Virus record (IMG/VR): IMGVR_UViG_3300008050_000030
Length of the DNA: 64,000 nt
Reading direction: 5' to 3' (one strand)
From: a virus
In this document: positions 1 through 64,000 of the stretch, piece after piece
Layout of the letters: the number at the start of each line of letters is the position of its first letter
Position numbering within the stretch: position 1 is the first letter of the stretch
Program-made: the position numbers and the translations under genes
Notes under the pieces: generated by a model
The model's database searches: none
What the model was told of the DNA's origin: nothing
Seen by the model: the letters and a program-made list of their open reading frames with translations, nothing else

Positions 1-710
1 TCCGAACCCTAGCTGACTTCGCTCTCCCCTTGGGCTGGCGAGTGTGGCATCTGCTGGCCGGGCTCCCTGCCGCCGGCGCCGCGGAAGCCACCCTCTGGGA
101 CAGCGGAGGCCTCTACCCCTGGGCGAGTCTGGTCGGTGGTCCGCACCCCATGGAGATCCTCGCCGGGGCCGCCGACACCAACAAGCGCATTCGGGTCACC
201 GGCATCCGTGCAGGCGCGCTCGTCACGGAGACCAAGACCACCAACGGCGCCAACGGCAGCACGCCGGAAGCCCTCGTCGCCCCCTTCGACCGCGTTCTGT
301 TGGTCGAGGCCCTGGATGCCTGCGCCGGTGCGGTGTCGGTCCGCATCGTCGCGGGAGCAGTCGTTGTTGCGACGATCGCAGCTGGACTGGGCACCTCCCG
401 CATGGGCGTCTTCTCCGTGCCGGCGAACCACCGAGGCTACGTGATCCGCACGGAGTCCTGGCTGAGCGCCTCCGCGGATGTGGAGACCAGGGTCTACGGC
501 CGCCTGGCCGCCACGGACGCCTTCGCTCTGCGGCACCACGGGCCGTGCGGCACGGGACCGAGGGACCTCATCGACATGGGCTTGGGGCCGATGAGCGGTC
601 TGGACTTCCCTGCCGGGTCGGACATCGACATGCGCGCCATCGAATTGACCGGCGTCGTCACCCCCAGAGTGGGCGCCGCCTTCAAGGTCATCACGGTCCC
701 CAACGGGTAG
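1..710 (+). CDS. hypothetical protein, 5'-truncated (open to window start)
   Basis: Frame open from nt 3 to TAG 708-710; very high GC3; Gly/Ala/Val/Thr-rich, possibly structural. Confidence 0.6.
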   Translation, partial: RTLADFALPLGWRVWHLLAGLPAAGAAEATLWDSGGLYPWASLVGGPHPMEILAGAADTNKRIRVTGIRAGALVTETKTTNGANGSTPEALVAPFDRVLLVEALDACAGAVSVRIVAGAVVVATIAAGLGTSRMGVFSVPANHRGYVIRTESWLSASADVETRVYGRLAATDAFALRHHGPCGTGPRDLIDMGLGPMSGLDFPAGSDIDMRAIELTGVVTPRVGAAFKVITVPNG

Positions 711-1090
711 TGGCCACTGACGAACAGCAGCAGGCCGCCGACAGGGCGATCGACAACGCCAAGCACAAGAGGTTCTGGGACAGCCGGAAGTTCTGGTTCG
801 GCATGGCTACCATCGCCTCTTGGACGTACCTGTACGACCGCATGCTGACGCTGGGCATCGGCGCGGGGGCCAAGTCCCTGGAGATCCCCCAGGAGCTCTG
901 GTGGGCCATGGTCATCAAGGGTGCGCTGGAGGCCTTGATCTTCGGTGGCGTCGCTGCGCTGGACGCCTACGCCACGAAGCTACCCTTCTCGGCGATGATC
1001 AACGGAGTGACCGGCCAGGTCACTCCTCCGAAGAGGGAGCCGGAGGAGTCTCCGCCGGCACCGAAGGCGCCTTCGTCAACGGAGCCGTGA
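710..1090 (+). CDS. hypothetical membrane protein
   Basis: GTG start overlaps upstream TAG (TAGTG); two hydrophobic helices; high GC3; 3' end overlaps a convergent minus gene. Confidence 0.5.
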   Translation: MATDEQQQAADRAIDNAKHKRFWDSRKFWFGMATIASWTYLYDRMLTLGIGAGAKSLEIPQELWWAMVIKGALEALIFGGVAALDAYATKLPFSAMINGVTGQVTPPKREPEESPPAPKAPSSTEP

Positions 1091-1436
1091 TCCCCTCCTT
1101 CTTGTAGAACTCGAGCGGCGGCTGCTCGAACCCCTCAGGGGCTTCCCCGCACTTCACCGCGGCCTTGTCCGCCAAGTAGGCGTTGAGCGCGTCGATGTCG
1201 CTGCTCATCTGCTGGAGCTGCTGCTCCTGCGCCTCCAGCCGCTCCTGCACCTTCATCAGCGGAGGAGCGTTCTCCTGGGGCGGAGCAGCCGAGTCGTCAT
1301 CGTCGGAGGCCGAGTCGTCGTCATCCACGACGAGGAAGGGCGGCCCCTCCCGGTAGGTGTCGTCGAGCCACTGGGCCCAGGCGGCCGTCCAGATGAGGGC
1401 GAGGGCGAGCACGAGGAGAATGGTCAGTTTGCGCAT
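1020..1436 (-). CDS. secreted acidic protein with N-terminal signal peptide
   Basis: MRKLTILLVLALALIWTAAWA signal-like N-terminus; D-rich tract; coiled-coil; high GC3. Confidence 0.65.
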   Translation of the reverse strand: MRKLTILLVLALALIWTAAWAQWLDDTYREGPPFLVVDDDDSASDDDDSAAPPQENAPPLMKVQERLEAQEQQLQQMSSDIDALNAYLADKAAVKCGEAPEGFEQPPLEFYKKEGITAPLTKAPSVPAETPPAPSSEE

Positions 1437-1439
1437 GAT

Positions 1440-1724
1440 CTACTCGATCTGAGCGACCGCGAGGGTCAGCCCGTCCAAGGATTTGCGGATGTAGGTCAGG
1501 CTCTCGTCGAGGCGCGCGTCGCGTACCTCTCGGGCCTGCTTCGCGGTCTCCAGGGACTTGACGCGCTCCGTCAGGGCCACGACCTTCGCCTGCTCGAGCA
1601 CGAAGTCCTGCTGCAGGTCGTGGAAGGCCAGGTAGCCGGCGAACACCATCGGGAGGACGACTCCCGCGTACTTGCCGAGGCCCCGCACCCACGGAGGAAG
1701 CATCACTGGTTTGTCGTCGGACAC
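1440..1724 (-). CDS. hypothetical membrane/coiled-coil protein
   Basis: GTG start preceded by AGGAGTAGCC; packed 4 nt after upstream gene; high GC3. Confidence 0.65.
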   Translation of the reverse strand: MSDDKPVMLPPWVRGLGKYAGVVLPMVFAGYLAFHDLQQDFVLEQAKVVALTERVKSLETAKQAREVRDARLDESLTYIRKSLDGLTLAVAQIE

Positions 1725-1732
1725 GGCTACTC

Positions 1733-2242
1733 CTACTCGGTGAGTCTCTTCAGCACCCAGGCCACGGCGCCCATCTTGTCGAGCACGAAGTAGACCCCGC
1801 CCATCAACAAGAACTGGAAGGGCTTGTTGTTCCAGAGTTCTACTACACCTGCCCGGATGTCCCTGGCCAAGTCCTTCTTCTGGTCCGCCTTGTCGGCCGC
1901 GGCAGCGGCCTGCCTCTCCCCGGCCTTCACCAGCCGTTCACGCTGGTCCTCGGCCTCCTTGAGGAGGGCGATGATCTCCCGTTGCACAGGCGCTTGGCCC
2001 CTCAACCACGCCAGCAAGCTCTCGTTGGCCTGCTGGGACTGCACGGCGACCTTCTTCATCTCGAGGAGCAGCCGCACCCAGCGGGCCTCGGGGTCTTCCC
2101 CTTCCCCGGTGGCGAACAGGTAGGCCCGCAGCAGTCGAGCCCGTCGCGGATACTCCTGGGAGATCTCTACGAGAAACTGCTCTACCTCCTCCTGTGTGGG
2201 GATCTCCAGGGAGACCCCGACCGGCTCTTCGGGCTCTGACAT
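1733..2242 (-). CDS. hypothetical protein (169 aa)
   Basis: High GC3 ORF in a tight minus-strand operon. Confidence 0.7.
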   Translation of the reverse strand: MSEPEEPVGVSLEIPTQEEVEQFLVEISQEYPRRARLLRAYLFATGEGEDPEARWVRLLLEMKKVAVQSQQANESLLAWLRGQAPVQREIIALLKEAEDQRERLVKAGERQAAAAADKADQKKDLARDIRAGVVELWNNKPFQFLLMGGVYFVLDKMGAVAWVLKRLTE

Positions 2243-2245
2243 GGA

Positions 2246-3148
2246 TCATCTCGATCGCGGCGAGGGAAGGGGGGCAACGCACTTCAGGCACATACCGGGA
2301 GCGCGCAGGGCCACCCCATACATACCGTCGAACTCCCCGTCCGTGAGAACGGACCCGAAACAGGTCAGCCAGGTGCCTGCGTTGGGGTAGTGGTTGAAGT
2401 TCAGCAGCTTCGTGATCGGGGGCGCCGACGGGTTCTTCTTGAGGGCGTCGAAGGCGGAGATGTGCGAGGGCTCTCCCCAGTCAACCAGCCGAGTACCGAC
2501 GGCATCTGCCGACGCGAAGCCGAACCACTTCTGCGCACCGCCTCCCGCGACCCGGATGTTCACGCCGTCCGCGTCCACCACCCACGCCAGGCAGTCGTCC
2601 ATCAGATCCAGCGTCTTCAGCCAGCCGTTGATGGTTGCGTGCTGCGGAGGAGAGGCCAGGACCGCATCGATTTCCGGGCTCGATGTGATGGCTCGTTCCT
2701 GGGCCTGTAGCCGCTCGACCGTTGCCTTGCCGGCCATCGCTTGCGCGATGAGTCGCTCCTGGGCGACTCTCAGGTTCCTCTCGACAGTCTCCAGTCGTTG
2801 TCCGAGGCCCGCGCTGTGCTCGAGGCGATCACGGCGGGCCTTCTCGTGCTCCTCCCGCACGGTCTCCTTGACGCCGTTCTCTTCCTGCTCGTAGTGGTGC
2901 GTCAGCACGCGGATGCCGGCGATGGCGCTCAGCGTGAGCGCCGCGGCGAAGAGCCGAGTCACCTCGGAAGCCGTCCCCCATCCAAGCAGTTCCAGCTGCA
3001 AGCTCATCGCCACGAGGAAGGTCAGGGCTGCTGAGCCGAGGTAGGCCTTCCTTCGGGGGGAGGACAGCTGTCGAGATCGTACTCCCGACAGCAGCAGGAG
3101 CAGGGACATCGCGGCCAGGACGATCTCAAGGACCAGTGTGCCGAGCAT
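2246..3148 (-). CDS. membrane-anchored coiled-coil protein with globular C-terminal domain
   Basis: ATG preceded by GGAGTAGCCG; N-terminal TM helices; long coiled-coil; 300 aa. Confidence 0.7.
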   Translation of the reverse strand: MLGTLVLEIVLAAMSLLLLLSGVRSRQLSSPRRKAYLGSAALTFLVAMSLQLELLGWGTASEVTRLFAAALTLSAIAGIRVLTHHYEQEENGVKETVREEHEKARRDRLEHSAGLGQRLETVERNLRVAQERLIAQAMAGKATVERLQAQERAITSSPEIDAVLASPPQHATINGWLKTLDLMDDCLAWVVDADGVNIRVAGGGAQKWFGFASADAVGTRLVDWGEPSHISAFDALKKNPSAPPITKLLNFNHYPNAGTWLTCFGSVLTDGEFDGMYGVALRAPGMCLKCVAPLPSPRSR

Positions 3149-3268
3149 CGGCTACTCCATGGTGGGTGCCCCCCGGTTGTTGCGGCTCTGGGGAAGAGCG
3201 GACATCGCTCGTAGAGTACGTGGTGGTAAGCTCGCAGGGCAACAGCCGGATTTTGGGGCATAAGCGCC

Positions 3269-3529
3269 GTGGCCACCTCTTACGTCTCCTTCCGCGACAA
3301 GCGCGGGATTCACCTGAAGCTGGGCGACACCGCCCGGTTCTTCGATGGTGAACGTCGAGTCGTAGGCTGGGTGGAGAACCTCTCCGAAGGGAAGGTCACA
3401 TTGCGCTATCCCCAGACCCTGGTCCCCGTCAGCTCCGACGGCGGACCGACTCCTGAGCGAGCCGCCCCCGACTCCCCGAAGTGGGCCCGCCGCACTCTGC
3501 CTGCTGCCGAGGTGGAGCGGTGGGGGTAG
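3269..3529 (+). CDS. hypothetical small protein (86 aa)
   Basis: GTG start directly after GGGGCATAAGCGCC (motif-like); first gene of the + block. Confidence 0.5.
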   Translation: MATSYVSFRDKRGIHLKLGDTARFFDGERRVVGWVENLSEGKVTLRYPQTLVPVSSDGGPTPERAAPDSPKWARRTLPAAEVERWG

Positions 3530-4050
3530 AGGCGAAGCTCGACCTCGCTCTCCGACATTTGCTGCCCCGAGTCAAGTCCACCCCCCTCAACCTCCTGCGC
3601 GCGAAGAACACCACCGACGCGCTGAGGACGATGATCTGCTGCTGCTCGTGGGTCACGGGCAACGACGGCGACATCTACTGGTGCGGCAACAACGAGGGCA
3701 TCTCCATCTGGCGATGGAAGAAGGGATACGGCCGCGAAGAAGTCACGGTCCCCTGGAAGACCGCGCTGGTGCACGCTCACGAGTCCGGCATCCTGGTTGA
3801 CCTCATCCTCGACACCTACGAGTCCTTCGGCATGTATCGAGCGGATCATCTCCGTTGGAGAACCATGCACCCCTACGGTATGCTCACGACCCCCGGCGCC
3901 ATCCGAGACGAGGCGCGAAGACGAGGGTGGGATGACCCCGCCCCACCCGGAGAACAGCCAGATGCCCCGATTCCGCCGACGCCCGATCACCATCCGAAAC
4001 AGTCCTCCCGTGGCTACCACCCGAGGCGACGTCCTCGACAGCGACGGTGA
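3520..4050 (+). CDS. hypothetical Cys/Trp-rich protein
   Basis: GTG after GAGGTGGAGCG; strong GC3 to about 3840, then it decays; 3' end overlaps next gene by about 120 nt. Confidence 0.5.
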   Translation: MGVEAKLDLALRHLLPRVKSTPLNLLRAKNTTDALRTMICCCSWVTGNDGDIYWCGNNEGISIWRWKKGYGREEVTVPWKTALVHAHESGILVDLILDTYESFGMYRADHLRWRTMHPYGMLTTPGAIRDEARRRGWDDPAPPGEQPDAPIPPTPDHHPKQSSRGYHPRRRPRQRR

Positions 4051-4432
4051 GGCCGTCGCCGACTTCACCTTCTCCGTCCTGAAGACCCAGGTCGACGGCT
4101 ACGAGGCCGTCAAGAACGGCGTGAAGGAGGTCCTCGGCGACAACTCCGCCCCGCAGGTGGTCGACCTCGTCACCTCCATCGTCAAGCTGCAGGTGGGCGA
4201 GGACGAGGCCCACAGCCCGATGCTGAAGAGCCTCGTCGACGACCTCGGGGTCGACGAGGACGAGGTGGAGCTCGCCCAGGACATCATCCTGGCGGGCCTC
4301 GACATCACCGCCCTCATCGCCCAGGCCGTCAACAGCGGCAACCCGAAGGCGGTGCTGTGGCAGATCATGGGGCAGGTCAGCCAGATCATCCCCGAGCTCG
4401 AAGCGGACATCGCCGCGATCAAGCAGGGCTGA
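3929..4432 (+). CDS. hypothetical acidic protein (167 aa)
   Basis: ATG after GAGGGTGGG; high GC3 from the start; +1 frame relative to the upstream ORF. Confidence 0.6.
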   Translation, partial: GMTPPHPENSQMPRFRRRPITIRNSPPVATTRGDVLDSDGEAVADFTFSVLKTQVDGYEAVKNGVKEVLGDNSAPQVVDLVTSIVKLQVGEDEAHSPMLKSLVDDLGVDEDEVELAQDIILAGLDITALIAQAVNSGNPKAVLWQIMGQVSQIIPELEADIAAIKQG

Positions 4433-4512
4433 GGCCGTCGGAGGAAGCGCTGGTCCTGTCGGCGCTTCCTCCGGTACTCTGCCCAGTGTCCATTCCCTCG
4501 AAAGGAGCCCAG

Positions 4513-4794
4513 GTGGCTCATCCGTCTGTGCAGATCCCCGTCCTGTGCGAGGGGAAGCTCCAGCCGAACCCCGCCGTCATCAGCGCCAGCGAAGGCGACG
4601 TGACGATCCTGGTGGGCGCCAGCGCGCTGGTCTACCCCCGCACCGGAGTGGTGCGTCAGCTCATCAACCACTGCTACGAGGCCGACACGGTCCTGCAGGA
4701 CCACCTCCCCTACAAGGTCAAGACCTTCCAGCTCCTGGCAGCCCTCAAGAGGCTCGGGGTGTTCGGGCAGCGAGCGCGAGGCTGTGCCGCGTGA
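4513..4794 (+). CDS. hypothetical protein (93 aa)
   Basis: GTG 5 nt after AAGGAG; overlaps the ligase start by 11 nt. Confidence 0.55.
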   Translation: MAHPSVQIPVLCEGKLQPNPAVISASEGDVTILVGASALVYPRTGVVRQLINHCYEADTVLQDHLPYKVKTFQLLAALKRLGVFGQRARGCAA

Positions 4795-6991
4795 TCTCAA
4801 ACCGCTGAAGGAGTTCGCCCCGGGCCTACCTGAGAAAGGTCGGGCCCGGGGTCTCCCTGCGGTCAAGGGGCGCCAGACCTGGGAACTGGCAGTACAAGAC
4901 CACGACGCTCATCGAGCGGGCAGGCACTTTGATCTTAGGTTGGGAGACCCCTCGACGGGTGTCGCGCACTCCTGGGCGTTGCCCAAGGCGAAGCTCCCCG
5001 GCCCCGGGGAGCGCCCCGTGCTCGCGGTACAGCAAGGCGACCACACCTTGGAGTACATGGACTTCCGCGGGAAGATCCCCTCGGGGTACGGCGCTGGGAC
5101 CGTGAAGCGGCATCTGCGGGACCAGGCGGAGGTCTTCCACGCAGATCCCGACAAGATCAAGTTCAACCACTACCGCGGCTCGGGGCACGACGAGTACATC
5201 CTGCGGCGCACCAAGGACAAGAACTGGCTGCTGCAGAACGTGACTCGGCACTCGGGGCGCACACCCGCCATGCCCAAGCCCAAGTACAAGGAGGAGAAGC
5301 GCGAGGCCCAGCTGACCCCCGAGGATGAGGGCAAGGTCTGGGCGCCGAAGGCGGACGGGTCTCACAACGTCTTCGTGCTGGAGAAGGGGAGGCCGATCCG
5401 TGCCTTCTCACACAGGCCGGCGAAGGCGCGGCGCACTGGCCTGATCGAGCACTCCCACAAGGTCCCCGGCCTGATGGACAAGAAGGTCCCCTCTCACCTG
5501 GATGGCACGATCGTCCGTGGGGAGATCTTCGCACGCCCGCATGGAGGAGGGCGACCTCTCCCTGCTGAGCGAGTCAGCGGCCTGCTCAACGCAGGGGTCT
5601 GGAAGTCCCGGAAGGGGCAGGAAGAGCACGGTCCGCTCGAGGTCATGACCTTCGACGTCGCCAGGTACCGCGGCAAGGACATGTCGGCTGCGCCCTACTC
5701 CGAGAAGCTGCGAGTGCTGAAGCAGGTCCAGGCGGAGTTCCCCGGCCTCAAGAGGACCCCAGTGGCCCGGACGAAGTCGGAGAAGCTCCAGATGCTGGAG
5801 GCCATCCGGCGCAAGGAGCACCCGCTCACCGATGAGGGCATCGTCGAGTGGGATCTCGCCGAGGGCACGAGGCCGAAGAAGTACAAGTTCAAGCCGGACG
5901 AGGACCTGGAGATCGTCGGCTTCTTCAAGACCAAGGGGGGCAAGTACGAGGGCACGCACGTCGGCGGCGTGCTGGTCAAGGACCCCAAGGGCAACGTCAG
6001 TCGTGTCGGCACCGGCTTCACCGACGACTTCCGCCGGCTGGCCCACGAGAAGCCCGAGCTCCTCATCGGGCGCACAGCCAAGATCACCTCGATGGGCAAG
6101 TACCCCAGCGGCAAGCTCCGCATCCCCTCCTTCCAGGGCTTGCACCCCGAGAAGAACGACCCCGACGACCTCAAGAAGCTCGAGGAGGCCGGGGTAACGC
6201 TGGAGCAGATGACCCGCACGAAGAAGGCGCACATCACCATCCTCACGGGCGGCATGGGAGCAGGCAAGAGCACTTGGGCCGAGAAGCATCGGGGCAAGTT
6301 CGACTTGGTCCTGGGGACAGACACGGGCAGCCCAGACGGGAAGGGCGGGTACAGCAGCCCCTCGAAAGAGACGAGGGACCGCATTCGCCAGGAGAAGGAT
6401 GAGCAGGCACTTGCGGCCCACAGGGCAGGGAAGCGAGTGTTGCTGGAGGGTTTCCCCAAGGGGATTCTCCAACACCCGAGGTCTCTGGCCGCAGCCGATC
6501 AACGGCTGGTCATGGGGACAGGGCCCGTGAGAAGGCTGTTCCGTGTCGCGAAGCGCTCAAGGCAGCGGGGAACCTCCACGCTAGAGGATTTGGCCTACGC
6601 AGCTGGGACGTTCAAAACGGACCGGGAGAGCTACAGGAAGATCAAAGAGCACGGGCCCCTCACAAAGGTGGCCTCAGCACTGCTGCGCGGGAAGACGGCC
6701 GCCCTGCTCCCACTCAACAAGCCCGTCGTCGTCTCCAAGACGAAGCAGAAGCACATCGACAGCTGGGAGAAGCGCAAGGGCAAGGAGGACCTGGTCTCGA
6801 CCAACCTGGGCACCGTGGCGTACAACCCCAGCAGGAAGACGATGCACGTGGAGTTCGCCAAGGGTGGCCTGTACAGGTACTCCGGGGTCTCCCCGGAGAC
6901 CTACGCCGGCGTGCTGAAGGCGAAGTCCCACGGCAAGCACTTCCACAAGCACGTGAAGGAGCCGGGGTTCCGGTACAGGAGGCTGGTGTGA
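4784..6991 (+). CDS. multidomain nucleic-acid repair enzyme: LigD-type 3'-phosphoesterase + ATP-dependent ligase + P-loop polynucleotide-kinase-like + KTSC domain
   Basis: PE motifs (HFDLRLGD, SWALPKA, FRGKIPSGYGAG); ligase motifs I KADG, III HLDGTIV, IV DEGIVEW, V KKYKFK, plus VGTGFTD; Walker A ILTGGMGAGKST; C-terminal KTSC-like YRYSGVSPETYAGVLKAKSHGKHF. Confidence 0.85.
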   Translation: MPRDLKPLKEFAPGLPEKGRARGLPAVKGRQTWELAVQDHDAHRAGRHFDLRLGDPSTGVAHSWALPKAKLPGPGERPVLAVQQGDHTLEYMDFRGKIPSGYGAGTVKRHLRDQAEVFHADPDKIKFNHYRGSGHDEYILRRTKDKNWLLQNVTRHSGRTPAMPKPKYKEEKREAQLTPEDEGKVWAPKADGSHNVFVLEKGRPIRAFSHRPAKARRTGLIEHSHKVPGLMDKKVPSHLDGTIVRGEIFARPHGGGRPLPAERVSGLLNAGVWKSRKGQEEHGPLEVMTFDVARYRGKDMSAAPYSEKLRVLKQVQAEFPGLKRTPVARTKSEKLQMLEAIRRKEHPLTDEGIVEWDLAEGTRPKKYKFKPDEDLEIVGFFKTKGGKYEGTHVGGVLVKDPKGNVSRVGTGFTDDFRRLAHEKPELLIGRTAKITSMGKYPSGKLRIPSFQGLHPEKNDPDDLKKLEEAGVTLEQMTRTKKAHITILTGGMGAGKSTWAEKHRGKFDLVLGTDTGSPDGKGGYSSPSKETRDRIRQEKDEQALAAHRAGKRVLLEGFPKGILQHPRSLAAADQRLVMGTGPVRRLFRVAKRSRQRGTSTLEDLAYAAGTFKTDRESYRKIKEHGPLTKVASALLRGKTAALLPLNKPVVVSKTKQKHIDSWEKRKGKEDLVSTNLGTVAYNPSRKTMHVEFAKGGLYRYSGVSPETYAGVLKAKSHGKHFHKHVKEPGFRYRRLV

Positions 6992-7824
6992 TCATCCGAA
7001 ACGCCCTCGCAGAGGAGATCTTCAAGCTCGCCGCTCCCGTAGAGGAGTCCCCCGAAGGCGCCTCCCCCTCCTCGGGCGAGAGCGAGCTGAAGGAGGGCCC
7101 CTCAGAGTACTGGACCCAGCGCCGGCAGAAGGCTCGAGCGCACCGCGTCTTCAAGAACCTCCACGGACGCATGCGAACCGAAGGCGTGCTCACCGGGGCA
7201 GGCAAGTACCGCGTGGCCGTCCCGAAGCACGTGCTGACCAAGCAGGACCTCGAGAAGCACCTGGGCTTCGTGCCGGTCAACATCGCCGTGCCGGAATCGG
7301 GACAGCGGCAGTTCGGCAGCTGGAGGCACCCCTACCACAACAACCACGTGCACGATCACGACTCGCACTGGGTCATGCACGAGGACGATCACGCGTCGAC
7401 GACGATGCTGATGCACAAGCGAAAGCTCGAGCTGGCGAAGATCCGAGAAGCTCGGCGGTCGGGTGGCGGCGGGGGCGGAAGAAAGGGCAAGGACATCCCC
7501 GGCCTGGGCGACATCGCCAAGACCACCATCCAGGGCATGCCGCACCTCATCGGTGAAGGCGGGCCCGGCATCCTCTCGTACACGAAGAACCGCATCCTCG
7601 GCCGAGAGGGCATGCTCTCCATCGTGCAGAAGGGGCTGCCCAAGCAGTACCACCGGCGCGTGCGGCGGATGAAGGCGAGCCCGACCTACCAGCGGGCGGC
7701 GGCAGGCAGCCACGATGCCCGGGAGCAGATGCGGCACGTGGGCCGCCACGCCAACCAGATGCGGCAGAGCGCCATGCGGAAGCAGGCCGCCCTGGACGAG
7801 CTCCGTCGCTGGAGGAAATCGTAG
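6988..7824 (+). CDS. hypothetical His-rich protein coupled to the repair enzyme
   Basis: GTG overlaps ligase stop (GTGA); HPYHNNHVHDHDSHWVMHEDDH cluster; G6 linker; basic C-terminus. Confidence 0.7.
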   Translation: MIIRNALAEEIFKLAAPVEESPEGASPSSGESELKEGPSEYWTQRRQKARAHRVFKNLHGRMRTEGVLTGAGKYRVAVPKHVLTKQDLEKHLGFVPVNIAVPESGQRQFGSWRHPYHNNHVHDHDSHWVMHEDDHASTTMLMHKRKLELAKIREARRSGGGGGGRKGKDIPGLGDIAKTTIQGMPHLIGEGGPGILSYTKNRILGREGMLSIVQKGLPKQYHRRVRRMKASPTYQRAAAGSHDAREQMRHVGRHANQMRQSAMRKQAALDELRRWRKS

Positions 7825-7834
7825 ATCTCCTGTG

Positions 7835-7867
7835 GGATGAGTAGAGTACTGATCCCCAGGAGGCTGC
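7835..7867 (+). promoter_or_regulatory. plus-strand copy of the start-associated cassette
   Basis: GGGATGAGTAGAGTACTGATCCCCAGGAGGCTGCATG. Confidence 0.5.
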
Positions 7868-8407
7868 ATGCACGGATGGGCGCGCGACCTACGTCGCGGC
7901 GATCTCTTGGAGCTGGTTGAGAAGGCGAACGGCACGCGACGTGTCCGGTACCGAGTAGGAGATCCTCTTAGCCGGGGAGACCACCGCGTCGGGTGGGACA
8001 TGCAGATGGTCGGCCCCAGCGGCGACACCATCGGCAAGGCCGTCCCCTACTACGACGCGGACATCGAGTCCGCCTTCCACCAGCTCCACCTCGACAACAA
8101 CCGCTACCCCTACGGCACGCGCGCCCTCCTCATGGTGCACATCACCTACGACGACGGACACGTCGCGCCGCAGCCGTGGGTAGAGGGGTCTGAGTGCCCT
8201 GTGGAGAGCTTCGAGGGGGCGAGCTTCGAGTACCGGGGCCAAGTCGATGCCCGGGCCGCCGGACTCCCTCCTGAGGAACTCTGGGCGCACCAGGACGAGC
8301 TCGTCCTGGGCAACTACCGATTCGTGGGGGCGGGCGGCGAGCTCCGCCCCTCTCCCCGAGACAGCTCCAGCAGCAGGCGCCGCATCCGGCGTTTCCGAGG
8401 ACGATGA
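7868..8407 (+). CDS. hypothetical protein (start possibly about 8002)
   Basis: Preceded by the + strand motif copy GGGATGAGTAGAGTACTGATCCCCAGGAGG; GC3 rises after about 8000. Confidence 0.6.
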   Translation: MHGWARDLRRGDLLELVEKANGTRRVRYRVGDPLSRGDHRVGWDMQMVGPSGDTIGKAVPYYDADIESAFHQLHLDNNRYPYGTRALLMVHITYDDGHVAPQPWVEGSECPVESFEGASFEYRGQVDARAAGLPPEELWAHQDELVLGNYRFVGAGGELRPSPRDSSSSRRRIRRFRGR

Positions 8408-8793
8408 CCGCACTGGATTACATCTGGAACTGGACGGGCCGCTGGGCCCTGAAGCTACTCGCCCTCGTGGGCGAAGAGGAGGCCGTCGTGGCCCAAGAAG
8501 AGATCATGCTCGGCAGCAGGCCGTGCGCGTCCATCACCCTGACCTCGAAGCACTTCGAGGTCATCGAGGACACGAAGGAGGCCCTCATCGGGGGCAGCAT
8601 CTACATCAACGGCAAGCAGCACCACCTGATGGGGCTGAAGGTCGTGGACAAGGACGGGGAGTGGGTCCCCGTGCACGACCCGGACGGGTGGTACGACTCC
8701 GTCTGTGCCCTCGACCAGATCAAGTTCGGCGTCACGGAGATCGAGGGCCTGGACGGGCTCTGGATCCTCTGGACCCACCCCGCGGAGCACTGA
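8404..8793 (+). CDS. hypothetical protein (129 aa)
   Basis: ATGA overlap with upstream gene; high GC3. Confidence 0.7.
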   Translation: MTALDYIWNWTGRWALKLLALVGEEEAVVAQEEIMLGSRPCASITLTSKHFEVIEDTKEALIGGSIYINGKQHHLMGLKVVDKDGEWVPVHDPDGWYDSVCALDQIKFGVTEIEGLDGLWILWTHPAEH

Positions 8794-9074
8794 TGCTGCG
8801 GCTCAACCTGCCGAGGCTCACCGAGGACCTCAGGAACAGGCTCAACGGCTGGCGAGTGGCGTACGTGAACATCGAGGAGGCCCGGACGATCGGGACCTTC
8901 GACCCGCCGTGTGCGTACATCAAGCTCACGAACTGCCTCGGCTATGTGGACGTGGTCGCAGACGGCGAGGTCTTCCTGGACAACGAGAACTGGCAGATGC
9001 CGCTCAAGAGCTTCAAGAAGCAGAAGCACGCCGCGGCCTGGCTGGTCACGCGGCTGGCGAAGGGGAACCAATGA
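8793..9074 (+). CDS. hypothetical protein (93 aa)
   Basis: TGATG overlap with upstream gene; high GC3. Confidence 0.6.
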   Translation: MLRLNLPRLTEDLRNRLNGWRVAYVNIEEARTIGTFDPPCAYIKLTNCLGYVDVVADGEVFLDNENWQMPLKSFKKQKHAAAWLVTRLAKGNQ

Positions 9075-10204
9075 TCACCAACGAAGAGGAGGCTGAGTGC
9101 CCTCTGTGCACGAACGGGACGCTCGGCATCAGCCCCGACCAGGAGAACGGCGAAGCCGAGCTGGTCTGCCGAGGCGAGTGCGGCAGCTACGTGCCCGTGC
9201 AGATGTGCGACTGGATGCGCTACCGCGGCAAGCTCTGCGGTGGGAAGCTCCACATCGTGGAAGGCTCCGGCGCCTGGTGCGGGGAGTGCGAGACGATGTT
9301 CGCCGACGGGAAGGGTCTGCAGGCGGCGTTGAACATGCTGGGCGTGTTCGGGAGCTTCCTCGACGATGACCACACCGAGGCGGACTACGAGAAGTACAGC
9401 GACGTGCTGGGGTTCGTGCAGGGCCACCTCATCGGAGCCGTGAAGCCCGCAGAGCCCACCTGCTGGGTTCTGCTCTACCACCACCGCCACGGCACCGACG
9501 TGGACGTTCACCCGTCTCGGACGGTGGCTGAGGCGGTCGGAGCGTCCATCGTGGCGGACAACCGCCACGAGTTCCCCGACATCCCGAAGGAGTGGTCCAA
9601 CGAGAAGTGCTACGAGCGCTGGGAGGACATGACGGAGGGCATCGAGCGTTTCGAGCTCGTGGAGCGGCCGAGCCCGCTCCCGGCGGTTGCGGCCAACGCT
9701 CAGGCCCTCGTGCCGGTGCCCATGGACGAGGCGTGGATCGAGCAGCTCACCGCTGAGATCGAACGATGGAGGGCTGACGGGTCGGTGCCGATGATGCCGA
9801 TGGACGTGGAGGTGTTGCGCATCCCACCCAACACGCACGGGCTGGAGTCGTTGATGGCGTTCAGCACGGCCCACATCACCCCGGAGACGTGCGGGCGGCT
9901 GGAGGCCGGCGCCAAGTACGCGCGCATGGTCCCCGGACCGAGCAGGACCCGGATCGACGAGATCAAGACGCAGCACGGGCACGTGCCGCGAGATCAGTGG
10001 CTCGAGGCCAGCTTCCTGCGTCAGCGCGGGATGATGCGCCCCGAAGGCTTCCTGCTCCACGTCCCCGAGAACCCTGACGACTGGCCCGAGATGCCCGATG
10101 ACCTGGAGGCCCTGTTCCTCAAGGCGCGGACCAACAACTGCTGCTGGCTGCTGCTCGACGCGGATGGCCCGAAGCACGATGACCTGCCGACCTGGGAGTG
10201 GTGA
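9071..10204 (+). CDS. zinc-finger-containing hypothetical protein (377 aa)
   Basis: ATGA overlap; N-terminal CPLC...CRGEC...CGGK...CGEC cysteine clusters. Confidence 0.7.
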   Translation: MITNEEEAECPLCTNGTLGISPDQENGEAELVCRGECGSYVPVQMCDWMRYRGKLCGGKLHIVEGSGAWCGECETMFADGKGLQAALNMLGVFGSFLDDDHTEADYEKYSDVLGFVQGHLIGAVKPAEPTCWVLLYHHRHGTDVDVHPSRTVAEAVGASIVADNRHEFPDIPKEWSNEKCYERWEDMTEGIERFELVERPSPLPAVAANAQALVPVPMDEAWIEQLTAEIERWRADGSVPMMPMDVEVLRIPPNTHGLESLMAFSTAHITPETCGRLEAGAKYARMVPGPSRTRIDEIKTQHGHVPRDQWLEASFLRQRGMMRPEGFLLHVPENPDDWPEMPDDLEALFLKARTNNCCWLLLDADGPKHDDLPTWEW

Positions 10205-10734
10205 TGACCGACAAGAAGTTCTACCGGACCGTGTTCCGCATCGAGGTCCTCGGAGACGAGTCTCTCATCGACGAGTCTCTCGACATGAAGGACATCCACG
10301 AGATGACCTACGAGGGCCCCCGATCCGGCCGGTTCCTCGACACCTTCGAGGAGGAGGTCACTCCCGCCCACATGGGGCACCTGCTGGAGGCTCAGGGGTC
10401 GGACCCGCAGTTCCTGCTGGGCGACGCCTGGCCCATGAAGCAGGAGCTGGGGAAGCTCGAGTTCGCCTTCAAGACCACGGGGAGCGTTCGGTCGAGCTGG
10501 CCGAGCGGATCGACGAGCTGCGAGCTGACATCGAGGAGGCTGAGCTGTGAAGCAGAACGGACCATGAACGACGTGGCGGAGCGCCAGGGCTGGAACGAGG
10601 CGACCAAGCTCGACCTGGTGTACCGCTTCCTCAACAACCTCGACGTCCTGCAGAAGCGCGAGGACGAGGCACCCCTCGACCACTTCAAGCGGTGGCTCGA
10701 GAACAAGGCCAAGTGGGAGAACAACGATGCCTGA
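10204..10734 (+). CDS. hypothetical protein; coding signal switches to the -1 frame near 10480 (that frame stops at 10550)
   Basis: ORF frame turns Ser/Arg-rich while the -1 frame reads ERSVELAERIDELRADIEEAEL*. Confidence 0.45.
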   Translation: MTDKKFYRTVFRIEVLGDESLIDESLDMKDIHEMTYEGPRSGRFLDTFEEEVTPAHMGHLLEAQGSDPQFLLGDAWPMKQELGKLEFAFKTTGSVRSSWPSGSTSCELTSRRLSCEAERTMNDVAERQGWNEATKLDLVYRFLNNLDVLQKREDEAPLDHFKRWLENKAKWENNDA

Positions 10735-10924
10735 TTACCGAGTCCCCTTCGTTCGCCAGTCGACCGAGAAGGGGTACATCGCGGTCGAAGCCAGCAGCCC
10801 CGCGGACGCAGCGAAGATCGCACAGGAGATGCTCGACGAGAGCGACGAGTGCATCACCTACGCCAAGTACGGGCAGTGCGAGACGATCCTGCAAGACGCC
10901 GTGCTGGCCCCGGAGGACAAGTAG
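10727..10924 (+). CDS. hypothetical small acidic protein
   Basis: 65 aa; high GC3; overlaps upstream stop. Confidence 0.55.
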   Translation: MPDYRVPFVRQSTEKGYIAVEASSPADAAKIAQEMLDESDECITYAKYGQCETILQDAVLAPEDK

Positions 10925-10991
10925 ATGCCGATGATCTGGGCTGCCCACGAAGTGCTGGGAGTCCTGCTGGGCTGCCTGTCTGGAGACTGAC

Positions 10992-11267
10992 ATGAGCATC
11001 GAGAACGCGATGGAGGCGCCCGACATCGGGCCGGGCCCGGGCCGCCAAGTCGTCCGGGTCGTCCTGGAAGTCGAGCGGTACGTCTACGCCGACAACAAGG
11101 ACATGGTCGACGGCGCCTACGCCGACATGGCGAACGAACTGAAGACGGTGCTGCCCAAGGACGAGTTCGTGGCGCGCTGCGAGATCGTCTCGGCCCGGCC
11201 TGAGGACCACATCCACATCAACGACTGGCTGCGCGAGCGGTACGAGCCTGATGCACATCTGCCCTGA
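10992..11267 (+). CDS. hypothetical protein (91 aa)
   Basis: SD TCTGGAGACTGAC before ATG; high GC3. Confidence 0.65.
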   Translation: MSIENAMEAPDIGPGPGRQVVRVVLEVERYVYADNKDMVDGAYADMANELKTVLPKDEFVARCEIVSARPEDHIHINDWLRERYEPDAHLP

Positions 11268-11358
11268 CGAGATTATCGCTGCCGTGGCAACCATCACCTT
11301 CGCCAAGCCGAGCTGGCTGTGGTTGAAGATGAAGATCAAGGCCTGGAGAGAACGATGA
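11251..11358 (+). CDS. possible small hydrophobic peptide (35 aa)
   Basis: Ends with ATGA overlap onto the next gene; weak RBS. Confidence 0.3.
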   Translation: MHICPDEIIAAVATITFAKPSWLWLKMKIKAWRER

Positions 11359-11798
11359 CCCCCAACGAGATGACGAACATCCTCCACCTCGCCCTGTTGA
11401 AGAAGATGACGGAGATCTGCGAGGCCCTGGGGAAGAAGGCCGAGGACCTGGCCGTCGAGGAAGGTGTCGACTACGAGCACCTCCTCGACTTCATCCACCA
11501 GCGGCAGCTTCACCTGCCCACGGTGGTCGCGGTCTTCCGCGCCCTGGGCTTCAGCCTCGACCTGACGCTGACGGGGTACCCCGCCATCACCTTCCACCCC
11601 CTCGCTCCCGCGGAGGCCAAGAAGTACTTCGTCACGCTGACGGGGCTGGCCCGCATGAAGCAGTTCCAGGAGGTGCACGCGGACAGCGAGGAGGCGGCCA
11701 TCGAGGCCGCCTTCCTCCAGTCCGGCGACCGCGTCTGGAAGTACCAGGGGATGGTGGACGACACCCTCGAGGGCGACGCCGCCCTCAAGGAGAACTAG
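11355..11798 (+). CDS. hypothetical protein (147 aa)
   Basis: CTGGAGAGAACGATG initiation context; high GC3. Confidence 0.65.
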   Translation: MTPNEMTNILHLALLKKMTEICEALGKKAEDLAVEEGVDYEHLLDFIHQRQLHLPTVVAVFRALGFSLDLTLTGYPAITFHPLAPAEAKKYFVTLTGLARMKQFQEVHADSEEAAIEAAFLQSGDRVWKYQGMVDDTLEGDAALKEN

Positions 11799-11800
11799 GG

Positions 11801-12070
11801 ATGCCCACGTACCAGTACCGGCGCGAACAGCGCGTCACCATCGAGGCAGACAACGAGGATGCCGCCTGGAAGGCCGCGGAGGAGCTGCAGCTGACCAGCC
11901 GCGATGACGAGTCGGACGACAAGGGGGAGATGGAGCTCCTCGAAGGCGAGGAGTTGCGGGACTGGGGGTGCTGCGGGTGCACCTGCTCGGTCTGCATGAA
12001 CGGCCACTCCGGCGGCGCTCACGCGGAGAACTGCGAGAAGCGGATGGCGGCGAGGCAGGCCGCGGGGTGA
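11801..12070 (+). CDS. Cys-rich small protein
   Basis: AAGGAG SD; WGCCGCTCSVCMNGH cysteine cluster. Confidence 0.65.
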   Translation: MPTYQYRREQRVTIEADNEDAAWKAAEELQLTSRDDESDDKGEMELLEGEELRDWGCCGCTCSVCMNGHSGGAHAENCEKRMAARQAAG

Positions 12071-12627
12071 GCTGGTTCCTGTACGTCGTGGAGTGCAACG
12101 CTCGCGGCAAGCCGCTGTACACCGGCATCTCGACGAACGTCGAGCAGCGCGTCAAGACCCACAACGCCGGCAAGGGCGCGAAGTACGTGAAGGGGAAGCT
12201 CCCCGTCGTCCTGGTGGCGACGTGGGAGTACCCCGACAAGAGCACTGCGCTGAGGGCCGAGATCGCCTTCAAGAGCCTGAGCCGGCTGGCCAAGCAGATC
12301 TACGTCCAGTCCCCCGATCAGTGGGACTGGGAGAATCCGAAAAGACGACGCGTTCAAGCGGATGCTGAAGAAGCTGGGATGGAGAGGGTGATGGCCAAGA
12401 CCAGGATCGTTTCGAGCAAGGAGCTGACCTCTCGGTCGCTCCGGGCCGAGGACTACGTGGACAGGGAGACCGCCTGCTGGGGCTGCGGCAAGTGGTCCTC
12501 CACGATCTACTGCCAGGGGTGCGCCGACGCCGGCAAGGCGAAGTGCCCCCACGACAAGGAGGTCACCGACTGCAACGACTGCATGGTCGAAGGCGACCTC
12601 GCCCACGACGCGAGGAGGGAGGGGTGA
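12067..12627 (+). CDS. GIY-YIG nuclease superfamily protein with C-terminal Cys-rich zinc ribbon
   Basis: WFLYVVECNARGKPLYTGISTNVEQRVKTHNAGKGAKYVKGK matches the YhbQ/UPF0213-type GIY-YIG core; GTGA overlap start. Confidence 0.75.
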   Translation: MSWFLYVVECNARGKPLYTGISTNVEQRVKTHNAGKGAKYVKGKLPVVLVATWEYPDKSTALRAEIAFKSLSRLAKQIYVQSPDQWDWENPKRRRVQADAEEAGMERVMAKTRIVSSKELTSRSLRAEDYVDRETACWGCGKWSSTIYCQGCADAGKAKCPHDKEVTDCNDCMVEGDLAHDARREG

Positions 12628-13592
12628 GGCTCAACGCCGAGCGGATCGTGACCCTGAACCTGGGGCTCGGCCGCGACTCCATCGCGATGCTGCTGTTGCT
12701 CCTCGCCGACGCCCTTGTGGTGGACGGCGAGGAGCGGGGGCAGGAGGACATCGACGTCGTCGTCTTCAGCAACACCGGCGCGGAGTGGCCCCACACTTAC
12801 GCCTTGCTGCCGCAGATCAGAGAGCTGTGCGAGAGCGTGGGGCTCCGCTTCATCGTGCTGGAGAAGCCGCCCGCGGGTGCGTGGCAGCCGTGGCTGCACG
12901 AGAAGATGTCCCAGGGCATCAGCAAGCTGCTCCAGCCCTGGACCCAGGGCGAGTGGCGGACTATCGAGGAGAAGGCGGCCTCGGGCGCCTACCACCTGCG
13001 CCCGCCCATCATCGACGACTACCGCAGCCGCAAGACGGTGGTGTCCATCAGCAAGGGAGACTGCACCGACAACCACAAGATCCAGCCCATCCGCAAGCTC
13101 ATCGCCGACCTCGCGCGTGAGCGCTTCGACGTCAAGAGCAACGCCTCCTGGGGCCACCAGGTCCGCAAGGGCACCCGGCCGACACACCTGAGCCTCATCG
13201 GCATCGCCGCGGATGAAGCCAGCCGGGCGGAGGCGGAGAGCGAGGCGCAGTACGTCAGCGAGGCCTACCCCCTTCTGGAGATGGGCATCACCAAGGCCGG
13301 CGAGAGCGAGATCTTGGAGCCTTGGGGCTTCGATCACGTCTTCAAGAGCGGCTGCTACCACTGCCCCTACCAGCCCCCGGGCTGGTACTGGGTAGTGCGC
13401 GAGACCCTGCCGGACTTCTGGCTGGAGCTCCTGGAGTACGAGGCAGCTGCCCTGGCCGAGAACCCCCGCATGTTCGTCACCGGGAAGAAGCCCCTCGCCG
13501 ATGTGGTGGAGACCTGGAGAGCCAAGAACCCGGACGCGACCATCGAGGCCGTGCTCCGCAAGTCCTACAAGCGGTGCGGACGCGCCGCATGA
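12624..13592 (+). CDS. PAPS-reductase / DndC-like ATP-pyrophosphatase family protein
   Basis: VTLNLGLGRDS PP-loop-like N-terminus; C-terminal CYHCPY cysteines; GGAGGG SD; GTGA overlap. Confidence 0.65.
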   Translation: MRLNAERIVTLNLGLGRDSIAMLLLLLADALVVDGEERGQEDIDVVVFSNTGAEWPHTYALLPQIRELCESVGLRFIVLEKPPAGAWQPWLHEKMSQGISKLLQPWTQGEWRTIEEKAASGAYHLRPPIIDDYRSRKTVVSISKGDCTDNHKIQPIRKLIADLARERFDVKSNASWGHQVRKGTRPTHLSLIGIAADEASRAEAESEAQYVSEAYPLLEMGITKAGESEILEPWGFDHVFKSGCYHCPYQPPGWYWVVRETLPDFWLELLEYEAAALAENPRMFVTGKKPLADVVETWRAKNPDATIEAVLRKSYKRCGRAA

Positions 13593-13601
13593 GGAGCCCC
13601 G

Positions 13602-13898
13602 ATGTACCACATCTGGAAGTGCCTGAACTGCAGCTGGCAAGGAGCATCTCCTGCCCCACCCGAGTACGATGGAGATCGTGCGTCCTGCCCCGACTGTGAG
13701 GGCGTTGTCACTCGGTACGAGTGCGAGTTCCCCATCAAGATCACGATCTACAACTCGAAGGTCACCCACGGGGTTGTGCAGCCCCTGACCTGCCCAGCCA
13801 ACCGCTTCATCATCGTTCACGGAGCCATTGCCTGCTTCGACTGTGGGCAGCAGCTGGTCGCGGAGACCGTGAAGGTCATCGAGGTCGAGGAGGCCTGA
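13602..13898 (+). CDS. zinc-ribbon protein
   Basis: CLNC...CPDC...CFDC motifs; GAGGAG SD. Confidence 0.65.
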   Translation: MYHIWKCLNCSWQGASPAPPEYDGDRASCPDCEGVVTRYECEFPIKITIYNSKVTHGVVQPLTCPANRFIIVHGAIACFDCGQQLVAETVKVIEVEEA

Positions 13899-13904
13899 CG
13901 GATC

Positions 13905-14105
13905 ATGGGAGACTGCACGGCTATACCAGACACCATCCTCGCCACCGTCACCGACCTCGTCCGCGACTTCCTCTACTACGGTCGCAAGGAGGACGAGGAA
14001 CTCCCTCGGGGGAAGATCGAAGAGGCCCTTGCCAACGGCGACATCACCATCGAGCAGATCGTCACGAAGTTCGAGGAGGGTCTTCGTGAGAGGGTGCCGC
14101 AGTGA
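13905..14105 (+). CDS. hypothetical small protein
   Basis: 66 aa; high GC3. Confidence 0.55.
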   Translation: MGDCTAIPDTILATVTDLVRDFLYYGRKEDEELPRGKIEEALANGDITIEQIVTKFEEGLRERVPQ

Positions 14106-14431
14106 CCGACTGGAATCCGAGGTACATCGCCTACTGCGACTCCCTCGGCCTGACCCCTGAGCAGGAGCGCGCCAGCGTCGCCGAGCGCTTCCAAGGCTCC
14201 ACCACGATGCACGAGTTCATCATCTGGATGAGCGCGCGTCAGCGGGAGTTCCAGAAGGATCGGGAGTGCATCGCCAACGAGGACCCCGACCAAGAACGCT
14301 TCTGCTTCCACATGCACATCGCCTGCGACCGCGGGCAAAACGACTGGACGGCTTGGCTCCAAGAGCGGGCGATCCAGCTTCGAGAGGGCAGACCATGGAC
14401 TTCAATCTCCGGCAGCACACCCACCTGCTGA
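14102..14431 (+). CDS. hypothetical protein
   Basis: GTGA overlap start; 3' end overlaps next gene by 37 nt. Confidence 0.55.
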   Translation: MTDWNPRYIAYCDSLGLTPEQERASVAERFQGSTTMHEFIIWMSARQREFQKDRECIANEDPDQERFCFHMHIACDRGQNDWTAWLQERAIQLREGRPWTSISGSTPTC

Positions 14432-15510
14432 CCGTTGCAGGTTCCCGTGCCTACGGTATTCACACCGAGACCAGCGACGTCGACATGGCCGGCGTCGCCA
14501 TCCCCCCGAAGGAGTACACCTACGGCTTCCTGAAGAAGTTCGACCAAGCCGTCGGCAAGAGCCACTTCGGCGCCTTCGCGCACAGGCTCCACCTCGATGA
14601 GGCCCGGGCCTCCGTGAACGGGCTGGAGGGGGTGATCTACGACCTCCGCAAGTTCATGAAGCTGGCGTCGGACTGCAACCCCAACATCCTGGACGTCCTG
14701 TTCTGTCGCGACGATGAGGTCCGGCTCATGACCCCCACCGGCGAGTGGCTGCGTGACCGCCGAGACTGGTTCCTCAGCCAGAAGGCCAAGCACACCTTCA
14801 GCGGGTACGCGATGAGCCAGCTCAAGCGCATCCGTGGGCACCGGAACTGGCTACTCAGCCCTCCGACGGCGCCGCCCTCCCGGAGCGACTTCGGTCTGCC
14901 CGAGCGCACCGTCATCCCTGCTGATCAGCGAGGGGCGGCGCTGTCCCTGGTGAAGAAGCGGATGGCCTCGTGGGACGTGGACCTGGAGGTCCTGGACAAG
15001 CCGGACCGGCTCGCGGTGAAGGGAGAGCTGGAGGCGATGATGGTCGAGCTGCAGCTCGCCTCAGACACGGAGCTGTGGCAGGCCGCGGCGCGCACTGTCG
15101 GGCTCAGCGACAACTTCATCGACCTGCTGGAGCGGGAGCGCGGCTACCGCGCGGCCATGGGCAACTGGAAGCAGTACCAGAACTGGAAGACCAGCCGGAA
15201 CCCGGCTCGCGCTGCCCTGGAGGAGAAGTACGGCTACGACACGAAGCACGGCGGGCACCTCGTCCGCCTCATGAACATGGGGCTCGAGCTGCTCCAGACG
15301 GGGGAGCTCAACGTCTGGCGCGGCGACATCGACGCCGAGTTCATCCTCAGCGTGCGCGCTGGGCACCTCCCCTACGACGAGCTCATCCAGTGGGCCGAGG
15401 ACCGGGAGGCGCTGATGGACGAGGCGGTGAAGACCTCCCCGCTGCCGAAGAGGCCGAACCGCAAGAAGCTGGACGAGCTCTGCGTCCAGCTGATCGAGTC
15501 GAATCTGTAG
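14395..15510 (+). CDS. Pol-beta-superfamily nucleotidyltransferase (pfam10127-like)
   Basis: GSRAYGIHTETSDVDMAGVA is the NTase G-S...D-x-D signature; GAGGG SD before ATG. Confidence 0.7.
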   Translation: MDFNLRQHTHLLTVAGSRAYGIHTETSDVDMAGVAIPPKEYTYGFLKKFDQAVGKSHFGAFAHRLHLDEARASVNGLEGVIYDLRKFMKLASDCNPNILDVLFCRDDEVRLMTPTGEWLRDRRDWFLSQKAKHTFSGYAMSQLKRIRGHRNWLLSPPTAPPSRSDFGLPERTVIPADQRGAALSLVKKRMASWDVDLEVLDKPDRLAVKGELEAMMVELQLASDTELWQAAARTVGLSDNFIDLLERERGYRAAMGNWKQYQNWKTSRNPARAALEEKYGYDTKHGGHLVRLMNMGLELLQTGELNVWRGDIDAEFILSVRAGHLPYDELIQWAEDREALMDEAVKTSPLPKRPNRKKLDELCVQLIESNL

Positions 15511-15520
15511 ACGGAGAGCA

Positions 15521-16268
15521 CATGACCGAAGATCTGGACCGCTTCACCGCGGGCACGCACCCCTTCGCCTTGGTCCGCCGGGCCCCTCCCGAGTTGTTGG
15601 GGGCCCGGCGGAGCCACGAGGACGTCGAGAAGCTGCTGATGGGGGTGACGAGCTCGGACCTGCGCTATGCCTACCAGGACCCCAACTACGCCATCGTCCG
15701 GGGCTTCTCCGAGGAGAGGCTCAAGGAGCTGGGGATCGGCTACGACCTGGACCTGGGCGGCCACGAGTGGTCGAACCCTGCTCCGGATCACCCGCTCGTC
15801 AACGACTGCTGTGCGCTGTGGGAGAGCCCGGACCTGGACTACCTCGGCCTGCAGGACGTCGCGGGGTGGGACGTCGACCTCTGCGCCTTCGCTCCGAACT
15901 CGGGGCACTTCCAAGCGACGCGGTGGCCGCCCACCATGAGGGTGGACGGGGATCCCTACGATCTGGTCGGGCAGGGGATCTACTCCGAGACCGACCACGA
16001 CTGCATCTGCCACGGCGGCCTGGAGTACTGGACCGGCGCCGCCGGCGAACCCAAGGAGCCCATCACCCTCGACCAGCTCGGCGAGTGGTCGGAGAAGGGG
16101 GCGCTGCCCCCGAACATGCTCGCCGACGCCCTTCGTTGGAAGGGCCTGGCCTACTGGAAGTGCTCCGGCAACGTCGGAGACATCCCCTACCCCCTCTGTG
16201 ATCGCTGTGAAGGCGATGGACACGTCACCTCCCCTGGAGGGGAGTGGGCGCTCTACAGGAGAACCTGA
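15521..16268 (+). CDS. hypothetical protein (249 aa)
   Basis: GTAGACGGAGAGCACATG initiation context; high GC3. Confidence 0.7.
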
Positions 16269-16798
16269 TGCAGATTCTGACCGCCCCCCTCGTGGTGGCT
16301 GACCTCGACCTCGTGCAGGTCGTCCTCTGGAAGAAGGCCGTCGACTCGGCCCTGAACAAGGTGTCCGCCGAGGACACGGAGCTGCTTTGCGGCTTGCTCG
16401 ACTTCCTCAACGCTCTGCACGACGCCCACCCGGGCCTGGAGGACACCGCTCGAGCTGCCGAAGCCCTCACCGGCGAGGAGGAGCAGGACAACCTCGCTCC
16501 CGACGCCGTCGACCCCGACTTCGACCCGATGGCCATGCGCCACTGTGCCCAGGTCGGCCCCTTCGGCACGGAGGTCCCCTCCACCACGGACTTCGGCAAG
16601 AAGTACCGGGTCGAGTACACGGCCTACGGCAAGTGGGTCTGCTCCTGCCCCAACTTCCAGCAGCGCGGGGCGGTCTGCAGCCACATCAACACGGTGCAGT
16701 CGTCGCGATGCGACTGGCACCAGCTGCTCCACGGTGACGCCGCCAAGGCCCCCGACTACAAGTGCCCCAAGTGCGGCGGGCCGACCAGCGAGGTGTGA
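16268..16798 (+). CDS. SWIM zinc-finger protein
   Basis: CSCPNFQQRGAVCSHI fits the SWIM C-x-C-xn-C-x-H motif; AGGAGAACCTGATG context. Confidence 0.7.
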   Translation: MQILTAPLVVADLDLVQVVLWKKAVDSALNKVSAEDTELLCGLLDFLNALHDAHPGLEDTARAAEALTGEEEQDNLAPDAVDPDFDPMAMRHCAQVGPFGTEVPSTTDFGKKYRVEYTAYGKWVCSCPNFQQRGAVCSHINTVQSSRCDWHQLLHGDAAKAPDYKCPKCGGPTSEV

Positions 16799-16799
16799 G

Positions 16800-17759
16800 A
16801 TGCAGACCGACGACGAGCTGTACGCGAGCCTTGTGCTCCCCTGGGAGGCCGACAACGCCTCCTCCATCAACATCCAGGGCGCCGACGACCTCGACGCGGC
16901 GCTGACGATGGCGGACCTGGACTGGACCGCGGCGAGCCGCCCGCTCCTGTTCCGGGATCCCGACGACGAGACCAACCTGATCGAGGTGGAGACCCACAAG
17001 GCGGTGGTGCGGGAGGACACGCTGGACCAGATCGGCGTGGTCGGTGTCACCTACGAGATCGTGCAGAACCGAGAGGCTCTGTCCCTGCTCCGCGGCATCG
17101 CCGGCCGGGGCAAGGACCTCACCTTCGTCCGAGGAGGCACCTTCAAGGAGGGCCGGGTCGTCTGGGTGATGCTCAGCATCGACGACTTCCTCATCGAGCC
17201 GGTGCCGGGAGACGTGCTCATCCCCTACATCCTCATCTCGAACAGCCACAACGGCAGTCAGGGGGTGCGAGCCACGTTCTCGGCCCACCGACACGCCGGG
17301 CTGAGCGTGCACAACGTCGGTCGGGGGCTGAGTTTCCGGCACACGAGGCACGTGGTCGATCGGATGGAGCGCGGGGAGAGCGTCCTGGCCGCCGGGCTGG
17401 ACTCCTTCGAGCGGTTCCACGACTTCGCCCTCGACCTGGCGCAGCAACCGATGCCGCAGGAGGACTGGGAGGCCTTCCTGGACGCCTTCATCCCGCCCCC
17501 GGAGGAGGGAGTCCGCCCTGGGCGCCGCAACAAGGCCAGGGCGACGCTCACGCGCCTCTTCGAGTCCGGGCCGGGCACGGACATCCCGGGTGTCAAGAAG
17601 ACGCGCTGGGCGGCGCTCAACGCCGTCTCGCTGTGGCAGACGCACTTCGCCTCGTCCAAGGACGGGGAGAAGGCCCTGAACTCGCTCTGGTTCCAGAGCG
17701 GGGCGTCCAAGCTGGACGTGGCGGCAGGCCTGCTGAGGAAGCTGCACGCGGTGCGGTGA
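16800..17759 (+). CDS. DUF932-like phage/plasmid-associated protein
   Basis: ILISNSHNGSQGVRATFSAHR resembles the DUF932 core; last gene of the + block. Confidence 0.65.
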   Translation: MQTDDELYASLVLPWEADNASSINIQGADDLDAALTMADLDWTAASRPLLFRDPDDETNLIEVETHKAVVREDTLDQIGVVGVTYEIVQNREALSLLRGIAGRGKDLTFVRGGTFKEGRVVWVMLSIDDFLIEPVPGDVLIPYILISNSHNGSQGVRATFSAHRHAGLSVHNVGRGLSFRHTRHVVDRMERGESVLAAGLDSFERFHDFALDLAQQPMPQEDWEAFLDAFIPPPEEGVRPGRRNKARATLTRLFESGPGTDIPGVKKTRWAALNAVSLWQTHFASSKDGEKALNSLWFQSGASKLDVAAGLLRKLHAVR

Positions 17760-17770
17760 TCAGAGCTAAG

Positions 17771-17805
17771 CAAGGACCCCGACCGTCGTGGTCGGGGTCC
17801 TTGCG
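17771..17805. terminator. bidirectional hairpin between convergent blocks
   Basis: CAAGGACCCCGACC-GTCGT-GGTCGGGGTCCTTG preceded by GCTAAG; a second, smaller hairpin follows. Confidence 0.6.
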
Positions 17806-17868
17806 AAAGGGAGTTTGTCTACGGACGAGATCGGCGTCCCTTATGAAAGGGTCGGGGCCGATCCTTTC

Positions 17869-18132
17869 TTAGCTGGAGTCGGGATCAGTGGCCTCAGCCA
17901 GCTCCTGGGGGGTCTTCTTGCGGATCAGCGCGCTGTACAGGTGGCGTTCGCGATCGATGCCCTTGATCATCACCTCGACATCCAGGGTCCGGGCCGCCCA
18001 GAGGGGGAAGTCACGGGGGAAGGAGGGGTCGCGGGTTCGGATGTCGAGGGAGGCTCCCGCAGGCATCTGTGTCCAGGCCGCCATGAGGAAGGCGAGGAAG
18101 GGGATCTCTTGCAGGTCGATGCGGTGTGTCAT
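17869..18132 (-). CDS. hypothetical protein (87 aa)
   Basis: High GC3; ATGA overlap with upstream small ORF. Confidence 0.55.
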   Translation of the reverse strand: MTHRIDLQEIPFLAFLMAAWTQMPAGASLDIRTRDPSFPRDFPLWAARTLDVEVMIKGIDRERHLYSALIRKKTPQELAEATDPDSS

Positions 18133-18224
18133 TTGAACGATTGGTAGATCTTCCACGCTAAGGCCACCGCGAGCGTCACCATGAGGGTGACGCCCGCGGC
18201 GAAGCCGAGGATGAAGCAGGTCAC
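18129..18224 (-). CDS. possible 31-aa hydrophobic membrane peptide
   Basis: GTGA-coupled to upstream gene; all codons GC3-rich; single TM. Confidence 0.3.
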   Translation of the reverse strand: MTCFILGFAAGVTLMVTLAVALAWKIYQSFK

Positions 18225-18487
18225 TCCAGGACGGGCCCGAGCCGTCGCTCGAGCTCGCCCCAGTCGAGGCCAGCGATGCCGGTGACCGGCTTGACCTTGT
18301 GGGTCGTCCAGGCCGCGGGGTCGACCCGCATCTCCAGAGGCGGGTCGATGTCGACGACGATGAGAGCCTCCCCCTCCTTCGCGGGCGGGAACATCTCTCG
18401 CAGACGGGCAGCATCATCTTGGGTGAACTCGGCGCCCTTGCACGATGAAGTGCACGGAACCTTTCCACAGTCAGCGCAGTGGATCAT
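18221..18487 (-). CDS. Cys-rich small protein
   Basis: GGGATAAGTAGAGTAGATCCCAACCAGGAGGCCCCATG upstream context. Confidence 0.6.
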   Translation of the reverse strand: MIHCADCGKVPCTSSCKGAEFTQDDAARLREMFPPAKEGEALIVVDIDPPLEMRVDPAAWTTHKVKPVTGIAGLDWGELERRLGPVLE

Positions 18488-18525
18488 GGGGCCTCCTGGT
18501 TGGGATCTACTCTACTTATCCCGCG
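18488..18525 (-). promoter_or_regulatory. start-associated cassette
   Basis: GGGATAAGTAGAGTAGATCCCAACCAGGAGGCCCCATG. Confidence 0.55.
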
Positions 18526-18531
18526 GATCGA

Positions 18532-19611
18532 CTACGAGCTGATCTGGAAGAGGTCAGCCTGCTCGAAGGCGACGGACAGCTTCAGCAGCCCCGAACGGAC
18601 GTCCCGGGCCATGTCCTCTCCGATGTCCACGACGTACTTGCGGATGGCCCGAGAGACCTGCCGCGCCGTGCCCTCCGGCAGCCGCACCTCCGGGACCCGG
18701 CCGGACTCCGCGTGCCGGGCCAGCAGGGCGCTCAGGCGGTCCTCCAGCTCACGGAGTTCGACCCCCATCGGGGCCGTCTCCTGGATGACGTTCTCTCCTC
18801 GCGGGAGCTGTCGCCGGCGGATGCGGGTGCCGTTCTCGCGCTCCACATCGCCCCCGCCCCCGAGGCCGAGGCCCGAAGCGGTGCGCCGCGTCTTCTTCAT
18901 CTCGTTCATCTGGGCCTTGATGGCCGGGCGCCCGCCCTGCGTGGCGACGGCGATGGGGCGCCCTTGCTCCCGGGCCTGGCGCTTGGCCTCCTCCTTCATC
19001 TCCCAGGCCTCCTCGTAGGTCAGCGGGGTGTTGCCCTTGGAGAAGGCTCGGACGCTTCGCTCGAGCTCGTCGTGCACCGACAAGGCGCCCAGCGTGTCGC
19101 GCTGGGCGTAGGAGCGCAGGGAGTCTGCCGACCGAGGGCGGTCGCGGTCATCTGCAGCAAAGGCCGCGCCCACGCCGAGGAAGGCGTACCGGGCAGCGTC
19201 GGACATGTCACCGCTGAAGGGCCCCTGGGCGGGCATGTCCCGGCTCTTGCTGAACTTCAGCTCCCGCGTCGGCGAGGAGTCCTGGATGGCGAGGATCATG
19301 TCCGCGTCGAAGGGGTGGCTGGCGAAGCCGGCCGGCTTCGCCATCTCGCGCGCCGCCAGGAAGCGGTTGCGGGACTCCGCGGCCCGCACGTCTGCGGCCT
19401 GCAGCTCGTGCTCGTGGAAGATCTCCCGGTGGCTGCGGTCGGCCTGGACCCACCAGAAGCCCGGGAGGTCCGTGACCTCCGAGACGACCTTGCCCACGAT
19501 GGGCCCGGTACGCAGAGCTCCTCCCGTGGGGGAGCGGTTGCCGATCTTGAACTCGTAGTAGCTGCCCTTGGTGGGCGAGGTGGCGACGATGTCGCCGATG
19601 TGGGGGATCAT
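18532..19611 (-). CDS. hypothetical protein (359 aa)
   Basis: CGGAGACACCATG context; high GC3. Confidence 0.75.
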   Translation of the reverse strand: MIPHIGDIVATSPTKGSYYEFKIGNRSPTGGALRTGPIVGKVVSEVTDLPGFWWVQADRSHREIFHEHELQAADVRAAESRNRFLAAREMAKPAGFASHPFDADMILAIQDSSPTRELKFSKSRDMPAQGPFSGDMSDAARYAFLGVGAAFAADDRDRPRSADSLRSYAQRDTLGALSVHDELERSVRAFSKGNTPLTYEEAWEMKEEAKRQAREQGRPIAVATQGGRPAIKAQMNEMKKTRRTASGLGLGGGGDVERENGTRIRRRQLPRGENVIQETAPMGVELRELEDRLSALLARHAESGRVPEVRLPEGTARQVSRAIRKYVVDIGEDMARDVRSGLLKLSVAFEQADLFQISS

Positions 19612-19844
19612 GGTGTCTCCGAATCGCCGCGGTAGTTGGCGGCTTCACGTAGGGAGCCCTCCCAGGTCAGGAGGGCGAAGGGTCCGGCGCCCAGCAGGAA
19701 CTGCGGGCCGTCGTACCAGTCTTCTTGGAGGCCCCAGACCCACTCGGATCGGGGCAGGAGCAGGTGAAGGGCGAAGCCTCGCCAGCCGGCGCAGATCAGG
19801 CCGGCGTTCTTCTCGAGGCCGAAGGACAGGAGCCAGGCGCTCAT
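19608..19844 (-). CDS. hypothetical Trp-rich small protein
   Basis: ATGA overlaps on both sides. Confidence 0.5.
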   Translation of the reverse strand: MSAWLLSFGLEKNAGLICAGWRGFALHLLLPRSEWVWGLQEDWYDGPQFLLGAGPFALLTWEGSLREAANYRGDSETP

Positions 19845-20979
19845 GGGACTCTCGTGGCGGGGATGTAGGGGAGGGACTCGTCGTTGGGGCTCTGGTGCGC
19901 GGCGACCTCGGTCACCTTGATGGCGGTCCACTCGTCGTGGTGCCTCAGGTGCTTGCCGCGCTCCACCAAGAGCTCCTTCAGCTCGTCGTCGTAGTCATCG
20001 CCGGGCATGTAGATCTTGTAGCCTCGCGCCGTGTACTTCTCGTGGTCCTCTCGGGTGATCGGCAGCTTGCCGCGCTTGAAGTACACCCGCTCGTGGCGGG
20101 CGACGTCGAAGCGGTGGGAGTAGTGGCGCTTCACACGCCCCCCGCCCATCAGGTTCGGCATGCGCTCCTTGATCTCGGTCGTCTGCATCTTGACGATGTA
20201 GTAGGGCGGCGGGATGGGCCGCTTGATGCCCAGCTGCTTGCCGATCTTCTTCACCGCCATCCGGTAGGACAGGCGACGATCCCCCTCTTCGATGAAGGAG
20301 CGGTACTGCGTGAGCATCTCGGCGATGCAGGTCAAGATCCAGGGGTGCAGTGTCCTCGGCGTCGGCCACATCATTCGAGTGCGGCTGAAGACGGTGGCGT
20401 AGACCAAGCGGCGGGTGCCGTCGGCCTGCTGCACTCGGTAGATCACCCAGTAGTTGTCGTTGGTCGTGAGCACGGCGCCGAGGAGCTCGGCGCCCACGAG
20501 GCCGATCTGCTCGACCATCTCCCCGGGGAAGTAGACCGACATCTGCTCCGGCTTGAAGCGCATTCCCTGCCCGAAGGCGAGGAAGCACACGTCGAAGGGG
20601 AGCGCCTCGGCCGGCGGCAGAGCATGCCCCGCTTCCGTGGTCATCTCCGCGATCTTGGGCCCCTCCGCCAGGTCCTCGGGGGTGGGCGTCCTGGTGAGGT
20701 CGAGAGGCTTCCAGTCGAAGCCGCACAACTCCTCGGTGATCCATACGTCCGTGCCGTGGTGCAGCGTGATGTAGGTCTGCGGCTGGATGAGGAAGAGCTT
20801 GGCCTCCCGGAGCAGACGCCACAGCCGGCCCGCCTCGTCGTCCGTCTCCTGCTTCCAGCCTCGCCCAGCCCAGAGATCCACCGTCGCAGACCCCTTCTCC
20901 CCTCTCGCCAGCTGCAGCGCCAAGCGCTTGGTCTCCATGAACGTCTCGATGGCCTCGGCGAGGCCCTTCTCCAGCGCCA
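19841..20979 (-). CDS. hypothetical protein (379 aa)
   Basis: Start chosen at ATG 20979 with GGAGGT SD; the upstream part of the longer ORF would translate the operator palindrome. Confidence 0.7.
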
Positions 20980-20995
20980 TGCGTACCTCCGCAAC

Positions 20996-21017
20996 TCTCG
21001 CAAGTATACCTGCGAGA
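20996..21017. promoter_or_regulatory. 22-bp near-perfect palindrome (operator candidate)
   Basis: TCTCGCA-A-GTATAC-C-TGCGAGA; two symmetric mismatches. Confidence 0.5.
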
Positions 21018-21087
21018 TAAAGGTAACGATCTCCGCGTCCCCACAACTGCCAGTTGGCAGCGGGGGACGGAGAAGGTCGGGTTTTCG

Positions 21088-21392
21088 TTACTTCTGGACG
21101 GCCTGCACCTTCGCGCGGGCCAGCACCAGCGCGAAGTCCTCCTTGGGGTGGCGCTCCCAGAGCCACTCGGGCCACTGGTCGAGCCAGGGGAGGACGCGGT
21201 CGGCGAGGTCGGTGGCGGCGCGGGCTTCACCGCGCTCCCGGACGTCGTTCAGGATGTCGATGTCCTCCTGCGTGGGCAGGGGGTACTGGGCGTAGCGGAG
21301 CGCCATGCCCTTGAACCGGGCGGTGGCCTCCTCCTTGCCGTTGCGGAGGGTGAGAGCGAGCAGCAGGCAGCGGTAGTACAGCATCTTCAGCA
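21088..21392 (-). CDS. hypothetical Trp-rich protein (101 aa)
   Basis: GGGATAAGGGAGATGAAGGAGATCCACATG context. Confidence 0.6.
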
Positions 21393-21413
21393 TGTGGATC
21401 TCCTTCATCTCCC

Positions 21414-21686
21414 TTATCCCTCCGGCGGGGGCTCCTCGTTCGTCTCTTCGTTGCTGCGGCGGGCCACGTACAGGTTCACCGGCCACTCGGGGTGGGCGTC
21501 GGGGGTGTAGGCGGCGTAGGCGCTGTAGCCCTCGCCCTCCCCAGTCTCCACGATCTCGATCAGGGGGTAGCCCTTCACGACGAGGATGTACCCCTCGGCC
21601 CGGAAGATGGTGCCGGGCGGTGGGACGACGGGGTAGTTGAAGACGTGCGTGTGGCCGTCTTGGTCTTTGGCGTAGATGGTGAGCAT
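21414..21686 (-). CDS. hypothetical protein (90 aa)
   Basis: Very high GC3; start ATG after CTGATCTGGACTCCCGC. Confidence 0.6.
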   Translation of the reverse strand: MLTIYAKDQDGHTHVFNYPVVPPPGTIFRAEGYILVVKGYPLIEIVETGEGEGYSAYAAYTPDAHPEWPVNLYVARRSNEETNEEPPPEG

Positions 21687-22081
21687 GCGGGAGTCCAGAT
21701 CAGGGGGAAGGGCGCGCTGGCCCAGAGTTGCCGGGCGGTCCAGTCGTAGCACTGATCGCCGACGTAGTTGAACGCGTGCCAGCGCACGCACTCGCGAGCC
21801 TGGTAGACGTAGGGGAAGTCGTAGAAGTAGCCCGTGAAGTCGGGGCTGTGGGACTGCATCTCGATCACGATGACGCCGAAGGTGGGGCGCTCTCCCCAAC
21901 CGTGCTCATCGAACCACGCTCGCTCCTCTTCGGTCTCGCACACCACGCCCTCGCGCAGCAGGAAGTCCATGAACTCTCCACTGGCTTCGACGCAGGCATT
22001 GGAGGCCTCGAAGGGGCTGCGATAGATGCTGCCGGCGCCGTTGGCGAAGGTGGTGACGGCCTCGTCCAATGTCATGGGCAC
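21575..22081 (-). CDS. hypothetical protein; true 3' end uncertain (GC3 decays after about 21690)
   Basis: GAGGAGG SD; GGGCATAAGG upstream; tail overlaps the next gene in its -1 frame. Confidence 0.55.
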   Translation of the reverse strand: MPMTLDEAVTTFANGAGSIYRSPFEASNACVEASGEFMDFLLREGVVCETEEERAWFDEHGWGERPTFGVIVIEMQSHSPDFTGYFYDFPYVYQARECVRWHAFNYVGDQCYDWTARQLWASAPFPLIWTPACSPSTPKTKTATRTSSTTPSSHRPAPSSGPRGTSSS

Positions 22082-22167
22082 CTCCTCGGATCACCTGCCT
22101 TATGCCCTGCAGATCGCTAAGGTTGCGACGCCCGAAGGCGTCGCAGGTGGAAGGTGGTGCCGAGGCT

Positions 22168-22446
22168 CTACGCCTCGGCGGTGGGGGCCGTGCCCCAGCC
22201 CGTCATCATGACGGGACGGTCGGGGCGCGGCATCGCCTTCATCGTCCGGGCCCGCAGCGACGCCGTCCGGGCGTCGAGCTCGGCGGCCTTTTCGTTGTGG
22301 AACCGCACCAGCGGTTCCACGGCCAGGGGCCCGAGCCGCTTGCGCTGCTCGACGATCCGTGCGTTGAAGCGGGCCAGCTTCTCGGTCTCTCGGAGGATGT
22401 CCTCCGCTTCGGCTTCGAGGGCTGCCAGGTCGGGGGGAAGTGCCAT
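22168..22446 (-). CDS. small coiled-coil protein
   Basis: Full cassette GGGATAAGAGAAGTAGACCACCAACCCTGGAGAAAGATCATG. Confidence 0.6.
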   Translation of the reverse strand: MALPPDLAALEAEAEDILRETEKLARFNARIVEQRKRLGPLAVEPLVRFHNEKAAELDARTASLRARTMKAMPRPDRPVMMTGWGTAPTAEA

Positions 22447-22486
22447 GATCTTTCTCCAGGGTTGGTGGTCTACTTCTCTTATCCCT
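22447..22486 (-). promoter_or_regulatory. start-associated cassette
   Basis: GGGATAAGAGAAGTAGACCACCAACCCTGGAGAAAGATCATG. Confidence 0.6.
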
Positions 22487-22515
22487 CGACCAGATCTACG
22501 AGTTGCGCCCCGCAC

Positions 22516-22878
22516 TCATTCCACAGGTTTCCACACTCCCATGTGCAGCTGGAACTGCCCCGTCTCGACGACCCCGAAGAGCAGGTCGCCGTGCTCCTCG
22601 AGCAGGTCTTCGACTCGTCCTTCGAGCTGGCCCCGAGTCAGGGCCGGCTCGCCCGGCCCCCCGAACCCGCTGCTGTCGCAGAAGAGGGTGTCGATTCGCT
22701 CGTGCTTCTCGTCGACGTCGTCGGCGCTGTCGCCGAGGTTCGGGAAGCCGCCGAGCTTGGCGACATCGGTCAGGCTGAAGAACGAGGAGGGGCTCAGGCG
22801 CAGGGGCTGCTTGCCTTCCTCTCGCGCCTTGTCCCCGGCCTCCCGGTTCAGCTCGTTGATCGTCTCAAGTCCCCACAT
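22516..22878 (-). CDS. hypothetical acidic protein (120 aa)
   Basis: AAGGAGTGACACGATG context; high GC3. Confidence 0.65.
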   Translation of the reverse strand: MWGLETINELNREAGDKAREEGKQPLRLSPSSFFSLTDVAKLGGFPNLGDSADDVDEKHERIDTLFCDSSGFGGPGEPALTRGQLEGRVEDLLEEHGDLLFGVVETGQFQLHMGVWKPVE

Positions 22879-22882
22879 CGTG

Positions 22883-23275
22883 TCACTCCTTGATCTTGTT
22901 CCAGCGCTTCACCGTTCGGGTGAATTGGCGCCACAGGGTGTCTCCGGGCCGTACCTTGTCCCGGGCCTGGCCCTCATCCGAGGTCTCCGCCCACAGCTCG
23001 TCGTCGGGGCCCAGCACCTGCCACCACCGTCCCGGGTCGGGCAGGGGAAGGAACCAGGCGATGGCCTCCTCCATGGCGGCATCGAACTCCTCGCGGGTCG
23101 GGTAGACCCCGTGGTTGGTGCCGCGCTTGCCGCTGCGGCTCGTGGTCGTGTAGCTGCCGCTCACCTTGTCGCCCCGCAACGACCAGCTCTCGTCGCCCTC
23201 GAAGCGGACGGCGACGAAGTCGGCGGTGCAGGTGAAGCCGATGACTCGGCCCCCGGCCTTGCCTCGAACAGTCAT
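22883..23275 (-). CDS. hypothetical protein (130 aa)
   Basis: CTGGAGAGATCATG context. Confidence 0.6.
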   Translation of the reverse strand: MTVRGKAGGRVIGFTCTADFVAVRFEGDESWSLRGDKVSGSYTTTSRSGKRGTNHGVYPTREEFDAAMEEAIAWFLPLPDPGRWWQVLGPDDELWAETSDEGQARDKVRPGDTLWRQFTRTVKRWNKIKE

Positions 23276-23526
23276 GATCTCTCCAGTTCCCACTGCCAGT
23301 GCTTGAGGATGTCGGGCAGGCGCTTCAGGGAGTAGAACGGCGGATGGGCGTAGTCGGACGCGCTGGGCTCGACCCAGTGACCGCCGGAGAAGACGACCGA
23401 GGTGATGCGTACCTCGGTCGTCTCGCCGTCTTCGTCCTCCCAGATGACGACGGTCCAGTCCTCTTCAGGCTGCGCCTCCATCTTCGCCAGCTTCTTCTTG
23501 CCGATGGGCTTCAGCTTCGGGCTCAC
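23272..23526 (-). CDS. hypothetical protein (84 aa)
   Basis: GTG after AAGGGGGTG; ATGA-coupled downstream. Confidence 0.6.
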   Translation of the reverse strand: MSPKLKPIGKKKLAKMEAQPEEDWTVVIWEDEDGETTEVRITSVVFSGGHWVEPSASDYAHPPFYSLKRLPDILKHWQWELERS

Positions 23527-23891
23527 GACACCCCCTTCGCACGTTCCTGTGCGCGTTGCAGGTGGGCGGAGGTGATGACGGAGACCACGAACAGTTCGTG
23601 ATCGACCTCCATCAGCAGTTCCTTGCAGTAGTACCGGCTGCGCACGGCGTGCCGGGTCTTCCGTGCGCAGACGGGGTCATCGCCGTGGGCGCAGTCGACG
23701 ACGCAGTCGGAGTAGCGGTCAGCGTCCAGCTCTTCGGTGACGTCGAGGATCAGCTCGTAGCCCTGCACGGTGGAGACGAGGAGCCTCTGGCCCACCGCGG
23801 AGTGCGCGAACCCGTGCAAGGTCACGTCCTTGAGGTCCACGACGTCGCCGCCGAGGCGGGCTTCCAGCACTTTGGGAACGATCACGTCCAT
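23523..23891 (-). CDS. hypothetical protein (122 aa)
   Basis: GAGAAGGG SD; high GC3. Confidence 0.65.
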   Translation of the reverse strand: MDVIVPKVLEARLGGDVVDLKDVTLHGFAHSAVGQRLLVSTVQGYELILDVTEELDADRYSDCVVDCAHGDDPVCARKTRHAVRSRYYCKELLMEVDHELFVVSVITSAHLQRAQERAKGVS

Positions 23892-24274
23892 CCCTTCTCG
23901 AGCTTGATGCTCTTCTCGGCGAGGAGCACGTCGGCACGTCCGTAGCTCATGTCCATGACGAAGAGCATCAGGAGCTGGGCCAGCTCGGCCCCGTTCTCGG
24001 CGACTCGCAGGGACTGGAGCATGTGGTCGTACTTCCCCTTGTCCTGGGCCTGGTCGCGCAGCCGCCGGAAGGGCAGCCGTGCGGTGTGGGCCTCGTCCCG
24101 GAACACGGTGTCGGACAGCCCCCAGCTGTGCGCGAGGTTGCGCACGGTCTCGGGAAGCTGCTCGAAGCGGGCCCGAAGGTCCTCAGGCGAGAGCTTCTCG
24201 TCGGGGCCGACCACGGTGTCGTGGAAGGCGTTCACTCCGCCGCGATCGGCGAAGAGTTCATCGGTGGTCTGCAT
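23882..24274 (-). CDS. hypothetical protein (130 aa)
   Basis: TGATG coupling to upstream gene. Confidence 0.65.
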   Translation of the reverse strand: MQTTDELFADRGGVNAFHDTVVGPDEKLSPEDLRARFEQLPETVRNLAHSWGLSDTVFRDEAHTARLPFRRLRDQAQDKGKYDHMLQSLRVAENGAELAQLLMLFVMDMSYGRADVLLAEKSIKLEKGWT

Positions 24275-24801
24275 CAGGCGTGGTCCACGAAGAAGCGCGG
24301 CAGCCGCTCAGCGGGCTCCGGCTCTTCTTGATTCGGGGTGTCGGCGACGTCGGCGTAGGGGGTGATGTAGAGCGAGTAGTCCTTCATCCGCTTGCCTCCT
24401 CCCAGGTCGATGTAGCCGTTCCAGGTGACCCGGACGGGGTCGCTGGGACCGACCTGCGAGGCATCGATGAGCTGGATGAGCTTCACCCCGGAGAGGGTGA
24501 AGGCGCCGACGCCGGGGACGATGATGAGCGCCACCTCGTAGGGGCCGTACTGCCCCTGGTACAGCGTCCGCCCGGCGTAGTAGCCGGCCAGCTCGCTGCC
24601 CTCCACCTCTGGGCGCCACCGCTGAGGCGCCCGGACCTGCTTCCAGTCGTAGCGCTCCAGGATGTCGTCGCCGACCACCTCAGGCCGCGGACGGCTCTTG
24701 AGGCACTCGAAGCAGGTCACCTTGGCCCAGTCCCTGGTGGAGTCGACGTCCTCCTCGGTGCAGTTGGGGGCTTCGGCGGAGCTGTACCAGTGCGTGATCA
24801 T
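24274..24801 (-). CDS. hypothetical protein (175 aa)
   Basis: GGAGGAGCGAGGATG context. Confidence 0.6.
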   Translation of the reverse strand: MITHWYSSAEAPNCTEEDVDSTRDWAKVTCFECLKSRPRPEVVGDDILERYDWKQVRAPQRWRPEVEGSELAGYYAGRTLYQGQYGPYEVALIIVPGVGAFTLSGVKLIQLIDASQVGPSDPVRVTWNGYIDLGGGKRMKDYSLYITPYADVADTPNQEEPEPAERLPRFFVDHA

Positions 24802-25199
24802 CCTCGCTCCTCCGGCTTGGCGCGCAGGCAGTCGGCGCAGGTGACCTCGGCCCACACCCCAGTGGTGTAGTCGTCGTCGCCTGCGCCGACGCAGTTCTTG
24901 GTGTCGGTGTGCCAGTGCGTCACGGCCCCGGCCTGGACCGGACCGACACCGACGTGCCCGACGAAGCCGCACTTGCACAGGAAGAAGGACGGGCCCTCGT
25001 AGTCGGCCTCCTGGGGGGCGAGCAGGACCACCCGGCTGTGGCAGCCGGGGCAGGTGCTCGACTCCATCTCGGTGACGATGTACGGGCTGGCTTCCGCCCG
25101 CTCGATCGACTCGACCTTCATGGTCAGCTCGAGCTTGATGCCGATGTCGCCGTCATCGTCGATGCCGACGAGGCAGCGGGGGCAGGTGAGATCACTCAT
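24798..25199 (-). CDS. zinc-binding protein with four CxxC pairs
   Basis: CPRC...CPGC...CKC...CADC; GGAGGG SD. Confidence 0.65.
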   Translation of the reverse strand: MSDLTCPRCLVGIDDDGDIGIKLELTMKVESIERAEASPYIVTEMESSTCPGCHSRVVLLAPQEADYEGPSFFLCKCGFVGHVGVGPVQAGAVTHWHTDTKNCVGAGDDDYTTGVWAEVTCADCLRAKPEERG

Positions 25200-25432
25200 G
25201 ATCAGGCTCCCTCCTGAGGATAGCTCCCTCCTCCATGGTGTCCCCGTGCTTGGGGGTGCCGAACTGGGTGATCTTGTTGTGGTGCGGGATCCTCTGCACG
25301 GCTCGAATCCCTCTGGCCGCGTAGGCTTGCCACGGTCCCCAGCTCTTGTCGGGGCGTCGCCGACGCCCCCACCTCTGGCCGCGAGTGAGGGCGCGGAGGG
25401 TGTCGCCCTCCTTGTAGACGGGACGCATGGCT
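25192..25432 (-). CDS. hypothetical basic protein (80 aa)
   Basis: GAGGAGTAGCCATG context. Confidence 0.5.
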
Positions 25433-25499
25433 ACTCCTCGGATTGAAAATGGGCCACACCGCTCGTAGAAGCTGGTGTGGCGGTCCGGCATGTCGGTGT

Positions 25500-25826
25500 T
25501 CAGCAAGTTGAGGATGTCCTGCATCCCCTCGGGCGCCCCCTCAAGGGCACGGGGTGCTTGCCCATGCAGAGCTCGCACACCGTGACCGTGGTGGTCAAGA
25601 ACACCGTCGTCAGCTCTTCGTCCGGGCCCAGAACCCGTGCCAGCGCGGCCTCGCCCCCGAGCATCATCGTCAGTCCCTGCTGGCGGTTCAGGGCGTCCGA
25701 CTTCACCCCGTGCCGCTCCAGCGTCATCCTCCAGAAGAGCGGGAGGCCGCCGGCGCCGATGGGCTTGTCGCACAGCTTGCAGATCGCAGCCGCCCGCAGC
25801 GCATCCTCACGCATGGGGCCCGCCAT
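25500..25826 (-). CDS. hypothetical Cys-containing protein
   Basis: TGATG coupled to upstream gene. Confidence 0.5.
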   Translation of the reverse strand: MAGPMREDALRAAAICKLCDKPIGAGGLPLFWRMTLERHGVKSDALNRQQGLTMMLGGEAALARVLGPDEELTTVFLTTTVTVCELCMGKHPVPLRGRPRGCRTSSTC

Positions 25827-26167
25827 CAGAGGTCCCGCAGCTTGATGTGGAAGGCGCCGGTCTCCTCGCGGAGGAAGAGGCGACGTTGGACGTACCAGAT
25901 CTCCTTGAACTCGGGGTAGCCCGGGTCGATGGGGAAGAGGGACAGGGAGACGAGGACCGTGACGGTCTCGACGTCGATGTCGTCGAAGCTGAGGTCCCGC
26001 ACGATCTCGAGGTCCAGCTCGCCGTCGATCGGGTCGATGCTGATGCGGACCGAGGTGACGTCGCCGTCGACGATGGCGTAGGCGAAGAAGTCCCCCATGT
26101 CGTCGACGAAGTAGCCCCACTCCATCGAGCGCAGGTAGGCGCACAGGCTGTTGATGTCGTCGCCCAT
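25826..26167 (-). CDS. hypothetical acidic protein (113 aa)
   Basis: GAAGGAGG SD; high GC3. Confidence 0.6.
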   Translation of the reverse strand: MGDDINSLCAYLRSMEWGYFVDDMGDFFAYAIVDGDVTSVRISIDPIDGELDLEIVRDLSFDDIDVETVTVLVSLSLFPIDPGYPEFKEIWYVQRRLFLREETGAFHIKLRDL

Positions 26168-26496
26168 CACGCACCTCCTTCGGCGGCCACGGCCTTGGAG
26201 TAGAGCGCGGTCAGCGAGGGGATGGGGGCGAGCCTCTTCCAGCGCTCCCCGATCCAGCCGTAGAAGAGGTCCCCGCTGTAGAGGATGTCGCCTCCACGGG
26301 GCCGCAACCCCTCCTGCAGGGCCCCCTCGGACTCGTTGAGCCAGCGCACGGCGAAGTCGTGGTCGGCGCGGTGTCCCGCGGGCACGGAACGGGTGAGGTT
26401 GACGCGGCTGTCCGGGGGAACGCCGGCGTTGGAGTCGGTGACGAAGAAGACGGTGCGCAGGTGGTCACCGTTGCGGAAGAGGCGGATGCGGTGCAT
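26167..26496 (-). CDS. hypothetical protein (109 aa)
   Basis: CCTGGAGATCTTCAATG context. Confidence 0.55.
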   Translation of the reverse strand: MHRIRLFRNGDHLRTVFFVTDSNAGVPPDSRVNLTRSVPAGHRADHDFAVRWLNESEGALQEGLRPRGGDILYSGDLFYGWIGERWKRLAPIPSLTALYSKAVAAEGGA

Positions 26497-26719
26497 TGAA
26501 GATCTCCAGGTCGGTCCACGACTGCCCGAGGCAGTGGTGCATGGTGGCGATGAAGGAGGTGCCGAGGCCCAGCTGGGCCTCCAGCCACTCCTGCGAGACG
26601 GCGTTGTCGTTGAAGCGGCAGGGGAATCCGCGAGAAGCGCAGTGCCCCAAGACGTGGGCAGGGAGTTCGACGAGCCGGCGCTGGCGCGTCTCGAAGATCT
26701 TGCCGGGTGCGCGAGGCAT
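26465..26719 (-). CDS. hypothetical Cys/His small protein
   Basis: Cassette GGGATAAGGGGCGTAGACCACCAACCCGGAGAACCAATG. Confidence 0.5.
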   Translation of the reverse strand: MPRAPGKIFETRQRRLVELPAHVLGHCASRGFPCRFNDNAVSQEWLEAQLGLGTSFIATMHHCLGQSWTDLEIFNAPHPPLPQR

Positions 26720-26995
26720 TGGTTCTCCGGGTTGGTGGTCTACGCCCCTTATCCCTCCCTCCAACTCTCAGTTGACGCTAAGGAGGGGCGCCACTCCCTC
26801 GACTGTCCCGGCGCACTCGCAACGGGACCAACACGAACTTCATGATCTTTGTCTCCAGGGGTGCGGTTGCCTTATCCCGCTGCGCACGCATGAAGGTGCA
26901 GGGGAGCGACCCTGGTGAAGGATCCCACGGGGAGGGTGTAGGGAGAGAGAGAGAGGGAGGGAGAGCAATGCTCGGGAGCCGGGATCTTGTCGAAC

Positions 26996-27011
26996 ACAAC
27001 TGCGCAGTTGT
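26996..27011. promoter_or_regulatory. perfect 16-bp palindrome ACAACTGCGCAGTTGT
   Basis: Longest version of the recurring CAACTG/CAGTTG half-sites. Confidence 0.55.
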
Positions 27012-27124
27012 CATTCGGCAGAGGCCGTGCGTCCTCCCAGAGAAACAGCAACACCTAGTTGCTCAACAGGGAACTGCGCAAGCGGTCCGAAATCTACGAC
27101 AACCGAGTGTCCTACGCTAAGCGA

Positions 27125-27153
27125 GACCCTCCCCCCAGCGTAGGGGAGAGGGT
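27125..27153. terminator. GC-rich hairpin
   Basis: GACCCTCCCC-CCAGCGTA-GGGGAGAGGGTC, preceded by GCTAAG. Confidence 0.55.
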
Positions 27154-27187
27154 CTGCTTCCAGAGTGCCACGCGGCGACCCCTGGAA

Positions 27188-27205
27188 GAGCGCCGCGCGG
27201 CGCTC
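27188..27205. terminator. perfect palindromic hairpin GAGCGCCGCGCGGCGCTC
   Basis: 18-bp self-complementary sequence just after the stop of the 27205..27405 gene. Confidence 0.55.
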
Positions 27206-27405
27206 TAGTTCGAGGTGTCGGGCTCCTCGGCCTTGGGGGCCTCGGCCTCCTCGGCCTTGGAGAACTTGCCCTTGATCCAGGTGACGGCCTTGCCACCGGT
27301 GCGGGACCAGATCGGCATGGCGGCGACGCCGCTCAGGAAGGTGAGGGCCAGCACGAGGGCGAGCTTGACGAGGGACTGGGCGGTGAAGCGGGCGATGGTC
27401 TTCAT
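27205..27405 (-). CDS. small single-pass membrane protein (MKTIA-family paralog)
   Basis: MKTIARFTAQSLVKLALVLALTF; full promoter cassette upstream. Confidence 0.55.
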   Translation of the reverse strand: MKTIARFTAQSLVKLALVLALTFLSGVAAMPIWSRTGGKAVTWIKGKFSKAEEAEAPKAEEPDTSN

Positions 27406-27588
27406 GATCTTGACTCCAGGGGTTGGTAGGAACGCGTCGCAGAGAGCACTTGCTTCCTGGACACTTCTCTTATCCCCCCGTAGAGGGCTGATTTCACGAG
27501 ATCCGTATATCTCTGCGGCTATCTCAATTCCTGGGCGAGGGGCCTTCATGAGGTAACTGTGTAGTGGCCGCCGATTCAGGGCCCGGAT

Positions 27589-27733
27589 GCCAACCGCTTG
27601 TTGTACCCCCCGCCGGTCGGGGACTTAGGCGTCAACTGCTTGTTGTAGTGACCGCTGGTTTGGGACCTGGGTGCCAACTGCTTGTTGCTCCCATATACCT
27701 GGCCCGGAATCTGGAGTGACAACCACTTGTTGC
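27589..27733. repeat. four tandem direct repeats with about 42-bp period
   Basis: Cores CAACCGCTTGTTG 27591, CAACTGCTTGTTG 27633 and 27675, CAACCACTTGTTG 27720. Confidence 0.7.
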
Positions 27734-27796
27734 TAAGGACAATCGGCCGGGGACCCGGGGCAACGGCATGCAGCCATGTACCCCGGGTCCCAGATC

Positions 27797-28135
27797 TCAT
27801 CGGCCACAGCCAGAGCACTCCGTGAGGGGGAGCCCCTGCTGCTTCTCGTGCCGCACCAGCCGCGGGCTGGTGAGCACGATCTCGTTGCTGTGTCGCCGGT
27901 TCCACGGCATCCAGAGCCGGGTGCGCAGCTCCACGCAGTCTCCGGGGGAGACGACCTTCATGTCCTCGCGGAACACGGAGATCTGCGTACGTGTACGGGG
28001 CACCTCGTACGTGTAGGTCTTGGTCCCGTCCGAGAAGACGTAGACATCCCAGACCTTGTCCGGGGCGCCCTTCTTCTGACGGCGGGCGTCCACCTCGCGG
28101 GAGACGAGGTGGACGCTCAGGGTGACGGCAGCCAT
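27797..28135 (-). CDS. hypothetical protein (112 aa)
   Basis: TGATG coupled; C-terminal CSGCGR. Confidence 0.6.
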   Translation of the reverse strand: MAAVTLSVHLVSREVDARRQKKGAPDKVWDVYVFSDGTKTYTYEVPRTRTQISVFREDMKVVSPGDCVELRTRLWMPWNRRHSNEIVLTSPRLVRHEKQQGLPLTECSGCGR

Positions 28136-28497
28136 CAGCCCAAGGTCACGGTGTCGAGGACCTCGTACACCCAGGCCTCGTGATCCCGGGCCTCACCGCG
28201 CCAGACCTGCTCGTGGCGGAGCATGATCAGCGTGGCCAGGTGGCCAGGCTTGTCGAAGTCACCGAGACGCTCCAGGAGCTTCTCCTTCATCTCCTTCTGG
28301 TACGCGTGGTAGGTCTCGCGGTCGACGCCGTCCGAGAGGTCGATCAGCCAGATCGGTCGGCCGACGAGGTAGCCCTGCAGGCTCATGAGGTAGTTCCGCA
28401 GCTCCATGCGGCGACGCATGGCCCGTCCGAAGAGGCCGACGATTCCGAAGAGGCCGACGATGACGAAGGTGATGAGGAGGCGGGCGAGGGTCTTCAT
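28135..28497 (-). CDS. small membrane protein (MKT-family paralog)
   Basis: MKTLARLLITFVIVGLFGIVGLFG; full cassette upstream. Confidence 0.65.
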   Translation of the reverse strand: MKTLARLLITFVIVGLFGIVGLFGRAMRRRMELRNYLMSLQGYLVGRPIWLIDLSDGVDRETYHAYQKEMKEKLLERLGDFDKPGHLATLIMLRHEQVWRGEARDHEAWVYEVLDTVTLG

Positions 28498-28560
28498 AGT
28501 GAGCTCCAGGGGTGGTTGGTCTACTTCTCTTATCCCCCAGTGACAACTCCCAGTTGTCGC
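28498..28560 (-). promoter_or_regulatory. promoter/5'-UTR cassette
   Basis: Minus sense: GACAACTGGGAGTTGTC ... GGGGGATAAGAGAAGTAGACCAACCACCCCTGGAGCTCACTATG. Confidence 0.6.
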
Positions 28561-28753
28561 CCAACGCTAAGGGAGGGGGATTGGCGATCCCCTTAGCCCA
28601 GATCCCGAAGGAGCTGGTCCCATGAGAGGAAACCTCACCTGCGGCCGGGGCGTCCGGCCGGCGGGGATCGAACCCGCTCCTGTTCATGCCCAGCCCCCTG
28701 CTGCGTGTACGTGGAGGTGCCGGCCTCACCGCAGCAGGGGGTTTGTCGATCAC

Positions 28754-29194
28754 TCAGACGACCCGGAGGCCTCGGGGGTTGCCGGACTCGTCGAGGCCGA
28801 GGGCCGCGCGCTGCTCGGGACCGAGCATGCCGGCCTCCATGAAGGCGTCACGCATCTGCTCTCGGGGCAGCACACCCTCCCAGCGCCACTCGACGGTGCC
28901 GTTGGGGGCGATGTGGCGCTGGGTGTGCGCCACCTCTCCTGGCCGGGCGAGGGCGTGGCCCACGTGCTCCGCCGGCAGGCGGAAGAGCGCGTACCCGACG
29001 TCGAGCTCGACGGACCCGTCGGGGTAGACCGCGGCGACGCGGGCCTCGGTGGGCTGGTCGACGGTCATCGTCTCCGGCTTGGCGGCGGGCTTGGTGGGCT
29101 TGGCGGCGGGCTTGCGCCATCCCAGCAGGGTGACGATGGCTCCGAGGATGAAGCCGAGGATCACGGGGGCGAACAGACGGATGAAGGCCTTCAT
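28754..29194 (-). CDS. membrane protein with Lys/Pro-rich linker (MK-family paralog)
   Basis: MKAFIRLFAPVILGFILGAIV; AKPTKPAAKP linker. Confidence 0.65.
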   Translation of the reverse strand: MKAFIRLFAPVILGFILGAIVTLLGWRKPAAKPTKPAAKPETMTVDQPTEARVAAVYPDGSVELDVGYALFRLPAEHVGHALARPGEVAHTQRHIAPNGTVEWRWEGVLPREQMRDAFMEAGMLGPEQRAALGLDESGNPRGLRVV

Positions 29195-29255
29195 TGGAAA
29201 CTCCAGGGGTTGGTGGTCTACTCCTCTTATCCCGCCGTACCAACTGCCAGTTGCC
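29195..29255 (-). promoter_or_regulatory. promoter/5'-UTR cassette
   Basis: Stop TGA then GGCAACTGGCAGTTGGTACGGCGGGATAAGAGGAGTAGACCACCAACCCCTGGAGTTTCCAATG. Confidence 0.6.
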
Positions 29256-29852
29256 TCAGTCGTACAGGCCCAGCGCAGCGACGACCGCGTGCGCCTTCTT
29301 CAGGGTCTTCTCATCGACCGACCCCCCCGGGTCGATCGAGACCCGGATGTAGATGCCGCTCCGCTCGAGCTCGTAGTCTTCGACGTAGGGGAGCGCCCGC
29401 TCCTCGGGCTCCTCCTGCGTCTCATGCGCGCTTGCGACGGCCAGGGCGTCGCTGAGGTAGCAGTTGCACCGCGGCTCCTCCTCCCAGCTGTTCTGGTGGG
29501 TGCAGGCGTCACCGTGCGCCTGGTCCGAGTCGGAGACGCGCTGGAGCACGGCTCGGAGCAGCGCGATCGTGTGCGCCTCTTCGGAGGGCTCGGAGTAGGT
29601 CTTCTCCGCGTCGCCCATGGCGAAGATGCGAGCCGGCTTCGCATGCGTCCGGAGGATGTTCTGGATCGGCCTTCCCATGAGGAGGCCGGTGGAGTCCTTC
29701 ACGCCGAGGATCTCCCACCCCTCGCCTTCGAGATCTTCGACCGCCTCCTTTGCGATGACGGCGGGACCGGCGATGCCGACCTGCGCACTCGTGGTGCTGT
29801 GGCGGATCTGAAGGAGCTGGGTGCGGGTCAACAGGATGTCTTTGTCTGCCAT
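29256..29852 (-). CDS. hypothetical protein (198 aa)
   Basis: Cassette upstream; high GC3. Confidence 0.7.
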   Translation of the reverse strand: MADKDILLTRTQLLQIRHSTTSAQVGIAGPAVIAKEAVEDLEGEGWEILGVKDSTGLLMGRPIQNILRTHAKPARIFAMGDAEKTYSEPSEEAHTIALLRAVLQRVSDSDQAHGDACTHQNSWEEEPRCNCYLSDALAVASAHETQEEPEERALPYVEDYELERSGIYIRVSIDPGGSVDEKTLKKAHAVVAALGLYD

Positions 29853-29965
29853 GATCTTCTCCGGGGAAGGGGTTCACACCTCTTATCCCCCCATACCAAC
29901 TGGAAGTTGTCAGCTAAGCAGGAGCGAGGGGGGACCCTCGCTGCGACTGCTTTCGGCCCGCCCCC

Positions 29966-30285
29966 CTAGAAGGGGGACAGGTCTTCCAGCCCGGTTCCGA
30001 ACCGGGCCCGGACTGCGTCCCACACGCGGCACGCCGCGTAGTACGGCAGCCCAATGGGTGCCGTCACCACCAGCAGGGCGGCCATGCCCGCGCGCTGCCA
30101 GCCCGACTCCGACGAGTCGGAGGCGAACCCGACCCCGGTCCCGTACAGGGACCCGAGCATCCTCGTCACCGTGACGGTGATGAAGGAGGCGGCGGCGAGA
30201 GCCAGCGGCCGGAGCGCTGCCGTGAGGCAGCGGGTCAGCAGGGTGGCGATGAACTTGGCGAGGAACTTGGCGATGGTCTTCATAT
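29966..30285 (-). CDS. small membrane protein (MKTIA-family paralog)
   Basis: MKTIAKFLAKFIATLL; CCCTGGAGTTCGATATG context. Confidence 0.6.
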
Positions 30286-30563
30286 CGAACTCCAGGGAAC
30301 GAAGACGGCAGGGGCGCGAGAAAACCTCGCAAAGCCTCCTGTTGGTGACACTTCTCTTATCCCCGAAACACCCCCTTTTTCTGCACTTTGCAGCTGCCCT
30401 CACGCCTCCCCATCGAGCGGGTAAGTGTGCCCCTCGGCCCCGGTCAAGGGGCGCGTTTGACGGGCGGGCCGCCCGAGCTATTGCTCCCAGAGTCAGCCAG
30501 GGGTTATTGCCCCTGACCTGTCGCGCGGGGATCGAACCCGCCTCCCTTCACACCTGTCGTCAG

Positions 30564-31151
30564 CTACCCAGCCGGACTCGAACCGGCCCTTTCCTGGATC
30601 GTCTGCTCTCGGTACCAGCACCAGTAGGTCTCGGTGTGGTGCCGCCGCCATGGGTTGTGCCCTTCCGGCTTCGGCACCAAGTCCCAGGCGACCCCGCGGC
30701 TGTGGGTGCGCCGAGGCCGCTGCTTGCAGCCGGGGTCGGGGTCGTGGATGCCCCAGTACTCCGACTTCAGCGCGTAGCAGTAGACGCGGCCCCTCCCTCG
30801 GCCCCAGCGGATGGCCTGATCGATCTCCCAGGGCAGGTCCGCCTCGGCGATCTCAGGCAGGTACCCGTGCTCCTCCACCAGCCGAGTGAGCATCCTCTGG
30901 CCCAGCGCCCTCCTCTCTGCCTTCGTCATCGGGATGAGCGGAGGCCGGGAGGGGAACTTGGGGAGCTCGCCCTCCCAGAGCCGCTTGCAGTCCCCGCAGA
31001 CGTCCTCGGCGAAGATGGACTCGAGCGGGCGCTCGACAGGGTCCTTGGGCAGCGCGTTGTGGTCGACGCCGGCGATGTGCGCCTTGCCTGTGTTCCACGG
31101 GTCCTTCAGGCCGAGCTGGTACTCGGTACGCCGGGCCTGGATGAACCTCAT
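30564..31151 (-). CDS. Cys/His-rich hypothetical protein, possibly HNH-like
   Basis: CGDC...CYALKSEYWGIHDPDPGC...H..H; preceded by a 12-codon uORF. Confidence 0.6.
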   Translation of the reverse strand: MRFIQARRTEYQLGLKDPWNTGKAHIAGVDHNALPKDPVERPLESIFAEDVCGDCKRLWEGELPKFPSRPPLIPMTKAERRALGQRMLTRLVEEHGYLPEIAEADLPWEIDQAIRWGRGRGRVYCYALKSEYWGIHDPDPGCKQRPRRTHSRGVAWDLVPKPEGHNPWRRHHTETYWCWYREQTIQERAGSSPAG

Positions 31152-31188
31152 GTCGGCGTCTCGCGGTAGGTCACGCTCAGGGACATGC

Positions 31189-31395
31189 TCACTTCCTCTC
31201 GTGGGACCGTCGAAGACGCTCGGCGCGCTGCAGGACCCCGGGCCTGCGGGGGCCCAGGCGCAGCTCTTCCCCGAAGCGGAGTCCGCCCTCGTCGAGGATG
31301 AACTTCTTGTGGAAGCCCGGGCCGTAGCCCGAACTCGCTCGAGGGTTCCTGGACCCGTGGGGGATGCCGCGGGCTTCCCAGCTGGGAATGGTCAT
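31189..31395 (-). CDS. hypothetical basic small protein
   Basis: CCTGGAGATCTCACCATG context. Confidence 0.5.
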   Translation of the reverse strand: MTIPSWEARGIPHGSRNPRASSGYGPGFHKKFILDEGGLRFGEELRLGPRRPGVLQRAERLRRSHERK

Positions 31396-31817
31396 GGTGA
31401 GATCTCCAGGCAGGGCGGGTTCTCGCCGCGAATGACGGAACAGCAGAAGGTGATCGAGCGGACGGGCGGCAGGGTGTTGAACTGGCCGCCCTTGCAGTGG
31501 TAGTCGCCGCCGTTGCCGCGCTCCCGGTGCGAGCTCCCCTCCTCCAGCCAGAAGGACTCTCGGTTGATCTCGTACCCGGATCGAGGCAGCCAGGTCTCGA
31601 AGTTGTCGGTCGCGGTGTTGATGTAGACGGTGGCGTCGAGCTCGCGCTCCTCGGACAGCCGGGCCTCCTGGAAGATCCAGAGGATGCCGGCCAGCGCCCC
31701 GATGATGATCAGGGTGATGAGCAGATCCATGCCGCTCATCGAGCCCCCGCCACCGCCCGAGCTGTAGTCGTTGTAGTCCCCGCCACCGCCGCCCGAATCG
31801 AACATTCCATCAGCCAT
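31392..31817 (-). CDS. Gly-rich N-terminus + TM helix protein
   Basis: SGGGGGDYNDYSSGGGGG then DLLITLIIIGALAGILWIF; AAGGAGAAGACCGATG. Confidence 0.65.
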   Translation of the reverse strand: MADGMFDSGGGGGDYNDYSSGGGGGSMSGMDLLITLIIIGALAGILWIFQEARLSEERELDATVYINTATDNFETWLPRSGYEINRESFWLEEGSSHRERGNGGDYHCKGGQFNTLPPVRSITFCCSVIRGENPPCLEISP

Positions 31818-31990
31818 CGGTCTTCTCCTTGTTGTGCGCGGTCACGCCCCGGCTGCGATGACGGCGACGAAGCCCGGGTCGGGACCGAAGTACCAGTAGA
31901 TCCGAGCACTCTTCCTTCTTGCCGAGTTCGATCACGTCTGTCTCCAGTTGGGTGTACCCGCCTTATCCCGTGAACAACTGTCGGTTGCTA

Positions 31991-32061
31991 ATCAGCGAGG
32001 GGGACTCGAACCCCCAACATCTCCTTTGCGCGGGAGGGCTCTACCATTGAGCTATCTCTGA
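31991..32061 (-). tRNA. tRNA-like gene with defective anticodon arm
   Basis: Canonical D-arm TAGCTCAATGGTAGAGC and T-arm GGGGGTTCGAGTCCCCC; acceptor stem with one A-G mismatch; anticodon arm is only CTCC/GGAG with an 8-nt loop lacking U33; no encoded CCA. Confidence 0.5.
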
Positions 32062-32097
32062 CACTCTTCTTATCCCCTCAACAACTCCCAGTTGACG

Positions 32098-32298
32098 CTA
32101 AGCGCAGAGCCCCTCGAAGAGGGGGTGCGCAGTCGTCTCAGGACAGATCGGAGAGCACGAGGAGGACCAGCCAGCGCCGGCCCCCTCACGCCAGATGACG
32201 TAGTCCTTGCCTTCGTGGCGGTGGGTCCCGCATCGGCGGGCGGTGCGGGGCGGCTTGTCCACGATCACCGCCACCCCCAGCCGGGTCTTGACCCTCAT
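32098..32298 (-). CDS. small Cys/His protein (66 aa)
   Basis: ATGA-coupled; stop TAG lies inside the CTTAGC element. Confidence 0.5.
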   Translation of the reverse strand: MRVKTRLGVAVIVDKPPRTARRCGTHRHEGKDYVIWREGAGAGWSSSCSPICPETTAHPLFEGLCA

Positions 32299-32766
32299 CC
32301 CGCGAAGTGGGTGAAGCGCGCTTCGCCCGTCTTCTCTTGGGGAGCGAGCGCGCCTGCGATGATGCGCTGAACCTGCCGCGCCATCAGGCGGAACCGGAAG
32401 TAGTCGATCCACTCGTGCTCGCGCTGGTGGTCCCGCAGCTCGAGCAGGGGCAGGGCCGCCTGGCAGAACTTGACCGCCAGCTCGGGGTTGACCACGGCGA
32501 CGGCCGCCACCATGTCCACCACGGCCTGTCCGTGGACGACGTGGATGCGCTCCCACCACGCGATGTTCTCCTCCCGCGAGGCGCCCGGGACGTCGGCGAA
32601 GACGTCCCGGTTGTCCTCCGTGATCTGATCGACGGCGGGTCGGGCGTCGGGGCAGGCGTCCAGCAGGACGTCGAAGAAGTCCAGCAGGAAGCCGTGGGTG
32701 CAGGAGTGGTCGTTGGCCAGCAACAGGCGCTGGAACTTCTCGGTCGGGTTCTCTTCGTTGAGCATG
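32295..32766 (-). CDS. hypothetical protein (157 aa)
   Basis: Cassette GGGATAAGGAGATCACAACCCTGGAGGAGCACATG. Confidence 0.65.
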
Positions 32767-32873
32767 TGCTCCTCCAGGGTTGTGATCTCCTTATCCCGCC
32801 GGACCCGCATCGGTTGCTAAGAGCGAGCGTCCACCGGACCCAGGAACCACGAGGGTTCCTGGGTCCGAGGACT

Positions 32874-33582
32874 TCAGCTCGCTGCCCGGGCGGAGAACCG
32901 CAGGACCCCCGGCTTGGCGACGTCCAGGAGTCCCTCGGCCCGCCACCGGAAGACGGTGGCCCTCTCGTTGAGCATCGTCGCCGTGCGGGTCGCGGCGTAC
33001 TGCTGCGCGGCGTACTCTTCTGCGGGACGGAGGAGAGCCGCCCATGCCTGCTCGTCGTACGGCAGCTCGAGCTCGAACTTCGCGTCCCCTGGGTCCGAGT
33101 CCGGGGGCGAGCCGGCGGCTTCCCACTCCGCGTAGAGGGCCTCGTCCTCGGCCACTACTTTCTGCAGCCTCTCCTGGAGGTCGGTGGTGTCCCAGTAGGC
33201 CGAGACGGCCTTGCGCGCCTCCTCGCGCTCGACCTTCTCCTTGGCTGCTGCGCGCTCTCGCCCCAGCGCGGCCTCGTGCCGCTCCAGGGCGCCGGCCGTC
33301 ATGGCCTTGATGTCTTGGAAGGCCGCAGCGGTGGCCTTGGCCACGATGGCGCGGTGGTGTCCCCGCAGGGCCTTGGCCAGGTCCGCGGAGATGGCCTTCT
33401 CTGAGAAGGTGGGGCCGTCGTCCACCTTCAGGGTGAGGCCGTCGCCGTCGTCCACGTAGAGGAGGAGCTTCAGGCAGCTCCCCTCGAACTTGCACTCGAG
33501 GTCGCAGAGGTCGACCTTCCACTCTCCGGGGAGGGCGTCGGCCGCGTCGAAGAGGGCGTCGAGGATGGTCTTCTTGCTCATG
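32874..33582 (-). CDS. hypothetical protein (236 aa)
   Basis: Cassette with CCCCCGGAGATCATCATG. Confidence 0.65.
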
Positions 33583-33647
33583 ATGATCTCCGGGGGTTGT
33601 GGTCTGCTTCTCTTATCCCTCCGCGGCAACCCCCAGTTGACGCTAAG

Positions 33648-33680
33648 AGAGGAGGGGCAGCCGTAGCCGCCCCTCCTCTC
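33648..33680. terminator. GC-rich hairpin
   Basis: GAGGAGGGGC-AGCCGTAG-CCGCCCCTCCTC between stop and next cassette. Confidence 0.55.
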
Positions 33681-33697
33681 CCTCGGCCGCCGCCGTC

Positions 33698-34225
33698 CTA
33701 CATGTCGTCGAAGCCGGCCGCCGCCGGCTCGTCGTCGGACACCCACTGGGTGCCCTCGGCGGCCTCGTCGGCGGGGACCGTGAAGGAGTCGGCCACCGCC
33801 TCGCGGCGGCGGCGCTCCTCGGCCAGGAAGGACGACGCCTGCGCCGCCTCGGCCTGCAGACCCGCCATGCGGGCGCGCATCTCCTCCATCTCCATCGCGA
33901 TGGCCTCCTGGCCGTTGCCGATGACCTCGAGCGCCGGGCGCTCGAGGCCGAAGATGGCGCTGACGGTGTCGTGGGCGGCGACGGCGGGGATCCCCGCCTC
34001 CGTCATCGTCGCGAAGGCCTTCGCGAAGGCCGTCGCCTTCGCCGTCGCCACCTCGACGCTCTGGAGGCGCACCTGGTGCACCCCCATCACGATGCCGGTG
34101 ATGGCGGACGTACCGAGCGTCACGAGGCTGGTGGCGTGTGCGAGTTCGTCTTCGAGGCGGGCCTTGCGCTCCTCGCGCTCGAGCTCCATCTCCTTGCGGC
34201 GGGCAGCGATCTGGTCCTTGGTCAT
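33698..34225 (-). CDS. hypothetical Ala/Glu-rich coiled-coil protein
   Basis: CCTGGAGACTGAGACCATG context. Confidence 0.65.
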   Translation of the reverse strand: MTKDQIAARRKEMELEREERKARLEDELAHATSLVTLGTSAITGIVMGVHQVRLQSVEVATAKATAFAKAFATMTEAGIPAVAAHDTVSAIFGLERPALEVIGNGQEAIAMEMEEMRARMAGLQAEAAQASSFLAEERRRREAVADSFTVPADEAAEGTQWVSDDEPAAAGFDDM

Positions 34226-34314
34226 GGTCTCAGTCTCCAGGTCGAGGGGAAGTTGAAGTCCTCGACACCTCTCTTATCCCTCCAACAACCGCCAGTTGCA
34301 CTCGGATCTAAAAG

Positions 34315-34385
34315 TTGAAAAACAAGCTCTCGGCGATGCCCAGGCCGAACGATCTCACCGAGAGCAGTCCTGATTGAGTGCGTTC
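34315..34385 (-). ncRNA. candidate small RNA with its own cassette promoter and a U-tract terminator
   Basis: GGGGGATAAGGAGAACG promoter copy at 34381-34396; 8-bp stem GCTCTCGG/CCGAGAGC (34326-34365) followed by TTGTTTTTCAACTTTTAG; no ORF. Confidence 0.35.
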
Positions 34386-34424
34386 TCCTTATCCCCCGAA
34401 ATCGGGGAGTTGCCGATCGGGGAG

Positions 34425-34455
34425 GAGGGACCTAGATCCCTCCTCCCCTTCTCCG
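34425..34455. terminator. GC-rich hairpin downstream of the kinase gene
   Basis: GGGGAGGAGGGA-CCTAGATCC-CTCCTCCCC. Confidence 0.55.
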
Positions 34456-34562
34456 CGGGCAGGCACCGAGGCGGGGTACAGACTCCACGCCTTCTGTTCG
34501 TGCGGGTCGCCCTCAGCCACGCTCTCGGGCATGAGTCCCGCCCTGCGGACTTTCGATCGAAC

Positions 34563-35012
34563 TCAGCCCCTATCCCAAGGAGGCACGGGGTTGCCGGCTC
34601 CCCAGGGGTGCTCCCACCTGGACCGCATGCGGCGAATCGCGTCCAGAGGGACCCCATGGCTGTTCCGCTTGAACAGCTGCTCGTCGGTGAGCCCTCCGTC
34701 GAAGAGGTCGACGATGAAGGTCTTCAGGCGGAGAGGGGAGTCGGAGAGCTGGAGGTAGGGCTCCAGCTCCCACCGAGTGCTGAAGGTGTTGGCCACCGCG
34801 GTGATGGGCTGCCCGGCCAGGACCGACTCCTGGGCGCCCTTGATGCACTGGGCGTGGGCCTGCGCCAGCTCCTGCGGCTTGAAGGTGTACGTGCCGTCCT
34901 CCGCGGTGAAGTAGTCGTCGGCCGAGAAGATGGCGGCGTCGAGGAGGTGAGCGAAGGAGGTCTTCCCCGAGCCGGGGAGGCCTCGAACGAGAATCAAGAT
35001 CTGGTCAGTCAT
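34563..35012 (-). CDS. P-loop kinase (AAA_33 / polynucleotide-kinase-like)
   Basis: ILVRGLPGSGKTSFAHLL Walker A near N-terminus; about 150 aa; ATGA-coupled. Confidence 0.7.
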   Translation of the reverse strand: MTDQILILVRGLPGSGKTSFAHLLDAAIFSADDYFTAEDGTYTFKPQELAQAHAQCIKGAQESVLAGQPITAVANTFSTRWELEPYLQLSDSPLRLKTFIVDLFDGGLTDEQLFKRNSHGVPLDAIRRMRSRWEHPWGAGNPVPPWDRG

Positions 35013-35134
35013 CCGAGCACCAGGGCGAGGAGAGCCAGCACCCCGAGGAGGGAGAGCCAGGGGAGGGAGACGATGAGCACGATGAAGAGCACCGTGTTGC
35101 GGGCGACGCGGCGGAGGTAGCGGAGGAGGCGCAT
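35009..35134 (-). CDS. possible 41-aa membrane peptide
   Basis: MRLLRYLRRVARNTVLFIVLIVSLPWLSLLGVLALLALVLG; weak RBS. Confidence 0.3.
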   Translation of the reverse strand: MRLLRYLRRVARNTVLFIVLIVSLPWLSLLGVLALLALVLG

Positions 35135-35142
35135 GGGTTGTC

Positions 35143-35778
35143 TCAGAGGACCGAGACGCCGCACAGCTCCCAGAGAGGCTGCGTGGTGATGTCGAGGACA
35201 TCGACGAGGCGGGCCAGCGCAGTGGCGCTGAGCTCGCGGACGTTCCAGTTCAGGGACACCTGGGTCTCCATCTCTCCGTGCCGCGGCCCGTTCACCCAGG
35301 ACTCCTCGGGGATGGGCCCGGGGCCGCGGTGGGTCGAGGAGCGGTCCAGGTGCGGGCGCTCGTCCATGTTGGTGAGTCGGCAGCCCTCGGACGCGGCCAG
35401 CTCCCGAATCTGCTTCCAGGTCTCGGCCTCGGCATCGAAGGCGATGAACTCCGTGGACAGGTCGATCATCTCCTTCTTCTCGGTCCACAGCCCGTAGACG
35501 CGCCAGCGCGACCGGCGGGCGACGACGTCCTGGAGCGGGCGGACGCGGGCCAGGAAGGCGCGCTCGCCGTCGGAGAGGTGCAGGAACTCCTCGGTCTGGT
35601 AGTGGAGGCGGATGGCCTCTCGCCACGCCGGAGAGTCGAGGCCGGCAGGTTGCTCGGGCGGCCACGTCAGGTTGGCGGCCTTGGCCAAGTCGGGCAGGTG
35701 GCAGGTGGAGACGTCGCGGAGGTACTCACCGTGGCGGTGAATCTCCCCGATGCTGTTGATGTGGAGACCGATCTGCAT
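35143..35778 (-). CDS. hypothetical protein (211 aa)
   Basis: High GC3; preceded by a 200-bp lower-GC leader carrying the TATACCTGCGAGAT box. Confidence 0.7.
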   Translation of the reverse strand: MQIGLHINSIGEIHRHGEYLRDVSTCHLPDLAKAANLTWPPEQPAGLDSPAWREAIRLHYQTEEFLHLSDGERAFLARVRPLQDVVARRSRWRVYGLWTEKKEMIDLSTEFIAFDAEAETWKQIRELAASEGCRLTNMDERPHLDRSSTHRGPGPIPEESWVNGPRHGEMETQVSLNWNVRELSATALARLVDVLDITTQPLWELCGVSVL

Positions 35779-35983
35779 TCATGTCCCTCGGTAAGCATTG
35801 TGGAGGTCGGGCCGACGATCGCATCGGAAAGTCTGTTGTGTCTTGTGCACGTCCGTCCTCTAGCAACCTCCTTATACCTGCGAGATCACAGCACTTTCAG
35901 GGCTAAAGATGCGGTCCTTTCGGTCCTAGATCGAGGTCACGACTCCTCTTGAAGTGATCACCTGTGGTTTTGATCTACTCTAT

Positions 35984-36166
35984 TTATGCCTCCAGGCGCC
36001 CGCGGATTTCACTCCGCAGGCGCCCATCAGCACGTTCTCTCAGCCGCCCCGTCAGGACGTAGATGACCTCGCCGATCGGGCGGGCGACGAGGTTGTGGGC
36101 GGTCCACTGCAGCCGGCGGGGAAGCCGGTCGAGCAGCGGGGCGAAGAAGCCAGTCTTCTGTTCCAT
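35984..36166 (-). CDS. hypothetical small protein
   Basis: CCTGGAGATCTGATG context; its stop lies inside a motif copy GGCATAAATAGAGTAGATC. Confidence 0.45.
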   Translation of the reverse strand: MEQKTGFFAPLLDRLPRRLQWTAHNLVARPIGEVIYVLTGRLRERADGRLRSEIRGRLEA

Positions 36167-36224
36167 CAGATCTCCAGGTAGGTAGGTGGTCGTCCTACTT
36201 ATCCAGGAAATCCGCCCACTTTCA

Positions 36225-36875
36225 TCAGCCGAGGGTGAGCCACTTCTCCTCGTACGCGGCGATGGCCTTGCACTCCTCCTCGATCTTGCCGAGGAGTTCG
36301 TCCGCCCCCACCGAGAGCCCCTCGAGCCCCTCGAGCATGTCCCGGTACCGCCGGTTGCCGCCGGCGAGGTTCCGCACGAAGCGGTGCGAGGACACCGGCG
36401 GCTTCGGCGCGTGCGACCCGATGATGTTGATGAGGGCGTGCGTCGCCCCCATCTCGGTGAAGGCGTCCCGCGCCGCCTGGGTGACTTGGCGGTCGGCGAG
36501 GAACGCGTCCGCCGTGTACACCACCGCCCCCACGAAGGCGGGGGTCAGGTCGGCGCCCTTCTTCTGGAACCAGGCGCGGTCTCCGACGAGGACCACCTCG
36601 CCCCGGTGGATCCGCGGCTTGAACATCTCCGGCTGCGGCACGGCGGGCCGCTCGATGGCGCCCGACACGACCATGTCGTACGCCCAGGCGGGCAGGGGCA
36701 CCATCTCCTGGCCGTTCTCCGGGAACTTGAACTCTGCGGCGGCCTCCGCCACGACATCCTGGATTTCGTGGTGGCGCCCGTCCGCGCAGAGGAACGAGGG
36801 GTCCATGACGGTGCCGACGGCGCCGCCGCCGATCTGGTCGAGGGCGAGGGGGTGGGTGAAGAGATTCATGGTCAC
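36225..36875 (-). CDS. hypothetical protein (216 aa)
   Basis: CGGAGACGTGACCATG context; high GC3. Confidence 0.7.
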   Translation of the reverse strand: MTMNLFTHPLALDQIGGGAVGTVMDPSFLCADGRHHEIQDVVAEAAAEFKFPENGQEMVPLPAWAYDMVVSGAIERPAVPQPEMFKPRIHRGEVVLVGDRAWFQKKGADLTPAFVGAVVYTADAFLADRQVTQAARDAFTEMGATHALINIIGSHAPKPPVSSHRFVRNLAGGNRRYRDMLEGLEGLSVGADELLGKIEEECKAIAAYEEKWLTLG

Positions 36876-36937
36876 GTCTCCGTGCCGGGGGAAGTTAGGG
36901 TCCCAGCACTCCTCTTATCCCTCCGTTGATCCCTAAA

Positions 36938-36979
36938 CGACGAAGGGCGCCCCACCAGTCGGTGGGGCGCCCTTCGTCG
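36938..36979. terminator. long GC hairpin
   Basis: CGACGAAGGGCGCCCCACC-AGTC-GGTGGGGCGCCCTTCGTCG. Confidence 0.6.
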
Positions 36980-36997
36980 GTGTCGCTCGGCGGAGGG

Positions 36998-37477
36998 TCA
37001 GGCGGCCTTGGCTTCTCGCGCCTTCTTGGCCTTCTTGGCCCGGCAGGTGCGGCAGTGGGACTGCGCGGCGACGCGGACCTTCTCGCCCTCCTTCTTCGTC
37101 TTCGTCTTCATGTTGCGGTAGCCGAACATCTTCGCGATGTCGCCCGTCTCGTTGCAGCTGGGGCAGGTCTTCTCGCCCGTCGGCCCACCCGTCGGCGTCT
37201 TCCGCTTCGCCGGCGTCTTCTTCGCCTTGGCCTTCTTGGCCGGCGCCTTCTTGGGCTTGGCGGCCGGGGCCTCGTCCGCGGCCAGCAGCTTGGTCAGCCG
37301 CGTCTGCGCGGGCTTCACGACGAGGACGCGGGCCTCTCGGGGCTCCACGCCGGCGTCGGTGTCCCCGACGAGGGCACGCAGCACATCGACGTTGTCCTCC
37401 TTGCGGACGGCGTTGCGGGCGTCGACGCCCCGCATGCCCAGGATCTCGGTGATGCGGTCTTCGGTGGTCTGGCTCAT
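36998..37477 (-). CDS. lysine-rich nucleoid-associated-like protein with C-terminal zinc ribbon
   Basis: AKPKKAPAKKAKAKKTPAKRK tract; CPSC...CRTC; N-terminal SAP/Rho_N-like helix. Confidence 0.7.
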   Translation of the reverse strand: MSQTTEDRITEILGMRGVDARNAVRKEDNVDVLRALVGDTDAGVEPREARVLVVKPAQTRLTKLLAADEAPAAKPKKAPAKKAKAKKTPAKRKTPTGGPTGEKTCPSCNETGDIAKMFGYRNMKTKTKKEGEKVRVAAQSHCRTCRAKKAKKAREAKAA

Positions 37478-37501
37478 GGTCTGGCTCCGGTGTGGGTTGA
37501 T

Positions 37502-37530
37502 CTGCGGATCTTGACAGCCAAGATCTGCGA
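37502..37530. promoter_or_regulatory. imperfect palindrome GCAGATCTTGGC-T-GTCAAGATCCGC
   Basis: 12-bp arms with 2 mismatches, upstream of the nucleoid-protein gene; contains TTGACA on the + strand. Confidence 0.45.
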
Positions 37531-37554
37531 TTGCAACTAAGAGGATCGGGTTTC

Positions 37555-37582
37555 GGCGGCCCCCCGAAAGGAGGGCCGCCGG
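37555..37582. terminator. GC hairpin
   Basis: CGGCGGCCC-CCGAAAGGAG-GGCCGCCG after the stop of the 2H phosphoesterase gene. Confidence 0.55.
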
Positions 37583-37588
37583 CAGGGG

Positions 37589-38059
37589 TTAGAGGGAGAC
37601 GGTCTCGCCCAGCTCGGTGCCGGGCTCGAACGCTGGGCCCACCGAGCTGAACGGGCTGCCGTCCTTGTTGACGAGGCTCAGGTGGAAGACCCGCCCCTCG
37701 TCGATCACGGGGATGCCCATGGCCCCCAGCAGGCGCATGCGCCAGCTGTGCCAGAGGGGCTGGTCCTGGAGCCTGCAGGCCCAGGACCATCGACCCGACT
37801 CCAGTTGCTGGAGCTGGGCCGAGAGCTCGATGCTCGCCCTCGGCGGGGCGGGCAACTCGTCCTCTCGTCCCACCCACGACTTGAGGATGTCGCGGTGGGG
37901 CTTGAGGCTCCCGAAGCTGCACACCGTGACGTGCAGCTTCCCGGCCGGGAGGGGAACACCTTCCTGGTCGGTGATGATCGCCTGCTGGAGGCGCGAGGCC
38001 TCCGCCAAGGCACCGACCCCTACGCCGACACCGATGAAGGTCTTGGAGATGCGCAGCAT
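37589..38059 (-). CDS. 2H phosphoesterase (LigT/CPDase-like)
   Basis: Two H-x-T/S-x motifs (LHVTVCSF and VFHLSLVN); AAGGAGG SD; TGATG-coupled. Confidence 0.7.
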   Translation of the reverse strand: MLRISKTFIGVGVGVGALAEASRLQQAIITDQEGVPLPAGKLHVTVCSFGSLKPHRDILKSWVGREDELPAPPRASIELSAQLQQLESGRWSWACRLQDQPLWHSWRMRLLGAMGIPVIDEGRVFHLSLVNKDGSPFSSVGPAFEPGTELGETVSL

Positions 38060-38358
38060 CACGCCTCCTTCTTCGGTGCGGGCTTGGGGTTGGCGGCCAG
38101 GTGCGCCTGGTGGCGCAGGTGCGCGTCCACGCCCTGGGCGTGCTCCTCCGCCTCCGTCTTGTTGTAGAAGATCTCCCCCGTCAGGGGGTCCTCGTAGGAG
38201 GCCGCCATCTGGGTCTGGCGGCGGAGGGAGGCACCCAGGCTGTCGGTCCAGGAGGCCCGCTTCTCGCGGGCCTCCCGGCTGAAGAAGACCTTGTAGATGA
38301 TGCCGGCGCAGGCGGAGTAGACGGCCACGATGAGCAGCCGGAGAGCGAGTTTCTTCAT
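38059..38358 (-). CDS. small membrane protein (MKK-family paralog)
   Basis: MKKLALRLLIVAVYSACAG; cassette GGGATAAGAGGAGTACACCCCCTACCTGGAGATCTCATG. Confidence 0.6.
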   Translation of the reverse strand: MKKLALRLLIVAVYSACAGIIYKVFFSREAREKRASWTDSLGASLRRQTQMAASYEDPLTGEIFYNKTEAEEHAQGVDAHLRHQAHLAANPKPAPKKEA

Positions 38359-38396
38359 GAGATCTCCAGGTAGGGGGTGTACTCCTCTTATCCCTG
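38359..38396 (-). promoter_or_regulatory. start-associated cassette
   Basis: GGGATAAGAGGAGTACACCCCCTACCTGGAGATCTCATG. Confidence 0.6.
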
Positions 38397-38399
38397 ATC

Positions 38400-38879
38400 T
38401 CAGGGGCAGTTCTCGTTCACGAACTCACGAGCTTCATCGGGCCGCAACTCGGCCCCGAAGTAGTCCTCCCGGGCGAAGGTCGTCTCCACGAGATCGTGTC
38501 CGTGGCGCCCCCAGCTGTGGGATCGCCAGACCCCGTCGTCGAGGCAGTATCCGGTGATGAGGACGAGCCTCTCGTCGAGAAGCCACTCGTGGGAGATGTT
38601 GGAGTGGCAGCGTCCGGCCTCCCCCTCCCGGAGCTGGATCTTCTCCGGGCGGTAGGGCTGGCCGCGCTCGAGGAGGATCTTCAGATGCTCCTCGATGCCG
38701 TTGACGCAGATCTCTTCCCCTCCCTCAGCGAGGAGCACCTCCCGCAGTCTTGCCAGCGCCGGCTGCACGCGTAGGGCGCTCTCGTACCTCGATCTCAGGA
38801 AGGTCAGTTGTCGTGGGGTCATCAGGCAGTCGTTGCTGAAGGAGTCGTTGAGCGCGCTTCGGCTCGGTTCCGAAGGCAC
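38400..38879 (-). CDS. hypothetical protein (GTG 38879 or ATG about 38822)
   Basis: Strong GC3; +1 frame relative to the 3' tail of the sigma factor ORF. Confidence 0.55.
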   Translation of the reverse strand: MPSEPSRSALNDSFSNDCLMTPRQLTFLRSRYESALRVQPALARLREVLLAEGGEEICVNGIEEHLKILLERGQPYRPEKIQLREGEAGRCHSNISHEWLLDERLVLITGYCLDDGVWRSHSWGRHGHDLVETTFAREDYFGAELRPDEAREFVNENCP

Positions 38880-39816
38880 CGCGCACTGCGCCGGCGGAGA
38901 CGCCGGGAGGGAGCACGGTCTCGGTCAAGATCTCGTAGGACTCCGCCATCCCGGCCAGAGAGCCTTCCAGCTCTCGGACACGGGCGCGCAGAGCCGCCAC
39001 GGTGTACAGGTCGTCCTCGGTCATTCCCTCCGCCATCTCGGCCATCTTCTTCATGGCCCGCAGCTCAAGTTGTCGTACACGTTCGCGAGTCAGGCCCATG
39101 TCGGTCCCGACCATCTCCAGGGAGTCGCCTTCCTTCACGAGCGAGGGGTGGCCGCCAGGAAGCATCCTTCGCCGAAGGATGATGTACCGCTCTCTCGCCG
39201 GAAGAGCCCCCAGGAGCATGCGGACGACCAGTTCTCGTCGAGAGGCTCGCCACTGGATGTCGTAGGCGTCCTCGGGGGTGTGTCGGTCGATGAACAGCTG
39301 GTGAGGAGGGCGGTCCTCGTCCCCCAGATCTTCTCGCTGCTCCCACCGCAGAACGGCCTGGAGCCGGATGAGGTCCTCCACGGGGCGGCCCACATCCTTG
39401 GACAGGCTCTCCATGAACTTGTCGTCTCCCAGGGTCTCCGAGACGGAGTTCCCGGTCTTCATCATGTGCCGGGTGATGCGAACCAAGGCCGCTTGTGCCC
39501 AGGAGGAGCGAGTGGCCTTGAACTGGTCCTTTTCGAGGCGGCGGTAGCGCTGGAGAAACGCCTTGATCCAGTGGTAGCAGTAGGTGGACAGGCGGGCCTT
39601 CTCGGGGTCGTACTTCAGCACGGCTCGGTGGAACCCCATGGCGACCTCCTGGAAGGCGTCATCCGGGTCCAGACCCTTGCCGTGCGTGTGCACCATCTTC
39701 CAGAACAACTGCACGTACGAGCGCGTGAGCGTGTTCATGGCGTTCGAGTCCCCCGCCTGTGCAGCGCGAGCAAGCCGGTCCTGCTCCTCTGCCGGGAAGG
39801 GAGGTAAGGGGGTCAT
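38725..39816 (-). CDS. RNA polymerase sigma factor, sigma-70 family
   Basis: Region 2 (STYCYHWIKAFLQRY) and region 4 (GLTRERVRQLELRAMKKMAE); GCTGGAGGTGCCGATG context; coding GC3 fades after about 38880. Confidence 0.8.
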   Translation of the reverse strand: MTPLPPFPAEEQDRLARAAQAGDSNAMNTLTRSYVQLFWKMVHTHGKGLDPDDAFQEVAMGFHRAVLKYDPEKARLSTYCYHWIKAFLQRYRRLEKDQFKATRSSWAQAALVRITRHMMKTGNSVSETLGDDKFMESLSKDVGRPVEDLIRLQAVLRWEQREDLGDEDRPPHQLFIDRHTPEDAYDIQWRASRRELVVRMLLGALPARERYIILRRRMLPGGHPSLVKEGDSLEMVGTDMGLTRERVRQLELRAMKKMAEMAEGMTEDDLYTVAALRARVRELEGSLAGMAESYEILTETVLPPGVSAGAVRGAFGTEPKRAQRLLQQRLPDDPTTTDLPEIEVRERPTRAAGAGKTAGGAPR

Positions 39817-39830
39817 CGGCACCTCCAGCG

Positions 39831-39856
39831 GTGCCCGGCACGAAGGCCGGGCACCG
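39831..39856. terminator. perfect 10-bp-stem hairpin
   Basis: GGTGCCCGGC-ACGAAG-GCCGGGCACC between the HicA/STAS-like and sigma genes. Confidence 0.6.
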
Positions 39857-39867
39857 CGGTATCTGGC

Positions 39868-40756
39868 TCAGGACCGCTCGACCACGATGGTCGGCAGGCC
39901 CTCGGTGGTCCGCTCCTCCAGCAGCAGCTGGCCGCCGCGGGCGAAGGTGAGGCCGGACAGGTTCTGGAGGCGGCACAACCGCTCCAGCGCCCAGCCGATG
40001 GTCTCCAGGTTGGACAAGTCGACGACGATGTCGCCACGGTAGTCGAAGCCGATCCCCTCGGAGTCCGCCCGCATCTCTTCGCGCCAGGGCTTCGCCGTCT
40101 CCTCGACCTTGTCGGCCGGGCGGAGCTTGACCGGCGCCTTCTTCGGGGCCTTCTTGGCCGGCTCCTTGGTCGGCTCCGCGCTCACCCGCTCCACGACGCG
40201 CCCGAGGCGGTCGAAGCGGAACGGGGCCGTCTCCGGCGTCGTGAGCAGCGTGCCCAGTCCGCCGTTCTGGACCATCTTCGTCTCCATCGCGGTGAGGGTG
40301 AGGTGCTGCGCCGTCTTGCCGACGCTGGGGTCGAGCGCGGTCTTCCCCTTCGCCGCCGCGACGGCGTTGCGCAGCACGGAGCAGGTCGGGGAGCTGATGC
40401 CCTTCCCGTGCTCCTTCTTGACGGCCGACTGCAAGGCCGACTGCCCCGTCGCGGGGTTCTCGGCGACGACGTTGATGGCGGTGAAGCGCCGGCGAGCGGA
40501 CTCGCGCTGCTTGTCGGGCAGCTCGGCCCAGAGGTGGGTGGTCGTGGTCATGGTCTCTTCTTCCAGTTGTTTTCGCAGGGCGTTGTAGGCGCGCATGAGG
40601 CGGTTGGAGCTGTGCTTCCGCAGATAGCGCTTCTCCACCTTCAGGGACCGTCCGTCTGGCGATTTCCAGAGTTCGGACTGTCCTCGATTGCCCACACGCG
40701 ACCAGCCGTTGCGGGTCAGGAACTGGAGAATCTCGGTGGTCATGGGTGTCTTCATG
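39868..40756 (-). CDS. protein with HicA/YcfA-like N-terminal domain and STAS-like C-terminus
   Basis: GWSRVGNRGQSELWKSPDGRSLKV resembles the HicA core; C-terminal VVDLSNLETIG...LTFARGG; lysine-rich linker. Confidence 0.6.
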
Positions 40757-40869
40757 CTCGAGCCTCCAGGGGTAACAATGCCCTTATCCCGCGCAGATCC
40801 GCGCATTGCTAAGCGAGGGCCCACCCCACGGTGGGGTAGTCGCCGTGCGGCGGGCCCTGCTTCGGATCC

Positions 40870-41160
40870 TCAGCCGCCGGCGATGCGCCGGCGGACTCGG
40901 ATCCTCGTCCCCACCTGGAGAGGGGACGTTTCCTGGGGCGCCTCGGGAGGCGCCTGCACCTTCTTGGGCTTCGGCGGAGGTGCCGCCATCGCCCGCTGCC
41001 GGTGCATCTCGCGGGCGAGGGCCCGCTTCATCTTGATCTTCGCTCGTGCTCGGCGGCGCTTCATCTTGCGGGAGGGCTTGCGTCCTCCGCTACCGCTGCG
41101 CGTGAGCTTCTTCTGCGTTCCAGGTCGGGGGTGACCCCCGGTGTGGCGGTGGTGATCCAC
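40870..41160 (-). CDS. highly basic small protein
   Basis: KMKRRRARAKIKMKRALAREMHRQR; high GC3; weak RBS. Confidence 0.5.
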   Translation of the reverse strand: MDHHRHTGGHPRPGTQKKLTRSGSGGRKPSRKMKRRRARAKIKMKRALAREMHRQRAMAAPPPKPKKVQAPPEAPQETSPLQVGTRIRVRRRIAGG

Positions 41161-41181
41161 GTTCGTCTTTCGTGTGTGGGG

Positions 41182-41469
41182 CTACAGCAATCGCTGCCAC
41201 AGGGGCTTCTTGCGCTCTTCGATGCGGGCGAGGATCTCCTCTTCCGTCACCCCGGTCTCCTCGCGGAGCTGCGGGTGGTGGAGGAGGACGAGTTCCTCGG
41301 GCAGAAACCGCCCCATCGTCCCGTCGTCGAGCTGGTAGTCCACTCCCTCCTTCTCGAGCCGTGCCAGGTGGCTTGCGAAGGCGCCCGTGTGAGCGGCGAG
41401 GAAGGGGACCGTGAAGGGGAACATGGAGGCCGCGCCGGCCAACAGTCCCCAGATCAGTGCGTACAACAT
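41182..41469 (-). CDS. small membrane protein (95 aa)
   Basis: MLYALIWGLLAGAASMFPFTVPFLAA; AAGGGA SD. Confidence 0.55.
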   Translation of the reverse strand: MLYALIWGLLAGAASMFPFTVPFLAAHTGAFASHLARLEKEGVDYQLDDGTMGRFLPEELVLLHHPQLREETGVTEEEILARIEERKKPLWQRLL

Positions 41470-41536
41470 CGAACCGTCCCTTCAGGCGTGCGACGCCCCC
41501 CAGAATCGGGGGACGCCGCATTCCCTGGAGAAAGGA

Positions 41537-42370
41537 CTACTCCGCCTCGTCGGCGGGCTTGTCCTTGCGCCCCCGGTACCAGCGGGAGCCGGCCTTGACC
41601 GTTTCCGTGGTGACCGAGAGCCCCGCGCCGACCGTGACCACCACGGCGCGAGAGTTGGGCAGCCGGGAGATCTTCCCGGCCACGAGCTTGTAGAGGAGTC
41701 CGAAGGCCACGGCCTTCGCGACGGTGTTGACGGGGTCGAAGGCCGCTCGGCCGCTGATGCGGCTGTAGTCCAGGGCCACCTGGCCCCACGGCGTCGTGGC
41801 GCGCTTCGGGGCGGCCTCCTCGCGGGCCACCTTCGCGGCCCGCTCGATGGCCGAGGCCATGTCCGCCGTCATGGCCTCGCGGATGACGGCCTCGAGGCCC
41901 TTGGCCATGGCCTCCACCTCGTGGTCCTCGCTCACCTCCATCGAGAGGAGGTACTCGCGGACCACGCCCCCGAGCGCCTCGGGGCTGATGGCCGAGGAGA
42001 GGTCGTCCTTGGTGGGGACCTTGCCGTCGGCGACCATCTGGTTGAACTTGGAGACCTCGGCCTCCAGCTTCTTCCAGGTCTTCTGGCCGAGGATCGACTC
42101 GATGCGGGCGTCGACGGCGGGGCCGGCGGCCTCGAGGGCGGGGCCGGCGAGCGCCTTGGCCTCGTGCTTGAGCACGATGGCGCCGAGCTCGACGGCGAGG
42201 GCCTCGGAGACCTCCGGGCTGACCGCGTCGCAGTTGCCGACGGCGGCATCGAGCAGGAGCGCCATGACGACCTTCTGGTCGTCGGGGTTGAGCTCGTTGA
42301 GGGGGACGCTGACCACGTCCCCTCCTTCGGGGAGGATCACCTCGGTGGGGGCGGAACTGGAATCGGTCAC
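41537..42370 (-). CDS. Ala/Glu-rich hypothetical protein (277 aa)
   Basis: GTG start; cassette GGGGATAAGGCGACTACAACCCCAGGCACACGTGCCCCAACGGAGATACATCTAGTG. Confidence 0.7.
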   Translation of the reverse strand: MTDSSSAPTEVILPEGGDVVSVPLNELNPDDQKVVMALLLDAAVGNCDAVSPEVSEALAVELGAIVLKHEAKALAGPALEAAGPAVDARIESILGQKTWKKLEAEVSKFNQMVADGKVPTKDDLSSAISPEALGGVVREYLLSMEVSEDHEVEAMAKGLEAVIREAMTADMASAIERAAKVAREEAAPKRATTPWGQVALDYSRISGRAAFDPVNTVAKAVAFGLLYKLVAGKISRLPNSRAVVVTVGAGLSVTTETVKAGSRWYRGRKDKPADEAE

Positions 42371-42443
42371 TAGATGTATCTCCGTTGGGGCACGTGTGCC
42401 TGGGGTTGTAGTCGCCTTATCCCCTTCTTCTGGGCAGTTTTCA

Positions 42444-42461
42444 GGCAACTCAAAAGTTGCC
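42444..42461. promoter_or_regulatory. palindrome GGCAACT-CAAA-AGTTGCC in divergent intergenic region
   Basis: Perfect 7-bp arms; variant of the CAACT/AGTTG site. Confidence 0.5.
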
Positions 42462-42526
42462 AGTCGAGATCTGAAGGGCCATACTCCTGGTGCGGGTGTA
42501 TTCCCGCAGGAAGGAAGGGCTGTACG

Positions 42527-42709
42527 GTGTTGGCCGCGCTCGAGATCCCGCTGCAGAGAGTCGACCAGGAGATCTGGAAGGTCACCGAGACCTTGCGGAC
42601 AGCTCATGGGCGCGAGGCATCCGAGCTGCAGGCGCGGCTTCGGAAGCTCCGGCGCATCCGTGATCTGGCGCAGGATGTCGTGAACCTGCGCTCTCGCTCG
42701 GCGGCGTAG
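42527..42709 (+). CDS. small coiled-coil protein (60 aa)
   Basis: GTG after AAGGAAGGG; first gene of the + block. Confidence 0.5.
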   Translation: MLAALEIPLQRVDQEIWKVTETLRTAHGREASELQARLRKLRRIRDLAQDVVNLRSRSAA

Positions 42710-43494
42710 TGCGCCTGCGTGTGATGCACGTGGGCCCCGAGCGAGGCGCCCACGAAGGGTCCCGCCTGCTCTGGGAACGAGCATCGGCGGGTGTCGGCCC
42801 CTCGGCGTACCTGCCGATCCCGGAAGGCATGAAGGACCGCGCACTCCGGGACTGGCTCGTCTTCCAGAGGAAGAAGCACCGTCCCTCCCTCCTGGTCACG
42901 CACTGCGACGATGCGGTCGGCCCCGCAGCCTGGGCTGCGGGGTCGGCCCGTGTCCTATGCCACCGCTACACCTCGAAGGCCCTTCAGAGGAAGACGGTCA
43001 AGGGAGCGTCTCGCCGCGTCACCTTCATCGTGCATTCCCTGGAGGCCGAGGAAGCCGTCACGGCAGTCAGCGCCGTTGCGAAGGTGGTGGACCCGCTCCC
43101 TCTGGAGCTGGAGCCCAGCGCCGCTCCCGAGACCTACGCGGTGGGGACCGTACGAGCGGCTGACGCAGAGAAGATCAGGGGCCACTTCTTGATCCATGGG
43201 GTCGAGATCCCGGTGATCTCAGGAGACGAGCTTTCGGTTTTGCGAGGGGCGTCCGTCGTGGTAGATCTGGCGCCCTCGCCGGAGCCCAACCAGGTCTTGT
43301 TGGAAGCGCAGAGGTGGGGGAGACTGGTGGCCGTTCCCGAGGGGACGCCGCATCTCTCGGCGTACGGGGAGGAGGCGCTCGTGTTCAGTCCCAGAACCCT
43401 GTACAGCATCTTGCTGTCTCCGCCCGAGTTCCCGGAGCCGCGTCGCTTCCGCGGCCTGCAGCAGCTCCGGCAGATCTACCTGGGGGCCTCGTGA
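42709..43494 (+). CDS. hypothetical protein with glycosyltransferase-like C-terminus
   Basis: 261 aa; C-terminal EPNQVLLEAQRWGRLVAVPEG resembles the GT1 C-terminal motif (weak). Confidence 0.6.
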   Translation: MRLRVMHVGPERGAHEGSRLLWERASAGVGPSAYLPIPEGMKDRALRDWLVFQRKKHRPSLLVTHCDDAVGPAAWAAGSARVLCHRYTSKALQRKTVKGASRRVTFIVHSLEAEEAVTAVSAVAKVVDPLPLELEPSAAPETYAVGTVRAADAEKIRGHFLIHGVEIPVISGDELSVLRGASVVVDLAPSPEPNQVLLEAQRWGRLVAVPEGTPHLSAYGEEALVFSPRTLYSILLSPPEFPEPRRFRGLQQLRQIYLGAS

Positions 43495-43757
43495 GCTACA
43501 CCGTCCCACGCCTGAACCCCCGCGCGGCGAAGAAGACCGCTCGAACGGCCCGGATGGGGCGGCCCCGCCGCTCGGCGAGCTCCAAGGACACCGTCGACCT
43601 CCTCTCCCACGCCGGCGCGCTGGCCACGTGGTACCGCGAGGAGTTCCTTCCCTCCCCGCTGGGCGGCCTCCTTCGGGACGGGCTCGCCGGCGAGACCAAC
43701 GCCCTGGCCGACGCCGTCCGCACGGGCGACCTCGAGGAGATCGTCGAATGGCGATGA
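43491..43757 (+). CDS. hypothetical protein (88 aa)
   Basis: GTGA overlap; high GC3. Confidence 0.55.
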   Translation: MSYTVPRLNPRAAKKTARTARMGRPRRSASSKDTVDLLSHAGALATWYREEFLPSPLGGLLRDGLAGETNALADAVRTGDLEEIVEWR

Positions 43758-44041
43758 CGGGCGCGACGACGAAGGTGCTGACCCAGGAGGACGTAGCTCT
43801 CCTGGTGCGGGTGGAGAAGTTCGCGCTCACCATCGATGAGGTGCTCTTCTGCTCCGCGGACAGGTCGGCAGGGGAGAAGGTCATCTTCCTGTCGGTCGGC
43901 GTGGCGCGTGACGTCGGCCCGGCCCGTAGAACGTGGATCCACGGACTGCTCAGCAGCCGTGCCCAGCAACAAGGCTGGACCCCCAACATCCGGATCCTTC
44001 GGGGGTCTGGCAGAGGACCCAATGCTGAAAGTGATCACTAG
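43748..44041 (+). CDS. hypothetical protein (97 aa)
   Basis: ATG overlaps upstream stop by 10 nt. Confidence 0.5.
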   Translation: MAMTGATTKVLTQEDVALLVRVEKFALTIDEVLFCSADRSAGEKVIFLSVGVARDVGPARRTWIHGLLSSRAQQQGWTPNIRILRGSGRGPNAESDH

Positions 44042-44201
44042 CCCCAGGTGTCCGAAGTGCCAGCGAGAGAACATGCAGCGGTTCGGGTACCGGAAGGAGA
44101 AGGGCGGGTCGGAGTACGGCTGCCGGAACCCCGAGTGTCGACACACCCTCCTCGTCCCCACCCTCCGCTTTCGCCTGTCCCCGGTCCGCCCGACCCAGTG
44201 A
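44019..44201 (+). CDS. zinc-ribbon small protein
   Basis: CPKC...CRNPEC; GAGGA SD. Confidence 0.5.
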   Translation, partial: PMLKVITSPRCPKCQRENMQRFGYRKEKGGSEYGCRNPECRHTLLVPTLRFRLSPVRPTQ

Positions 44202-44383
44202 TTCAGGCGCTCGACGCTGAACGGCTCCGCAGGGGGCTGAGTCACAGGCAGCTGGGAGAGATGTGCGGGATGAAGCGGCAGCAGGTGAGCCGCCTGCTGG
44301 CCGGCAACGACCCGCGGCTGTCCACCGTACGACGCGTAGCCTCTGCGCTCGGAATGAAGCTCGGAATCCTCCTGGCTCCTTGA
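44198..44383 (+). CDS. XRE-family helix-turn-helix protein
   Basis: LSHRQLGEMCGMKRQQVSRLLAGNDPRLSTVRRVASALGMKL is the HTH_3 pattern; GTGA overlap. Confidence 0.65.
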   Translation: MIQALDAERLRRGLSHRQLGEMCGMKRQQVSRLLAGNDPRLSTVRRVASALGMKLGILLAP

Positions 44384-44414
44384 CAGTCCTCGCGGGACGA
44401 GTTCAGACTGTCAG
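44381..44414. promoter_or_regulatory. inverted repeat TGACAGTC-N18-GACTGTCA with promoter-like TTGACA / TACATA
   Basis: Lies between the HTH gene and the next gene; AT-rich TTTGTACATAC directly before the ATG. Confidence 0.5.
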
Positions 44415-44429
44415 CACGTTTGTACATAC

Positions 44430-44909
44430 ATGCCTCTATCCGCCTCCCAGATGAAGCTGCTTCGGAACCTCGAAGATCAGCCCTACGCCCAGCTGAGTCC
44501 CGACGACAAGCTGATGCTCCGCCGTTTGAAGGAGCGGGCGCAGGGGCTGTCGGCCGACATGACGAGGACGGGAGGCAAGTCGATCCTGGACATGATTCAG
44601 ATCGGCCAGGAGGAGGGTGCTGGTGCCGGAGCGCCCACGATGGCTCGTCGTCAGACGCGGCCGTCGCTGGCCCAGCCCTGTCGGAAGTGCCAGACCCTGA
44701 CCCGGGCGAAGGGCGCGGTGGGCAAGAACATCTATCGGTGCCCGAACGCGAAGTGCCGCTTCGTGTGGAGTGGTCCCACCTCGGTCCCCATCCAAGAGAT
44801 CCAGCCCGTGCCCGTTGTCCAGCCCCCCATCACGCCTCAGGAGGGTGGCCCGGAGTGGCTGGCTTCCGGGCAGAAGTCGCGGATCTACGCCAGCGGCAAG
44901 GAAGAATGA
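44430..44909 (+). CDS. zinc-ribbon protein (159 aa)
   Basis: CRKC...CPNAKC; high GC3. Confidence 0.65.
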   Translation: MPLSASQMKLLRNLEDQPYAQLSPDDKLMLRRLKERAQGLSADMTRTGGKSILDMIQIGQEEGAGAGAPTMARRQTRPSLAQPCRKCQTLTRAKGAVGKNIYRCPNAKCRFVWSGPTSVPIQEIQPVPVVQPPITPQEGGPEWLASGQKSRIYASGKEE

Positions 44910-44913
44910 CCCG

Positions 44914-45846
44914 ATGACCGATGTGCCCATCACGGACCAGGAAGTCCCGCAGTCCGAAATCGACCGCGCGAAGTCGTTGCTCGATCGTGCCCGCGGGGGG
45001 ACCGCGAACCGGGCGATCAGCCCGCCGCGAGAGAACACGCCCGCCTTCAGCTCCGTCATCCAGCAGGAAGGGCAGCCCGTGCCGCGCCCGGGGCTGCCCA
45101 CCATGCAGCCCGGTGAGCTGGCGCAGCGCCTCCAGACGGGTGAGGCCGTAGGGGGCGTTGGGGCTGCCTACGAGCAGAACCAGCCCTCCGCCCCGGCCCG
45201 CGGCCTGCGGAGGGAGACCGTGCAGGGGCTGAACGCCCTGGCGGAGGCTCAGGCAGCTCCCGCGCCGCCGCCCCAGGAAGAGATCGCGCCGACCGAGGAG
45301 GGCGCGGCCCCCGATGTCGAGGAGGACGGGCTCTCGGCCGAGGAGGTGGAGGCCACGCTCCGCTCCATCCAGGGCCGCACGGTCTTCTCCCCCATCCGGG
45401 ACCTCTTCGACAACGACCGCCGGGTGGCCCTGGAGAAGGACCTGCCCCCGCTGAGCATCAGCGACATCCTCATCAACCAGGACGCCCGCCAGGCCGTGCC
45501 CCTGACGAAGGGGCTGCACATCACCTACCGCTCCCTCAACGGGCACGAGACGGACTACATCGAGAAGTTCATCTGGGAGCGGTTCCAGGGGGACCTCACC
45601 CAGCAGATCTACGCCATGACGCGCAGCCTGGCCGCGCTGACCCTCTCCGTCGTCTCCGTCGGCAAGCAGAAGATGCCCGAGTGCCGGACGGAGGGCGGCT
45701 CGGTCGACGACAAGCTGTTCGAGACGAAGTGGCGGGCGCTCCTGCGCTGGCCGGGCTTCGTCCTCGAGGCCGCGGACATCAACCGGGTGTGGTTCGAGGA
45801 GCGCTGCGCGCAGCTCCTCGACGTAGGGGCGGTGGGAAATGGCTGA
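44914..45846 (+). CDS. hypothetical protein (310 aa) with slippery heptamer before its stop
   Basis: AAGGAAG SD; G_GGA_AAT at 45834-45840, two codons before TGA. Confidence 0.7.
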   Translation: MTDVPITDQEVPQSEIDRAKSLLDRARGGTANRAISPPRENTPAFSSVIQQEGQPVPRPGLPTMQPGELAQRLQTGEAVGGVGAAYEQNQPSAPARGLRRETVQGLNALAEAQAAPAPPPQEEIAPTEEGAAPDVEEDGLSAEEVEATLRSIQGRTVFSPIRDLFDNDRRVALEKDLPPLSISDILINQDARQAVPLTKGLHITYRSLNGHETDYIEKFIWERFQGDLTQQIYAMTRSLAALTLSVVSVGKQKMPECRTEGGSVDDKLFETKWRALLRWPGFVLEAADINRVWFEERCAQLLDVGAVGNG

Positions 45847-46349
45847 AGACCCCTGCCGGGTGGGCGCGGGCGAAGATCTGGTACGCCAAGCTGGATCGCT
45901 CCCCACGCCCGGGCTCCTGGCAGGAGGTCCTGGCCATCCTCGTAGTTCTTGGCGAGAGCGAGCTCGACGTGGCCAGGACGCGGGTCATGGTGCAGGCAGC
46001 GCGGCAGGCCAAGGACATCGCCGCCGAGTTCACGTCGTACGTGGACGCAGCCTTCCCCTACCGCCGCAAGGTGGAGGAGGAGGTCAAGAACCAGCAGCAG
46101 AAGGTGCTCACGCAGTGGACAGCCATGGGGAAGATCCCGATCATGCCTTCGGAGCGGGACGACCCGGAGAAGGGTCTCCGCGAGCGGCAGCGGGAGAAGG
46201 GGCGGAAGCTCCAGATGCCTCGGCCAGCGCCGAAGAACCTTCCCGGGGCGTGGACGCCGTCAAAGCGAACTCGATCTGCTTCCTCGACCGTGCCCGTCCC
46301 TGCGAGATCTCCTGTACGGCTGCACATCCCGTCGGGAGTAGCCGAGTGA
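45838..46349 (+). other. candidate -1 frameshift extension (about 167 codons)
   Basis: The -1 frame has high GC3 immediately after the slip site and no start codon before 45966. Confidence 0.4.
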
Positions 46350-46438
46350 CGTGCCTCCTCCTGCATCGGCCCGATACGGGGCCGCAGATCCTTCAACTGC
46401 CGGCACACCTGTCGGCTCCCGTCCCCAAGGTGACCCAA

Positions 46439-46776
46439 TGATTTCGTGCGTCGAAGCCGGCCAGACCGTGAACTTCCAGACCGGGGCGATGACCAACCGC
46501 TTGGTCCTCCGCAACAGCCGAGGCAACTCGGTGGAGCTCCACGTGGACGTGGGCGTCCTGCAGCAGGTCATGTCCCTCCTGGAGCAGGAGAAGGAAGCGC
46601 CCCCACAGGAGCCCGGCCTCTCGGACGAGGAGATCGCCATCATCCGGGCTCACCGGGCCCAGGCGCCTCCCCCGAACACCGAGGAGCTCGCTGACCGGCT
46701 GATGCGGGGCGAGGAGATCGGCGACGAGCTCTTCGAGGACGAAGAGCAGCCCCTCTCCACCCCCTTCCAGGGCTGA
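46439..46776 (+). CDS. hypothetical acidic protein
   Basis: AAGGTGACCCAATG; high GC3. Confidence 0.65.
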
Positions 46777-46777
46777 C

Positions 46778-47116
46778 ATGTACCTGGCCGACCCCAAGGA
46801 GAAGATGGTCTTCGCCGCCGCCGACTTCGGCGGACGGGCCCGTCTCGGCTTGTCCGGGGGCAAGCTCTTCTCGGTGGCGGCCAGCAGGCTCATCACGCTG
46901 GCGGAGGCCGGCTACAACCGGGTGAGTGTGCAGTGGCCGCGGGCCGGAGAGGTCGTGGACCTGGACGGCCCGTACGAGCCCCACCTGGTCTACGAGGAGG
47001 GCAAGCCGGTGGCGGTGAAGTACCTCCAGAACGGCAGCGGGGACCAGCGGCTCTGGCTCTGTGCGGGTCAGGGGTTTGCCGCGGTGTTCGCGGTGACGAG
47101 GACTCCCGATGTCTGA
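46778..47116 (+). CDS. hypothetical protein (112 aa)
   Basis: Start 2 nt after upstream stop. Confidence 0.65.
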   Translation: MYLADPKEKMVFAAADFGGRARLGLSGGKLFSVAASRLITLAEAGYNRVSVQWPRAGEVVDLDGPYEPHLVYEEGKPVAVKYLQNGSGDQRLWLCAGQGFAAVFAVTRTPDV

Positions 47117-47414
47117 CGCGAAGGTGATGGAGCGCCTCCTGATCGTCGAGCACAAGCTCGACGCCCTCATCGGCGCGGCGCGTGTCGGCGTCCCCCCGAT
47201 GGCGTCCGGGCTGATGTGTCCGGCGTGCGAGAAGGAGATCTCCTTCTCCGCGGACTTCATGTCCAAGATGATCCTCCGTACCTGCGGCTGCGGGCACGGG
47301 CAACGAGCGCCGATGATTGGATTCGGCGACCTGAACAGTGGAGCAAGGAACGATGGCAGGACAGCTCAAGACGTACGGCTCGGACCCGAACGCAGCGATC
47401 TCGAGGAGGGTTGA
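47109..47414 (+). CDS. Cys-rich small protein
   Basis: CPAC...CGCGHG; GAGGA SD; 3' part overlaps next gene. Confidence 0.55.
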   Translation: MSDAKVMERLLIVEHKLDALIGAARVGVPPMASGLMCPACEKEISFSADFMSKMILRTCGCGHGQRAPMIGFGDLNSGARNDGRTAQDVRLGPERSDLEEG

Positions 47415-47730
47415 CCGAGGCCGGGCAAAGAAGCCGGCCTTCATCGGCCTGACGGTCGGCAAGGTGGTCGCCGTCAAGGTGCACGACCCCAAGGCCCGGG
47501 CGGACCGCACGCGCCTCGCGCTCGTCTTCAACGAGCACACCGAGTCGCCGCAGGTCCTCCTCTTCCCGGAGAACACGGCCTTCGAGAGCCTGCGGGACGA
47601 CATCACCCGCGAGGTCGCCCTCAAGGTGCGCGAGTTCCCCGAGTTCCTGGCCCAGCAGCCGGTGGCCTCCCTCAGCGCGGAAGAAGTCGCCGAGACCGTG
47701 ACCGCCGCCGGGGAGGCCGCGGAGCTGTGA
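47353..47730 (+). CDS. hypothetical protein (125 aa)
   Basis: AAGGAACGATG. Confidence 0.6.
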   Translation: MAGQLKTYGSDPNAAISRRVDRGRAKKPAFIGLTVGKVVAVKVHDPKARADRTRLALVFNEHTESPQVLLFPENTAFESLRDDITREVALKVREFPEFLAQQPVASLSAEEVAETVTAAGEAAEL

Positions 47731-48113
47731 GAGCCGATCAAGTCAGCCCACAAGGGAACTGGGTTTTCCTGCGCCTCGACGCGCGTCGGGAGCAGGTGGG
47801 GCTCATCCACCTGCCCGGCGAGACGACGGGCGTGGAGAAGGTGGGCCACAACACGGCGCACGTCGTGGCGGTGGGGCCTGGCCGGGACGAGGAGCGCGGG
47901 GACAAGGGCAAGGTCTACTGCTTCCGCCCCCGTCAGCACCTGTCCCCCGGCGACCGGATCCTCTTCCGGGACTTCCACCGGGAGTTCCACCCCATCAACG
48001 TGGAGGACGAGGGCACCTACTTCCTCCTCCACTTCAACGACATCGAGGCCGCCGTGGAGGAGGGTGTCCTCATCGGCGCGTGGTCGGGGATTCAGGATGC
48101 CGAGGCGGGTTGA
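47727..48113 (+). CDS. GroES/Cpn10-like co-chaperonin
   Basis: WVFLRLD...HLPGETTGVEKVGHNTAHVVAVGPGRDEERGDKGKV matches the GroES fold, including the mobile loop and the VVAVGPGR roof region. Confidence 0.7.
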   Translation: MRADQVSPQGNWVFLRLDARREQVGLIHLPGETTGVEKVGHNTAHVVAVGPGRDEERGDKGKVYCFRPRQHLSPGDRILFRDFHREFHPINVEDEGTYFLLHFNDIEAAVEEGVLIGAWSGIQDAEAG

Positions 48114-48294
48114 TGCCCGGCTCCGCGGGGAGCAAGATCCCTACCGGGCTCGGGGCCGCAAGGACCCGCACTCCTTCCGCCCCTTCGGGGAACCGCCGCA
48201 GGAAGGAGAAGAGGAGGGCGAGGTCTTCCTCGCCGAGGCCACTCGAGTGCTCATGGGGGAGATGGCGGCTCTCCTGACGAAGGGAAGACGATGA
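48097..48294 (+). CDS. possible small basic/acidic protein
   Basis: Moderate GC3; overlaps GroES-like 3' end. Confidence 0.4.
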   Translation: MPRRVDARLRGEQDPYRARGRKDPHSFRPFGEPPQEGEEEGEVFLAEATRVLMGEMAALLTKGRR

Positions 48295-48530
48295 ACGACT
48301 ACCGCAACCTCGCGGCAGCTGTGAACGAGGCCGAGGGACGACTGAACGACAGGGACCTGCGCGGGAACACCGTGGAGCTGCCTCCTCTCCAGTACGAGCT
48401 CGCCAAGTCCGAGGGAGACATGCTCCTGGGCCTGCGGGTGAAGCGCGGAGAGGCCGCTCGGGTGGTGACGCACGAGCGGTTCGGTCCCCAGCACGAGTCG
48501 ATCACCCTGCCGGAGCCCGCCGCACGATGA
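48291..48530 (+). CDS. hypothetical protein (79 aa)
   Basis: ATGA overlap. Confidence 0.6.
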   Translation: MNDYRNLAAAVNEAEGRLNDRDLRGNTVELPPLQYELAKSEGDMLLGLRVKRGEAARVVTHERFGPQHESITLPEPAAR

Positions 48531-49468
48531 CGATCTACCTACAGCGCGGCGACAAGGGCGCCCGTGGCGACGGCGCGAAGGGCGACTGGATCGTCTCCTG
48601 GCAGGCTTTCCTCGCCGGCGAAGGCCACTACGAGGGGGACTACAGCCCGCATTTCGGGCCCAAGACCCAAGCGGCCACCGAGTCGTTTCAGTCGGCTCAC
48701 ACCTTGATGATGGATGGGATCGTCGGGGACGGGGTCACCGCCACTGCGCGAGGGAGGGGCCTCAACCCTCCGTGGTCGCCGAACAAGAACGACACGACGA
48801 TCGAGCAGCTCGACGATGAGGACGAGGGGTACATGGACCCCGACTGGCCTCAGCCGGCAGACCTGGACGGCGACGGCCGCGCGGACCTGGTCTACCTCAA
48901 GGAGGCCGAACGCCAGAAGCTCTGGGGCCCACTCAAGTTCAAGGTGGTGGACGGCAAGCCGAAGCTGACCAACGACTGGTACAGCAAGTACATCCGCCGC
49001 GTGTTCGTGCCGCAGCTCAAGGGCGTCGACTGCTACGGCAGTCCCAGCAGCGGGAACGTGCTCTTCCACAAGCTCGCGATCCCGCAGCTGCTCGGCGCCC
49101 TCCAGGAGTGCGAGGACGAGGGGCTCATCGGCGACATCGAGTCGTTCGGCGGGACCTACGTGATGCGCTTCATCCGCGGGTCGACGAAGACGCTCTCGAA
49201 CCACGCGTTCGGAGTCGCCCCCGACTTCAACATGAAGGAGAACGGGCTCGGCAAGCAGCCGGCGCTCGTCGGCGAGAAGGGCACCCTGCGCCGCATCGTC
49301 AAGATCTTCGAGAGGTGGGGCTTCTTCTGGGGCGGCTGGTACCGCAACCGCAAGGACGGCATGCACTTCGAGTGCGTGAAGCTCATCCCGACGAACGAAC
49401 TCTGCGACATGGTCGCGCAGCTCAGCACGGTCGACCACATCCTCCCCTGGCTGAAGGACGTGGCATGA
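48527..49468 (+). CDS. endolysin: peptidoglycan-binding domain + M15 peptidase (L-Ala-D-Glu peptidase-like)
   Basis: PG_binding_1-like N-terminus (FGPKTQAATESFQSAHTLMMDGIVG); M15 motifs SNHAFGVAPD and DGMHFE. Confidence 0.85.
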   Translation: MTIYLQRGDKGARGDGAKGDWIVSWQAFLAGEGHYEGDYSPHFGPKTQAATESFQSAHTLMMDGIVGDGVTATARGRGLNPPWSPNKNDTTIEQLDDEDEGYMDPDWPQPADLDGDGRADLVYLKEAERQKLWGPLKFKVVDGKPKLTNDWYSKYIRRVFVPQLKGVDCYGSPSSGNVLFHKLAIPQLLGALQECEDEGLIGDIESFGGTYVMRFIRGSTKTLSNHAFGVAPDFNMKENGLGKQPALVGEKGTLRRIVKIFERWGFFWGGWYRNRKDGMHFECVKLIPTNELCDMVAQLSTVDHILPWLKDVA

Positions 49469-49785
49469 AGTTCGACCCCGCCAACATCGAGCTGCCTGCT
49501 GGGCAGGTCGCTGCGCTCTGCGAGCCGATCAAGGACCCCTTCCGCCCGGGCGACCGGGTGCACCTCGAAGACCGCGACGGCGTCGACGACCAGGTGACCC
49601 TGCACCTGGACGACGTCATCGTCCTCAGGAACCCGGACGGCCGGCTCACCCTGTCGCGGCTCGGAGTCATCAACACCCTCCTCGACCACGCGGCGCCCGG
49701 CCTCCGCTTGGTTGCCCACGTACCGGGCCCCTACGATGATCCCTCCGAGGGGCCGTTCGGGCTCAGCCTCCAGGTGATTCCGTGA
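49465..49785 (+). CDS. hypothetical protein (106 aa)
   Basis: ATGA overlap. Confidence 0.6.
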   Translation: MKFDPANIELPAGQVAALCEPIKDPFRPGDRVHLEDRDGVDDQVTLHLDDVIVLRNPDGRLTLSRLGVINTLLDHAAPGLRLVAHVPGPYDDPSEGPFGLSLQVIP

Positions 49786-49982
49786 CGGAGCCTGGGAAGT
49801 TCGAGTACCACCTCTGTGGAGATCGTACGATGGATTCCTACGGCATTGTCATGCGCCAATGGCTGTGTGCCTCCAAGGCAGGGCAGACATCGGGATGGCG
49901 CCTCGGCGCAGATGTCGAGGACATCCCCATCACCTTCTGCCCCTTTTGCGGGGTGGAGCTACCAGAGGAGCCGAGGCTGTGA
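49782..49982 (+). CDS. Cys-containing small protein
   Basis: GTGA overlap; CPFCG. Confidence 0.55.
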   Translation: MTEPGKFEYHLCGDRTMDSYGIVMRQWLCASKAGQTSGWRLGADVEDIPITFCPFCGVELPEEPRL

Positions 49983-50521
49983 GCAAGGTCAATCCCAGCT
50001 ACGTCCCCCTCCTGCTCTGCATCGACCCGAACGAGGAGCCCTGGTCCGCCCGGGAGCTCCGTGTCCTTGCCGTCGGCATGAGCAAGTGGGAGTGGGCGGA
50101 CCCCGTCCGCAAGAAGCGACTCCCCTCCCTGGTGGAGTTCACCGGCGACGAGCACAGCTGCGACGTCATCGTCCGCTGGGAAGACGACATGGGCATGACC
50201 GACGTGGAGGTCGATGACGACACCGCGGGCAAGGTGACCCGTTCCGTGCCCGTCCTCGGCTCCGTCGACACCGACCTCACCGGCCGCGAGAAGGTCATCA
50301 TGCGGCTCTCCCGCAAGATCTTCACCGAGGTCGATGCCACGAACTGGAGCCGGGCCGCCCAGCACGAGATCGGCCACTGCCTCGGCCTTCGGCACAGCGA
50401 CGGCGGCATCATGCAGGGCATCGGCCTGAGCCCGTCGTTCATCACCCAGCGCAACCGCGAGGCCGCGGCCGAGTTCCGCAACCAGGGTGTCGTCGGCGTG
50501 GACAGCCTCGAAGGGGATTGA
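49979..50521 (+). CDS. metzincin-type zinc metallopeptidase
   Basis: HEIGHCLGLRH is the HExxHxxGxxH signature; GTGA overlap. Confidence 0.7.
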   Translation: MSKVNPSYVPLLLCIDPNEEPWSARELRVLAVGMSKWEWADPVRKKRLPSLVEFTGDEHSCDVIVRWEDDMGMTDVEVDDDTAGKVTRSVPVLGSVDTDLTGREKVIMRLSRKIFTEVDATNWSRAAQHEIGHCLGLRHSDGGIMQGIGLSPSFITQRNREAAAEFRNQGVVGVDSLEGD

Positions 50522-50522
50522 A

Positions 50523-50759
50523 GTGATTCGGACGAATATCGAGGTCCAAGGCCACCGCTCGGACAAGGTCTGTCCCTCTGGGCAGCCCGGTCACCAGCTC
50601 ACCATCGTGCGCCAAGCCCTCGTCTGCAGCGAGTGCGGTGTCGCCCCCATCACCCGGTACTACCTCGAGGTGGACCAGGGAGACTACGACCGGGTGATCA
50701 AGCGCCTGGAAGGTCCCGTGCCCGTCACCAACAACAACCCTCCCTGCGAGTTCACCTGA
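50523..50759 (+). CDS. Cys-containing small protein
   Basis: GTG after AAGGGGATTGAA. Confidence 0.55.
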   Translation: MIRTNIEVQGHRSDKVCPSGQPGHQLTIVRQALVCSECGVAPITRYYLEVDQGDYDRVIKRLEGPVPVTNNNPPCEFT

Positions 50760-50761
50760 TC

Positions 50762-51244
50762 ATGCGCCTCTTCTCCTCCCCCTTCGAGACCGTCCTCGTC
50801 GCCGTCAAGCCCCGCAAGCAGGGCCCCGACGACGATCGCACCCTCGTCGTCGACCTCGTCGTGGACATCCTGGTGCCGGACCTCCAGATGGCCTACCAGA
50901 TCGACGACTGCGCCGGCGACATCCTCTTCGGTCCCACCGCCCAGCTGGTGAAGACCGTGCAGGTGGCGACGCGGCGCGCGAAGTGCGGTTCGTACGACAT
51001 CTCCGTCGGCTTCTCGCCCATCGCCGACGAGCAGGACGACGCCGTCGACCTCTTCTTCGCGCAGGCGCAGGCCAAGATCACGCACCTGAAGCCGGACCCC
51101 GAGGAGACCTCGATGGTCCGCGCGGTCCTGACGGTGTCGCCCGACGACCACCGCGCCGTGCAGCTGATGATGGAGAAGCTCGAAGACTCCATCTGGTGCG
51201 TTGCGACCGAGGCCATCATGGAGCAGGAGGACCGAGCAGCATGA
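50762..51244 (+). CDS. hypothetical acidic protein (160 aa)
   Basis: High GC3. Confidence 0.65.
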   Translation: MRLFSSPFETVLVAVKPRKQGPDDDRTLVVDLVVDILVPDLQMAYQIDDCAGDILFGPTAQLVKTVQVATRRAKCGSYDISVGFSPIADEQDDAVDLFFAQAQAKITHLKPDPEETSMVRAVLTVSPDDHRAVQLMMEKLEDSIWCVATEAIMEQEDRAA

Positions 51245-51462
51245 CCCCCACCAGAACCATCGCCGAGTGCCAGGACCTCGCCGAGCTGTGGCTCGGGGGC
51301 GAGAAGGACGCCGTGATCGAGCAGCTGGGCGGGGAGCCGTCGGAGCGGTTCATCGCCGACTACCGGCCGGGCGGCCCCTACGGCCTGCCCGTCCGAGAGA
51401 GCCTGAAGCTCGTGGACACCGTGAAGACGGCCGGCAAGGTCAAGACCAAGAAGGGCGCCTGA
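51241..51462 (+). CDS. hypothetical protein (73 aa)
   Basis: ATGA overlap. Confidence 0.55.
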   Translation: MTPTRTIAECQDLAELWLGGEKDAVIEQLGGEPSERFIADYRPGGPYGLPVRESLKLVDTVKTAGKVKTKKGA

Positions 51463-51821
51463 TGCACTGCTTCTTCCTCAACCAGAAGGAGGCCAACGAC
51501 CGCCAAGTCGCGCACCTCATCTCGGAGGGCACCTCGCAGGAGGCCGCGCAGCTCCAGGTCAAGGGGAGCCCTCCGGCCCCCATCCTCGAGGTGCAGTGGC
51601 AGTGGTTCCCCAACTTCATCGCCGTCGACCAGCCGATGCAGCGCCGCCTCTACGCGGCCTGGAACAAGCGCTGGGCCGGGCAGGAGGTGGTGGAGGGCGA
51701 GCTCGCCTGCGCCGCCGAGATGCACGAGTGGATCCTCAACTGGGTCACGACGCAGTACCCCTTCGTCAACGGCCTGCGCGACTACCTGAAGGGGATCGAG
51801 CAGGTCTCGCAGGCGGCCTGA
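51462..51821 (+). CDS. hypothetical Trp-rich protein
   Basis: TGATG overlap. Confidence 0.6.
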   Translation: MHCFFLNQKEANDRQVAHLISEGTSQEAAQLQVKGSPPAPILEVQWQWFPNFIAVDQPMQRRLYAAWNKRWAGQEVVEGELACAAEMHEWILNWVTTQYPFVNGLRDYLKGIEQVSQAA

Positions 51822-51822
51822 C

Positions 51823-52323
51823 GTGGCGGGGTATTGGGCAACTCGGCAGGAGAGCCGGTACTACCGCGCCGTCCTCCGGCTGGCCAAGAAGTACGCGGCG
51901 TCGGCGCAGAGCATGCTCGATGTCGGCACCGGGCCATGTCCCTACCCCGAGTGGTTCACCTGGATCCCTCGCAAGGTTCTCGTGGACAAGCGAGAGGGGC
52001 CTGCGGCACCCGGGACTGAGCGCATCTGCGCCGACTTCATGACGCTCGATATGGACGAGGCCTTCGACTTGGTCACCTGCCTGCAGGTGCTGGAGCACCT
52101 GCCTGACCCGGAGAAGATGGCGGCCCGGCTGCTGAAGCAAGGCAAAGCGGTGATCGTGTCGGTGCCGTACATGTGGCCCAAGGAGGCCTGCAGGTTCCAT
52201 GTCCAGGACCCGGTCAGCGAGAAGAAGCTCCTCTCGTGGTTCGGGGTGCCGGCGACCGAGACCTTGAAGGTGACCGAGCCAGGCACCAACGTCACCCGGC
52301 TGATCGCGGTCTTCGTTCTGTGA
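51823..52323 (+). CDS. class I SAM-dependent methyltransferase
   Basis: Motif I MLDVGTGPCP; post-I acidic LDMDEAFDLVTCLQVLEHL. Confidence 0.7.
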   Translation: MAGYWATRQESRYYRAVLRLAKKYAASAQSMLDVGTGPCPYPEWFTWIPRKVLVDKREGPAAPGTERICADFMTLDMDEAFDLVTCLQVLEHLPDPEKMAARLLKQGKAVIVSVPYMWPKEACRFHVQDPVSEKKLLSWFGVPATETLKVTEPGTNVTRLIAVFVL

Positions 52324-53051
52324 TCCGTCACCGCCAGCCCTCCTTCTCCGTGGGCTTGGCCGTGCGGGGTCGCGAGCCGGAGCGCCTGGCCAGGTGCCTG
52401 GCCAGCCTGCAGGCGCAGGAGAAGCGCCCGGTGCAGGTGGCTGTCGTGGAGATGCCTCTCGGAGGGGTTGTTCGGCACCGCCGGACCTGCCAGGAGTATG
52501 GGGCCAGGCACTTGGTCGTGGACCAGGTCGAGGGCCTCTTCCCTCTGGCCAGGTTGGCCAACATCGCGGCCAGGCAGCTCGTGGGCACGGCGACCCACTT
52601 CGTCAAGACCGACGTGGACGCCGTCTTCCTGCCCTCCGTGCTCCAGAGGCTGTCGTGGCGTCTGGAGGAAGGCCCCACCGACCTACTCAGCCTCCGCCCC
52701 CGCAGGCTCCCTGCGCACTACCTGTACCCTCGCCCGGGCCCAGTCAGGTGGGCCCGGGACGGCGTGATGGAGCCCGGGGACGAGAAGATGTGGGGCCTGT
52801 GCATGGTCCACGACTTCGACTCTTTCGGGGAGCTTCGCGGATTCGATGAGTCATTCGTGGGCTGGGGAGGAGAGGATCGGAACTACGTGCACCGCGCACA
52901 GCAGATCGGGAGGTGCACGGAGATGTTGGAGTGGGGCTCCCTGCTGCTGCACCAGTGGCATACTGTGGAGGAGGGCTCCAGGGTGAACGAGACCAAGCAC
53001 AAGGAGTGGCGCAAGAGGAAGCAGCGCAATGGGCCGGGGTGGGGTCGATGA
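52320..53051 (+). CDS. family 2 glycosyltransferase
   Basis: FSVGLAV...LARCLASLQAQ N-terminus; FVGWGGEDRNYVHRAQQIG C-terminus. Confidence 0.7.
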   Translation: MIRHRQPSFSVGLAVRGREPERLARCLASLQAQEKRPVQVAVVEMPLGGVVRHRRTCQEYGARHLVVDQVEGLFPLARLANIAARQLVGTATHFVKTDVDAVFLPSVLQRLSWRLEEGPTDLLSLRPRRLPAHYLYPRPGPVRWARDGVMEPGDEKMWGLCMVHDFDSFGELRGFDESFVGWGGEDRNYVHRAQQIGRCTEMLEWGSLLLHQWHTVEEGSRVNETKHKEWRKRKQRNGPGWGR

Positions 53052-53893
53052 TTCCCCCCACCAGAAAGGGCCGTCCGGGGGACCGGGCGCAGCCTCCGAA
53101 GCTGCCAGTGAAGATGCCGAAGGACCCGAAGTTCCGGCTGAGCGCGGTCATCCCTCTGCGGGACCGCCCGGCTAAGCACCTCGATGCGGCCTTGGGGTTC
53201 CTGGCAGCGCAGCGCCTGCCCATGGAAGAGGTCATCGTGGTGGACCAAGCCAGCCGGGCCAAGTTCCGGCAACGGTACGCGAAGGTCTGCGCCCGGCGAG
53301 GAAGTCGGAACTTCCCGGTGCGGCATGTGCTGCGCTCGGGCCCACCCAAGTGGAACAAGCCGATGGCGGCGAACTTCGGCATCCGCTCCACGTCGGAGAA
53401 GGCGACTCATGTCCTCAGCATGGACTGCGACATGCTGTTTGCTCCCCACGCGGCGGAGACCTTCCGCAGCCTGTCTCTGGGGAGCGAAACGGATCTTCTC
53501 GTGATCGGGCACCGGCACGACCTGGTGGACCCGGACCGAGTGCTGAAGCAAGCAGCACCCTGGAGCACCCTGGAACGCGCATCGAGGCTCACGGACCGCG
53601 TGGCGCACCCGTGGCACTTCGCGTCGAGGGAGTGGTTCTTCAAGATCCGCGGGTACGATGAGCGGATGTGGGGCAGGGGCGCCATGGATACGGACCTCTC
53701 CGCTCGAGCGGAGAGAGACAACGATGTCACTGTGGTGAGGCTCCGGGAGCAGCAGATCCTGGCGGTACATTACAGCCACGGCAGGCCGCCGTGGGAGCAA
53801 ACACGCAAGAAGCCCGAGACGATCCTGAACCGCCGCCTGAGGAACACCGACGAGTCGATCGTGCGCAACGACGAGACGTGGGGGACGACGTGA
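53048..53893 (+). CDS. family 2 glycosyltransferase (second copy)
   Basis: LSAVIPLRDRPAKHLDAALGFLAAQ; RGYDERMWGRGAMDTDL. Confidence 0.7.
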   Translation: MIPPTRKGRPGDRAQPPKLPVKMPKDPKFRLSAVIPLRDRPAKHLDAALGFLAAQRLPMEEVIVVDQASRAKFRQRYAKVCARRGSRNFPVRHVLRSGPPKWNKPMAANFGIRSTSEKATHVLSMDCDMLFAPHAAETFRSLSLGSETDLLVIGHRHDLVDPDRVLKQAAPWSTLERASRLTDRVAHPWHFASREWFFKIRGYDERMWGRGAMDTDLSARAERDNDVTVVRLREQQILAVHYSHGRPPWEQTRKKPETILNRRLRNTDESIVRNDETWGTT

Positions 53894-54051
53894 GCTGCAA
53901 CTGCAGGAAGAAGCGCGAGCGGAAGAAAGCGCCGAAGAGTGCCCGCAAGAGCACGACTCGTGTAGTGTACACACAGCGTGGCGTACATCGCAGAAGTCGG
54001 GGCGCCAACGAGCAGGTCGACCAGAAGGTGAGGCGGATCGGTGAGCAGTAA
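53890..54051 (+). CDS. possible basic small protein
   Basis: GTGA overlap; K/R-rich. Confidence 0.4.
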   Translation: MSCNCRKKRERKKAPKSARKSTTRVVYTQRGVHRRSRGANEQVDQKVRRIGEQ

Positions 54052-54061
54052 GGATGCACGG

Positions 54062-54229
54062 ATGCAGATCCGCCTTCCTGAGGATCTGAAGCAGTTCGCC
54101 ATCGAAGAGGCCGCCGAGGACGCCCAGGCAGGGGGCAACGTCTCGAAGCTGCTGAGAGGCATGCTCGAGGCCCGGCGGGAAGAGAAGCGGGCGAGGACGC
54201 TCGAAGGGATCAAGACGCATGAGTTCTGA
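54062..54229 (+). CDS. ribbon-helix-helix (CopG/Arc-like) protein
   Basis: MQIRLPEDLKQFAIEEAA...NVSKLLRGMLE; AAGGA SD. Confidence 0.55.
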   Translation: MQIRLPEDLKQFAIEEAAEDAQAGGNVSKLLRGMLEARREEKRARTLEGIKTHEF

Positions 54230-54899
54230 GCAAGTCGAGCGCGCTCACCGCCTGCAGCGGACGGATCCCGCCGGCATGGCCCGGCAGCTGCGCGAGCAGC
54301 TGGAGCAGGGCGGGGTGTCGGCCGCGGTCCTCAACATCGAGGAGCGGGTTCTCCTGGTGGTCCGCTCCGCTCAGGCGCAGCAGCAGATCGACCTCCGTGA
54401 GGAGGAGCAGATCGTCGCGGCGTCCCTGGACCCCCTGGATCGCGCCCAGGAGAACCTCACGGAGTTGAACGTCCGCGGCCTCTCGCTGCGCGGCGCTCTC
54501 TTCGAGGCCGCCGACGCTGCCGCTCAGGAGGGCGGGACGGTGGTGGCCTGGGTCTGCGGCGATCCCGCCGCAGTGGCCGAGCGCCTGGGCCGCAGAGCCC
54601 CGCGCATGCAGAACCAGCACCTGTTCCTCTTGCAGGCCCCCTTGCGGCACTCCTCGCGCCTCGACACGGCCGACCTCGTGGCGTGCGTCGGTCCGTCGCT
54701 CGATGACCCCAGCGAAGTGCTGGGTGGCATCCTCATCCACCTGGAGGACACGGCCTCCGAGGGAGCTCGACGTGAAGATTCTCCAGGTCCTGATCGAGAG
54801 CTCTCTGGTTCCCCAGCAGGCGGTCGGCCTCCTCGTGAAGCAGGGACTGCTGGATCAGGCGGAGGCCGACCGCTTTGGGCGGGCCCCGCTCCCAGTTGA
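54219..54899 (+). CDS. hypothetical protein; last 130 nt overlap the next gene with junk-like translation
   Basis: ATG overlaps the RHH gene stop. Confidence 0.5.
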   Translation: MSSEQVERAHRLQRTDPAGMARQLREQLEQGGVSAAVLNIEERVLLVVRSAQAQQQIDLREEEQIVAASLDPLDRAQENLTELNVRGLSLRGALFEAADAAAQEGGTVVAWVCGDPAAVAERLGRRAPRMQNQHLFLLQAPLRHSSRLDTADLVACVGPSLDDPSEVLGGILIHLEDTASEGARREDSPGPDRELSGSPAGGRPPREAGTAGSGGGRPLWAGPAPS

Positions 54900-55224
54900 C
54901 AACGAGGGGCTCCGCGAGCTCGCAGAACGAGTAGAGGAGGCTCTCGCGGATGCCCCCGAGGCAGAGACGTTCGACGACATCACTCGCGGGGCGGATGTCC
55001 TGGTCCGCGGCCAGTTCGATGCCCACGAGTCCCTGGCCGGCAAGGTGTGCGGCCAGGTCCTCTACCTCCGGCTCCCGCCGGACGTGGACGAGGACAGCCT
55101 GTTCCTCCTGCTCCCGGAAGAGATCGAGATCGTGGCGTGGGGAGGCAGCACGGTCGGCGTGCAGTACCGCTCCCCCGAGGTGGTGCAACACCGCGGCCAG
55201 CGCTGGCTGCGAGCGGAGCTGTAG
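54770..55224 (+). CDS. hypothetical acidic protein (151 aa)
   Basis: GTG after GAGGGAGCTCGAC; high GC3. Confidence 0.55.
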
Positions 55225-55227
55225 GTG

Positions 55228-55743
55228 ATGTCCTTCGCGAAGAGGCTGGAGAAGGCCCTCCTGAACACCGGGACGGTGTCGTCCATCTGGAGCTGCGTAG
55301 GCACCCAGGACGAGGCGACGGCGCTGTGCCGTGCCAACGGAGCAACCCGACAGGAGAAGGAGCGGACCATGGAGGCCCTGGCCCGCCTCGTCGCGCCGGC
55401 CGGCGTCTTCGTCGCCAAGCAGTTCATCTGCAAGGAGGGCGCCTTCGGGTACACCTGGAACGTGTCCGTCTTCGACGAGGAGCACCTCCGCATCCTGGAG
55501 GAGGTGCACCTGGCCCCTCCTACGCCCCCGCCTGCCCGGAAGGAGCCGACGGAGGATGACGGCTGGCGGGTAGGCCAGAACGAGGAGGGGGAGGACTACT
55601 ACTTCCGGGACTTTGCACTGCCTCATGCACCCGGCGGAGATCGAAACGCTCCGTCCGATGGTAGAGGTGATGGCCTGCACCCGGCCCCGTTGGGCCACGG
55701 GCGTGGAGCATCGAGAACGAAGAGGAACAGCAGGCGACGATGA
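55228..55743 (+). CDS. hypothetical protein; GC3 decays in the last 40 codons
   Basis: ATG after TAGGTG. Confidence 0.5.
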   Translation: MSFAKRLEKALLNTGTVSSIWSCVGTQDEATALCRANGATRQEKERTMEALARLVAPAGVFVAKQFICKEGAFGYTWNVSVFDEEHLRILEEVHLAPPTPPPARKEPTEDDGWRVGQNEEGEDYYFRDFALPHAPGGDRNAPSDGRGDGLHPAPLGHGRGASRTKRNSRRR

Positions 55744-56540
55744 CGAACGATCTGAAGCGGCGGGAGGAGTACTCCCCCGGCACCATCAAGAAGCACCACG
55801 ACCTGCACCAGAGCCGTGAGGGTGCGCAGCACCCGGACGCGAAGCTGGCCCAGGGCGAGGTGGACCCGGGCCTCGTGGAGGACTTGAAGCAGTTCGTGGT
55901 CGAGACCGCGCTCGAGCGCGAGAAGAAGGCCCGCTACAAGATCGAGGTCACCTTCAGCTCCGGCCGCACCCCGAACGGCTTCCCGAACGGCAACGCCGCA
56001 GTCATCTGCATCTACTCCAGCGGATCACGGCTGCACGGAGGCGGGGACGAGCTCGCTCTGTGGTGCGAGCAGCGGGATCCCGGGGCAGGGAAGCTGGCCC
56101 AGTTCGACCCCTCCAAGCTGAAGCCGGTCCGCAGGAACGAGCGGCTCGGGTGCGGGAAGGTCATCCACCCCGACTCCGTCATCACCAAGAACGTGCCGAG
56201 CGGCAAGGGAGGCATGGTCAGCAAGCGGATCGCCATCTGCCCCCACTGCCAGCGATCCTGGGACGTGCGGTACCTCACCGAGGAGATCTACGGTCGGTGG
56301 ACCACGCCTCGGCTGGCCATGCTGCTGTCGAAGCTGTGGCGCCGTGCGGGAGCCAACGCGGACATCTACGTGAAGTACCATCACACGGACATCAGGTACC
56401 AGATGATGGAGAAGGAGCACGGCACCGCTACGGCCAGGAGGCTGCGCGGGGCAGTGATCTACCCGTTGCAGCGCATCCTGGCCGACACCGCCACTGGAGC
56501 AGCTCTGGAGGCGCGTTTCCGCGCGCTTCTCTCGAGCTAA
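55740..56540 (+). CDS. hypothetical His/Cys-containing protein (266 aa)
   Basis: ATGA overlap; CPHCQRSWD. Confidence 0.65.
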   Translation: MTNDLKRREEYSPGTIKKHHDLHQSREGAQHPDAKLAQGEVDPGLVEDLKQFVVETALEREKKARYKIEVTFSSGRTPNGFPNGNAAVICIYSSGSRLHGGGDELALWCEQRDPGAGKLAQFDPSKLKPVRRNERLGCGKVIHPDSVITKNVPSGKGGMVSKRIAICPHCQRSWDVRYLTEEIYGRWTTPRLAMLLSKLWRRAGANADIYVKYHHTDIRYQMMEKEHGTATARRLRGAVIYPLQRILADTATGAALEARFRALLSS

Positions 56541-56701
56541 GAAGTGGGGCAAAAGCAGGTGCGCGGTCTCTTCATGTTCAGAGGGAACACTCACCAGACC
56601 GCGCGGCCAAGGCCGGGGACCTGCCCCCTGCGGGGGGTCGGCGCCAACCAACCCGCGCGCCTTGACCGCCACCCTTATACCCCGGATCAGCGGAGTTTGC
56701 C

Positions 56702-56935
56702 ATGAAGGCCGCAGAGCTTGTAGAGCAGGTGAAGGGACTGGACGGCCGCATTGCCGTGTGGTCCCATCTCCTCGAGATCGCAGAAGCGTCGCTTCACCAG
56801 GAGGGGCGTGATCTCCCCGCCCAGGTGCGCGACGTCCCCAAGGAGAGCATCACCGAGGTCACGCAGGAGTTGGAGGCGCAGATCGCCGAACTGAAGACTG
56901 CGCGCGACGACCTCCTGGACATGGACGTGAGCTGA
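56702..56935 (+). CDS. small coiled-coil protein
   Basis: GGAGTTTGCCATG; TTGACC / CCCTTATACCCC upstream. Confidence 0.6.
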   Translation: MKAAELVEQVKGLDGRIAVWSHLLEIAEASLHQEGRDLPAQVRDVPKESITEVTQELEAQIAELKTARDDLLDMDVS

Positions 56936-57408
56936 TGGCCAAGGAACCGAAGACGAAGAAGGACCTGATCGCGAGGCTGAAGAAGGAGCTGCACACGTAC
57001 ATCGAGCAGCGGCTCGATGCCTTCCGCAACGCGGTCAACGAGGCCACCGAGGTCAACATGCAGCGCGTGGGTGGGTGGCTCAACCACACCTCCTACGCCC
57101 TCGACTTCCAGGTCGACCGTGTCTCGGCGCTGATCGAGCTGACCACGACCAAGCTCGGCATCGCACCGGAGGAGTTCGAGGCCGAGGTCAAGCGGCAGCG
57201 CGAGCTGCGCCTGGCACGGGTCGAGGAGGTCCGGCAGCAGCAGAAGGCGGCGCAGGAGGCGGCCAAGGAGGCCGCGGAAGCTCCGCCCGAGGAGGAGGCC
57301 GAGCGGCCTCCGACCGAAGAGGAGGTCCTCCTGGCTGCCTCTTCGGAGAAGTTCACGACCGGCCCCGAGGGGGATCATCCTCCCGAGGCGCAGATCTTCG
57401 GAGGCTGA
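56935..57408 (+). CDS. Ala/Glu-rich coiled-coil protein
   Basis: TGATG overlap. Confidence 0.65.
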   Translation: MAKEPKTKKDLIARLKKELHTYIEQRLDAFRNAVNEATEVNMQRVGGWLNHTSYALDFQVDRVSALIELTTTKLGIAPEEFEAEVKRQRELRLARVEEVRQQQKAAQEAAKEAAEAPPEEEAERPPTEEEVLLAASSEKFTTGPEGDHPPEAQIFGG

Positions 57409-57409
57409 G

Positions 57410-57586
57410 ATGGCGAAGCAGAAGACCCAGGTGCGCGGCGTCGAGGTGAAGACCCAGGTGCGCCAAGCCCCCAAGAAGGGGCTCAACAACCTCCGCTGTG
57501 GCTGCGGCGGGGTGCTGCAGCGTGACGGCAAGGGCGCGATGAGGTGCACCAAGTGCCGCACCTCCAAGGTGGAGACCCCTCTGTAG
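57410..57586 (+). CDS. zinc-ribbon peptide (58 aa)
   Basis: GGAGGCTGAGATG; CGCGG...CTKC. Confidence 0.5.
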   Translation: MAKQKTQVRGVEVKTQVRQAPKKGLNNLRCGCGGVLQRDGKGAMRCTKCRTSKVETPL

Positions 57587-57694
57587 ACTGCGGCGGTGTC
57601 GAATCGCCCCCGCCCTGCCCTCGTGTCGTTGATGTGGGTGGCTGCCGCGGTGGGGATGGCGATCGGGGTGCTCCTCCCGACATGCTGAGCTAAG

Positions 57695-57720
57695 AGGAGG
57701 GGCGCCGCGGCGCCCCTCCC
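57695..57720. terminator. GC hairpin between convergent blocks
   Basis: GGAGGGGCGCC-GCG-GCGCCCCTCC preceded by GCTAAG. Confidence 0.6.
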
Positions 57721-57721
57721 G

Positions 57722-58159
57722 TCACCGGCGTTTCCTTCGTCGTCGGCGGGGTTTCTCCTCGGGCGTGACGCCCTTCTCCAGGACCAGCAGCCTCAACAGG
57801 CGCTGGCAGTCCTTCACGCCGAAGCGCGCGATGTGTGCGTCCTCCTTGGTCAGTCCCATGGCGTCCTGCATCCAGCGGTACGCAGCCCCGCGGCTGTAGT
57901 CCCCCGTCTTCCAGAGCTGATCGAAGGCGGAGTGCGCCTTGTTCCTCCAGTGCTTGTCGGCCTGCTGGATGGGAATCCCCAGCGGGACGCCGTCGGGGTG
58001 AGCTCCGATGCCACCGAGGCAGTCGAAGCGCCCGTAGTGCTCGCAGCGGTAGTGGAGCCCGTACATGGATTTGCGCAGCTTGAGCTGCCCCGAGCACTCG
58101 GGCTCGGGGCAGCTCAGAGGGTGCTCCCAGTACGGGACGCCGTCGATCTCAACCAGCAC
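57722..58159 (-). CDS. Cys/His-rich hypothetical protein
   Basis: CPEPEC...CEHYGRFDC; basic tail RRRRRKRR. Confidence 0.65.
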   Translation of the reverse strand: MLVEIDGVPYWEHPLSCPEPECSGQLKLRKSMYGLHYRCEHYGRFDCLGGIGAHPDGVPLGIPIQQADKHWRNKAHSAFDQLWKTGDYSRGAAYRWMQDAMGLTKEDAHIARFGVKDCQRLLRLLVLEKGVTPEEKPRRRRRKRR

Positions 58160-58321
58160 GTCGGGCCTCGGAGACCCTCTTGATCGTCTCGAACTCCTCT
58201 CGGGACACCAGCTGCCGCTCCGCCACGGTCAGGTGGGAGTACTCCCACTTGATGTCCTTGAAGTAGTAGTGGCTGAGCTTCAGCAGCGCGATCAGCGCGG
58301 CCTTCTCGTCGTCGGTCATGG
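58149..58321 (-). CDS. hypothetical small protein
   Basis: AAGGA SD; ATGA-coupled to the ligase. Confidence 0.5.
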
Positions 58322-59797
58322 CAGTCCTTGGAGCTTCGAGTTGACGCACTCCTCCACTTCCTTGTCGTCGCGGAAGGCGACGATGCGGGGGTGGATCATG
58401 GCGTTGGTCTTGCCCCCCTCGGAGACGTAGAAGCGCGTGGAGTACTCCACGCGCACGACCAGGGGGTAGAGGTCAGGGTCGGCCAGGTTGGCTTTGTTCT
58501 CCTTCGTCAGGCCGCCTCCGCAGTCGCAGAGGTAGATCAGGTCGCCATCGTCGGTGAGCTGGTGCAGCGCCACGCTGCCCACCTGCCCCTGGTACTTCCC
58601 CGTGCCCCAGGTGCCGAGGCCCTGGTCCGGCTCCCAGTAGGCGATGCAGTCGTCCTCGTAGACCGGCTTGAGCTTCCCAGTGAACTTGCCCGGCCGGTCC
58701 GGCTTGCCGCGGAAGTTGTAGGCCCGATCGCCGAAGACGCCCTTGGGGTCGACGACCACCCAGCCCTCCCAGCCGTTGTACTGCGCGAGGGCTCGGGCGA
58801 TCTGGTCGAGGTGGACCACCACCTCCTCCTTGCCCCCGCCCTCCATGAGGACGGCCGTCGGGAAGAGGGACCGTCGCTTGGAGTAGCGGAGCTCGCGCCC
58901 CTCCTGACCGGCGGCCCAGATCACCGCGCGGATGCCCTCCTCCCAGACCTGCTTGGGGGTGAGGGTCTGCAGAGGGAGCAGCCACTGCGCGTCCTTGGTG
59001 AGCTCCTCGATGGTCCCCATGCGCTCCGAGAAGGTGCGCGTGGTCCCCACCATCTCCCCGTCCCACGCCCCGATGTCCCAGACGTACATCGAGAGCCAGG
59101 GGTTGCCTCCGGACTGCTGGAGCTGGAGCGCCTTGTTGGTGTAGGACTTGGTGACCTGCTGGACGAAGGCGAAGTCGTCCTTGCCTCCTCGGTCGGCGAC
59201 GAGCTCCCCCAGCAGGATGGAGTTCGGAGGGATGACGCCCTCCCGCAGCATCACGAGGACCTCCTCGTAGAGCATGGGGAAGCGCTCGGCCCAGAGGCGG
59301 TAGCTCTCCCCCTCCGCCTCTCGGTCATGGGTGGGCCGCATCCGACGGCTGTAGATCTCCACGTCGTCGTCGGTGGTGCGGATGACGTGCATCATCCCCT
59401 CGCGCTTCCGCCCGAAGAGCACGCCCTTGCCCAGCAGCACCTTCTTGAGGAGCGTGGCGGACAGCGTGTTGTCCGGCTTGTAGAAGCAGAGGGAGAGCGG
59501 CAACTGCTCGTCGGGGAGCAGGGCGATGGGGGCCGCGTCCTCGCCGTCCTCGAGGTACCCCTTGTACACCTGCAGCATGATCTTTCGGGCGGCCCGGTCC
59601 AGGGCGTAGTCCTCGGCGTCGATCTCGTTGGACTTGCCCACGTTGATGGCGCTGTAGGTGTGGGAGGTCTCCTGCATGGCGCCCCCGAGGACGCCGTGGG
59701 TGGTGGTTTCGGTCGCGCCGTCGACGCGGATGGTCCAGGCCAGCGTGTGCTTGCGGCCCTTCTGTCGGAACTCGCGGGTCTCACCCGTCCAGGCCAT
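58316..59797 (-). CDS. ATP-dependent DNA (or RNA) ligase
   Basis: Motif I KREGMMHVIR...IYSRR; III LLGELV; IV EGWVVVDPKG; V GKLKPV; VI HPRIVAFRDDKEVEE. Confidence 0.75.
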   Translation of the reverse strand: MAWTGETREFRQKGRKHTLAWTIRVDGATETTTHGVLGGAMQETSHTYSAINVGKSNEIDAEDYALDRAARKIMLQVYKGYLEDGEDAAPIALLPDEQLPLSLCFYKPDNTLSATLLKKVLLGKGVLFGRKREGMMHVIRTTDDDVEIYSRRMRPTHDREAEGESYRLWAERFPMLYEEVLVMLREGVIPPNSILLGELVADRGGKDDFAFVQQVTKSYTNKALQLQQSGGNPWLSMYVWDIGAWDGEMVGTTRTFSERMGTIEELTKDAQWLLPLQTLTPKQVWEEGIRAVIWAAGQEGRELRYSKRRSLFPTAVLMEGGGKEEVVVHLDQIARALAQYNGWEGWVVVDPKGVFGDRAYNFRGKPDRPGKFTGKLKPVYEDDCIAYWEPDQGLGTWGTGKYQGQVGSVALHQLTDDGDLIYLCDCGGGLTKENKANLADPDLYPLVVRVEYSTRFYVSEGGKTNAMIHPRIVAFRDDKEVEECVNSKLQGLP

Positions 59798-60404
59798 CGT
59801 CTGCTCCTTCGCTCAGCTTCAGCTGCTTCTGGTTCTCGCACCAGGCGTGGTAGCCCAGGCGGGTGTCGCCGTTGGCGACTTCGTACTGCCAGTCCTTCGA
59901 GGGGTTGGTCGGGTCCTCCTCCCAGTGGCCGGGCGTCTCGGCCTTCAGGCTGTCCTCCTGGTCGCGGATCCAGCTCTGGGTGCCTCCCCAGCGGATGTCG
60001 TCGCGCAGGATGAAGCAGGCCCAGCCCCCGTGCTCCCCCTGGCGGAGCTTGTCGCAGGTGAAGGCGCCCTCGACCCAGAGGTAGGGGTACTCCTCCTCGT
60101 CCAGGCCCGTGAGGATGTGCTGAAGGAGGGTCGCCCCGTCCTCCGAGAGGCCGTATTCGCAGAAGAGGTAGAACTTGCCGCCCTGGGGCTCGAAGTCCAG
60201 TCGCCCGTCGCGGTACTCGTAGGTGAGGCCCAGGGCAATGGCCTTGCGGTCGAGAGCGAGCTGTTCGGTGTTCTCGGGGTCGAGGACCGTGCCGTCGTCG
60301 AAGTCGATCGCGGCGTCGTCGGGGTCCCAGCGAAGGAGGTCCTGTTGGGCCTCGGTCAAGGGGAGGAGAGGGGAAACGGTCCCCTGGGAGTGGTTGTTGG
60401 CCAT
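59781..60404 (-). CDS. hypothetical acidic protein (207 aa)
   Basis: High GC3; coupled downstream to the ligase. Confidence 0.65.
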   Translation of the reverse strand: MANNHSQGTVSPLLPLTEAQQDLLRWDPDDAAIDFDDGTVLDPENTEQLALDRKAIALGLTYEYRDGRLDFEPQGGKFYLFCEYGLSEDGATLLQHILTGLDEEEYPYLWVEGAFTCDKLRQGEHGGWACFILRDDIRWGGTQSWIRDQEDSLKAETPGHWEEDPTNPSKDWQYEVANGDTRLGYHAWCENQKQLKLSEGADDGLDG

Positions 60405-60434
60405 GTCTGCTTGATCCTAAGTTTTCACGCGCAA

Positions 60435-60468
60435 GGGAGCCCCACCAGCTTGTGCTGGTGGGGCTCCC
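60435..60468. terminator. GC hairpin after the MVP-like gene
   Basis: GGGAGCCCCACCAGC-TTGT-GCTGGTGGGGCTCCC preceded by CCTAAG. Confidence 0.55.
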
Positions 60469-60488
60469 GGGTTGTCTGCGGACGAGCT

Positions 60489-63092
60489 CTACGCCTGGGC
60501 GTCGACCCCGTTGCTGGGCGCCTGGAGCGCTCCCAGCACCTTCTGACCGATCGCGGTGCCGCCGAGGACCGTGGCGATCGTGCCGCCGAAGTCCCCGCCG
60601 TCCAGCGCCGTCTGGACCTTGAGGGCCTCCGCGAGCTGGATGACCGTCTGCTTGTCGCCCAGGGCCATGATGGCCTGGGAGACGTCACCGCTGACGGCCT
60701 TCGCCTTGTCGGTGAACGCGGCCGTCTGCGCCTGGATGAGGGCCAGCTCGATGACCTGCTTCGCCTGGGAGAAGGCGATCTCCTGGTCCTGCCCGGCCTT
60801 GCGCCGGGCGATGGCCGCCGTGTTCCGCTCGCCGTCGATCGCGTCGGAGGCCTTCTGCAGCTCGAGCTGCTGCTCGTGCTCGGCCTTGGTGGCCAGCTGC
60901 CGCGCCTCCGTCTCGGTCTTGAGCCGCGCGATGGCTTCCAGCTCGAGCTTGGCGTTCAGCGCCGCGGTCGCATCCTTCACCTCCATGCCCTGACGCTTGA
61001 GGTCCTCACGCTCGGTGGTCGCCTTCAGCTGACGACGCGCCTGCTCCAGGCTCAGGTTGAGGGTGATGGCCTCGACGGCCGCGTTGGTCAGCTGCTCGCC
61101 GATCTGGCGGTGGAGGATCTGGATGTCCAGCACCTCCACGTCCTTCACGTGCAGCCCGTTCTCCTCGAAGCTCAGCCCCGCACGGGACGCGGCCTCGGTC
61201 TTCTTGCCCTCCTTCTTCTCGCCCAGGATGGTGTCGCGGACGAACGCCTCGCCGTTCTTGAAGAACGACTCGATGCTCTCCTTGCGCACCGCCGCCCGCA
61301 GCATGCTGCGCGCCCGGTCCGTGAGCATCTTCACGTAGTTGTCCACGGTGAACCACTTGCTGTCGTCGCCGGTGAAGTCGCACCGGAAGGACAGCTTGAG
61401 GTTCACCTTGACGTGGTCCGACGTCTCGACGGTGACCACGTCCGACACCTGGTTGTTGGCGACGCGCAGGTACACGTCGGTGATCAGGCGATCCGTCGTC
61501 TTCGGCTTGCCCGTGGACAGGCTGAAGTACTCCAGGTCCTCGTCGTACGCCAGCAGCACCGGGGCCGGGCCCGTCACCACTCGGCGGTTCCCCTGCTTGT
61601 CCACGATCTGGACCGCGTAGCCCGTGTGGATGTTGAGGAGCGGGGCGCCGTTGAAGCGGCCCGAGAGGGTCACCATCCGCGGCTCGGTGAAGTTGGACTT
61701 GCGGGTGAACTCGTCGCCCACCGCGGAGCCCGTGCCGTAGGAGACCGAGGACCGCGCGGCGACGGCGCCGTCGATGTTCTCGGTGCCCCCGCCAGCCCGA
61801 CGGATCTTCTTGTTCCGGCGCACCTGGCCCTCGGACACGGTGCCCGCCCGGGTGGACGGCGTGCCGCGCATGGCCCGGCGGAGGGCGTCGTTGTACTCCA
61901 TCACCTCCTGGTTGTTGGGGTACCAGTGGCCACACTGGCGGGGGGACAGGATGCGACGGACGATCACCTCCTCGACGGGGTTGGGGAGCAGCATCGCCGG
62001 CCCCTTGACCATGCGGATGACGCCCGTGGTGCGGTTCATGACGTACCGCGCGTCGCCCGCGGGGATGGCCACCGCGTAGGACTTGGCCTCGCCGTCGTAC
62101 TTCACGAACGAGACGTGCTCGGTCGGGAAGAAGATGGTGGTGTCCTTGCCCGTGATGAAGACCTCCTGGCCCTCCTCGAACTCGCGCCCCTTCTTGCCGT
62201 AGACCCCGTTGGTGTCCTTGAACCCCGCGATGAAGCGGAGGTGGACGCCCTGGATCGGCGACAGCTCGATGGGGCTGAAGATGCGAATCGGGTTGCCCGC
62301 CTCGTCGATCTCCTCGGAGTGGAACCGCTGCGTCGGCGCGGGGAACACCACCGCCGGGCCGCGGACGAACGACTTGTCGCCGCTCTCGTCGACCAGGATG
62401 CAGTACTCGAGCCGCTCCAGCGTCACCGCGTCGCGGACGTACGTCTTGTGCCGGTCCGGGACCACCTCCACGCCCGTGGGCGGGATGTAGTAGGACACGT
62501 CCGTGCCCTTGACCAGGTACAGCTTGCCCTCGGCCAGGTCGGCCGGGATGCCGCTGTCCGCCGAGGCGATCTCCGTCGAGGCGGTCTCCTCGCCCTGGTT
62601 CTCCGGGTTGGGGGCGGCCGGCTTCATGACCGCCGAGCCCCAGTTCTCCCGCGCGTCGTCCGCGTCGTAGACGCGGATCAGCAGGTACTGGTTGCTCCGG
62701 AGCTGGTGCCCCGGGATCAGCTCGACGTGCTGGTGCGGCCAGGGGACGAAGTTCGCCGGGCCGTTGATGACGACGCGGCGGCCCATGTCCAGCTCGGCGC
62801 TGGGGCGGCTGCCCTTGATCGGGAACGGGGCGTCGTCGGACGCCGGGTTCTCGAGGATGGCGTACTGGCCCTTCTCCACCAGGATGGCGTTGTGGACGGC
62901 GTCGTACATCTGGTCGACGGCCAGGATGGCGCGCTGGCGGTGGTCGTAGTTGACGGCCTGCTCGGCACCGCTGATCTTGACGACGGTGGGCCCCACGTGC
63001 ACGTGGACGACTCCGGTCGTCGACGTGTCCTGCACGAAGGCGTACTGCCCCACGGGCAGCACGAGGTCACTGTTGTTTCGGCGAGGATCCAT
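60489..63092 (-). CDS. major vault protein (MVP) homolog
   Basis: Colinear with eukaryotic MVP: repeat domains, then VVTVETSDHVKVNLKLSFRCDF (compare [22 protein letters not shown]), shoulder WFTVDNYVKMLTDRARSMLRAAVRKESIESFFKN, cap-helix coiled coil; CACCTGGAGATAGAGAATG start context. Confidence 0.85.
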   Translation of the reverse strand: MDPRRNNSDLVLPVGQYAFVQDTSTTGVVHVHVGPTVVKISGAEQAVNYDHRQRAILAVDQMYDAVHNAILVEKGQYAILENPASDDAPFPIKGSRPSAELDMGRRVVINGPANFVPWPHQHVELIPGHQLRSNQYLLIRVYDADDARENWGSAVMKPAAPNPENQGEETASTEIASADSGIPADLAEGKLYLVKGTDVSYYIPPTGVEVVPDRHKTYVRDAVTLERLEYCILVDESGDKSFVRGPAVVFPAPTQRFHSEEIDEAGNPIRIFSPIELSPIQGVHLRFIAGFKDTNGVYGKKGREFEEGQEVFITGKDTTIFFPTEHVSFVKYDGEAKSYAVAIPAGDARYVMNRTTGVIRMVKGPAMLLPNPVEEVIVRRILSPRQCGHWYPNNQEVMEYNDALRRAMRGTPSTRAGTVSEGQVRRNKKIRRAGGGTENIDGAVAARSSVSYGTGSAVGDEFTRKSNFTEPRMVTLSGRFNGAPLLNIHTGYAVQIVDKQGNRRVVTGPAPVLLAYDEDLEYFSLSTGKPKTTDRLITDVYLRVANNQVSDVVTVETSDHVKVNLKLSFRCDFTGDDSKWFTVDNYVKMLTDRARSMLRAAVRKESIESFFKNGEAFVRDTILGEKKEGKKTEAASRAGLSFEENGLHVKDVEVLDIQILHRQIGEQLTNAAVEAITLNLSLEQARRQLKATTEREDLKRQGMEVKDATAALNAKLELEAIARLKTETEARQLATKAEHEQQLELQKASDAIDGERNTAAIARRKAGQDQEIAFSQAKQVIELALIQAQTAAFTDKAKAVSGDVSQAIMALGDKQTVIQLAEALKVQTALDGGDFGGTIATVLGGTAIGQKVLGALQAPSNGVDAQA

Positions 63093-63172
63093 TCTCTATC
63101 TCCAGGTGCACACGGGGAACGGCCCGTATACTGCTCAAGTTGTGATGGCCACCGTCTGGCCGGGAGTCTTGA
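63093..63172. promoter_or_regulatory. divergent intergenic region (MVP-like gene / + gene)
   Basis: 80 bp containing GTATAC and CAACTTGAGCAG half-site-like sequences. Confidence 0.4.
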
Positions 63173-63370
63173 ATGAAGTTGCAGATGTCCGTGATCGATG
63201 GGGAGGTGCCTGCGTCTCCGGAGGAGATGAAGGCTCTCGTGGACGAGGAGCTCGCCCGCTTCGATCGGTGGTGGGCGGCACAACCGGGCCACGAGGACCC
63301 GATGCACCCGCTGGAGCGGATGCTGGTGGCCACCTACATCGTGCAGAAGCTCAGGGGAGAGATCCCCTAA
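63173..63370 (+). CDS. hypothetical small protein (65 aa)
   Basis: GGGAG SD; high GC3. Confidence 0.55.
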   Translation: MKLQMSVIDGEVPASPEEMKALVDEELARFDRWWAAQPGHEDPMHPLERMLVATYIVQKLRGEIP

Positions 63371-63492
63371 TGAACGCTCGAGACCTCTACCCTATGGTCG
63401 CACGGGGCGCCGGCGGTGGAGGTATGCACCGTTCTCTGCAGTACGGGGCTTATCCCCGGCATCCCGTGGGTCTTTCGCGGTAGGAGTCGTTC

Positions 63493-64000
63493 GTGGTCTG
63501 GACATCCTCACAGACGTCGGCCCTGACGGCGCAGTCCCAGCAGGGCTTCATGCAGCAGGCCCAGATGTCGCAGCAGATCGGCGTCTCCGTCGGCACGGCG
63601 CCGGCCTACATGCACGGGTACCAGAACCCGACTCCGCGCTTCGCACAGAACATGGCCGCCACTGGAGGCATGGGGATCCCTCTGGCGTCGGGCATGGCTC
63701 ACGGGGCGCTCGCCTACGCGGCCCCCACGGTCTTCAACCCGATGTCGGCCGGCATGGCGGGGTACGGCGCAGCCGGTGCAGCCGGCATGGGGACGGTCGG
63801 CGCGGTGGGCATGGGGCTCGGGGCCGCGGCGCTACCCATGGCCGGGATCGCCGCAGGGGCTCGGATGGGGCAGGAGGCCTTCGCCGGCTTCCGGCACGGA
63901 GCCTCGTTCCGCCAGCAGGCGTCGGCGAACATGAACTTCGTCAACACGTCCAGCATGACCGGGCGCGGGATGGCCACCAAGCAGGTCACCGAGATGGCCA
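63493..64000 (+). CDS. Gly/Ala/Met-rich protein, 3'-truncated
   Basis: GTG after AGGAG; very high GC3; GMG/AAG repeats; continues past window end. Confidence 0.6.
   Translation, partial: MVWTSSQTSALTAQSQQGFMQQAQMSQQIGVSVGTAPAYMHGYQNPTPRFAQNMAATGGMGIPLASGMAHGALAYAAPTVFNPMSAGMAGYGAAGAAGMGTVGAVGMGLGAAALPMAGIAAGARMGQEAFAGFRHGASFRQQASANMNFVNTSSMTGRGMATKQVTEMA

Follow-up and report, generated by a model that had tools for sequence, protein, structure and literature searches.

The window analysed here, a 64,000-nucleotide stretch of DNA from a large uncultivated phage, carries a 735-aa multidomain gene that overlaps a small conserved ORF at its start and a 278-aa partner gene at its end (Table 1). 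The 735-aa ORF is a genuine gene without interruption. Its third-position GC content (0.87) is typical of coding sequence in a window of 66% GC, and all the motifs that the earlier note had read in it were located where it had placed them. The note had also described the product as a single chain, and this holds: a contig in ENA from an independent assembly (188,377 bp) matches the window at 99.966% identity over 17.8 kb without gaps, and homologs at 73-75% identity show the same unbroken architecture, which rules out a fusion artefact.

An assembly or frameshift error joining separate genes might be suspected from public gene calls, which place the start at V79 and yield a shorter, 657-aa product (P0001). 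However, that start cuts away half of the 3'-phosphoesterase (PE) active site, and the conserved N-terminus together with the invariant residues H40, H48, D50 and R52 indicates that the 735-aa version is correct. Because the two independent assemblies agree without indels, the coding signal runs on unbroken, and the architecture recurs in more distant lineages as well as in the 73-75% homologs, we rejected an artefact as extremely improbable.

Table 1. Features of the locus in window coordinates.
Feature	Position	Strand	Basis or remarks
Conserved 93-aa ORF	4513..4794	+	Called at same position on L003, L004 and P0003 contig
735-aa multidomain gene	4784..6991	+	PE - ligase - P-loop kinase - linker - KTSC; GTG start
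LigD-type 3'-phosphoesterase (PE) domain, aa 9-158	4808..5257	+	Pfam LigD_N; PDB matches
'EFAPGLP' N-peptide motif, aa 10-16	4811..4831	+	Marks start of PE module family-wide
ATP-dependent ligase (nucleotidyltransferase + OB), aa 176-464	5309..6175	+	PHROG_114, PDB, motifs
P-loop kinase-fold module, aa 479-631	6218..6676	+	Walker A GGMGAGKST (K495), D513, R591, D602
Predicted disordered Lys/Ala-rich linker, aa 632-659, including GKTAALLP	6677..6760	+	pLDDT 30-38
KTSC domain, aa 660-735 (Pfam match aa 672-726)	6761..6988	+	Pfam, PDB, Foldseek
Translational coupling site	6977..6991	+	AGGAGG 6977-6982; GTGA start/stop overlap 6988-6991; read from sequence
278-aa partner gene	6988..7824	+	GC3 0.89; conserved core aa ~41-230

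The GTGA coupling of the partner, which the earlier note had pointed out, is real, with AGGAGG sitting 5 nt upstream of the partner start, and the 4-nt overlap recurs in L004 and on the P0003 contig. The gene pair also keeps its synteny in relatives, and in two other phages the partner core is fused to the PE-ligase (L014, 1e-52; L071, 8e-41), with both orders occurring, from which we conclude that the pair is a functional unit. Only six partner homologs were found, none of them named. A cluster of His and Asp residues (H114, H120, H122, H124, H131, D133, H135 and H186) is invariant and lies on a beta-hairpin; the AF2 model of the core has a pLDDT of 70-87, and a fold search with this model returned no match. 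Assignment of the partner as a zincin was considered and rejected on the basis of the invariant columns, the AF2 model and the fold search. On the other side, the last 11 nt of the 93-aa ORF are shared with the beginning of the 735-aa gene; this ORF has a homolog in L004 (1.4e-36) and no Pfam match, and its homologs are confined to the closest relatives.

The phosphoesterase and ligase modules

Membership of the N-terminal module in the LigD-type PE family, proposed in the earlier note, is demonstrated at the level of sequence by alignment with bacterial and archaeal PE enzymes, an above-threshold profile match and retention of six catalytic residues. Pfam LigD_N passes its cutoff (1.1e-12; 48.5 bits, cutoff 31.1), and TIGR02777, a stricter NCBIfam equivalog-domain model, stays below its own (56 vs 144 bits). 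The domain matches PDB entries 3p4h (1.8e-15), 3p43, 2lj6 and 3n9b with the active-site motifs aligned, and HFDLRL, SWALPKA and GKIPSGYGAG align with solved PE structures. Residues H40, H48, D50, R52, H87 and Y91 are invariant in 35 relatives and align to the motifs of PaePE, CkoPE and MbaPE; they correspond to the experimentally essential set, in which His, His and Asp coordinate Mn and Arg, His and Tyr bind phosphate (PMC3082917). Members of the PE superfamily have an eight-stranded beta-barrel fold and Mn-dependent 3'-phosphatase and 3'-ribonucleoside resection activities, which the phage domain may share. The PE is degenerate in P0005 and P0006, relatives at 60% identity, a point against the heal-and-seal function proposed below. 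The N-peptide motif is found 143 times among relatives, in 35 cases inside longer proteins, and its E10, A12, P13, G14 and P16 are invariant or almost so in 35 sequences.

The ligase module was likewise claimed to be complete, and it keeps its motifs: K189 in motif I (KADG), DGTIVRGEIF (III), EGIVEW (IV), KKYKFK (V) and, in the OB domain, VGTGFTD with R446. Among these, EGIVEW, KKYKFK and VGTGFTD align with DNA ligases, and across the family alignment K189, D191, R211, R245, E351, G352, K368 and R446 are invariant, K366 nearly so. PHROG_114 (ATP-dependent DNA ligase) matches at 6e-25, and weak PDB matches were obtained to LigE and to the DNA ligases of archaea and of Chlorella virus. The Pfam models DNA_ligase_OB_2 (6e-5; 23.4 vs 28) and DNA_ligase_A_M (0.016; 15.3 vs 26.2) remain below cutoff, but many family members have precomputed matches to PF01068 or PF14743, which points to a ligase that has diverged and not to a protein outside that group. 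Judged by these sequence features, the module is a nucleotidyltransferase-OB ligase of the DNA-ligase type, as opposed to the Rnl-type RNA ligases. A further ligase-like gene, unrelated to it, is present in the window and in L001, so the PE-ligase is not the sole ligase.

The PE-ligase core defines a large family, with over 110 proteins and 93 IMG/VR loci, many of the loci lying on contigs 170-226 kb long. The core was not found in 50,697 GenBank phage records and is almost absent from cellular genomes. In relatives, SNF2 helicases and multisubunit RNAP beta' lie next to the core or are joined to it, and fusions to NUDIX, PF18823 (which we take to be the InPase pyrophosphatase domain), 2H-SAK, C39/C92 peptidase and RNAP Rpb1_5 also occur.

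The closest known counterparts are LigD (Pseudomonas aeruginosa PE-LIG-POL) and the stand-alone archaeal CkoPE and MbaPE, whose PE is homologous and uses the same six catalytic residues. As in LigD, the PE lies N-terminal to an ATP-dependent ligase, a plan of 3'-end healing followed by sealing. This shared chain, together with partial matches to NCBIfam LigD models (1.5e-24, mostly over the PE), could suggest a phage copy of LigD serving Ku-dependent non-homologous end joining, for example in genome circularisation. We disfavour this explanation and hold it to be very improbable. Scores against the LigD models are low (NF007210, 86 vs 989 bits; TIGR02776, 22 vs 373; TIGR02779, 28 vs 228), and Pfam and NCBIfam scans gave no AEP polymerase (POL) domain. 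The ligase resembles phage, LigE and Chlorella-type minimal ligases and falls outside the LigD ligase clade, the N-peptide is distinct ('E[FY]APGIP' in the phage family), the equivalent of PaePE Glu82 is unconserved, and the phage protein adds a P-loop kinase and a KTSC domain. The family is viral rather than cellular. Ku was not found in the 38 window ORFs scanned besides the 735-aa gene and its partner, nor did any of the ten neighbour clusters that recur most often across 68 loci match it, judged by their representatives.

The P-loop kinase module and the KTSC tail

The AF2 model of the P-loop module (pLDDT 84-93) allows a confident assignment to the kinase fold, although Pfam AAA_33 scores below cutoff (0.044; 14.5 vs 27). 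The earlier note had taken the module for a 5'-end healing kinase; the kinase fold is borne out, whereas similarity to T4 Pnk does not extend past Walker A. An hhalign comparison with verified T4 Pnk aligned only 19 Walker A columns, with no further homology, and an HMM alignment with the CthPnkp kinase spans only the P-loop to the Asp. The D-x-x-R motif is absent from the module. D513 (in LGTD, after strand 2) and the lid residue R591 (in RVAKR) are invariant in both a 7-sequence and a 45-sequence alignment; apart from these two, Walker A is the sole family-wide invariant. These three elements form the minimal set that characterises hydroxyl kinases, T4 Pnk among them. Conservation does not extend to the GFPR Arg, which binds the AMP phosphate in adenylate kinase, or to the Arg residues of the NMP site. 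We count this minimal set without the GFPR Arg in favour of a 5'-OH kinase, and infer a polynucleotide substrate, while the Asp after strand 2 is also present in adenylate kinases and is thus necessary but not diagnostic for polynucleotide kinase.

The same module could instead be a small-molecule kinase, of the adenylate-kinase-like nucleotide or nucleoside type, in which case the protein would hold no integrated healing and sealing triad. Such a kinase might clear AMP or regenerate ATP for the ligase, much as the pyrophosphatase fusions would clear PPi, or else act as an independent effector within a polyvalent polypeptide. A PDB profile search placed adenylate kinase 1 first, as a full-length match (7e-4) that includes the '(D/E)G(F/Y)P(R/K)' motif and a short-LID pattern, and the top Foldseek matches are adenylate and uridylate kinases. 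By sequence the module is nearest to adenylate kinase; by structure it is equally near to polynucleotide and tRNA kinases. Tandem copies of the kinase in some relatives fit small-molecule kinases better and count against heal-and-seal. The kinase is found in many proteins that lack the PE-ligase, a stand-alone homolog adjoins no PE-ligase, and the NUDIX and PF18823 fusions point the same way. Against this stand the unconserved GFPR and NMP-site Arg residues and the NMP-binding segment, which is short in the model. In addition, no fewer than six divergent lineages place the kinase directly behind the ligase. In three architectures it has been joined independently to KTSC, a nucleic-acid-binding domain, and this would be difficult to account for if the module were a nucleotide kinase. 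Overall, we regard the small-molecule reading as possible but doubtful.

Within the PE-ligase family the kinase is an accessory, since 111 of about 130 mapped PE-ligases are free of it, which also weighs against heal-and-seal. Kinase fusions nevertheless recur in several lineages and in varied domain orders, the architectures including PE-LIG-PLOOP, PLOOP-PE-LIG, PLOOP-KTSC and KTSC-PLOOP. PE is present, too, in 8 of 45 independent 50%-identity clusters of the kinase family, a linkage that speaks for heal-and-seal. The domain order had been called one not recognised as described. Our literature search found no paper on a viral PE-ligase, and the combination of PE, ligase, kinase and KTSC in one phage protein appears not to have been described previously; it is not a one-off, however, given the large phage family and its recurrent kinase fusions.

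In close relatives (P0002, P0003 and P0004), the linker that follows the kinase is interrupted by 50-230 aa of inserted sequence with extra domains. Beyond it, the KTSC-like tail that had been noted is a clear KTSC domain by Pfam (2.4e-16; 59.6 bits, cutoff 25), with matches to PDB 7x8c (3.6e-11; Foldseek TM 0.73) and to the C-terminal KTSC of HerA in 8wiv (1.2e-4). It is presumed to be a nucleic-acid-binding tail.

A proposed heal-and-seal function

We give about an even chance to the reading that the 735-aa protein and its partner form a Ku-independent heal-and-seal enzyme, most probably for nicks or breaks in the phage's own DNA. Using His-His-Asp to bind metal and Arg-His-Tyr to bind phosphate, the PE would take off a 3'-phosphate or trim 3'-ribonucleotides to leave a 3'-OH. 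The P-loop module would then move the gamma-phosphate of ATP onto a 5'-OH end, with Asp513 as the putative general base and Lys495 and Arg591 acting on the phosphates, after which the ligase, adenylylated at Lys189, would close the 3'-OH/5'-phosphate junction. The KTSC domain may grip the nucleic acid on its flexible tether, and the His-cluster partner may add a further, probably metal-dependent activity. By family precedent, the target would be DNA rather than RNA, and the SNF2 and RNAP beta' neighbours and fusions, which constitute a DNA context, argue in the same direction. Biologically, the enzyme would mend phage DNA after damage by host nucleases or during entry and replication.

The earlier note had likened the protein to the heal-and-seal systems of T4 Pnkp plus Rnl1 and bacterial Pnkp/Hen1. 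T4 and baculovirus Pnkp with Rnl, bacterial Pnkp/Hen1 (Clostridium thermocellum) and fungal and plant Trl1 act on RNA. What the phage protein has in common with them is the functional triad alone; the other modules are non-homologous. Its phosphoesterase is of the LigD-PE type, a predicted beta-barrel, in contrast to the calcineurin, HAD or 2H enzymes of those systems; its ligase is a DNA-ligase nucleotidyltransferase-OB module, in contrast to their Rnl-type ligases; its domain order differs and Hen1 is lacking. RNA ligase, Pnkp and Hen1 clusters are not among the recurrent PE-ligase neighbours. For DNA, the functional analogue is mammalian PNKP with XRCC1/Lig3, in which the 3'-phosphatase and 5'-kinase of PNKP ready dirty nicks for an ATP-dependent DNA ligase. 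These are separate proteins with a HAD phosphatase, whereas the phage system uses one chain and a PE phosphoesterase.

A role as a counter-defence that re-ligates tRNAs or other RNAs cut by host anticodon nucleases, as also suggested from the sequence at first, seems unlikely to us and less likely than DNA repair. The PE would handle 2',3'-cyclic or 3'-phosphates and the kinase the 5'-OH, the ligase would reseal, and KTSC would bind the tRNA. Two observations hint at RNA and count against a DNA target: the gene block includes, 7 kb downstream, a nucleotidyltransferase of the RlaP 'RNA repair pathway' type, and a relative's contig encodes Ro60-vWA and a stand-alone KTSC nearby. The tRNA reading is also favoured by three tRNA genes in the window and by a giant relative in which PE-LIG is joined to a 2H 'Swiss-army-knife' phosphoesterase. 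KTSC, named after the lysyl-tRNA-synthetase C-terminal domain, was described for jumbo phages as RNA-binding (PMC7824862), but it has also been termed DNA-binding (PMC9503650). The ligase is of DNA type with an OB domain, neither Rnl1-5 nor RtcB, and the recurrent neighbours and fusion partners RNAP beta' and SNF2 are DNA-template enzymes. The substrates on which PE enzymes have been studied are DNA strands ending in 3'-phosphate or 3'-ribonucleotides (PMC3082917); the word 'cyclic' is absent from that paper, and our literature search returned nothing on PE acting upon cyclic phosphates.

The protein possibly belongs to the 'polyvalent' multi-domain repertoire of large phages (Iyer et al. 2017, PMC5512222), with which it shares enzymatic domains arranged as beads on a string and disordered linkers. 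Polyvalent proteins occur in phages and in conjugative elements. Like polyvalent proteins, it combines several disparate domains, four modules in the window protein, that vary among relatives. The survey by Iyer et al. does not discuss PE, ATP-dependent ligase or KTSC domains, and domain scans gave, in or beside the 735-aa gene, no MuF, portal or zincin processing peptidase, the hallmarks that go with packaging of such proteins in the virion and their injection along with the DNA. If the proposed DNA heal-and-seal function is true, a single phage chain would constitute a self-contained kit for mending broken nucleic-acid ends.

A single-chain protein and its coupled partner

From its sequence features, we classify the 735-aa protein as a putative multifunctional end-healing and sealing enzyme, representative of a large uncharacterised viral family. 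The earlier note had read this ORF as one polypeptide joining a LigD-type 3'-phosphoesterase (PE), an ATP-dependent ligase (LIG), a P-loop kinase (PLOOP) and a KTSC domain, with an artefactual fusion of two genes as one of the points to be checked. The single chain held up. Its GC3 of 0.87 is what coding sequence shows in this window of 66% GC. An independent ENA contig of 188,377 bp, ERZ27249009 k141_382418, retrieved through a search with the partner protein, matches the window at 99.966% identity over 17.8 kb with zero gaps. Homologs of 73-75% identity from other samples are likewise single continuous ORFs with the domain order unchanged. The gapless match and the shared architecture rule out an assembly, frameshift or fusion artefact, whose probability we regard as negligible.

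Public gene calls on the JGI and ENA contigs begin at V79, giving a 657-aa protein (P0001) that lacks the stretch encoded by 4784-5017. This start drops half of the PE active site, with its metal-binding motifs, and so the PE is absent and only KTSC is recorded for P0001. Because the N-terminus is conserved and invariant residues lie upstream of V79, we consider the 735-aa form correct.

The coupling of the 278-aa partner by GTGA, also claimed previously, can be read directly in the sequence: its GTG start overlaps the upstream TGA, AGGAGG lies 5 nt before it, and the gene pair is syntenic in relatives with the 4-nt overlap. Our searches found only six homologs of the partner. Its core is fused to PE-ligase at two other loci, as partner-PE-LIG in L014:5284-7407 (1e-52) and as PE-LIG-partner in L071:5680-9522 (8e-41). 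Given these fusions and the overlapping synteny, we take the two window genes to be one functional unit. Its recurrence inside PE-ligase polypeptides defines the partner core as a new conserved His-cluster domain, for which Pfam, PHROG and structure comparison gave no match (best Foldseek E 0.35 for its model against solved structures). The invariant His/Asp cluster lies on a predicted beta-hairpin. We rejected a zincin (HExxH) peptidase that would process the multidomain protein: the Glu is not invariant (HHDEH in the homolog P0127), and the hairpin location and the lack of a structural match also speak against it.

Features of the gene pair and of the window (aa, residues of the 735-aa protein; other positions in nt of the window)
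Feature	Position	Strand	Remarks
93-aa conserved ORF	4513-4794	+	11-nt overlap with the start of the 735-aa gene, shared by all close relatives
735-aa ORF	4784-6991	+	start codon GTG
PE domain	aa 9-158		Pfam LigD_N 1.1e-12, above gathering score
Ligase module	aa 176-464		PHROG_114 'ATP-dependent DNA ligase' 6e-25
P-loop module	aa 479-631		kinase fold, AlphaFold2 and Foldseek
KTSC domain	aa 660-735		Pfam 2.4e-16
Partner ORF	6988-7824	+	GC3 0.89
DUF5983	9071-10204	+	RlaP gene block
GIY-YIG nuclease	11968-12627	+	RlaP gene block
PAPS-reductase-like protein	12492-13592	+	RlaP gene block
RlaP	14266-15510	+	PF10127, 1.1e-15
SWIM protein	16244-16798	+	RlaP gene block
DUF932	16545-17759	+	RlaP gene block
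tRNA-like genes, three	29953-30029, 30563-30657, 31990-32062	all -	
Second ligase-like ORF, 493 aa	58316-59797	-	PHROG_114 7.6e-13, PF01068 7.5e-5, motif I KREG
ORF	59781-60404	-	
867-aa ORF	60489-63092	-	Pfam MVP_shoulder 2.6e-25, Vault_3 4.7e-10

Catalytic and binding modules

The PE and ligase proposed in the earlier note are both borne out. In phmmer searches the PE matches solved enzymes from Candidatus Korarchaeum (3p4h, 1.8e-15), Methanosarcina barkeri (3p43) and Pseudomonas LigD (2lj6, 3n9b), to which the motifs VQxH...HxDxRL, SWAxPK, DHxxxY and GxIPxGxYGAG all align. Mutagenesis and crystallography have assigned six side chains to the PE active site (PMC3082917); their counterparts H40, H48, D50, R52, H87 and Y91 are invariant in a 35-sequence family alignment, and by these signs the PE is intact. 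The module opens with a family-specific peptide, E[FY]APGIP. Two homologs of 60% identity (P0005 and P0006; locus L001:9962-12136) have lost the PE motifs HxDxR and DHxxxY and kept the ligase, and an Ala/Gly-rich tail replaces kinase and KTSC; the adjoining upstream gene encodes a 1157-aa NUDIX and Peptidase_C92 protein.

Residues K189 (of KADG), D191, R211, R245, E351-G352, K368 and R446 of the ligase are invariant and K366 nearly so. The Pfam adenylation and OB_2 matches both fall below threshold, but PHROG_114 gives 6e-25. The closest solved ligases, all weak matches, are archaeal, LigE and Chlorella-virus DNA ligases. Since these nearest solved relatives are DNA ligases, we regard the module as a divergent minimal NTase+OB ligase of DNA type and not as an Rnl-type RNA ligase; its conserved residues indicate an intact ATP-dependent enzyme. 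The second ligase-like ORF of the window is unrelated to the PE-ligase module, and L001 also encodes a second, unrelated ligase-like gene 3 kb from its PE-ligase.

For the kinase, the previous claim stands as to the fold. The P-loop domain is modelled by AlphaFold2 (seven homologs) at pLDDT 84-93, and Foldseek retrieves P-loop kinases, the first being adenylate and uridylate kinases and the fourth Pnkp1 of the Pnkp1/Rnl/Hen1 complex, so that a kinase-fold domain is confidently predicted. Plain sequence searches are weak (AAA_33 0.044; PDB adenylate kinase E 0.86), and homology to T4 Pnk was rejected as going no further than Walker A: with a T4 sequence 100% identical to X03007.1, hhalign aligns just 19 columns, all in that motif. 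Against PDB sequences, the family profile gives a full-length match to adenylate kinase 1 (7e-4), and it matches Pnkp solely from the P-loop to the following Asp. The adenylate kinase match would suit a kinase of small molecules that helps to supply nucleotides or acts on its own. We hold this to be rather improbable, as the family invariants fit hydroxyl kinases better: in 7- and 45-member alignments they comprise only Walker A, Asp513, one Gly and the lid Arg591, and conservation does not extend to the Arg of the GFPR motif known from adenylate kinases. Hydroxyl kinases such as T4 Pnk rely for catalysis on Walker A, an Asp and a lid Arg, whereas in NMP kinases the acceptor phosphate requires further Arg residues. 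This pattern of conservation favours a hydroxyl acceptor.

Searched exhaustively, the kinase-module HMM matched 153 representatives, 55 with E<1e-10; most lie inside multidomain proteins. Among 45 family members scanned, AAA_18 was detected in 34, AAA_33 in 19 and LigD_N too in 8. A stand-alone homolog (P0121) was rejected as a split version beside a PE-ligase, none adjoining it on its 3.3-kb contig.

The KTSC tail, as the earlier note had it, is present, with matches to a KTSC protein of solved structure, 7x8c (3.6e-11), and to the KTSC at the C-terminus of a HerA protein (8wiv); the linker that tethers it is predicted to be disordered. KTSC is termed RNA-binding in one comparative paper (PMC7824862) and DNA-binding in another (PMC9503650), and we found no experimental work on it in the literature. 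Linkers at domain junctions are merely Lys/Ala-rich, and 'KTAAL / F.KLA' was dismissed as a conserved cleavage or linker motif, being present at just 4 of 27 non-redundant internal junctions. The close homologs P0003 and P0004 carry a ~130-aa insertion between kinase and KTSC, in which VVDGIHRL resembles, by eye only, the ParB/sulfiredoxin-type DGxHR motif.

A viral PE-ligase family and its genomic settings

A query with the first 465 residues, PE plus ligase, retrieved hundreds of unnamed ~480-aa proteins at 41-48% identity. A pattern scan confirmed 93 PE-ligase loci in IMG/VR, many on 170-226 kb contigs; the same scan over one genome per species (185,579 species) gave only two MAG contigs, one of 204 kb. 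None of 50,697 GenBank phage records held a PE-ligase, megablast finding nothing and tblastn seven weak ligase-only matches. We found no publication on a viral PE-ligase or on this domain set, in agreement with the suggestion that the architecture is undescribed. The family resembles phage 'polyvalent proteins', the survey of which names neither PE nor KTSC nor PE-ligase (PMC5512222).

Purpose-built PE, LIG, PLOOP and KTSC HMMs, mapped on all retrieved proteins, revealed PE-LIG (n=111), PE-LIG-PLOOP (6), PE-LIG-PLOOP-KTSC (5), PLOOP-PE (4), PLOOP-KTSC (2), PLOOP-PE-LIG (1) and KTSC-PLOOP (1), and two further kinase fusions occur in IMG/VR loci (L020 and L065). These different orders in divergent lineages argue for a functional coupling of the kinase to PE-ligase, and of the kinase to KTSC. 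Many PE-ligase ORFs far exceed 480 aa and carry SNF2 helicase, NUDIX, 2H 'Swiss-army-knife' phosphoesterase, Rpb1 domain 5 or DUF5661; others have a C39 peptidase, PF14091 or PF18823 (which we take to be an InPase pyrophosphatase domain) attached.

When genes within 4 kb of PE-ligase were clustered across 68 loci, the top recurrent neighbours were multisubunit RNAP beta' (14 loci, in most of them immediately upstream) and SNF2 helicase (12), followed by a sigma-70-like protein (5) and the large terminase (4). Neither Ku nor an RNA-repair cluster was among the recurrent neighbours in this range. The 735-aa protein shares PE and ligase with LigD but has no POL domain, curated LigD models all score far below cutoff, and no Ku was found among these neighbours or the 38 other window ORFs scanned; we think LigD/Ku NHEJ highly improbable. 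In other clades PE-ligase lies directly downstream of RNAP beta' (Rpb1 domains 1-5 plus Rpb2_7; loci including L007, L009, L012, L014, L019, L038, L040, L047, L048, L064, L068 and L069) or, in L064, is fused to it; in these clades, SNF2 helicase and sigma-70-like genes often adjoin or fuse with PE-ligase. None of these RNAP beta', SNF2, sigma and terminase neighbours has a homolog in the window by tblastn. A long shot is that the sister clades with RNAP/SNF2 linkage perform a LigD-like ribonucleotide-patch repair, RNAP replacing the LigD polymerase. On a 215-kb NCBI metagenome contig (L002), a plain PE-ligase (P0019) has within 10 kb a stand-alone KTSC, a Ro60-type vWA protein, a NUDIX protein, a dCMP deaminase and a faint AAA_33 kinase, perhaps the same toolkit in scattered form.

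In gene content, the window itself looks like part of a large phage genome with accessory or early functions. Besides tRNAs it encodes a sigma factor, a GIY-YIG nuclease, DUF932 and an M15 peptidase that carries a PG-binding domain, and orphans are numerous: they make up most of the 38 other ORFs searched against PHROG and Pfam. One tRNA-like gene is an unusually long tRNA-Thr (95 nt), and one has a reported four-base anticodon (cgca) without an assigned amino acid. The 867-aa ORF aligns to residues 491-830 of rat and human Major Vault Protein (E ~1e-19), which is about as long overall. Within the phage collection it has relatives only in 'uncultured phage' genomes of 462 kb and 735 kb that carry no annotation (LR756500, LR756501 and LR756503; 38% identity over 82-96%), and we found no literature report of a vault-protein homolog in phages. 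This gene, the adjoining second ligase-like ORF and the ORF between them have GC3 of 0.91-0.97, against 0.8-0.9 in the rest of the window.

Substrate and role in large phages

The modules and the partner would cooperate in making termini with a 3'-phosphate (or 3'-ribonucleotide) and a 5'-OH fit for ligation and then in sealing them. In this the protein would work like Pnkp/Hen1, T4 Pnkp plus Rnl, Trl1 or PNKP plus Lig3, whose phosphoesterase and ligase modules are non-homologous to those described here. The heal-and-seal logic suggested earlier stands for the set of predicted activities, kinase, phosphoesterase and ligase; its parts are non-homologous, and we rate DNA a likelier substrate than tRNA. 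Both characterised modules belong to DNA-repair families, relatives associate with DNA-template enzymes, and Rnl, RtcB and Hen1 components are not linked, so we give a DNA heal-and-seal enzyme an even chance. RNA repair would agree with a tRNA kinase as a top structural neighbour of the modelled P-loop module, the tRNA-synthetase origin of KTSC and, in the same plus-strand block as the gene pair, RlaP, an 'RNA repair pathway' Pol-beta-type nucleotidyltransferase; with a DNA-type ligase and no linked Rnl, RtcB or Hen1, we think it unlikely.

A more specific proposal, which we put forward as a long shot, is that the 735-aa protein and its partner form an early-acting, possibly virion-delivered, Ku-independent DNA-break repair machine that reseals the phage genome. 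If true, large phages would reseal 3'-phosphate/5'-OH ends left in their own genome by host defence nucleases or entry damage, an 'anti-restriction by repair' that, to our knowledge, has so far been shown only for tRNA (T4 Pnkp/Rnl1) and not for phage DNA. Action on DNA would hint at host defences whose DNA breaks are 'dirty', and at direct repair as the phage's counter-strategy.

Studies of LigD-type phosphoesterases have treated them as parts of cellular NHEJ and as orphan enzymes of archaea. In the present case such a PE is at the core of a PE-ligase family that is large, unnamed, specific to viruses and not represented in databases of cultured phages. The 735-aa protein is its most complete version, adding a kinase and a presumed nucleic-acid-binding tail, and would rebuild the classic kinase-phosphatase-ligase triad from non-homologous parts. 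It could serve as a single-chain reagent for repair and ligation of 3'-phosphate/5'-OH ends, and it places two poorly understood elements, KTSC and the His-cluster domain of the partner, in a functional setting for the first time.

Follow-up and report, generated by a model that had tools for sequence, protein, structure and literature searches.

RNA-repair gene sets have already been described for jumbo phages (Iyer, Anantharaman, Krishnan, Burroughs and Aravind, 2021, Viruses 13:63; PMC7824862), where dispersed RNA-repair genes form a general pattern (section 3.4.9). They include RlaP, polynucleotide kinase, 2H, KTSC and tRNA-like genes, are built around Rnl1, Rnl2 or RtcB together with PNK-HAD phosphatases, with RlaP tracking those ligases, and have been read as a response to hosts that attack tRNA and the translation apparatus (PMC7824862). 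In phage T4, PseT (Pnkp) and Rnl1 repair PrrC-cleaved tRNA-Lys, and the same phage encodes RlaP (NrdC.11; PMC12776372), a small 2H protein (57B/Acb1) and tRNA-like stable RNAs.

The window analysed here is a 64,000-nucleotide stretch of a 188,377 bp contig (~190 kb) from an uncultured tailed phage; with 10 kb added on each side, 84 kb of the 188-kb contig were inspected. This phage really does carry scattered genes to trim, phosphorylate, extend and join broken nucleic-acid ends, which is an already known trait of large phages, and it is a modest addition to the sets described by Iyer et al. (2021). A sequence-only reading had listed five such features besides a fused enzyme (RlaP, kinase, 2H, second ligase and tRNA-like gene) and had combined them into a complete RNA end-repair set, selected by a host RNA-cleaving defence. 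All five were found where they had been placed. The features are as follows:

4784-6991, plus strand: fused enzyme with LigD-type 3'-phosphoesterase (PE), ATP-dependent ligase (KADG) and OB, P-loop (GAGKST) and KTSC domains, in this order (Pfam, PDB)
14395-15510, plus strand: RlaP-family Pol-beta nucleotidyltransferase (Pfam PF10127, phrog_388)
31991-32061, minus strand: tRNA-like small RNA, 8-nt loop CGCGCAAA replacing the 7-nt anticodon loop (Rfam tRNA)
32069-32076: own promoter motif of the tRNA-like RNA
34563-35012, minus strand: stand-alone P-loop kinase, homologue of the kinase domain of T4 polynucleotide kinase (AAA_33, phrog_2071, hhalign)
35009-35778, minus strand: two ORFan genes, of 211 aa and 41 aa, that precede the kinase in its transcription unit (gene calls; stop and start codons overlap)
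35871-35878, minus strand: variant cassette promoter-like motif GGTATAAG ahead of the kinase unit (position-weight-matrix scan, score 18.7)
37589-38059, minus strand: divergent 2H phosphoesterase, subfamily unassigned (H43-V-T-V and H126-L-S-L)
38059-38358, minus strand: 99-aa protein (GTGATG overlap, translational coupling to the 2H gene)
38387-38394, minus strand: cassette promoter-like motif GGGATAAG, 28 nt upstream of the 2H operon
58316-59797, minus strand: ATP-dependent DNA-ligase-type enzyme (ligase 2), NTase and OB with a WGR-like N-terminal domain (motifs I-VI, phrog_114)

Nucleotidyltransferase, kinase, 2H protein and tRNA-like RNA

The four listed protein ORFs are real genes; third-position GC in them was 0.89-0.95 against a background of 0.66. 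The Pol-beta nucleotidyltransferase is borne out by Pfam PF10127 (E 8.3e-16, 58.9 bits, cut-off 23), by phrog_388 (7e-60) and by the GS...DVD motif visible in its sequence. Homologues occur in 783 phage records (tblastn), the best with 46% identity in a 485-kb uncultured phage. In vitro, enzymes of the RlaP family extend damaged RNA at its 3'-OH by 1-2 nucleotides, and they accept RNA only (PMC12776372). Like the fused enzyme, RlaP lies within a long, tightly packed plus-strand gene array (3.9-17.8 kb); it is flanked by GIY-YIG, PAPS-reductase-like, SWIM and DUF932 genes, and no RNA ligase gene is among its neighbours.

For the stand-alone kinase, the AAA_33 match is marginal (28.7 bits, cut-off 27, E 1.9e-6). 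Its assignment as PNK-like is upheld by phrog_2071 (1.6e-22), by the family profile, which matched the kinase domains of CthPnkp, T4 Pnk, Pnkp1 and mammalian PNKP in PDB, and also PSTK, and by hhalign with T4 PseT (97.4% probability, E 1.5e-11), where P-loop, catalytic Asp and RN..VP lid all line up. A phosphatase domain is absent. In Pseudomonas phages, kinase homologues are located immediately downstream of an RNA ligase gene (NoPa) or one gene from it (M5.1), and phosphoesterase genes precede them by a few genes. In the present phage the kinase is the final gene of a three-gene unit (35778->34563), of which the two ORFans matched neither Pfam nor PHROG families.

The 2H fold was confirmed, and the protein has both motifs. 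The protein is very rare and its family tiny and unclassified. While 2H enzymes are the classical openers of 2',3'-cyclic phosphates, the small ones of viruses include Acb1, an enzyme that does not heal RNA but degrades immune signals, and an Acb1-like role of this kind is equally possible for the present protein. The coupled 99-aa protein has no family match and a putatively hydrophobic N-terminus. In a relative from which 20 kb were fetched, the 2H gene and three neighbours are kept, and no kinase homologue was found within these 20 kb.

The tRNA-like gene is supported by Rfam tRNA (45.4 bits, threshold 29), with an abnormal anticodon loop, which lacks U33 and from which ARAGORN derives a 4-base anticodon. 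A relative (L001:15725-15785) carries a GCAA tetraloop at the matching place and a compensatory T-stem change. Without a functional anticodon loop, this RNA does not obviously qualify as a target of anticodon nucleases or as a replacement tRNA.

The two ligases and their relatives

The fused enzyme matched LigD_N (1.1e-12), DNA_ligase_OB_2 and KTSC (2.4e-16) in Pfam, 3p4h (2e-14) and 7x8c (1.3e-10) in PDB and, with its N-terminal domain, TIGR02777 (3.9e-15); the phosphoesterase domain retains the H-x-H...H-F-D-L-R-L motif. By these matches its ligase looks like the DNA-ligase type. The PE-ligase core is widespread (283 homologues, contigs up to 215 kb), with C-terminal add-ons that vary among homologues (SNF2, Nudix, AAA_33), the kinase and KTSC tail being found only in the four closest. 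In relatives, the core lies among RNase HII, terminase, ThyX, Dam, EndoVII and dCTP deaminase genes.

Ligase 2 scored below gathering for Pfam DNA_ligase_A_M (22.9 versus 26.2), a domain matched by 26 of 30 homologues, and matched phrog_114 (7.6e-13). Its identification as an ATP-dependent ligase is confirmed by family-wide conservation of motifs I (K131-R-E-G), III, IIIa, IV, V and VI, and by the family profile, which matched only ATP-dependent DNA ligases in PDB (E 3e-12) across NTase and OB including motif VI. The N-terminal profile matched PDB 2ra8 (E 0.0022) and some homologues are labelled 'WGR domain protein' by JGI; none of 30 homologues gave a Pfam WGR match, and the WGR assignment is weak. 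Full-length homologues number at least 211, and the contigs that carry them measure 90-200 kb. The locus, beside the structural block, is the same in contigs whose ligases show 80%, 54%, 43% and 38% identity, and in relatives it adjoins rIIA/rIIB-like or RNR genes. To the right of the window follow proteins of 1103 aa and 1105 aa, the latter with a phage-lysozyme domain; more distant contigs having both ligase families carry terminase, rIIA/rIIB-like genes and RNR. Both ligases are inherited genes of a 160-215 kb phage group, placed among DNA-metabolism genes in relatives.

Ligase 2 looks like a DNA ligase rather than an RNA ligase, and its proposed role as RNA-repair ligase is not supported, given the WGR-like N-terminus, motif VI, the DNA-ligase-only PDB matches and the conserved phage locus. 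The sequence-only reading had itself named DNA-replication ligases with no activity on RNA as evidence against its proposal, and as far as sequence analysis reaches both ligases are DNA-type. Of the claimed full RNA end-repair set the domain assignments hold, but the ligases are DNA-type, and no Rnl1, Rnl2 or RtcB was detected in the window and 10 kb on either side. An RNA ligase, Tpt1 or another phosphatase may be encoded elsewhere on the contig, beyond the inspected 84 kb. DNA-ligase-family enzymes are able to seal RNA-containing nicks, and the label 'DNA-type' therefore does not exclude work on RNA.

One system or several

The GGGATAAG motif occurs in 21 copies (0.4 expected), all on the minus strand and 20 of them within 18.5-42.4 kb, mostly preceding ORFan cassettes (~20). 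The position-weight-matrix scan did not find it ahead of RlaP, the fused enzyme or ligase 2. A shared cassette promoter, as had been suggested, does stand ahead of the 2H, kinase and tRNA-like genes, but it also drives ~20 unrelated cassettes and is absent from RlaP and the ligases. The end-repair genes are spread over different blocks and both strands in separate transcription units. Because of this arrangement, the spread of the promoter and the relative that keeps 2H but has no kinase homologue in the 20 kb fetched, we consider the listed genes independent of each other.

We see about an even chance that these genes, though real, form two layers and not one system. From demonstrated homology, fold, motifs, gene order and distribution we infer the following enzymatic steps and substrates. 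The first layer would consist of the two DNA-ligase-type enzymes, inherited with the phage lineage: the WGR-like/NTase/OB ligase most likely seals DNA nicks in replication and recombination, and the LigD-like phosphoesterase-ligase, which probably gained its P-loop kinase and KTSC tail within the present clade, would clean 3'-phosphate or 3'-ribonucleotide ends before sealing. The second would comprise independently acquired accessory genes, one transcription unit each: RlaP would add back 1-2 nucleotides on damaged RNA 3' ends, the Pnk-type kinase would act on 5'-OH, and the 2H protein would act either on RNA, by opening 2',3'-cyclic phosphates, or on cyclic-nucleotide immune signals, by degrading them. 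It is plausible that these genes weaken abortive-infection defences of the host that rely on RNases or on signals, in line with proposals made for other large phages. Resealing of RNA, should it take place at all, would most likely fall to the fused enzyme, to a ligase of the host or to a gene beyond the window, and not to the WGR ligase. KTSC is a predicted RNA-binding domain (PMC7824862); since it and a kinase are joined to the PE-ligase, the fused enzyme may handle RNA, and the divide into two layers may therefore be artificial. An RNA-directed component against host RNases is plausible given that the domains hold, RlaP acts on RNA, kinase homologues adjoin RNA ligases and 2H enzymes open cyclic phosphates, and it agrees with the description of jumbo phages (PMC7824862).

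That all genes, both ligases included, serve a single distributed RNA-repair pathway selected by host RNA-cleaving defence seems quite improbable to us. The 2H protein would open the 2',3'-cyclic phosphate, the PE domain strip the phosphate, the kinase phosphorylate the 5'-OH, RlaP restore nucleotides and either ligase seal, and each of these activities does have a confirmed domain. Fungal and plant tRNA ligases consist of 2H, P-loop kinase and ATP-dependent ligase modules, and all three types are present here. NTase-OB ligases, however, require a duplex nick, which a cut anticodon loop is not. The predicted RNA binding of KTSC (PMC7824862) and the ties of RlaP and the kinase family to RNA ligases elsewhere (PMC12776372; NoPa, M5.1) favour a single pathway; against it speak the fixed locus, WGR-like domain and DNA-ligase type of the conserved ligase 2, the DNA-metabolism genes around the PE-ligase core in relatives, the lack of specific co-regulation, the relative without a kinase homologue near 2H (20 kb fetched) and the failure to detect Rnl or RtcB in the window and 10 kb on either side. 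Moreover, no host anticodon nuclease can be named.

We give little credence to a DNA end-healing kit, in which Pnk-like kinases, the LigD phosphoesterase and the two ligases would mend 3'-phosphate/5'-OH or ribonucleotide-bearing DNA breaks or nicks, in parallel to eukaryotic single-strand-break repair (WGR nick sensor, PNKP, ligase), with RlaP, 2H protein and tRNA-like RNA as unrelated passengers. LigD PE works on DNA primer ends, and T4 and mammalian PNK kinases phosphorylate DNA too; these known DNA activities, the DNA type of both ligases, the WGR-like N-terminus of ligase 2 and the RNase HII and Endo VII genes near PE-ligase in relatives would fit such a kit. To our knowledge, however, 2',3'-cyclic phosphates are found only on RNA, which argues against it, as do the RNA suggested by the KTSC tail, the stand-alone kinase homologues that adjoin RNA ligases and not DNA ligases, and the RNA-only activity of RlaP (PMC12776372). 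It is also unlikely that the superfamily labels merely coincide in a phage without any end-healing pathway, the 2H protein being a phosphodiesterase of the Acb1-like or ns2-like kind, directed against immune signals of the host (cyclic oligonucleotides or 2'-5' signals), which it would destroy, and the small kinase and RlaP serving other ends.

Comparison with known systems

With the jumbo phage sets the present phage shares dispersed RlaP, polynucleotide kinase, 2H, KTSC and tRNA-like genes. It differs from them in having only DNA-type ligases and no RNA ligase in the inspected 84 kb, a kinase that lacks a phosphatase domain and a 2H protein whose family is tiny and unclassified. Homology links the kinase to the kinase domain of T4 PseT, but it is without the fused HAD 3'-phosphatase, and no Rnl1 was detected in the inspected 84 kb; pseT and rnlA are ~1.4 kb apart in T4, whereas the end-repair genes here are not adjacent.

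The three catalytic module types of fungal and plant Trl1 (ligase, P-loop kinase and 2H cyclic phosphodiesterase) occur in this one genome, but divided among separate polypeptides and transcription units; the ligase modules carry OB and motif VI, as in DNA ligases, and no Tpt1/KptA was seen for 2'-phosphate removal. The fused enzyme resembles bacterial LigD of non-homologous end-joining in its N-terminal PE domain followed by an ATP-dependent ligase. It differs in having no polymerase/primase domain, an OB of the small viral type (DNA_ligase_OB_2) and an additional P-loop kinase and KTSC, and no Ku was seen. Finally, the 2H protein is similar to phage Acb1, an anti-CBASS 2H phosphodiesterase, in its 2H fold, its size of ~150 aa, its two H-x-T/S motifs and its position in a variable phage accessory region.

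The phage and its ligases

The window has a G+C content of 66% and carries about 104 genes, most of them short and with very strong third-position GC. Nucleotide-level relatives were absent among 50,697 GenBank phages (megablast of 20 kb), and as there is no DNA similarity to known phages, the element was placed by its proteins. According to exact-protein matches, the window corresponds to positions 19,896-83,895 of the 188,377-bp metagenomic contig k141_382418 (ENA ERZ27249009). Few of the encoded proteins are known to Pfam, among them DUF932, GIY-YIG, a sigma-70 factor, an endolysin, glycosyl- and methyltransferases, Cpn10 and a protein homologous to major vault protein (MVP). Two proteins of 1103 and 1105 aa, the latter with a phage-lysozyme domain, are encoded just past the right window end, and terminase, rIIA/rIIB-like, RNR and fused RNA polymerase beta-beta' genes are found on more distant contigs that share both ligase families. 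We conclude that the element is a large uncultured tailed phage.

End-repair-type genes of the window (position, strand, description)
4784-6991, plus strand: fused enzyme (LigD-type phosphoesterase, ligase, P-loop, KTSC)
14395-15510, plus strand: RlaP nucleotidyltransferase
31991-32061, minus strand: tRNA-like RNA
34563-35012, minus strand: stand-alone kinase
37589-38059, minus strand: 2H protein
58316-59797, minus strand: ligase 2 (putative WGR ligase)

Ligase 2 had been described from the sequence as an ATP-dependent ligase with motifs I-VI, and all six are present: K131-R-E-G (I), LLGELV (III), YVWDIGAWDG (IIIa), EGWVVVD (IV), GKLKP (V) and RIVAFRDDK (VI). Their key residues are invariant across 30 homologues, motif I being KREG here versus KR[D/N]G in the family. 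Ligase 2 itself lies below the Pfam gathering threshold (22.9 versus 26.2 bits); DNA_ligase_A_M is matched by 26 of the 30 homologues and DNA_ligase_A_C by 12. The family profile recovers only ATP-dependent DNA ligases from the PDB, with NTase and OB both covered (3e-12). Its first 100 residues follow the pattern W...G...YGxLGGxMQ...K..GY, and the N-terminal profile matches the N-terminus of PDB 2ra8 (E 0.0022); Pfam WGR was undetected in the 30 homologues, and four homologues are labelled 'predicted DNA-binding WGR domain protein' by JGI. Contigs of 90-200 kb carry at least 211 full-length homologues, and the family is absent from GTDB species representatives and GenBank phages. Its locus is constant in contigs whose ligases are 80%, 54%, 43% and 38% identical, beside a divergently transcribed block of very large structural proteins and next to rIIA/rIIB-like genes or RNR. 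The reading that fits ligase 2 best is a nick-sealing DNA ligase belonging to the lineage itself.

Between motifs IIIa and IV, ligase 2 and its closest relatives share roughly 50 inserted residues (positions ~283-335) that are absent in most of the family. The start of the gene is overlapped by the end of a gene for a 207-aa acidic ORFan (59781-60404, minus strand), at whose position a close relative has a comparably sized protein (221 aa). A 56-aa ORF and a gene for a DUF3268 zinc-finger protein (3.7e-21) follow downstream (57722-58319, minus strand). The three flanking proteins are possible partners of the ligase. The MVP gene lies two genes upstream of ligase 2 and has the same orientation:

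60489-63092, minus strand: MVP homologue, 867 aa (MVP_shoulder 2.6e-25, Vault_3 4.7e-10)

Relatives whose ligases are 80% and 54% identical have the same locus without an MVP gene. A functional link between MVP and ligase 2 was therefore rejected, and the MVP gene is a recent insertion. Its phage relatives are restricted to three huge uncultured phages (462-735 kb, 38% identity), and none were found among GTDB species representatives. Viral MVPs have been reported once, from gut phages (bioRxiv 10.1101/2023.11.10.566534). Elsewhere in the window, an endolysin-like protein (PG_binding_1 and Peptidase_M15_4) is encoded at 48527-49468 (plus strand), one methyltransferase and two glycosyltransferases are clustered at 51823-53893 (plus strand), and a Cpn10/GroES-like match falls within 44-57 kb.

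In the fused enzyme, an intact 3'-phosphoesterase of LigD type is followed by a KADG ligase whose OB is small and of viral type, by a GAGKST P-loop and by KTSC. Its phosphoesterase-ligase core of about 470 aa has 283 homologues on contigs of up to 215 kb, with C-terminal additions that differ among phages (SNF2 helicase, Nudix, AAA_33); only the four closest homologues have the kinase-KTSC tail. Two distant relatives have the core gene in the company of RNase HII, terminase, ThyX, Dam, Endo VII and dCTP deaminase genes. In the public annotation of the fused enzyme (657 aa, P0128), the gene begins inside the LigD phosphoesterase domain. Because the ORF from GTG 4784 takes in the catalytic HDAHRAGRHFDLRL motif, the database version is probably truncated N-terminally (region 4784-5018, plus strand).

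Judged by their DNA-ligase profile matches, their distribution and their gene neighbourhoods, both ligases look like inherited DNA-metabolism genes. Neither Rnl1, Rnl2 nor RtcB was detected by Pfam in the 104 called genes of the window or in the precomputed Pfam annotations of 10 kb on each side. Searching with T4 Rnl1 and two Pseudomonas-phage RNA ligases gave no match in phmmer, a test of low sensitivity. In the search for a hidden RNA ligase, neither PHROGs nor Pfam matched the ORFans that neighbour the kinase, RlaP and the fused enzyme, and inspection by eye revealed no ligase motifs in the genes that follow RlaP and the fused enzyme. The sequence-only reading had credited the element with every activity needed to repair RNA breaks. 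Of this, the RlaP, Pnk-like and 2H domains are real; the sealing part is not supported, the ligases being DNA-type by profile.

Accessory enzymes and a tRNA-like RNA

The proposed Pol-beta nucleotidyltransferase turned out to be RlaP, well over the gathering threshold of PF10127 (58.9 bits versus 23) and matching phrog_388 at 7e-60. It carries the Pol-beta G-S...D-x-D motif as VAGSRAYG...SDVDMAGV, and its family is found in 783 phage records. The name RlaP comes from adjacency to an RNA ligase gene. No RNA ligase is located next to RlaP here, where the neighbours are GIY-YIG, PAPS-reductase-like, Cys-rich ORFan, SWIM and DUF932 genes; the closest ligase gene, that of the fused enzyme, belongs to the same array and lies 7.4 kb upstream. 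The GIY-YIG homing-endonuclease-like gene (3.6e-14) abuts the PAPS-reductase-like gene (phrog_424, 4.3e-16) at 12067-13592 (plus strand), and PAPS-reductase-like enzymes are often linked to DNA modification. Purified bacterial RlaP enzymes extend the 3'-OH of damaged RNA, and not of DNA, by one or two nucleotides (PMC12776372).

The stand-alone kinase only barely passes AAA_33. Its Walker A P-loop, the general-base Asp after beta-2 and the R-N...V-P lid are all present, and its segments GLPGSGKTS, SADDYF and KRNSHGVP align with GCPGSGKST, NRDDYR and KRNSKRGTKAVP of T4, the second lid Arg of T4 being His in the kinase family. The earlier proposal of a PNK-like kinase is borne out by hhalign of the family to T4 PseT (97.4% probability, E 1.5e-11, with P-loop, catalytic Asp and lid all covered) and by PDB matches of the family profile to the kinase domains of Clostridium Pnkp, T4 Pnk, Pnkp1 and mammalian PNKP, together with the tRNA kinase PSTK. 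The family is huge (7720 clusters of proteins of ~130-170 aa, mostly annotated as 'ATPase'). The Pseudomonas phages NoPa and M5.1, which represent two genera, each have a homologue near an RNA ligase gene, directly downstream in NoPa and one gene away in M5.1; two phosphoesterase genes are found a few genes upstream. In our element, no 3'-phosphatase is fused or adjacent to the kinase, which has 149 aa and neighbours without family matches. Given the profile matches, the PseT alignment and the RNA ligase neighbourhood in Pseudomonas phages, 'PNK-like', without a phosphatase domain, is a well-founded label for this predicted enzyme. A paralogous relationship to the P-loop of the fused enzyme was rejected, there being no BLASTP similarity.

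For the 2H protein, Pfam, PHROGs, NCBIfam and both phmmer and family-profile searches of the PDB gave no sequence-family match, and none of the curated 2H families (LigT_PEase, 2_5_RNA_ligase2, CPDase and others) was matched. Its identity is resolved only by the predicted structure, which has the bilobed alpha+beta 2H fold. The motifs H43-V-T-V and H126-L-S-L, about 80 residues apart, align with H44/H113 of T4 Acb1 and H43/H125 of ThpR. Both are invariant in all seven homologues, so the two H-x-T/S motifs noticed in the sequence are not fortuitous. The family is very rare, with 7 clusters among 5.8 billion proteins and no further relatives in IMG/VR. In structure comparisons (including BFVD Foldseek), Acb1, an anti-CBASS protein, scores nearly as well as LigT, and in hhalign Acb1 is slightly better than E. 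coli ThpR (E 0.0011 versus 0.05), both at low probability. Since LigT-like and Acb1-like proteins are not told apart by these comparisons of structure and profile, the 2H protein cannot be assigned to the RNA-healing branch.

For the tRNA-like gene, the Rfam tRNA match is genuine, with 45.4 bits over the full model, and MFE folding gives a cloverleaf that includes the D and T arms. Its anticodon loop has 8 nt (CGCGCAAA) and lacks U33, in contrast to a 7-nt loop with a three-base anticodon. The counterpart in DNA fetched from a relative (L001:15725-15785) has a GCAA tetraloop in place of the anticodon loop and, in its T stem, a compensatory change. The RNA is conserved and structured and is not a decoding tRNA; possible roles are those of a decoy, a processing signal or a cofactor. 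More copies were not found in IMG/VR, and JGI metagenomes yielded only the already known relative. Two ARAGORN predictions, a tRNA-Pro(CGG) at 29953-30029 and a 95-nt tRNA-Thr(GGT) at 30563-30657 (both minus strand), had no Rfam match at E <= 1, overlap ORFs with high third-position GC and are likely false positives.

A probable cassette promoter and the dispersed gene arrangement

The promoter-like motif GGGATAAG is present in 21 copies, where 0.4 would be expected, and every copy is on the minus strand. In many cases a TTAGCgtCAACTnnnAGTTG palindrome stands ahead of the motif and a conserved leader (agaccaccaacccctGGAGa) ending in GGAG behind it, with the start codon about 30 nt downstream of the motif. 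These copies are probably phage-specific promoters of small, mostly ORFan cassettes.

Promoter-like sites and the sigma factor of the cassette block (position, strand, description)
18515-42423, minus strand: promoter-like motif GGGATAAG, 20 sites
63449-63456, minus strand: promoter-like motif GGGATAAG, one site
38725-39822, minus strand: sigma-70 family protein (regions 2 and 4), inside the cassette block

The block is probably read by a phage sigma factor. A second sigma gene (sigma region 3) lies just past the right window end, in DNA fetched from there (L004:1-438), and both sigma-factor proteins are candidate readers of the GGGATAAG promoters. A weaker promoter variant, GGCATAAA, was seen at 35983-35990, and an ORF of ~60 aa at ~35985-36165 (minus strand), skipped by the gene caller, is preceded by the one-mismatch variant TGGATAAG and a typical GGAG leader.

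The GGGATAAG motif lies ahead of the 2H operon and of the tRNA-like RNA, and a one-mismatch variant ahead of the kinase unit. At the tRNA-like RNA, it ends 7 nt ahead of the RNA 5' end, and the palindrome of the next cassette directly follows the 3' end. The sequence-only reading had the repair genes share one cassette promoter class, which holds at most for these three. The motif also precedes about 20 mostly ORFan cassettes and is missing upstream of RlaP, the fused enzyme and ligase 2; it thus marks membership of the 18.5-42.4 kb block and not a repair regulon. The repair-type genes themselves, at 4.8, 14.4, 32.0, 34.6, 37.6 and 58.3 kb, are spread over 55 kb on both strands, and healing and sealing genes are not linked in one locus or regulon within the window. 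In a relative with ~60% protein identity (20 kb fetched), the 2H gene and three neighbours are kept; the kinase and the two genes upstream of it in its unit have no homologue in these 20 kb.

Interpretation and comparison with known phages

We favour a reading of the end-repair genes in two layers, to which we give an even chance, every enzymatic step being drawn from homology. Two inherited DNA-type ligases would form one layer, one sealing nicks and the other, the LigD-like enzyme, cleaning 3' ends before it seals. RlaP, the Pnk-type kinase and the 2H enzyme would be three separately acquired accessory genes that act on damaged RNA ends, the 2H enzyme possibly acting on immune signalling nucleotides instead. 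If cleaved RNA is resealed at all, the fused enzyme with its kinase and KTSC tail would be the best candidate, KTSC being a predicted RNA-binding domain (PMC7824862); a host ligase or a gene in the contig's other ~104 kb could also take this part.

Unrelated functions of the genes, with the 2H protein an Acb1-like enzyme, are unlikely; what speaks for them is the nearness of Acb1 to LigT by structure and its slight lead over ThpR by profile. A single integrated RNA pathway under pressure from host RNases, as the sequence-only reading had it, is distinctly unlikely: the healing domains are there, scattered and under no common promoter, beside ligases of DNA type. We consider a DNA end-healing kit, like eukaryotic single-strand-break repair, improbable to the same degree; it would suit the ligases and the LigD-type phosphoesterase, and sits beside an RlaP whose bacterial relatives extend RNA. 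Still more doubtful is RNA repair without a canonical RNA ligase, built from DNA-ligase-family parts as a counterpart, in a bacterial virus, to the eukaryotic Trl1 pathway; here the single-chain fused enzyme would heal and seal tRNA breaks, helped by the kinase, RlaP and the 2H protein, with the anticodon-less tRNA-like RNA as decoy or cofactor. The kinase-KTSC tail would fit such a role, and the core to which it is attached keeps company with DNA-metabolism genes in distant relatives.

The new items are modest: a rare unclassified 2H family; gene context that supports a Pnk-type polynucleotide kinase role for a 7720-cluster family of small kinases; and a caution on counting ligases, since tallying 'ligase' domains inflates apparent RNA-repair capacity. 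A specialist would find the overall picture unsurprising. For large phages, the broader idea of a toolkit driven by defence is established already. Iyer et al. 2021 (PMC7824862, section 3.4.9) gave a detailed account of dispersed RNA-repair complements in jumbo phages. RNA ligases, polynucleotide kinases, 2H and other phosphoesterases, RlaP, KTSC proteins and tRNAs make up these complements, which were read as counter-measures to host attacks on tRNA (PMC7824862). T4 possesses PseT, Rnl1, a small 2H protein, an RlaP homologue (PMC12776372) and tRNA-like stable RNAs, of which rnaC and rnaD are comparable to the RNA described here. Three features of our phage are unusual: no RNA ligase is recognisable in it, its 2H family is very rare and its kinase has no phosphatase. 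If its accessory genes do counter host RNases, it would represent one more instance of a T4-type arms race, in an uncultured high-GC lineage, and would indicate that kits of this sort can come together with no recognisable RNA ligase among their parts.
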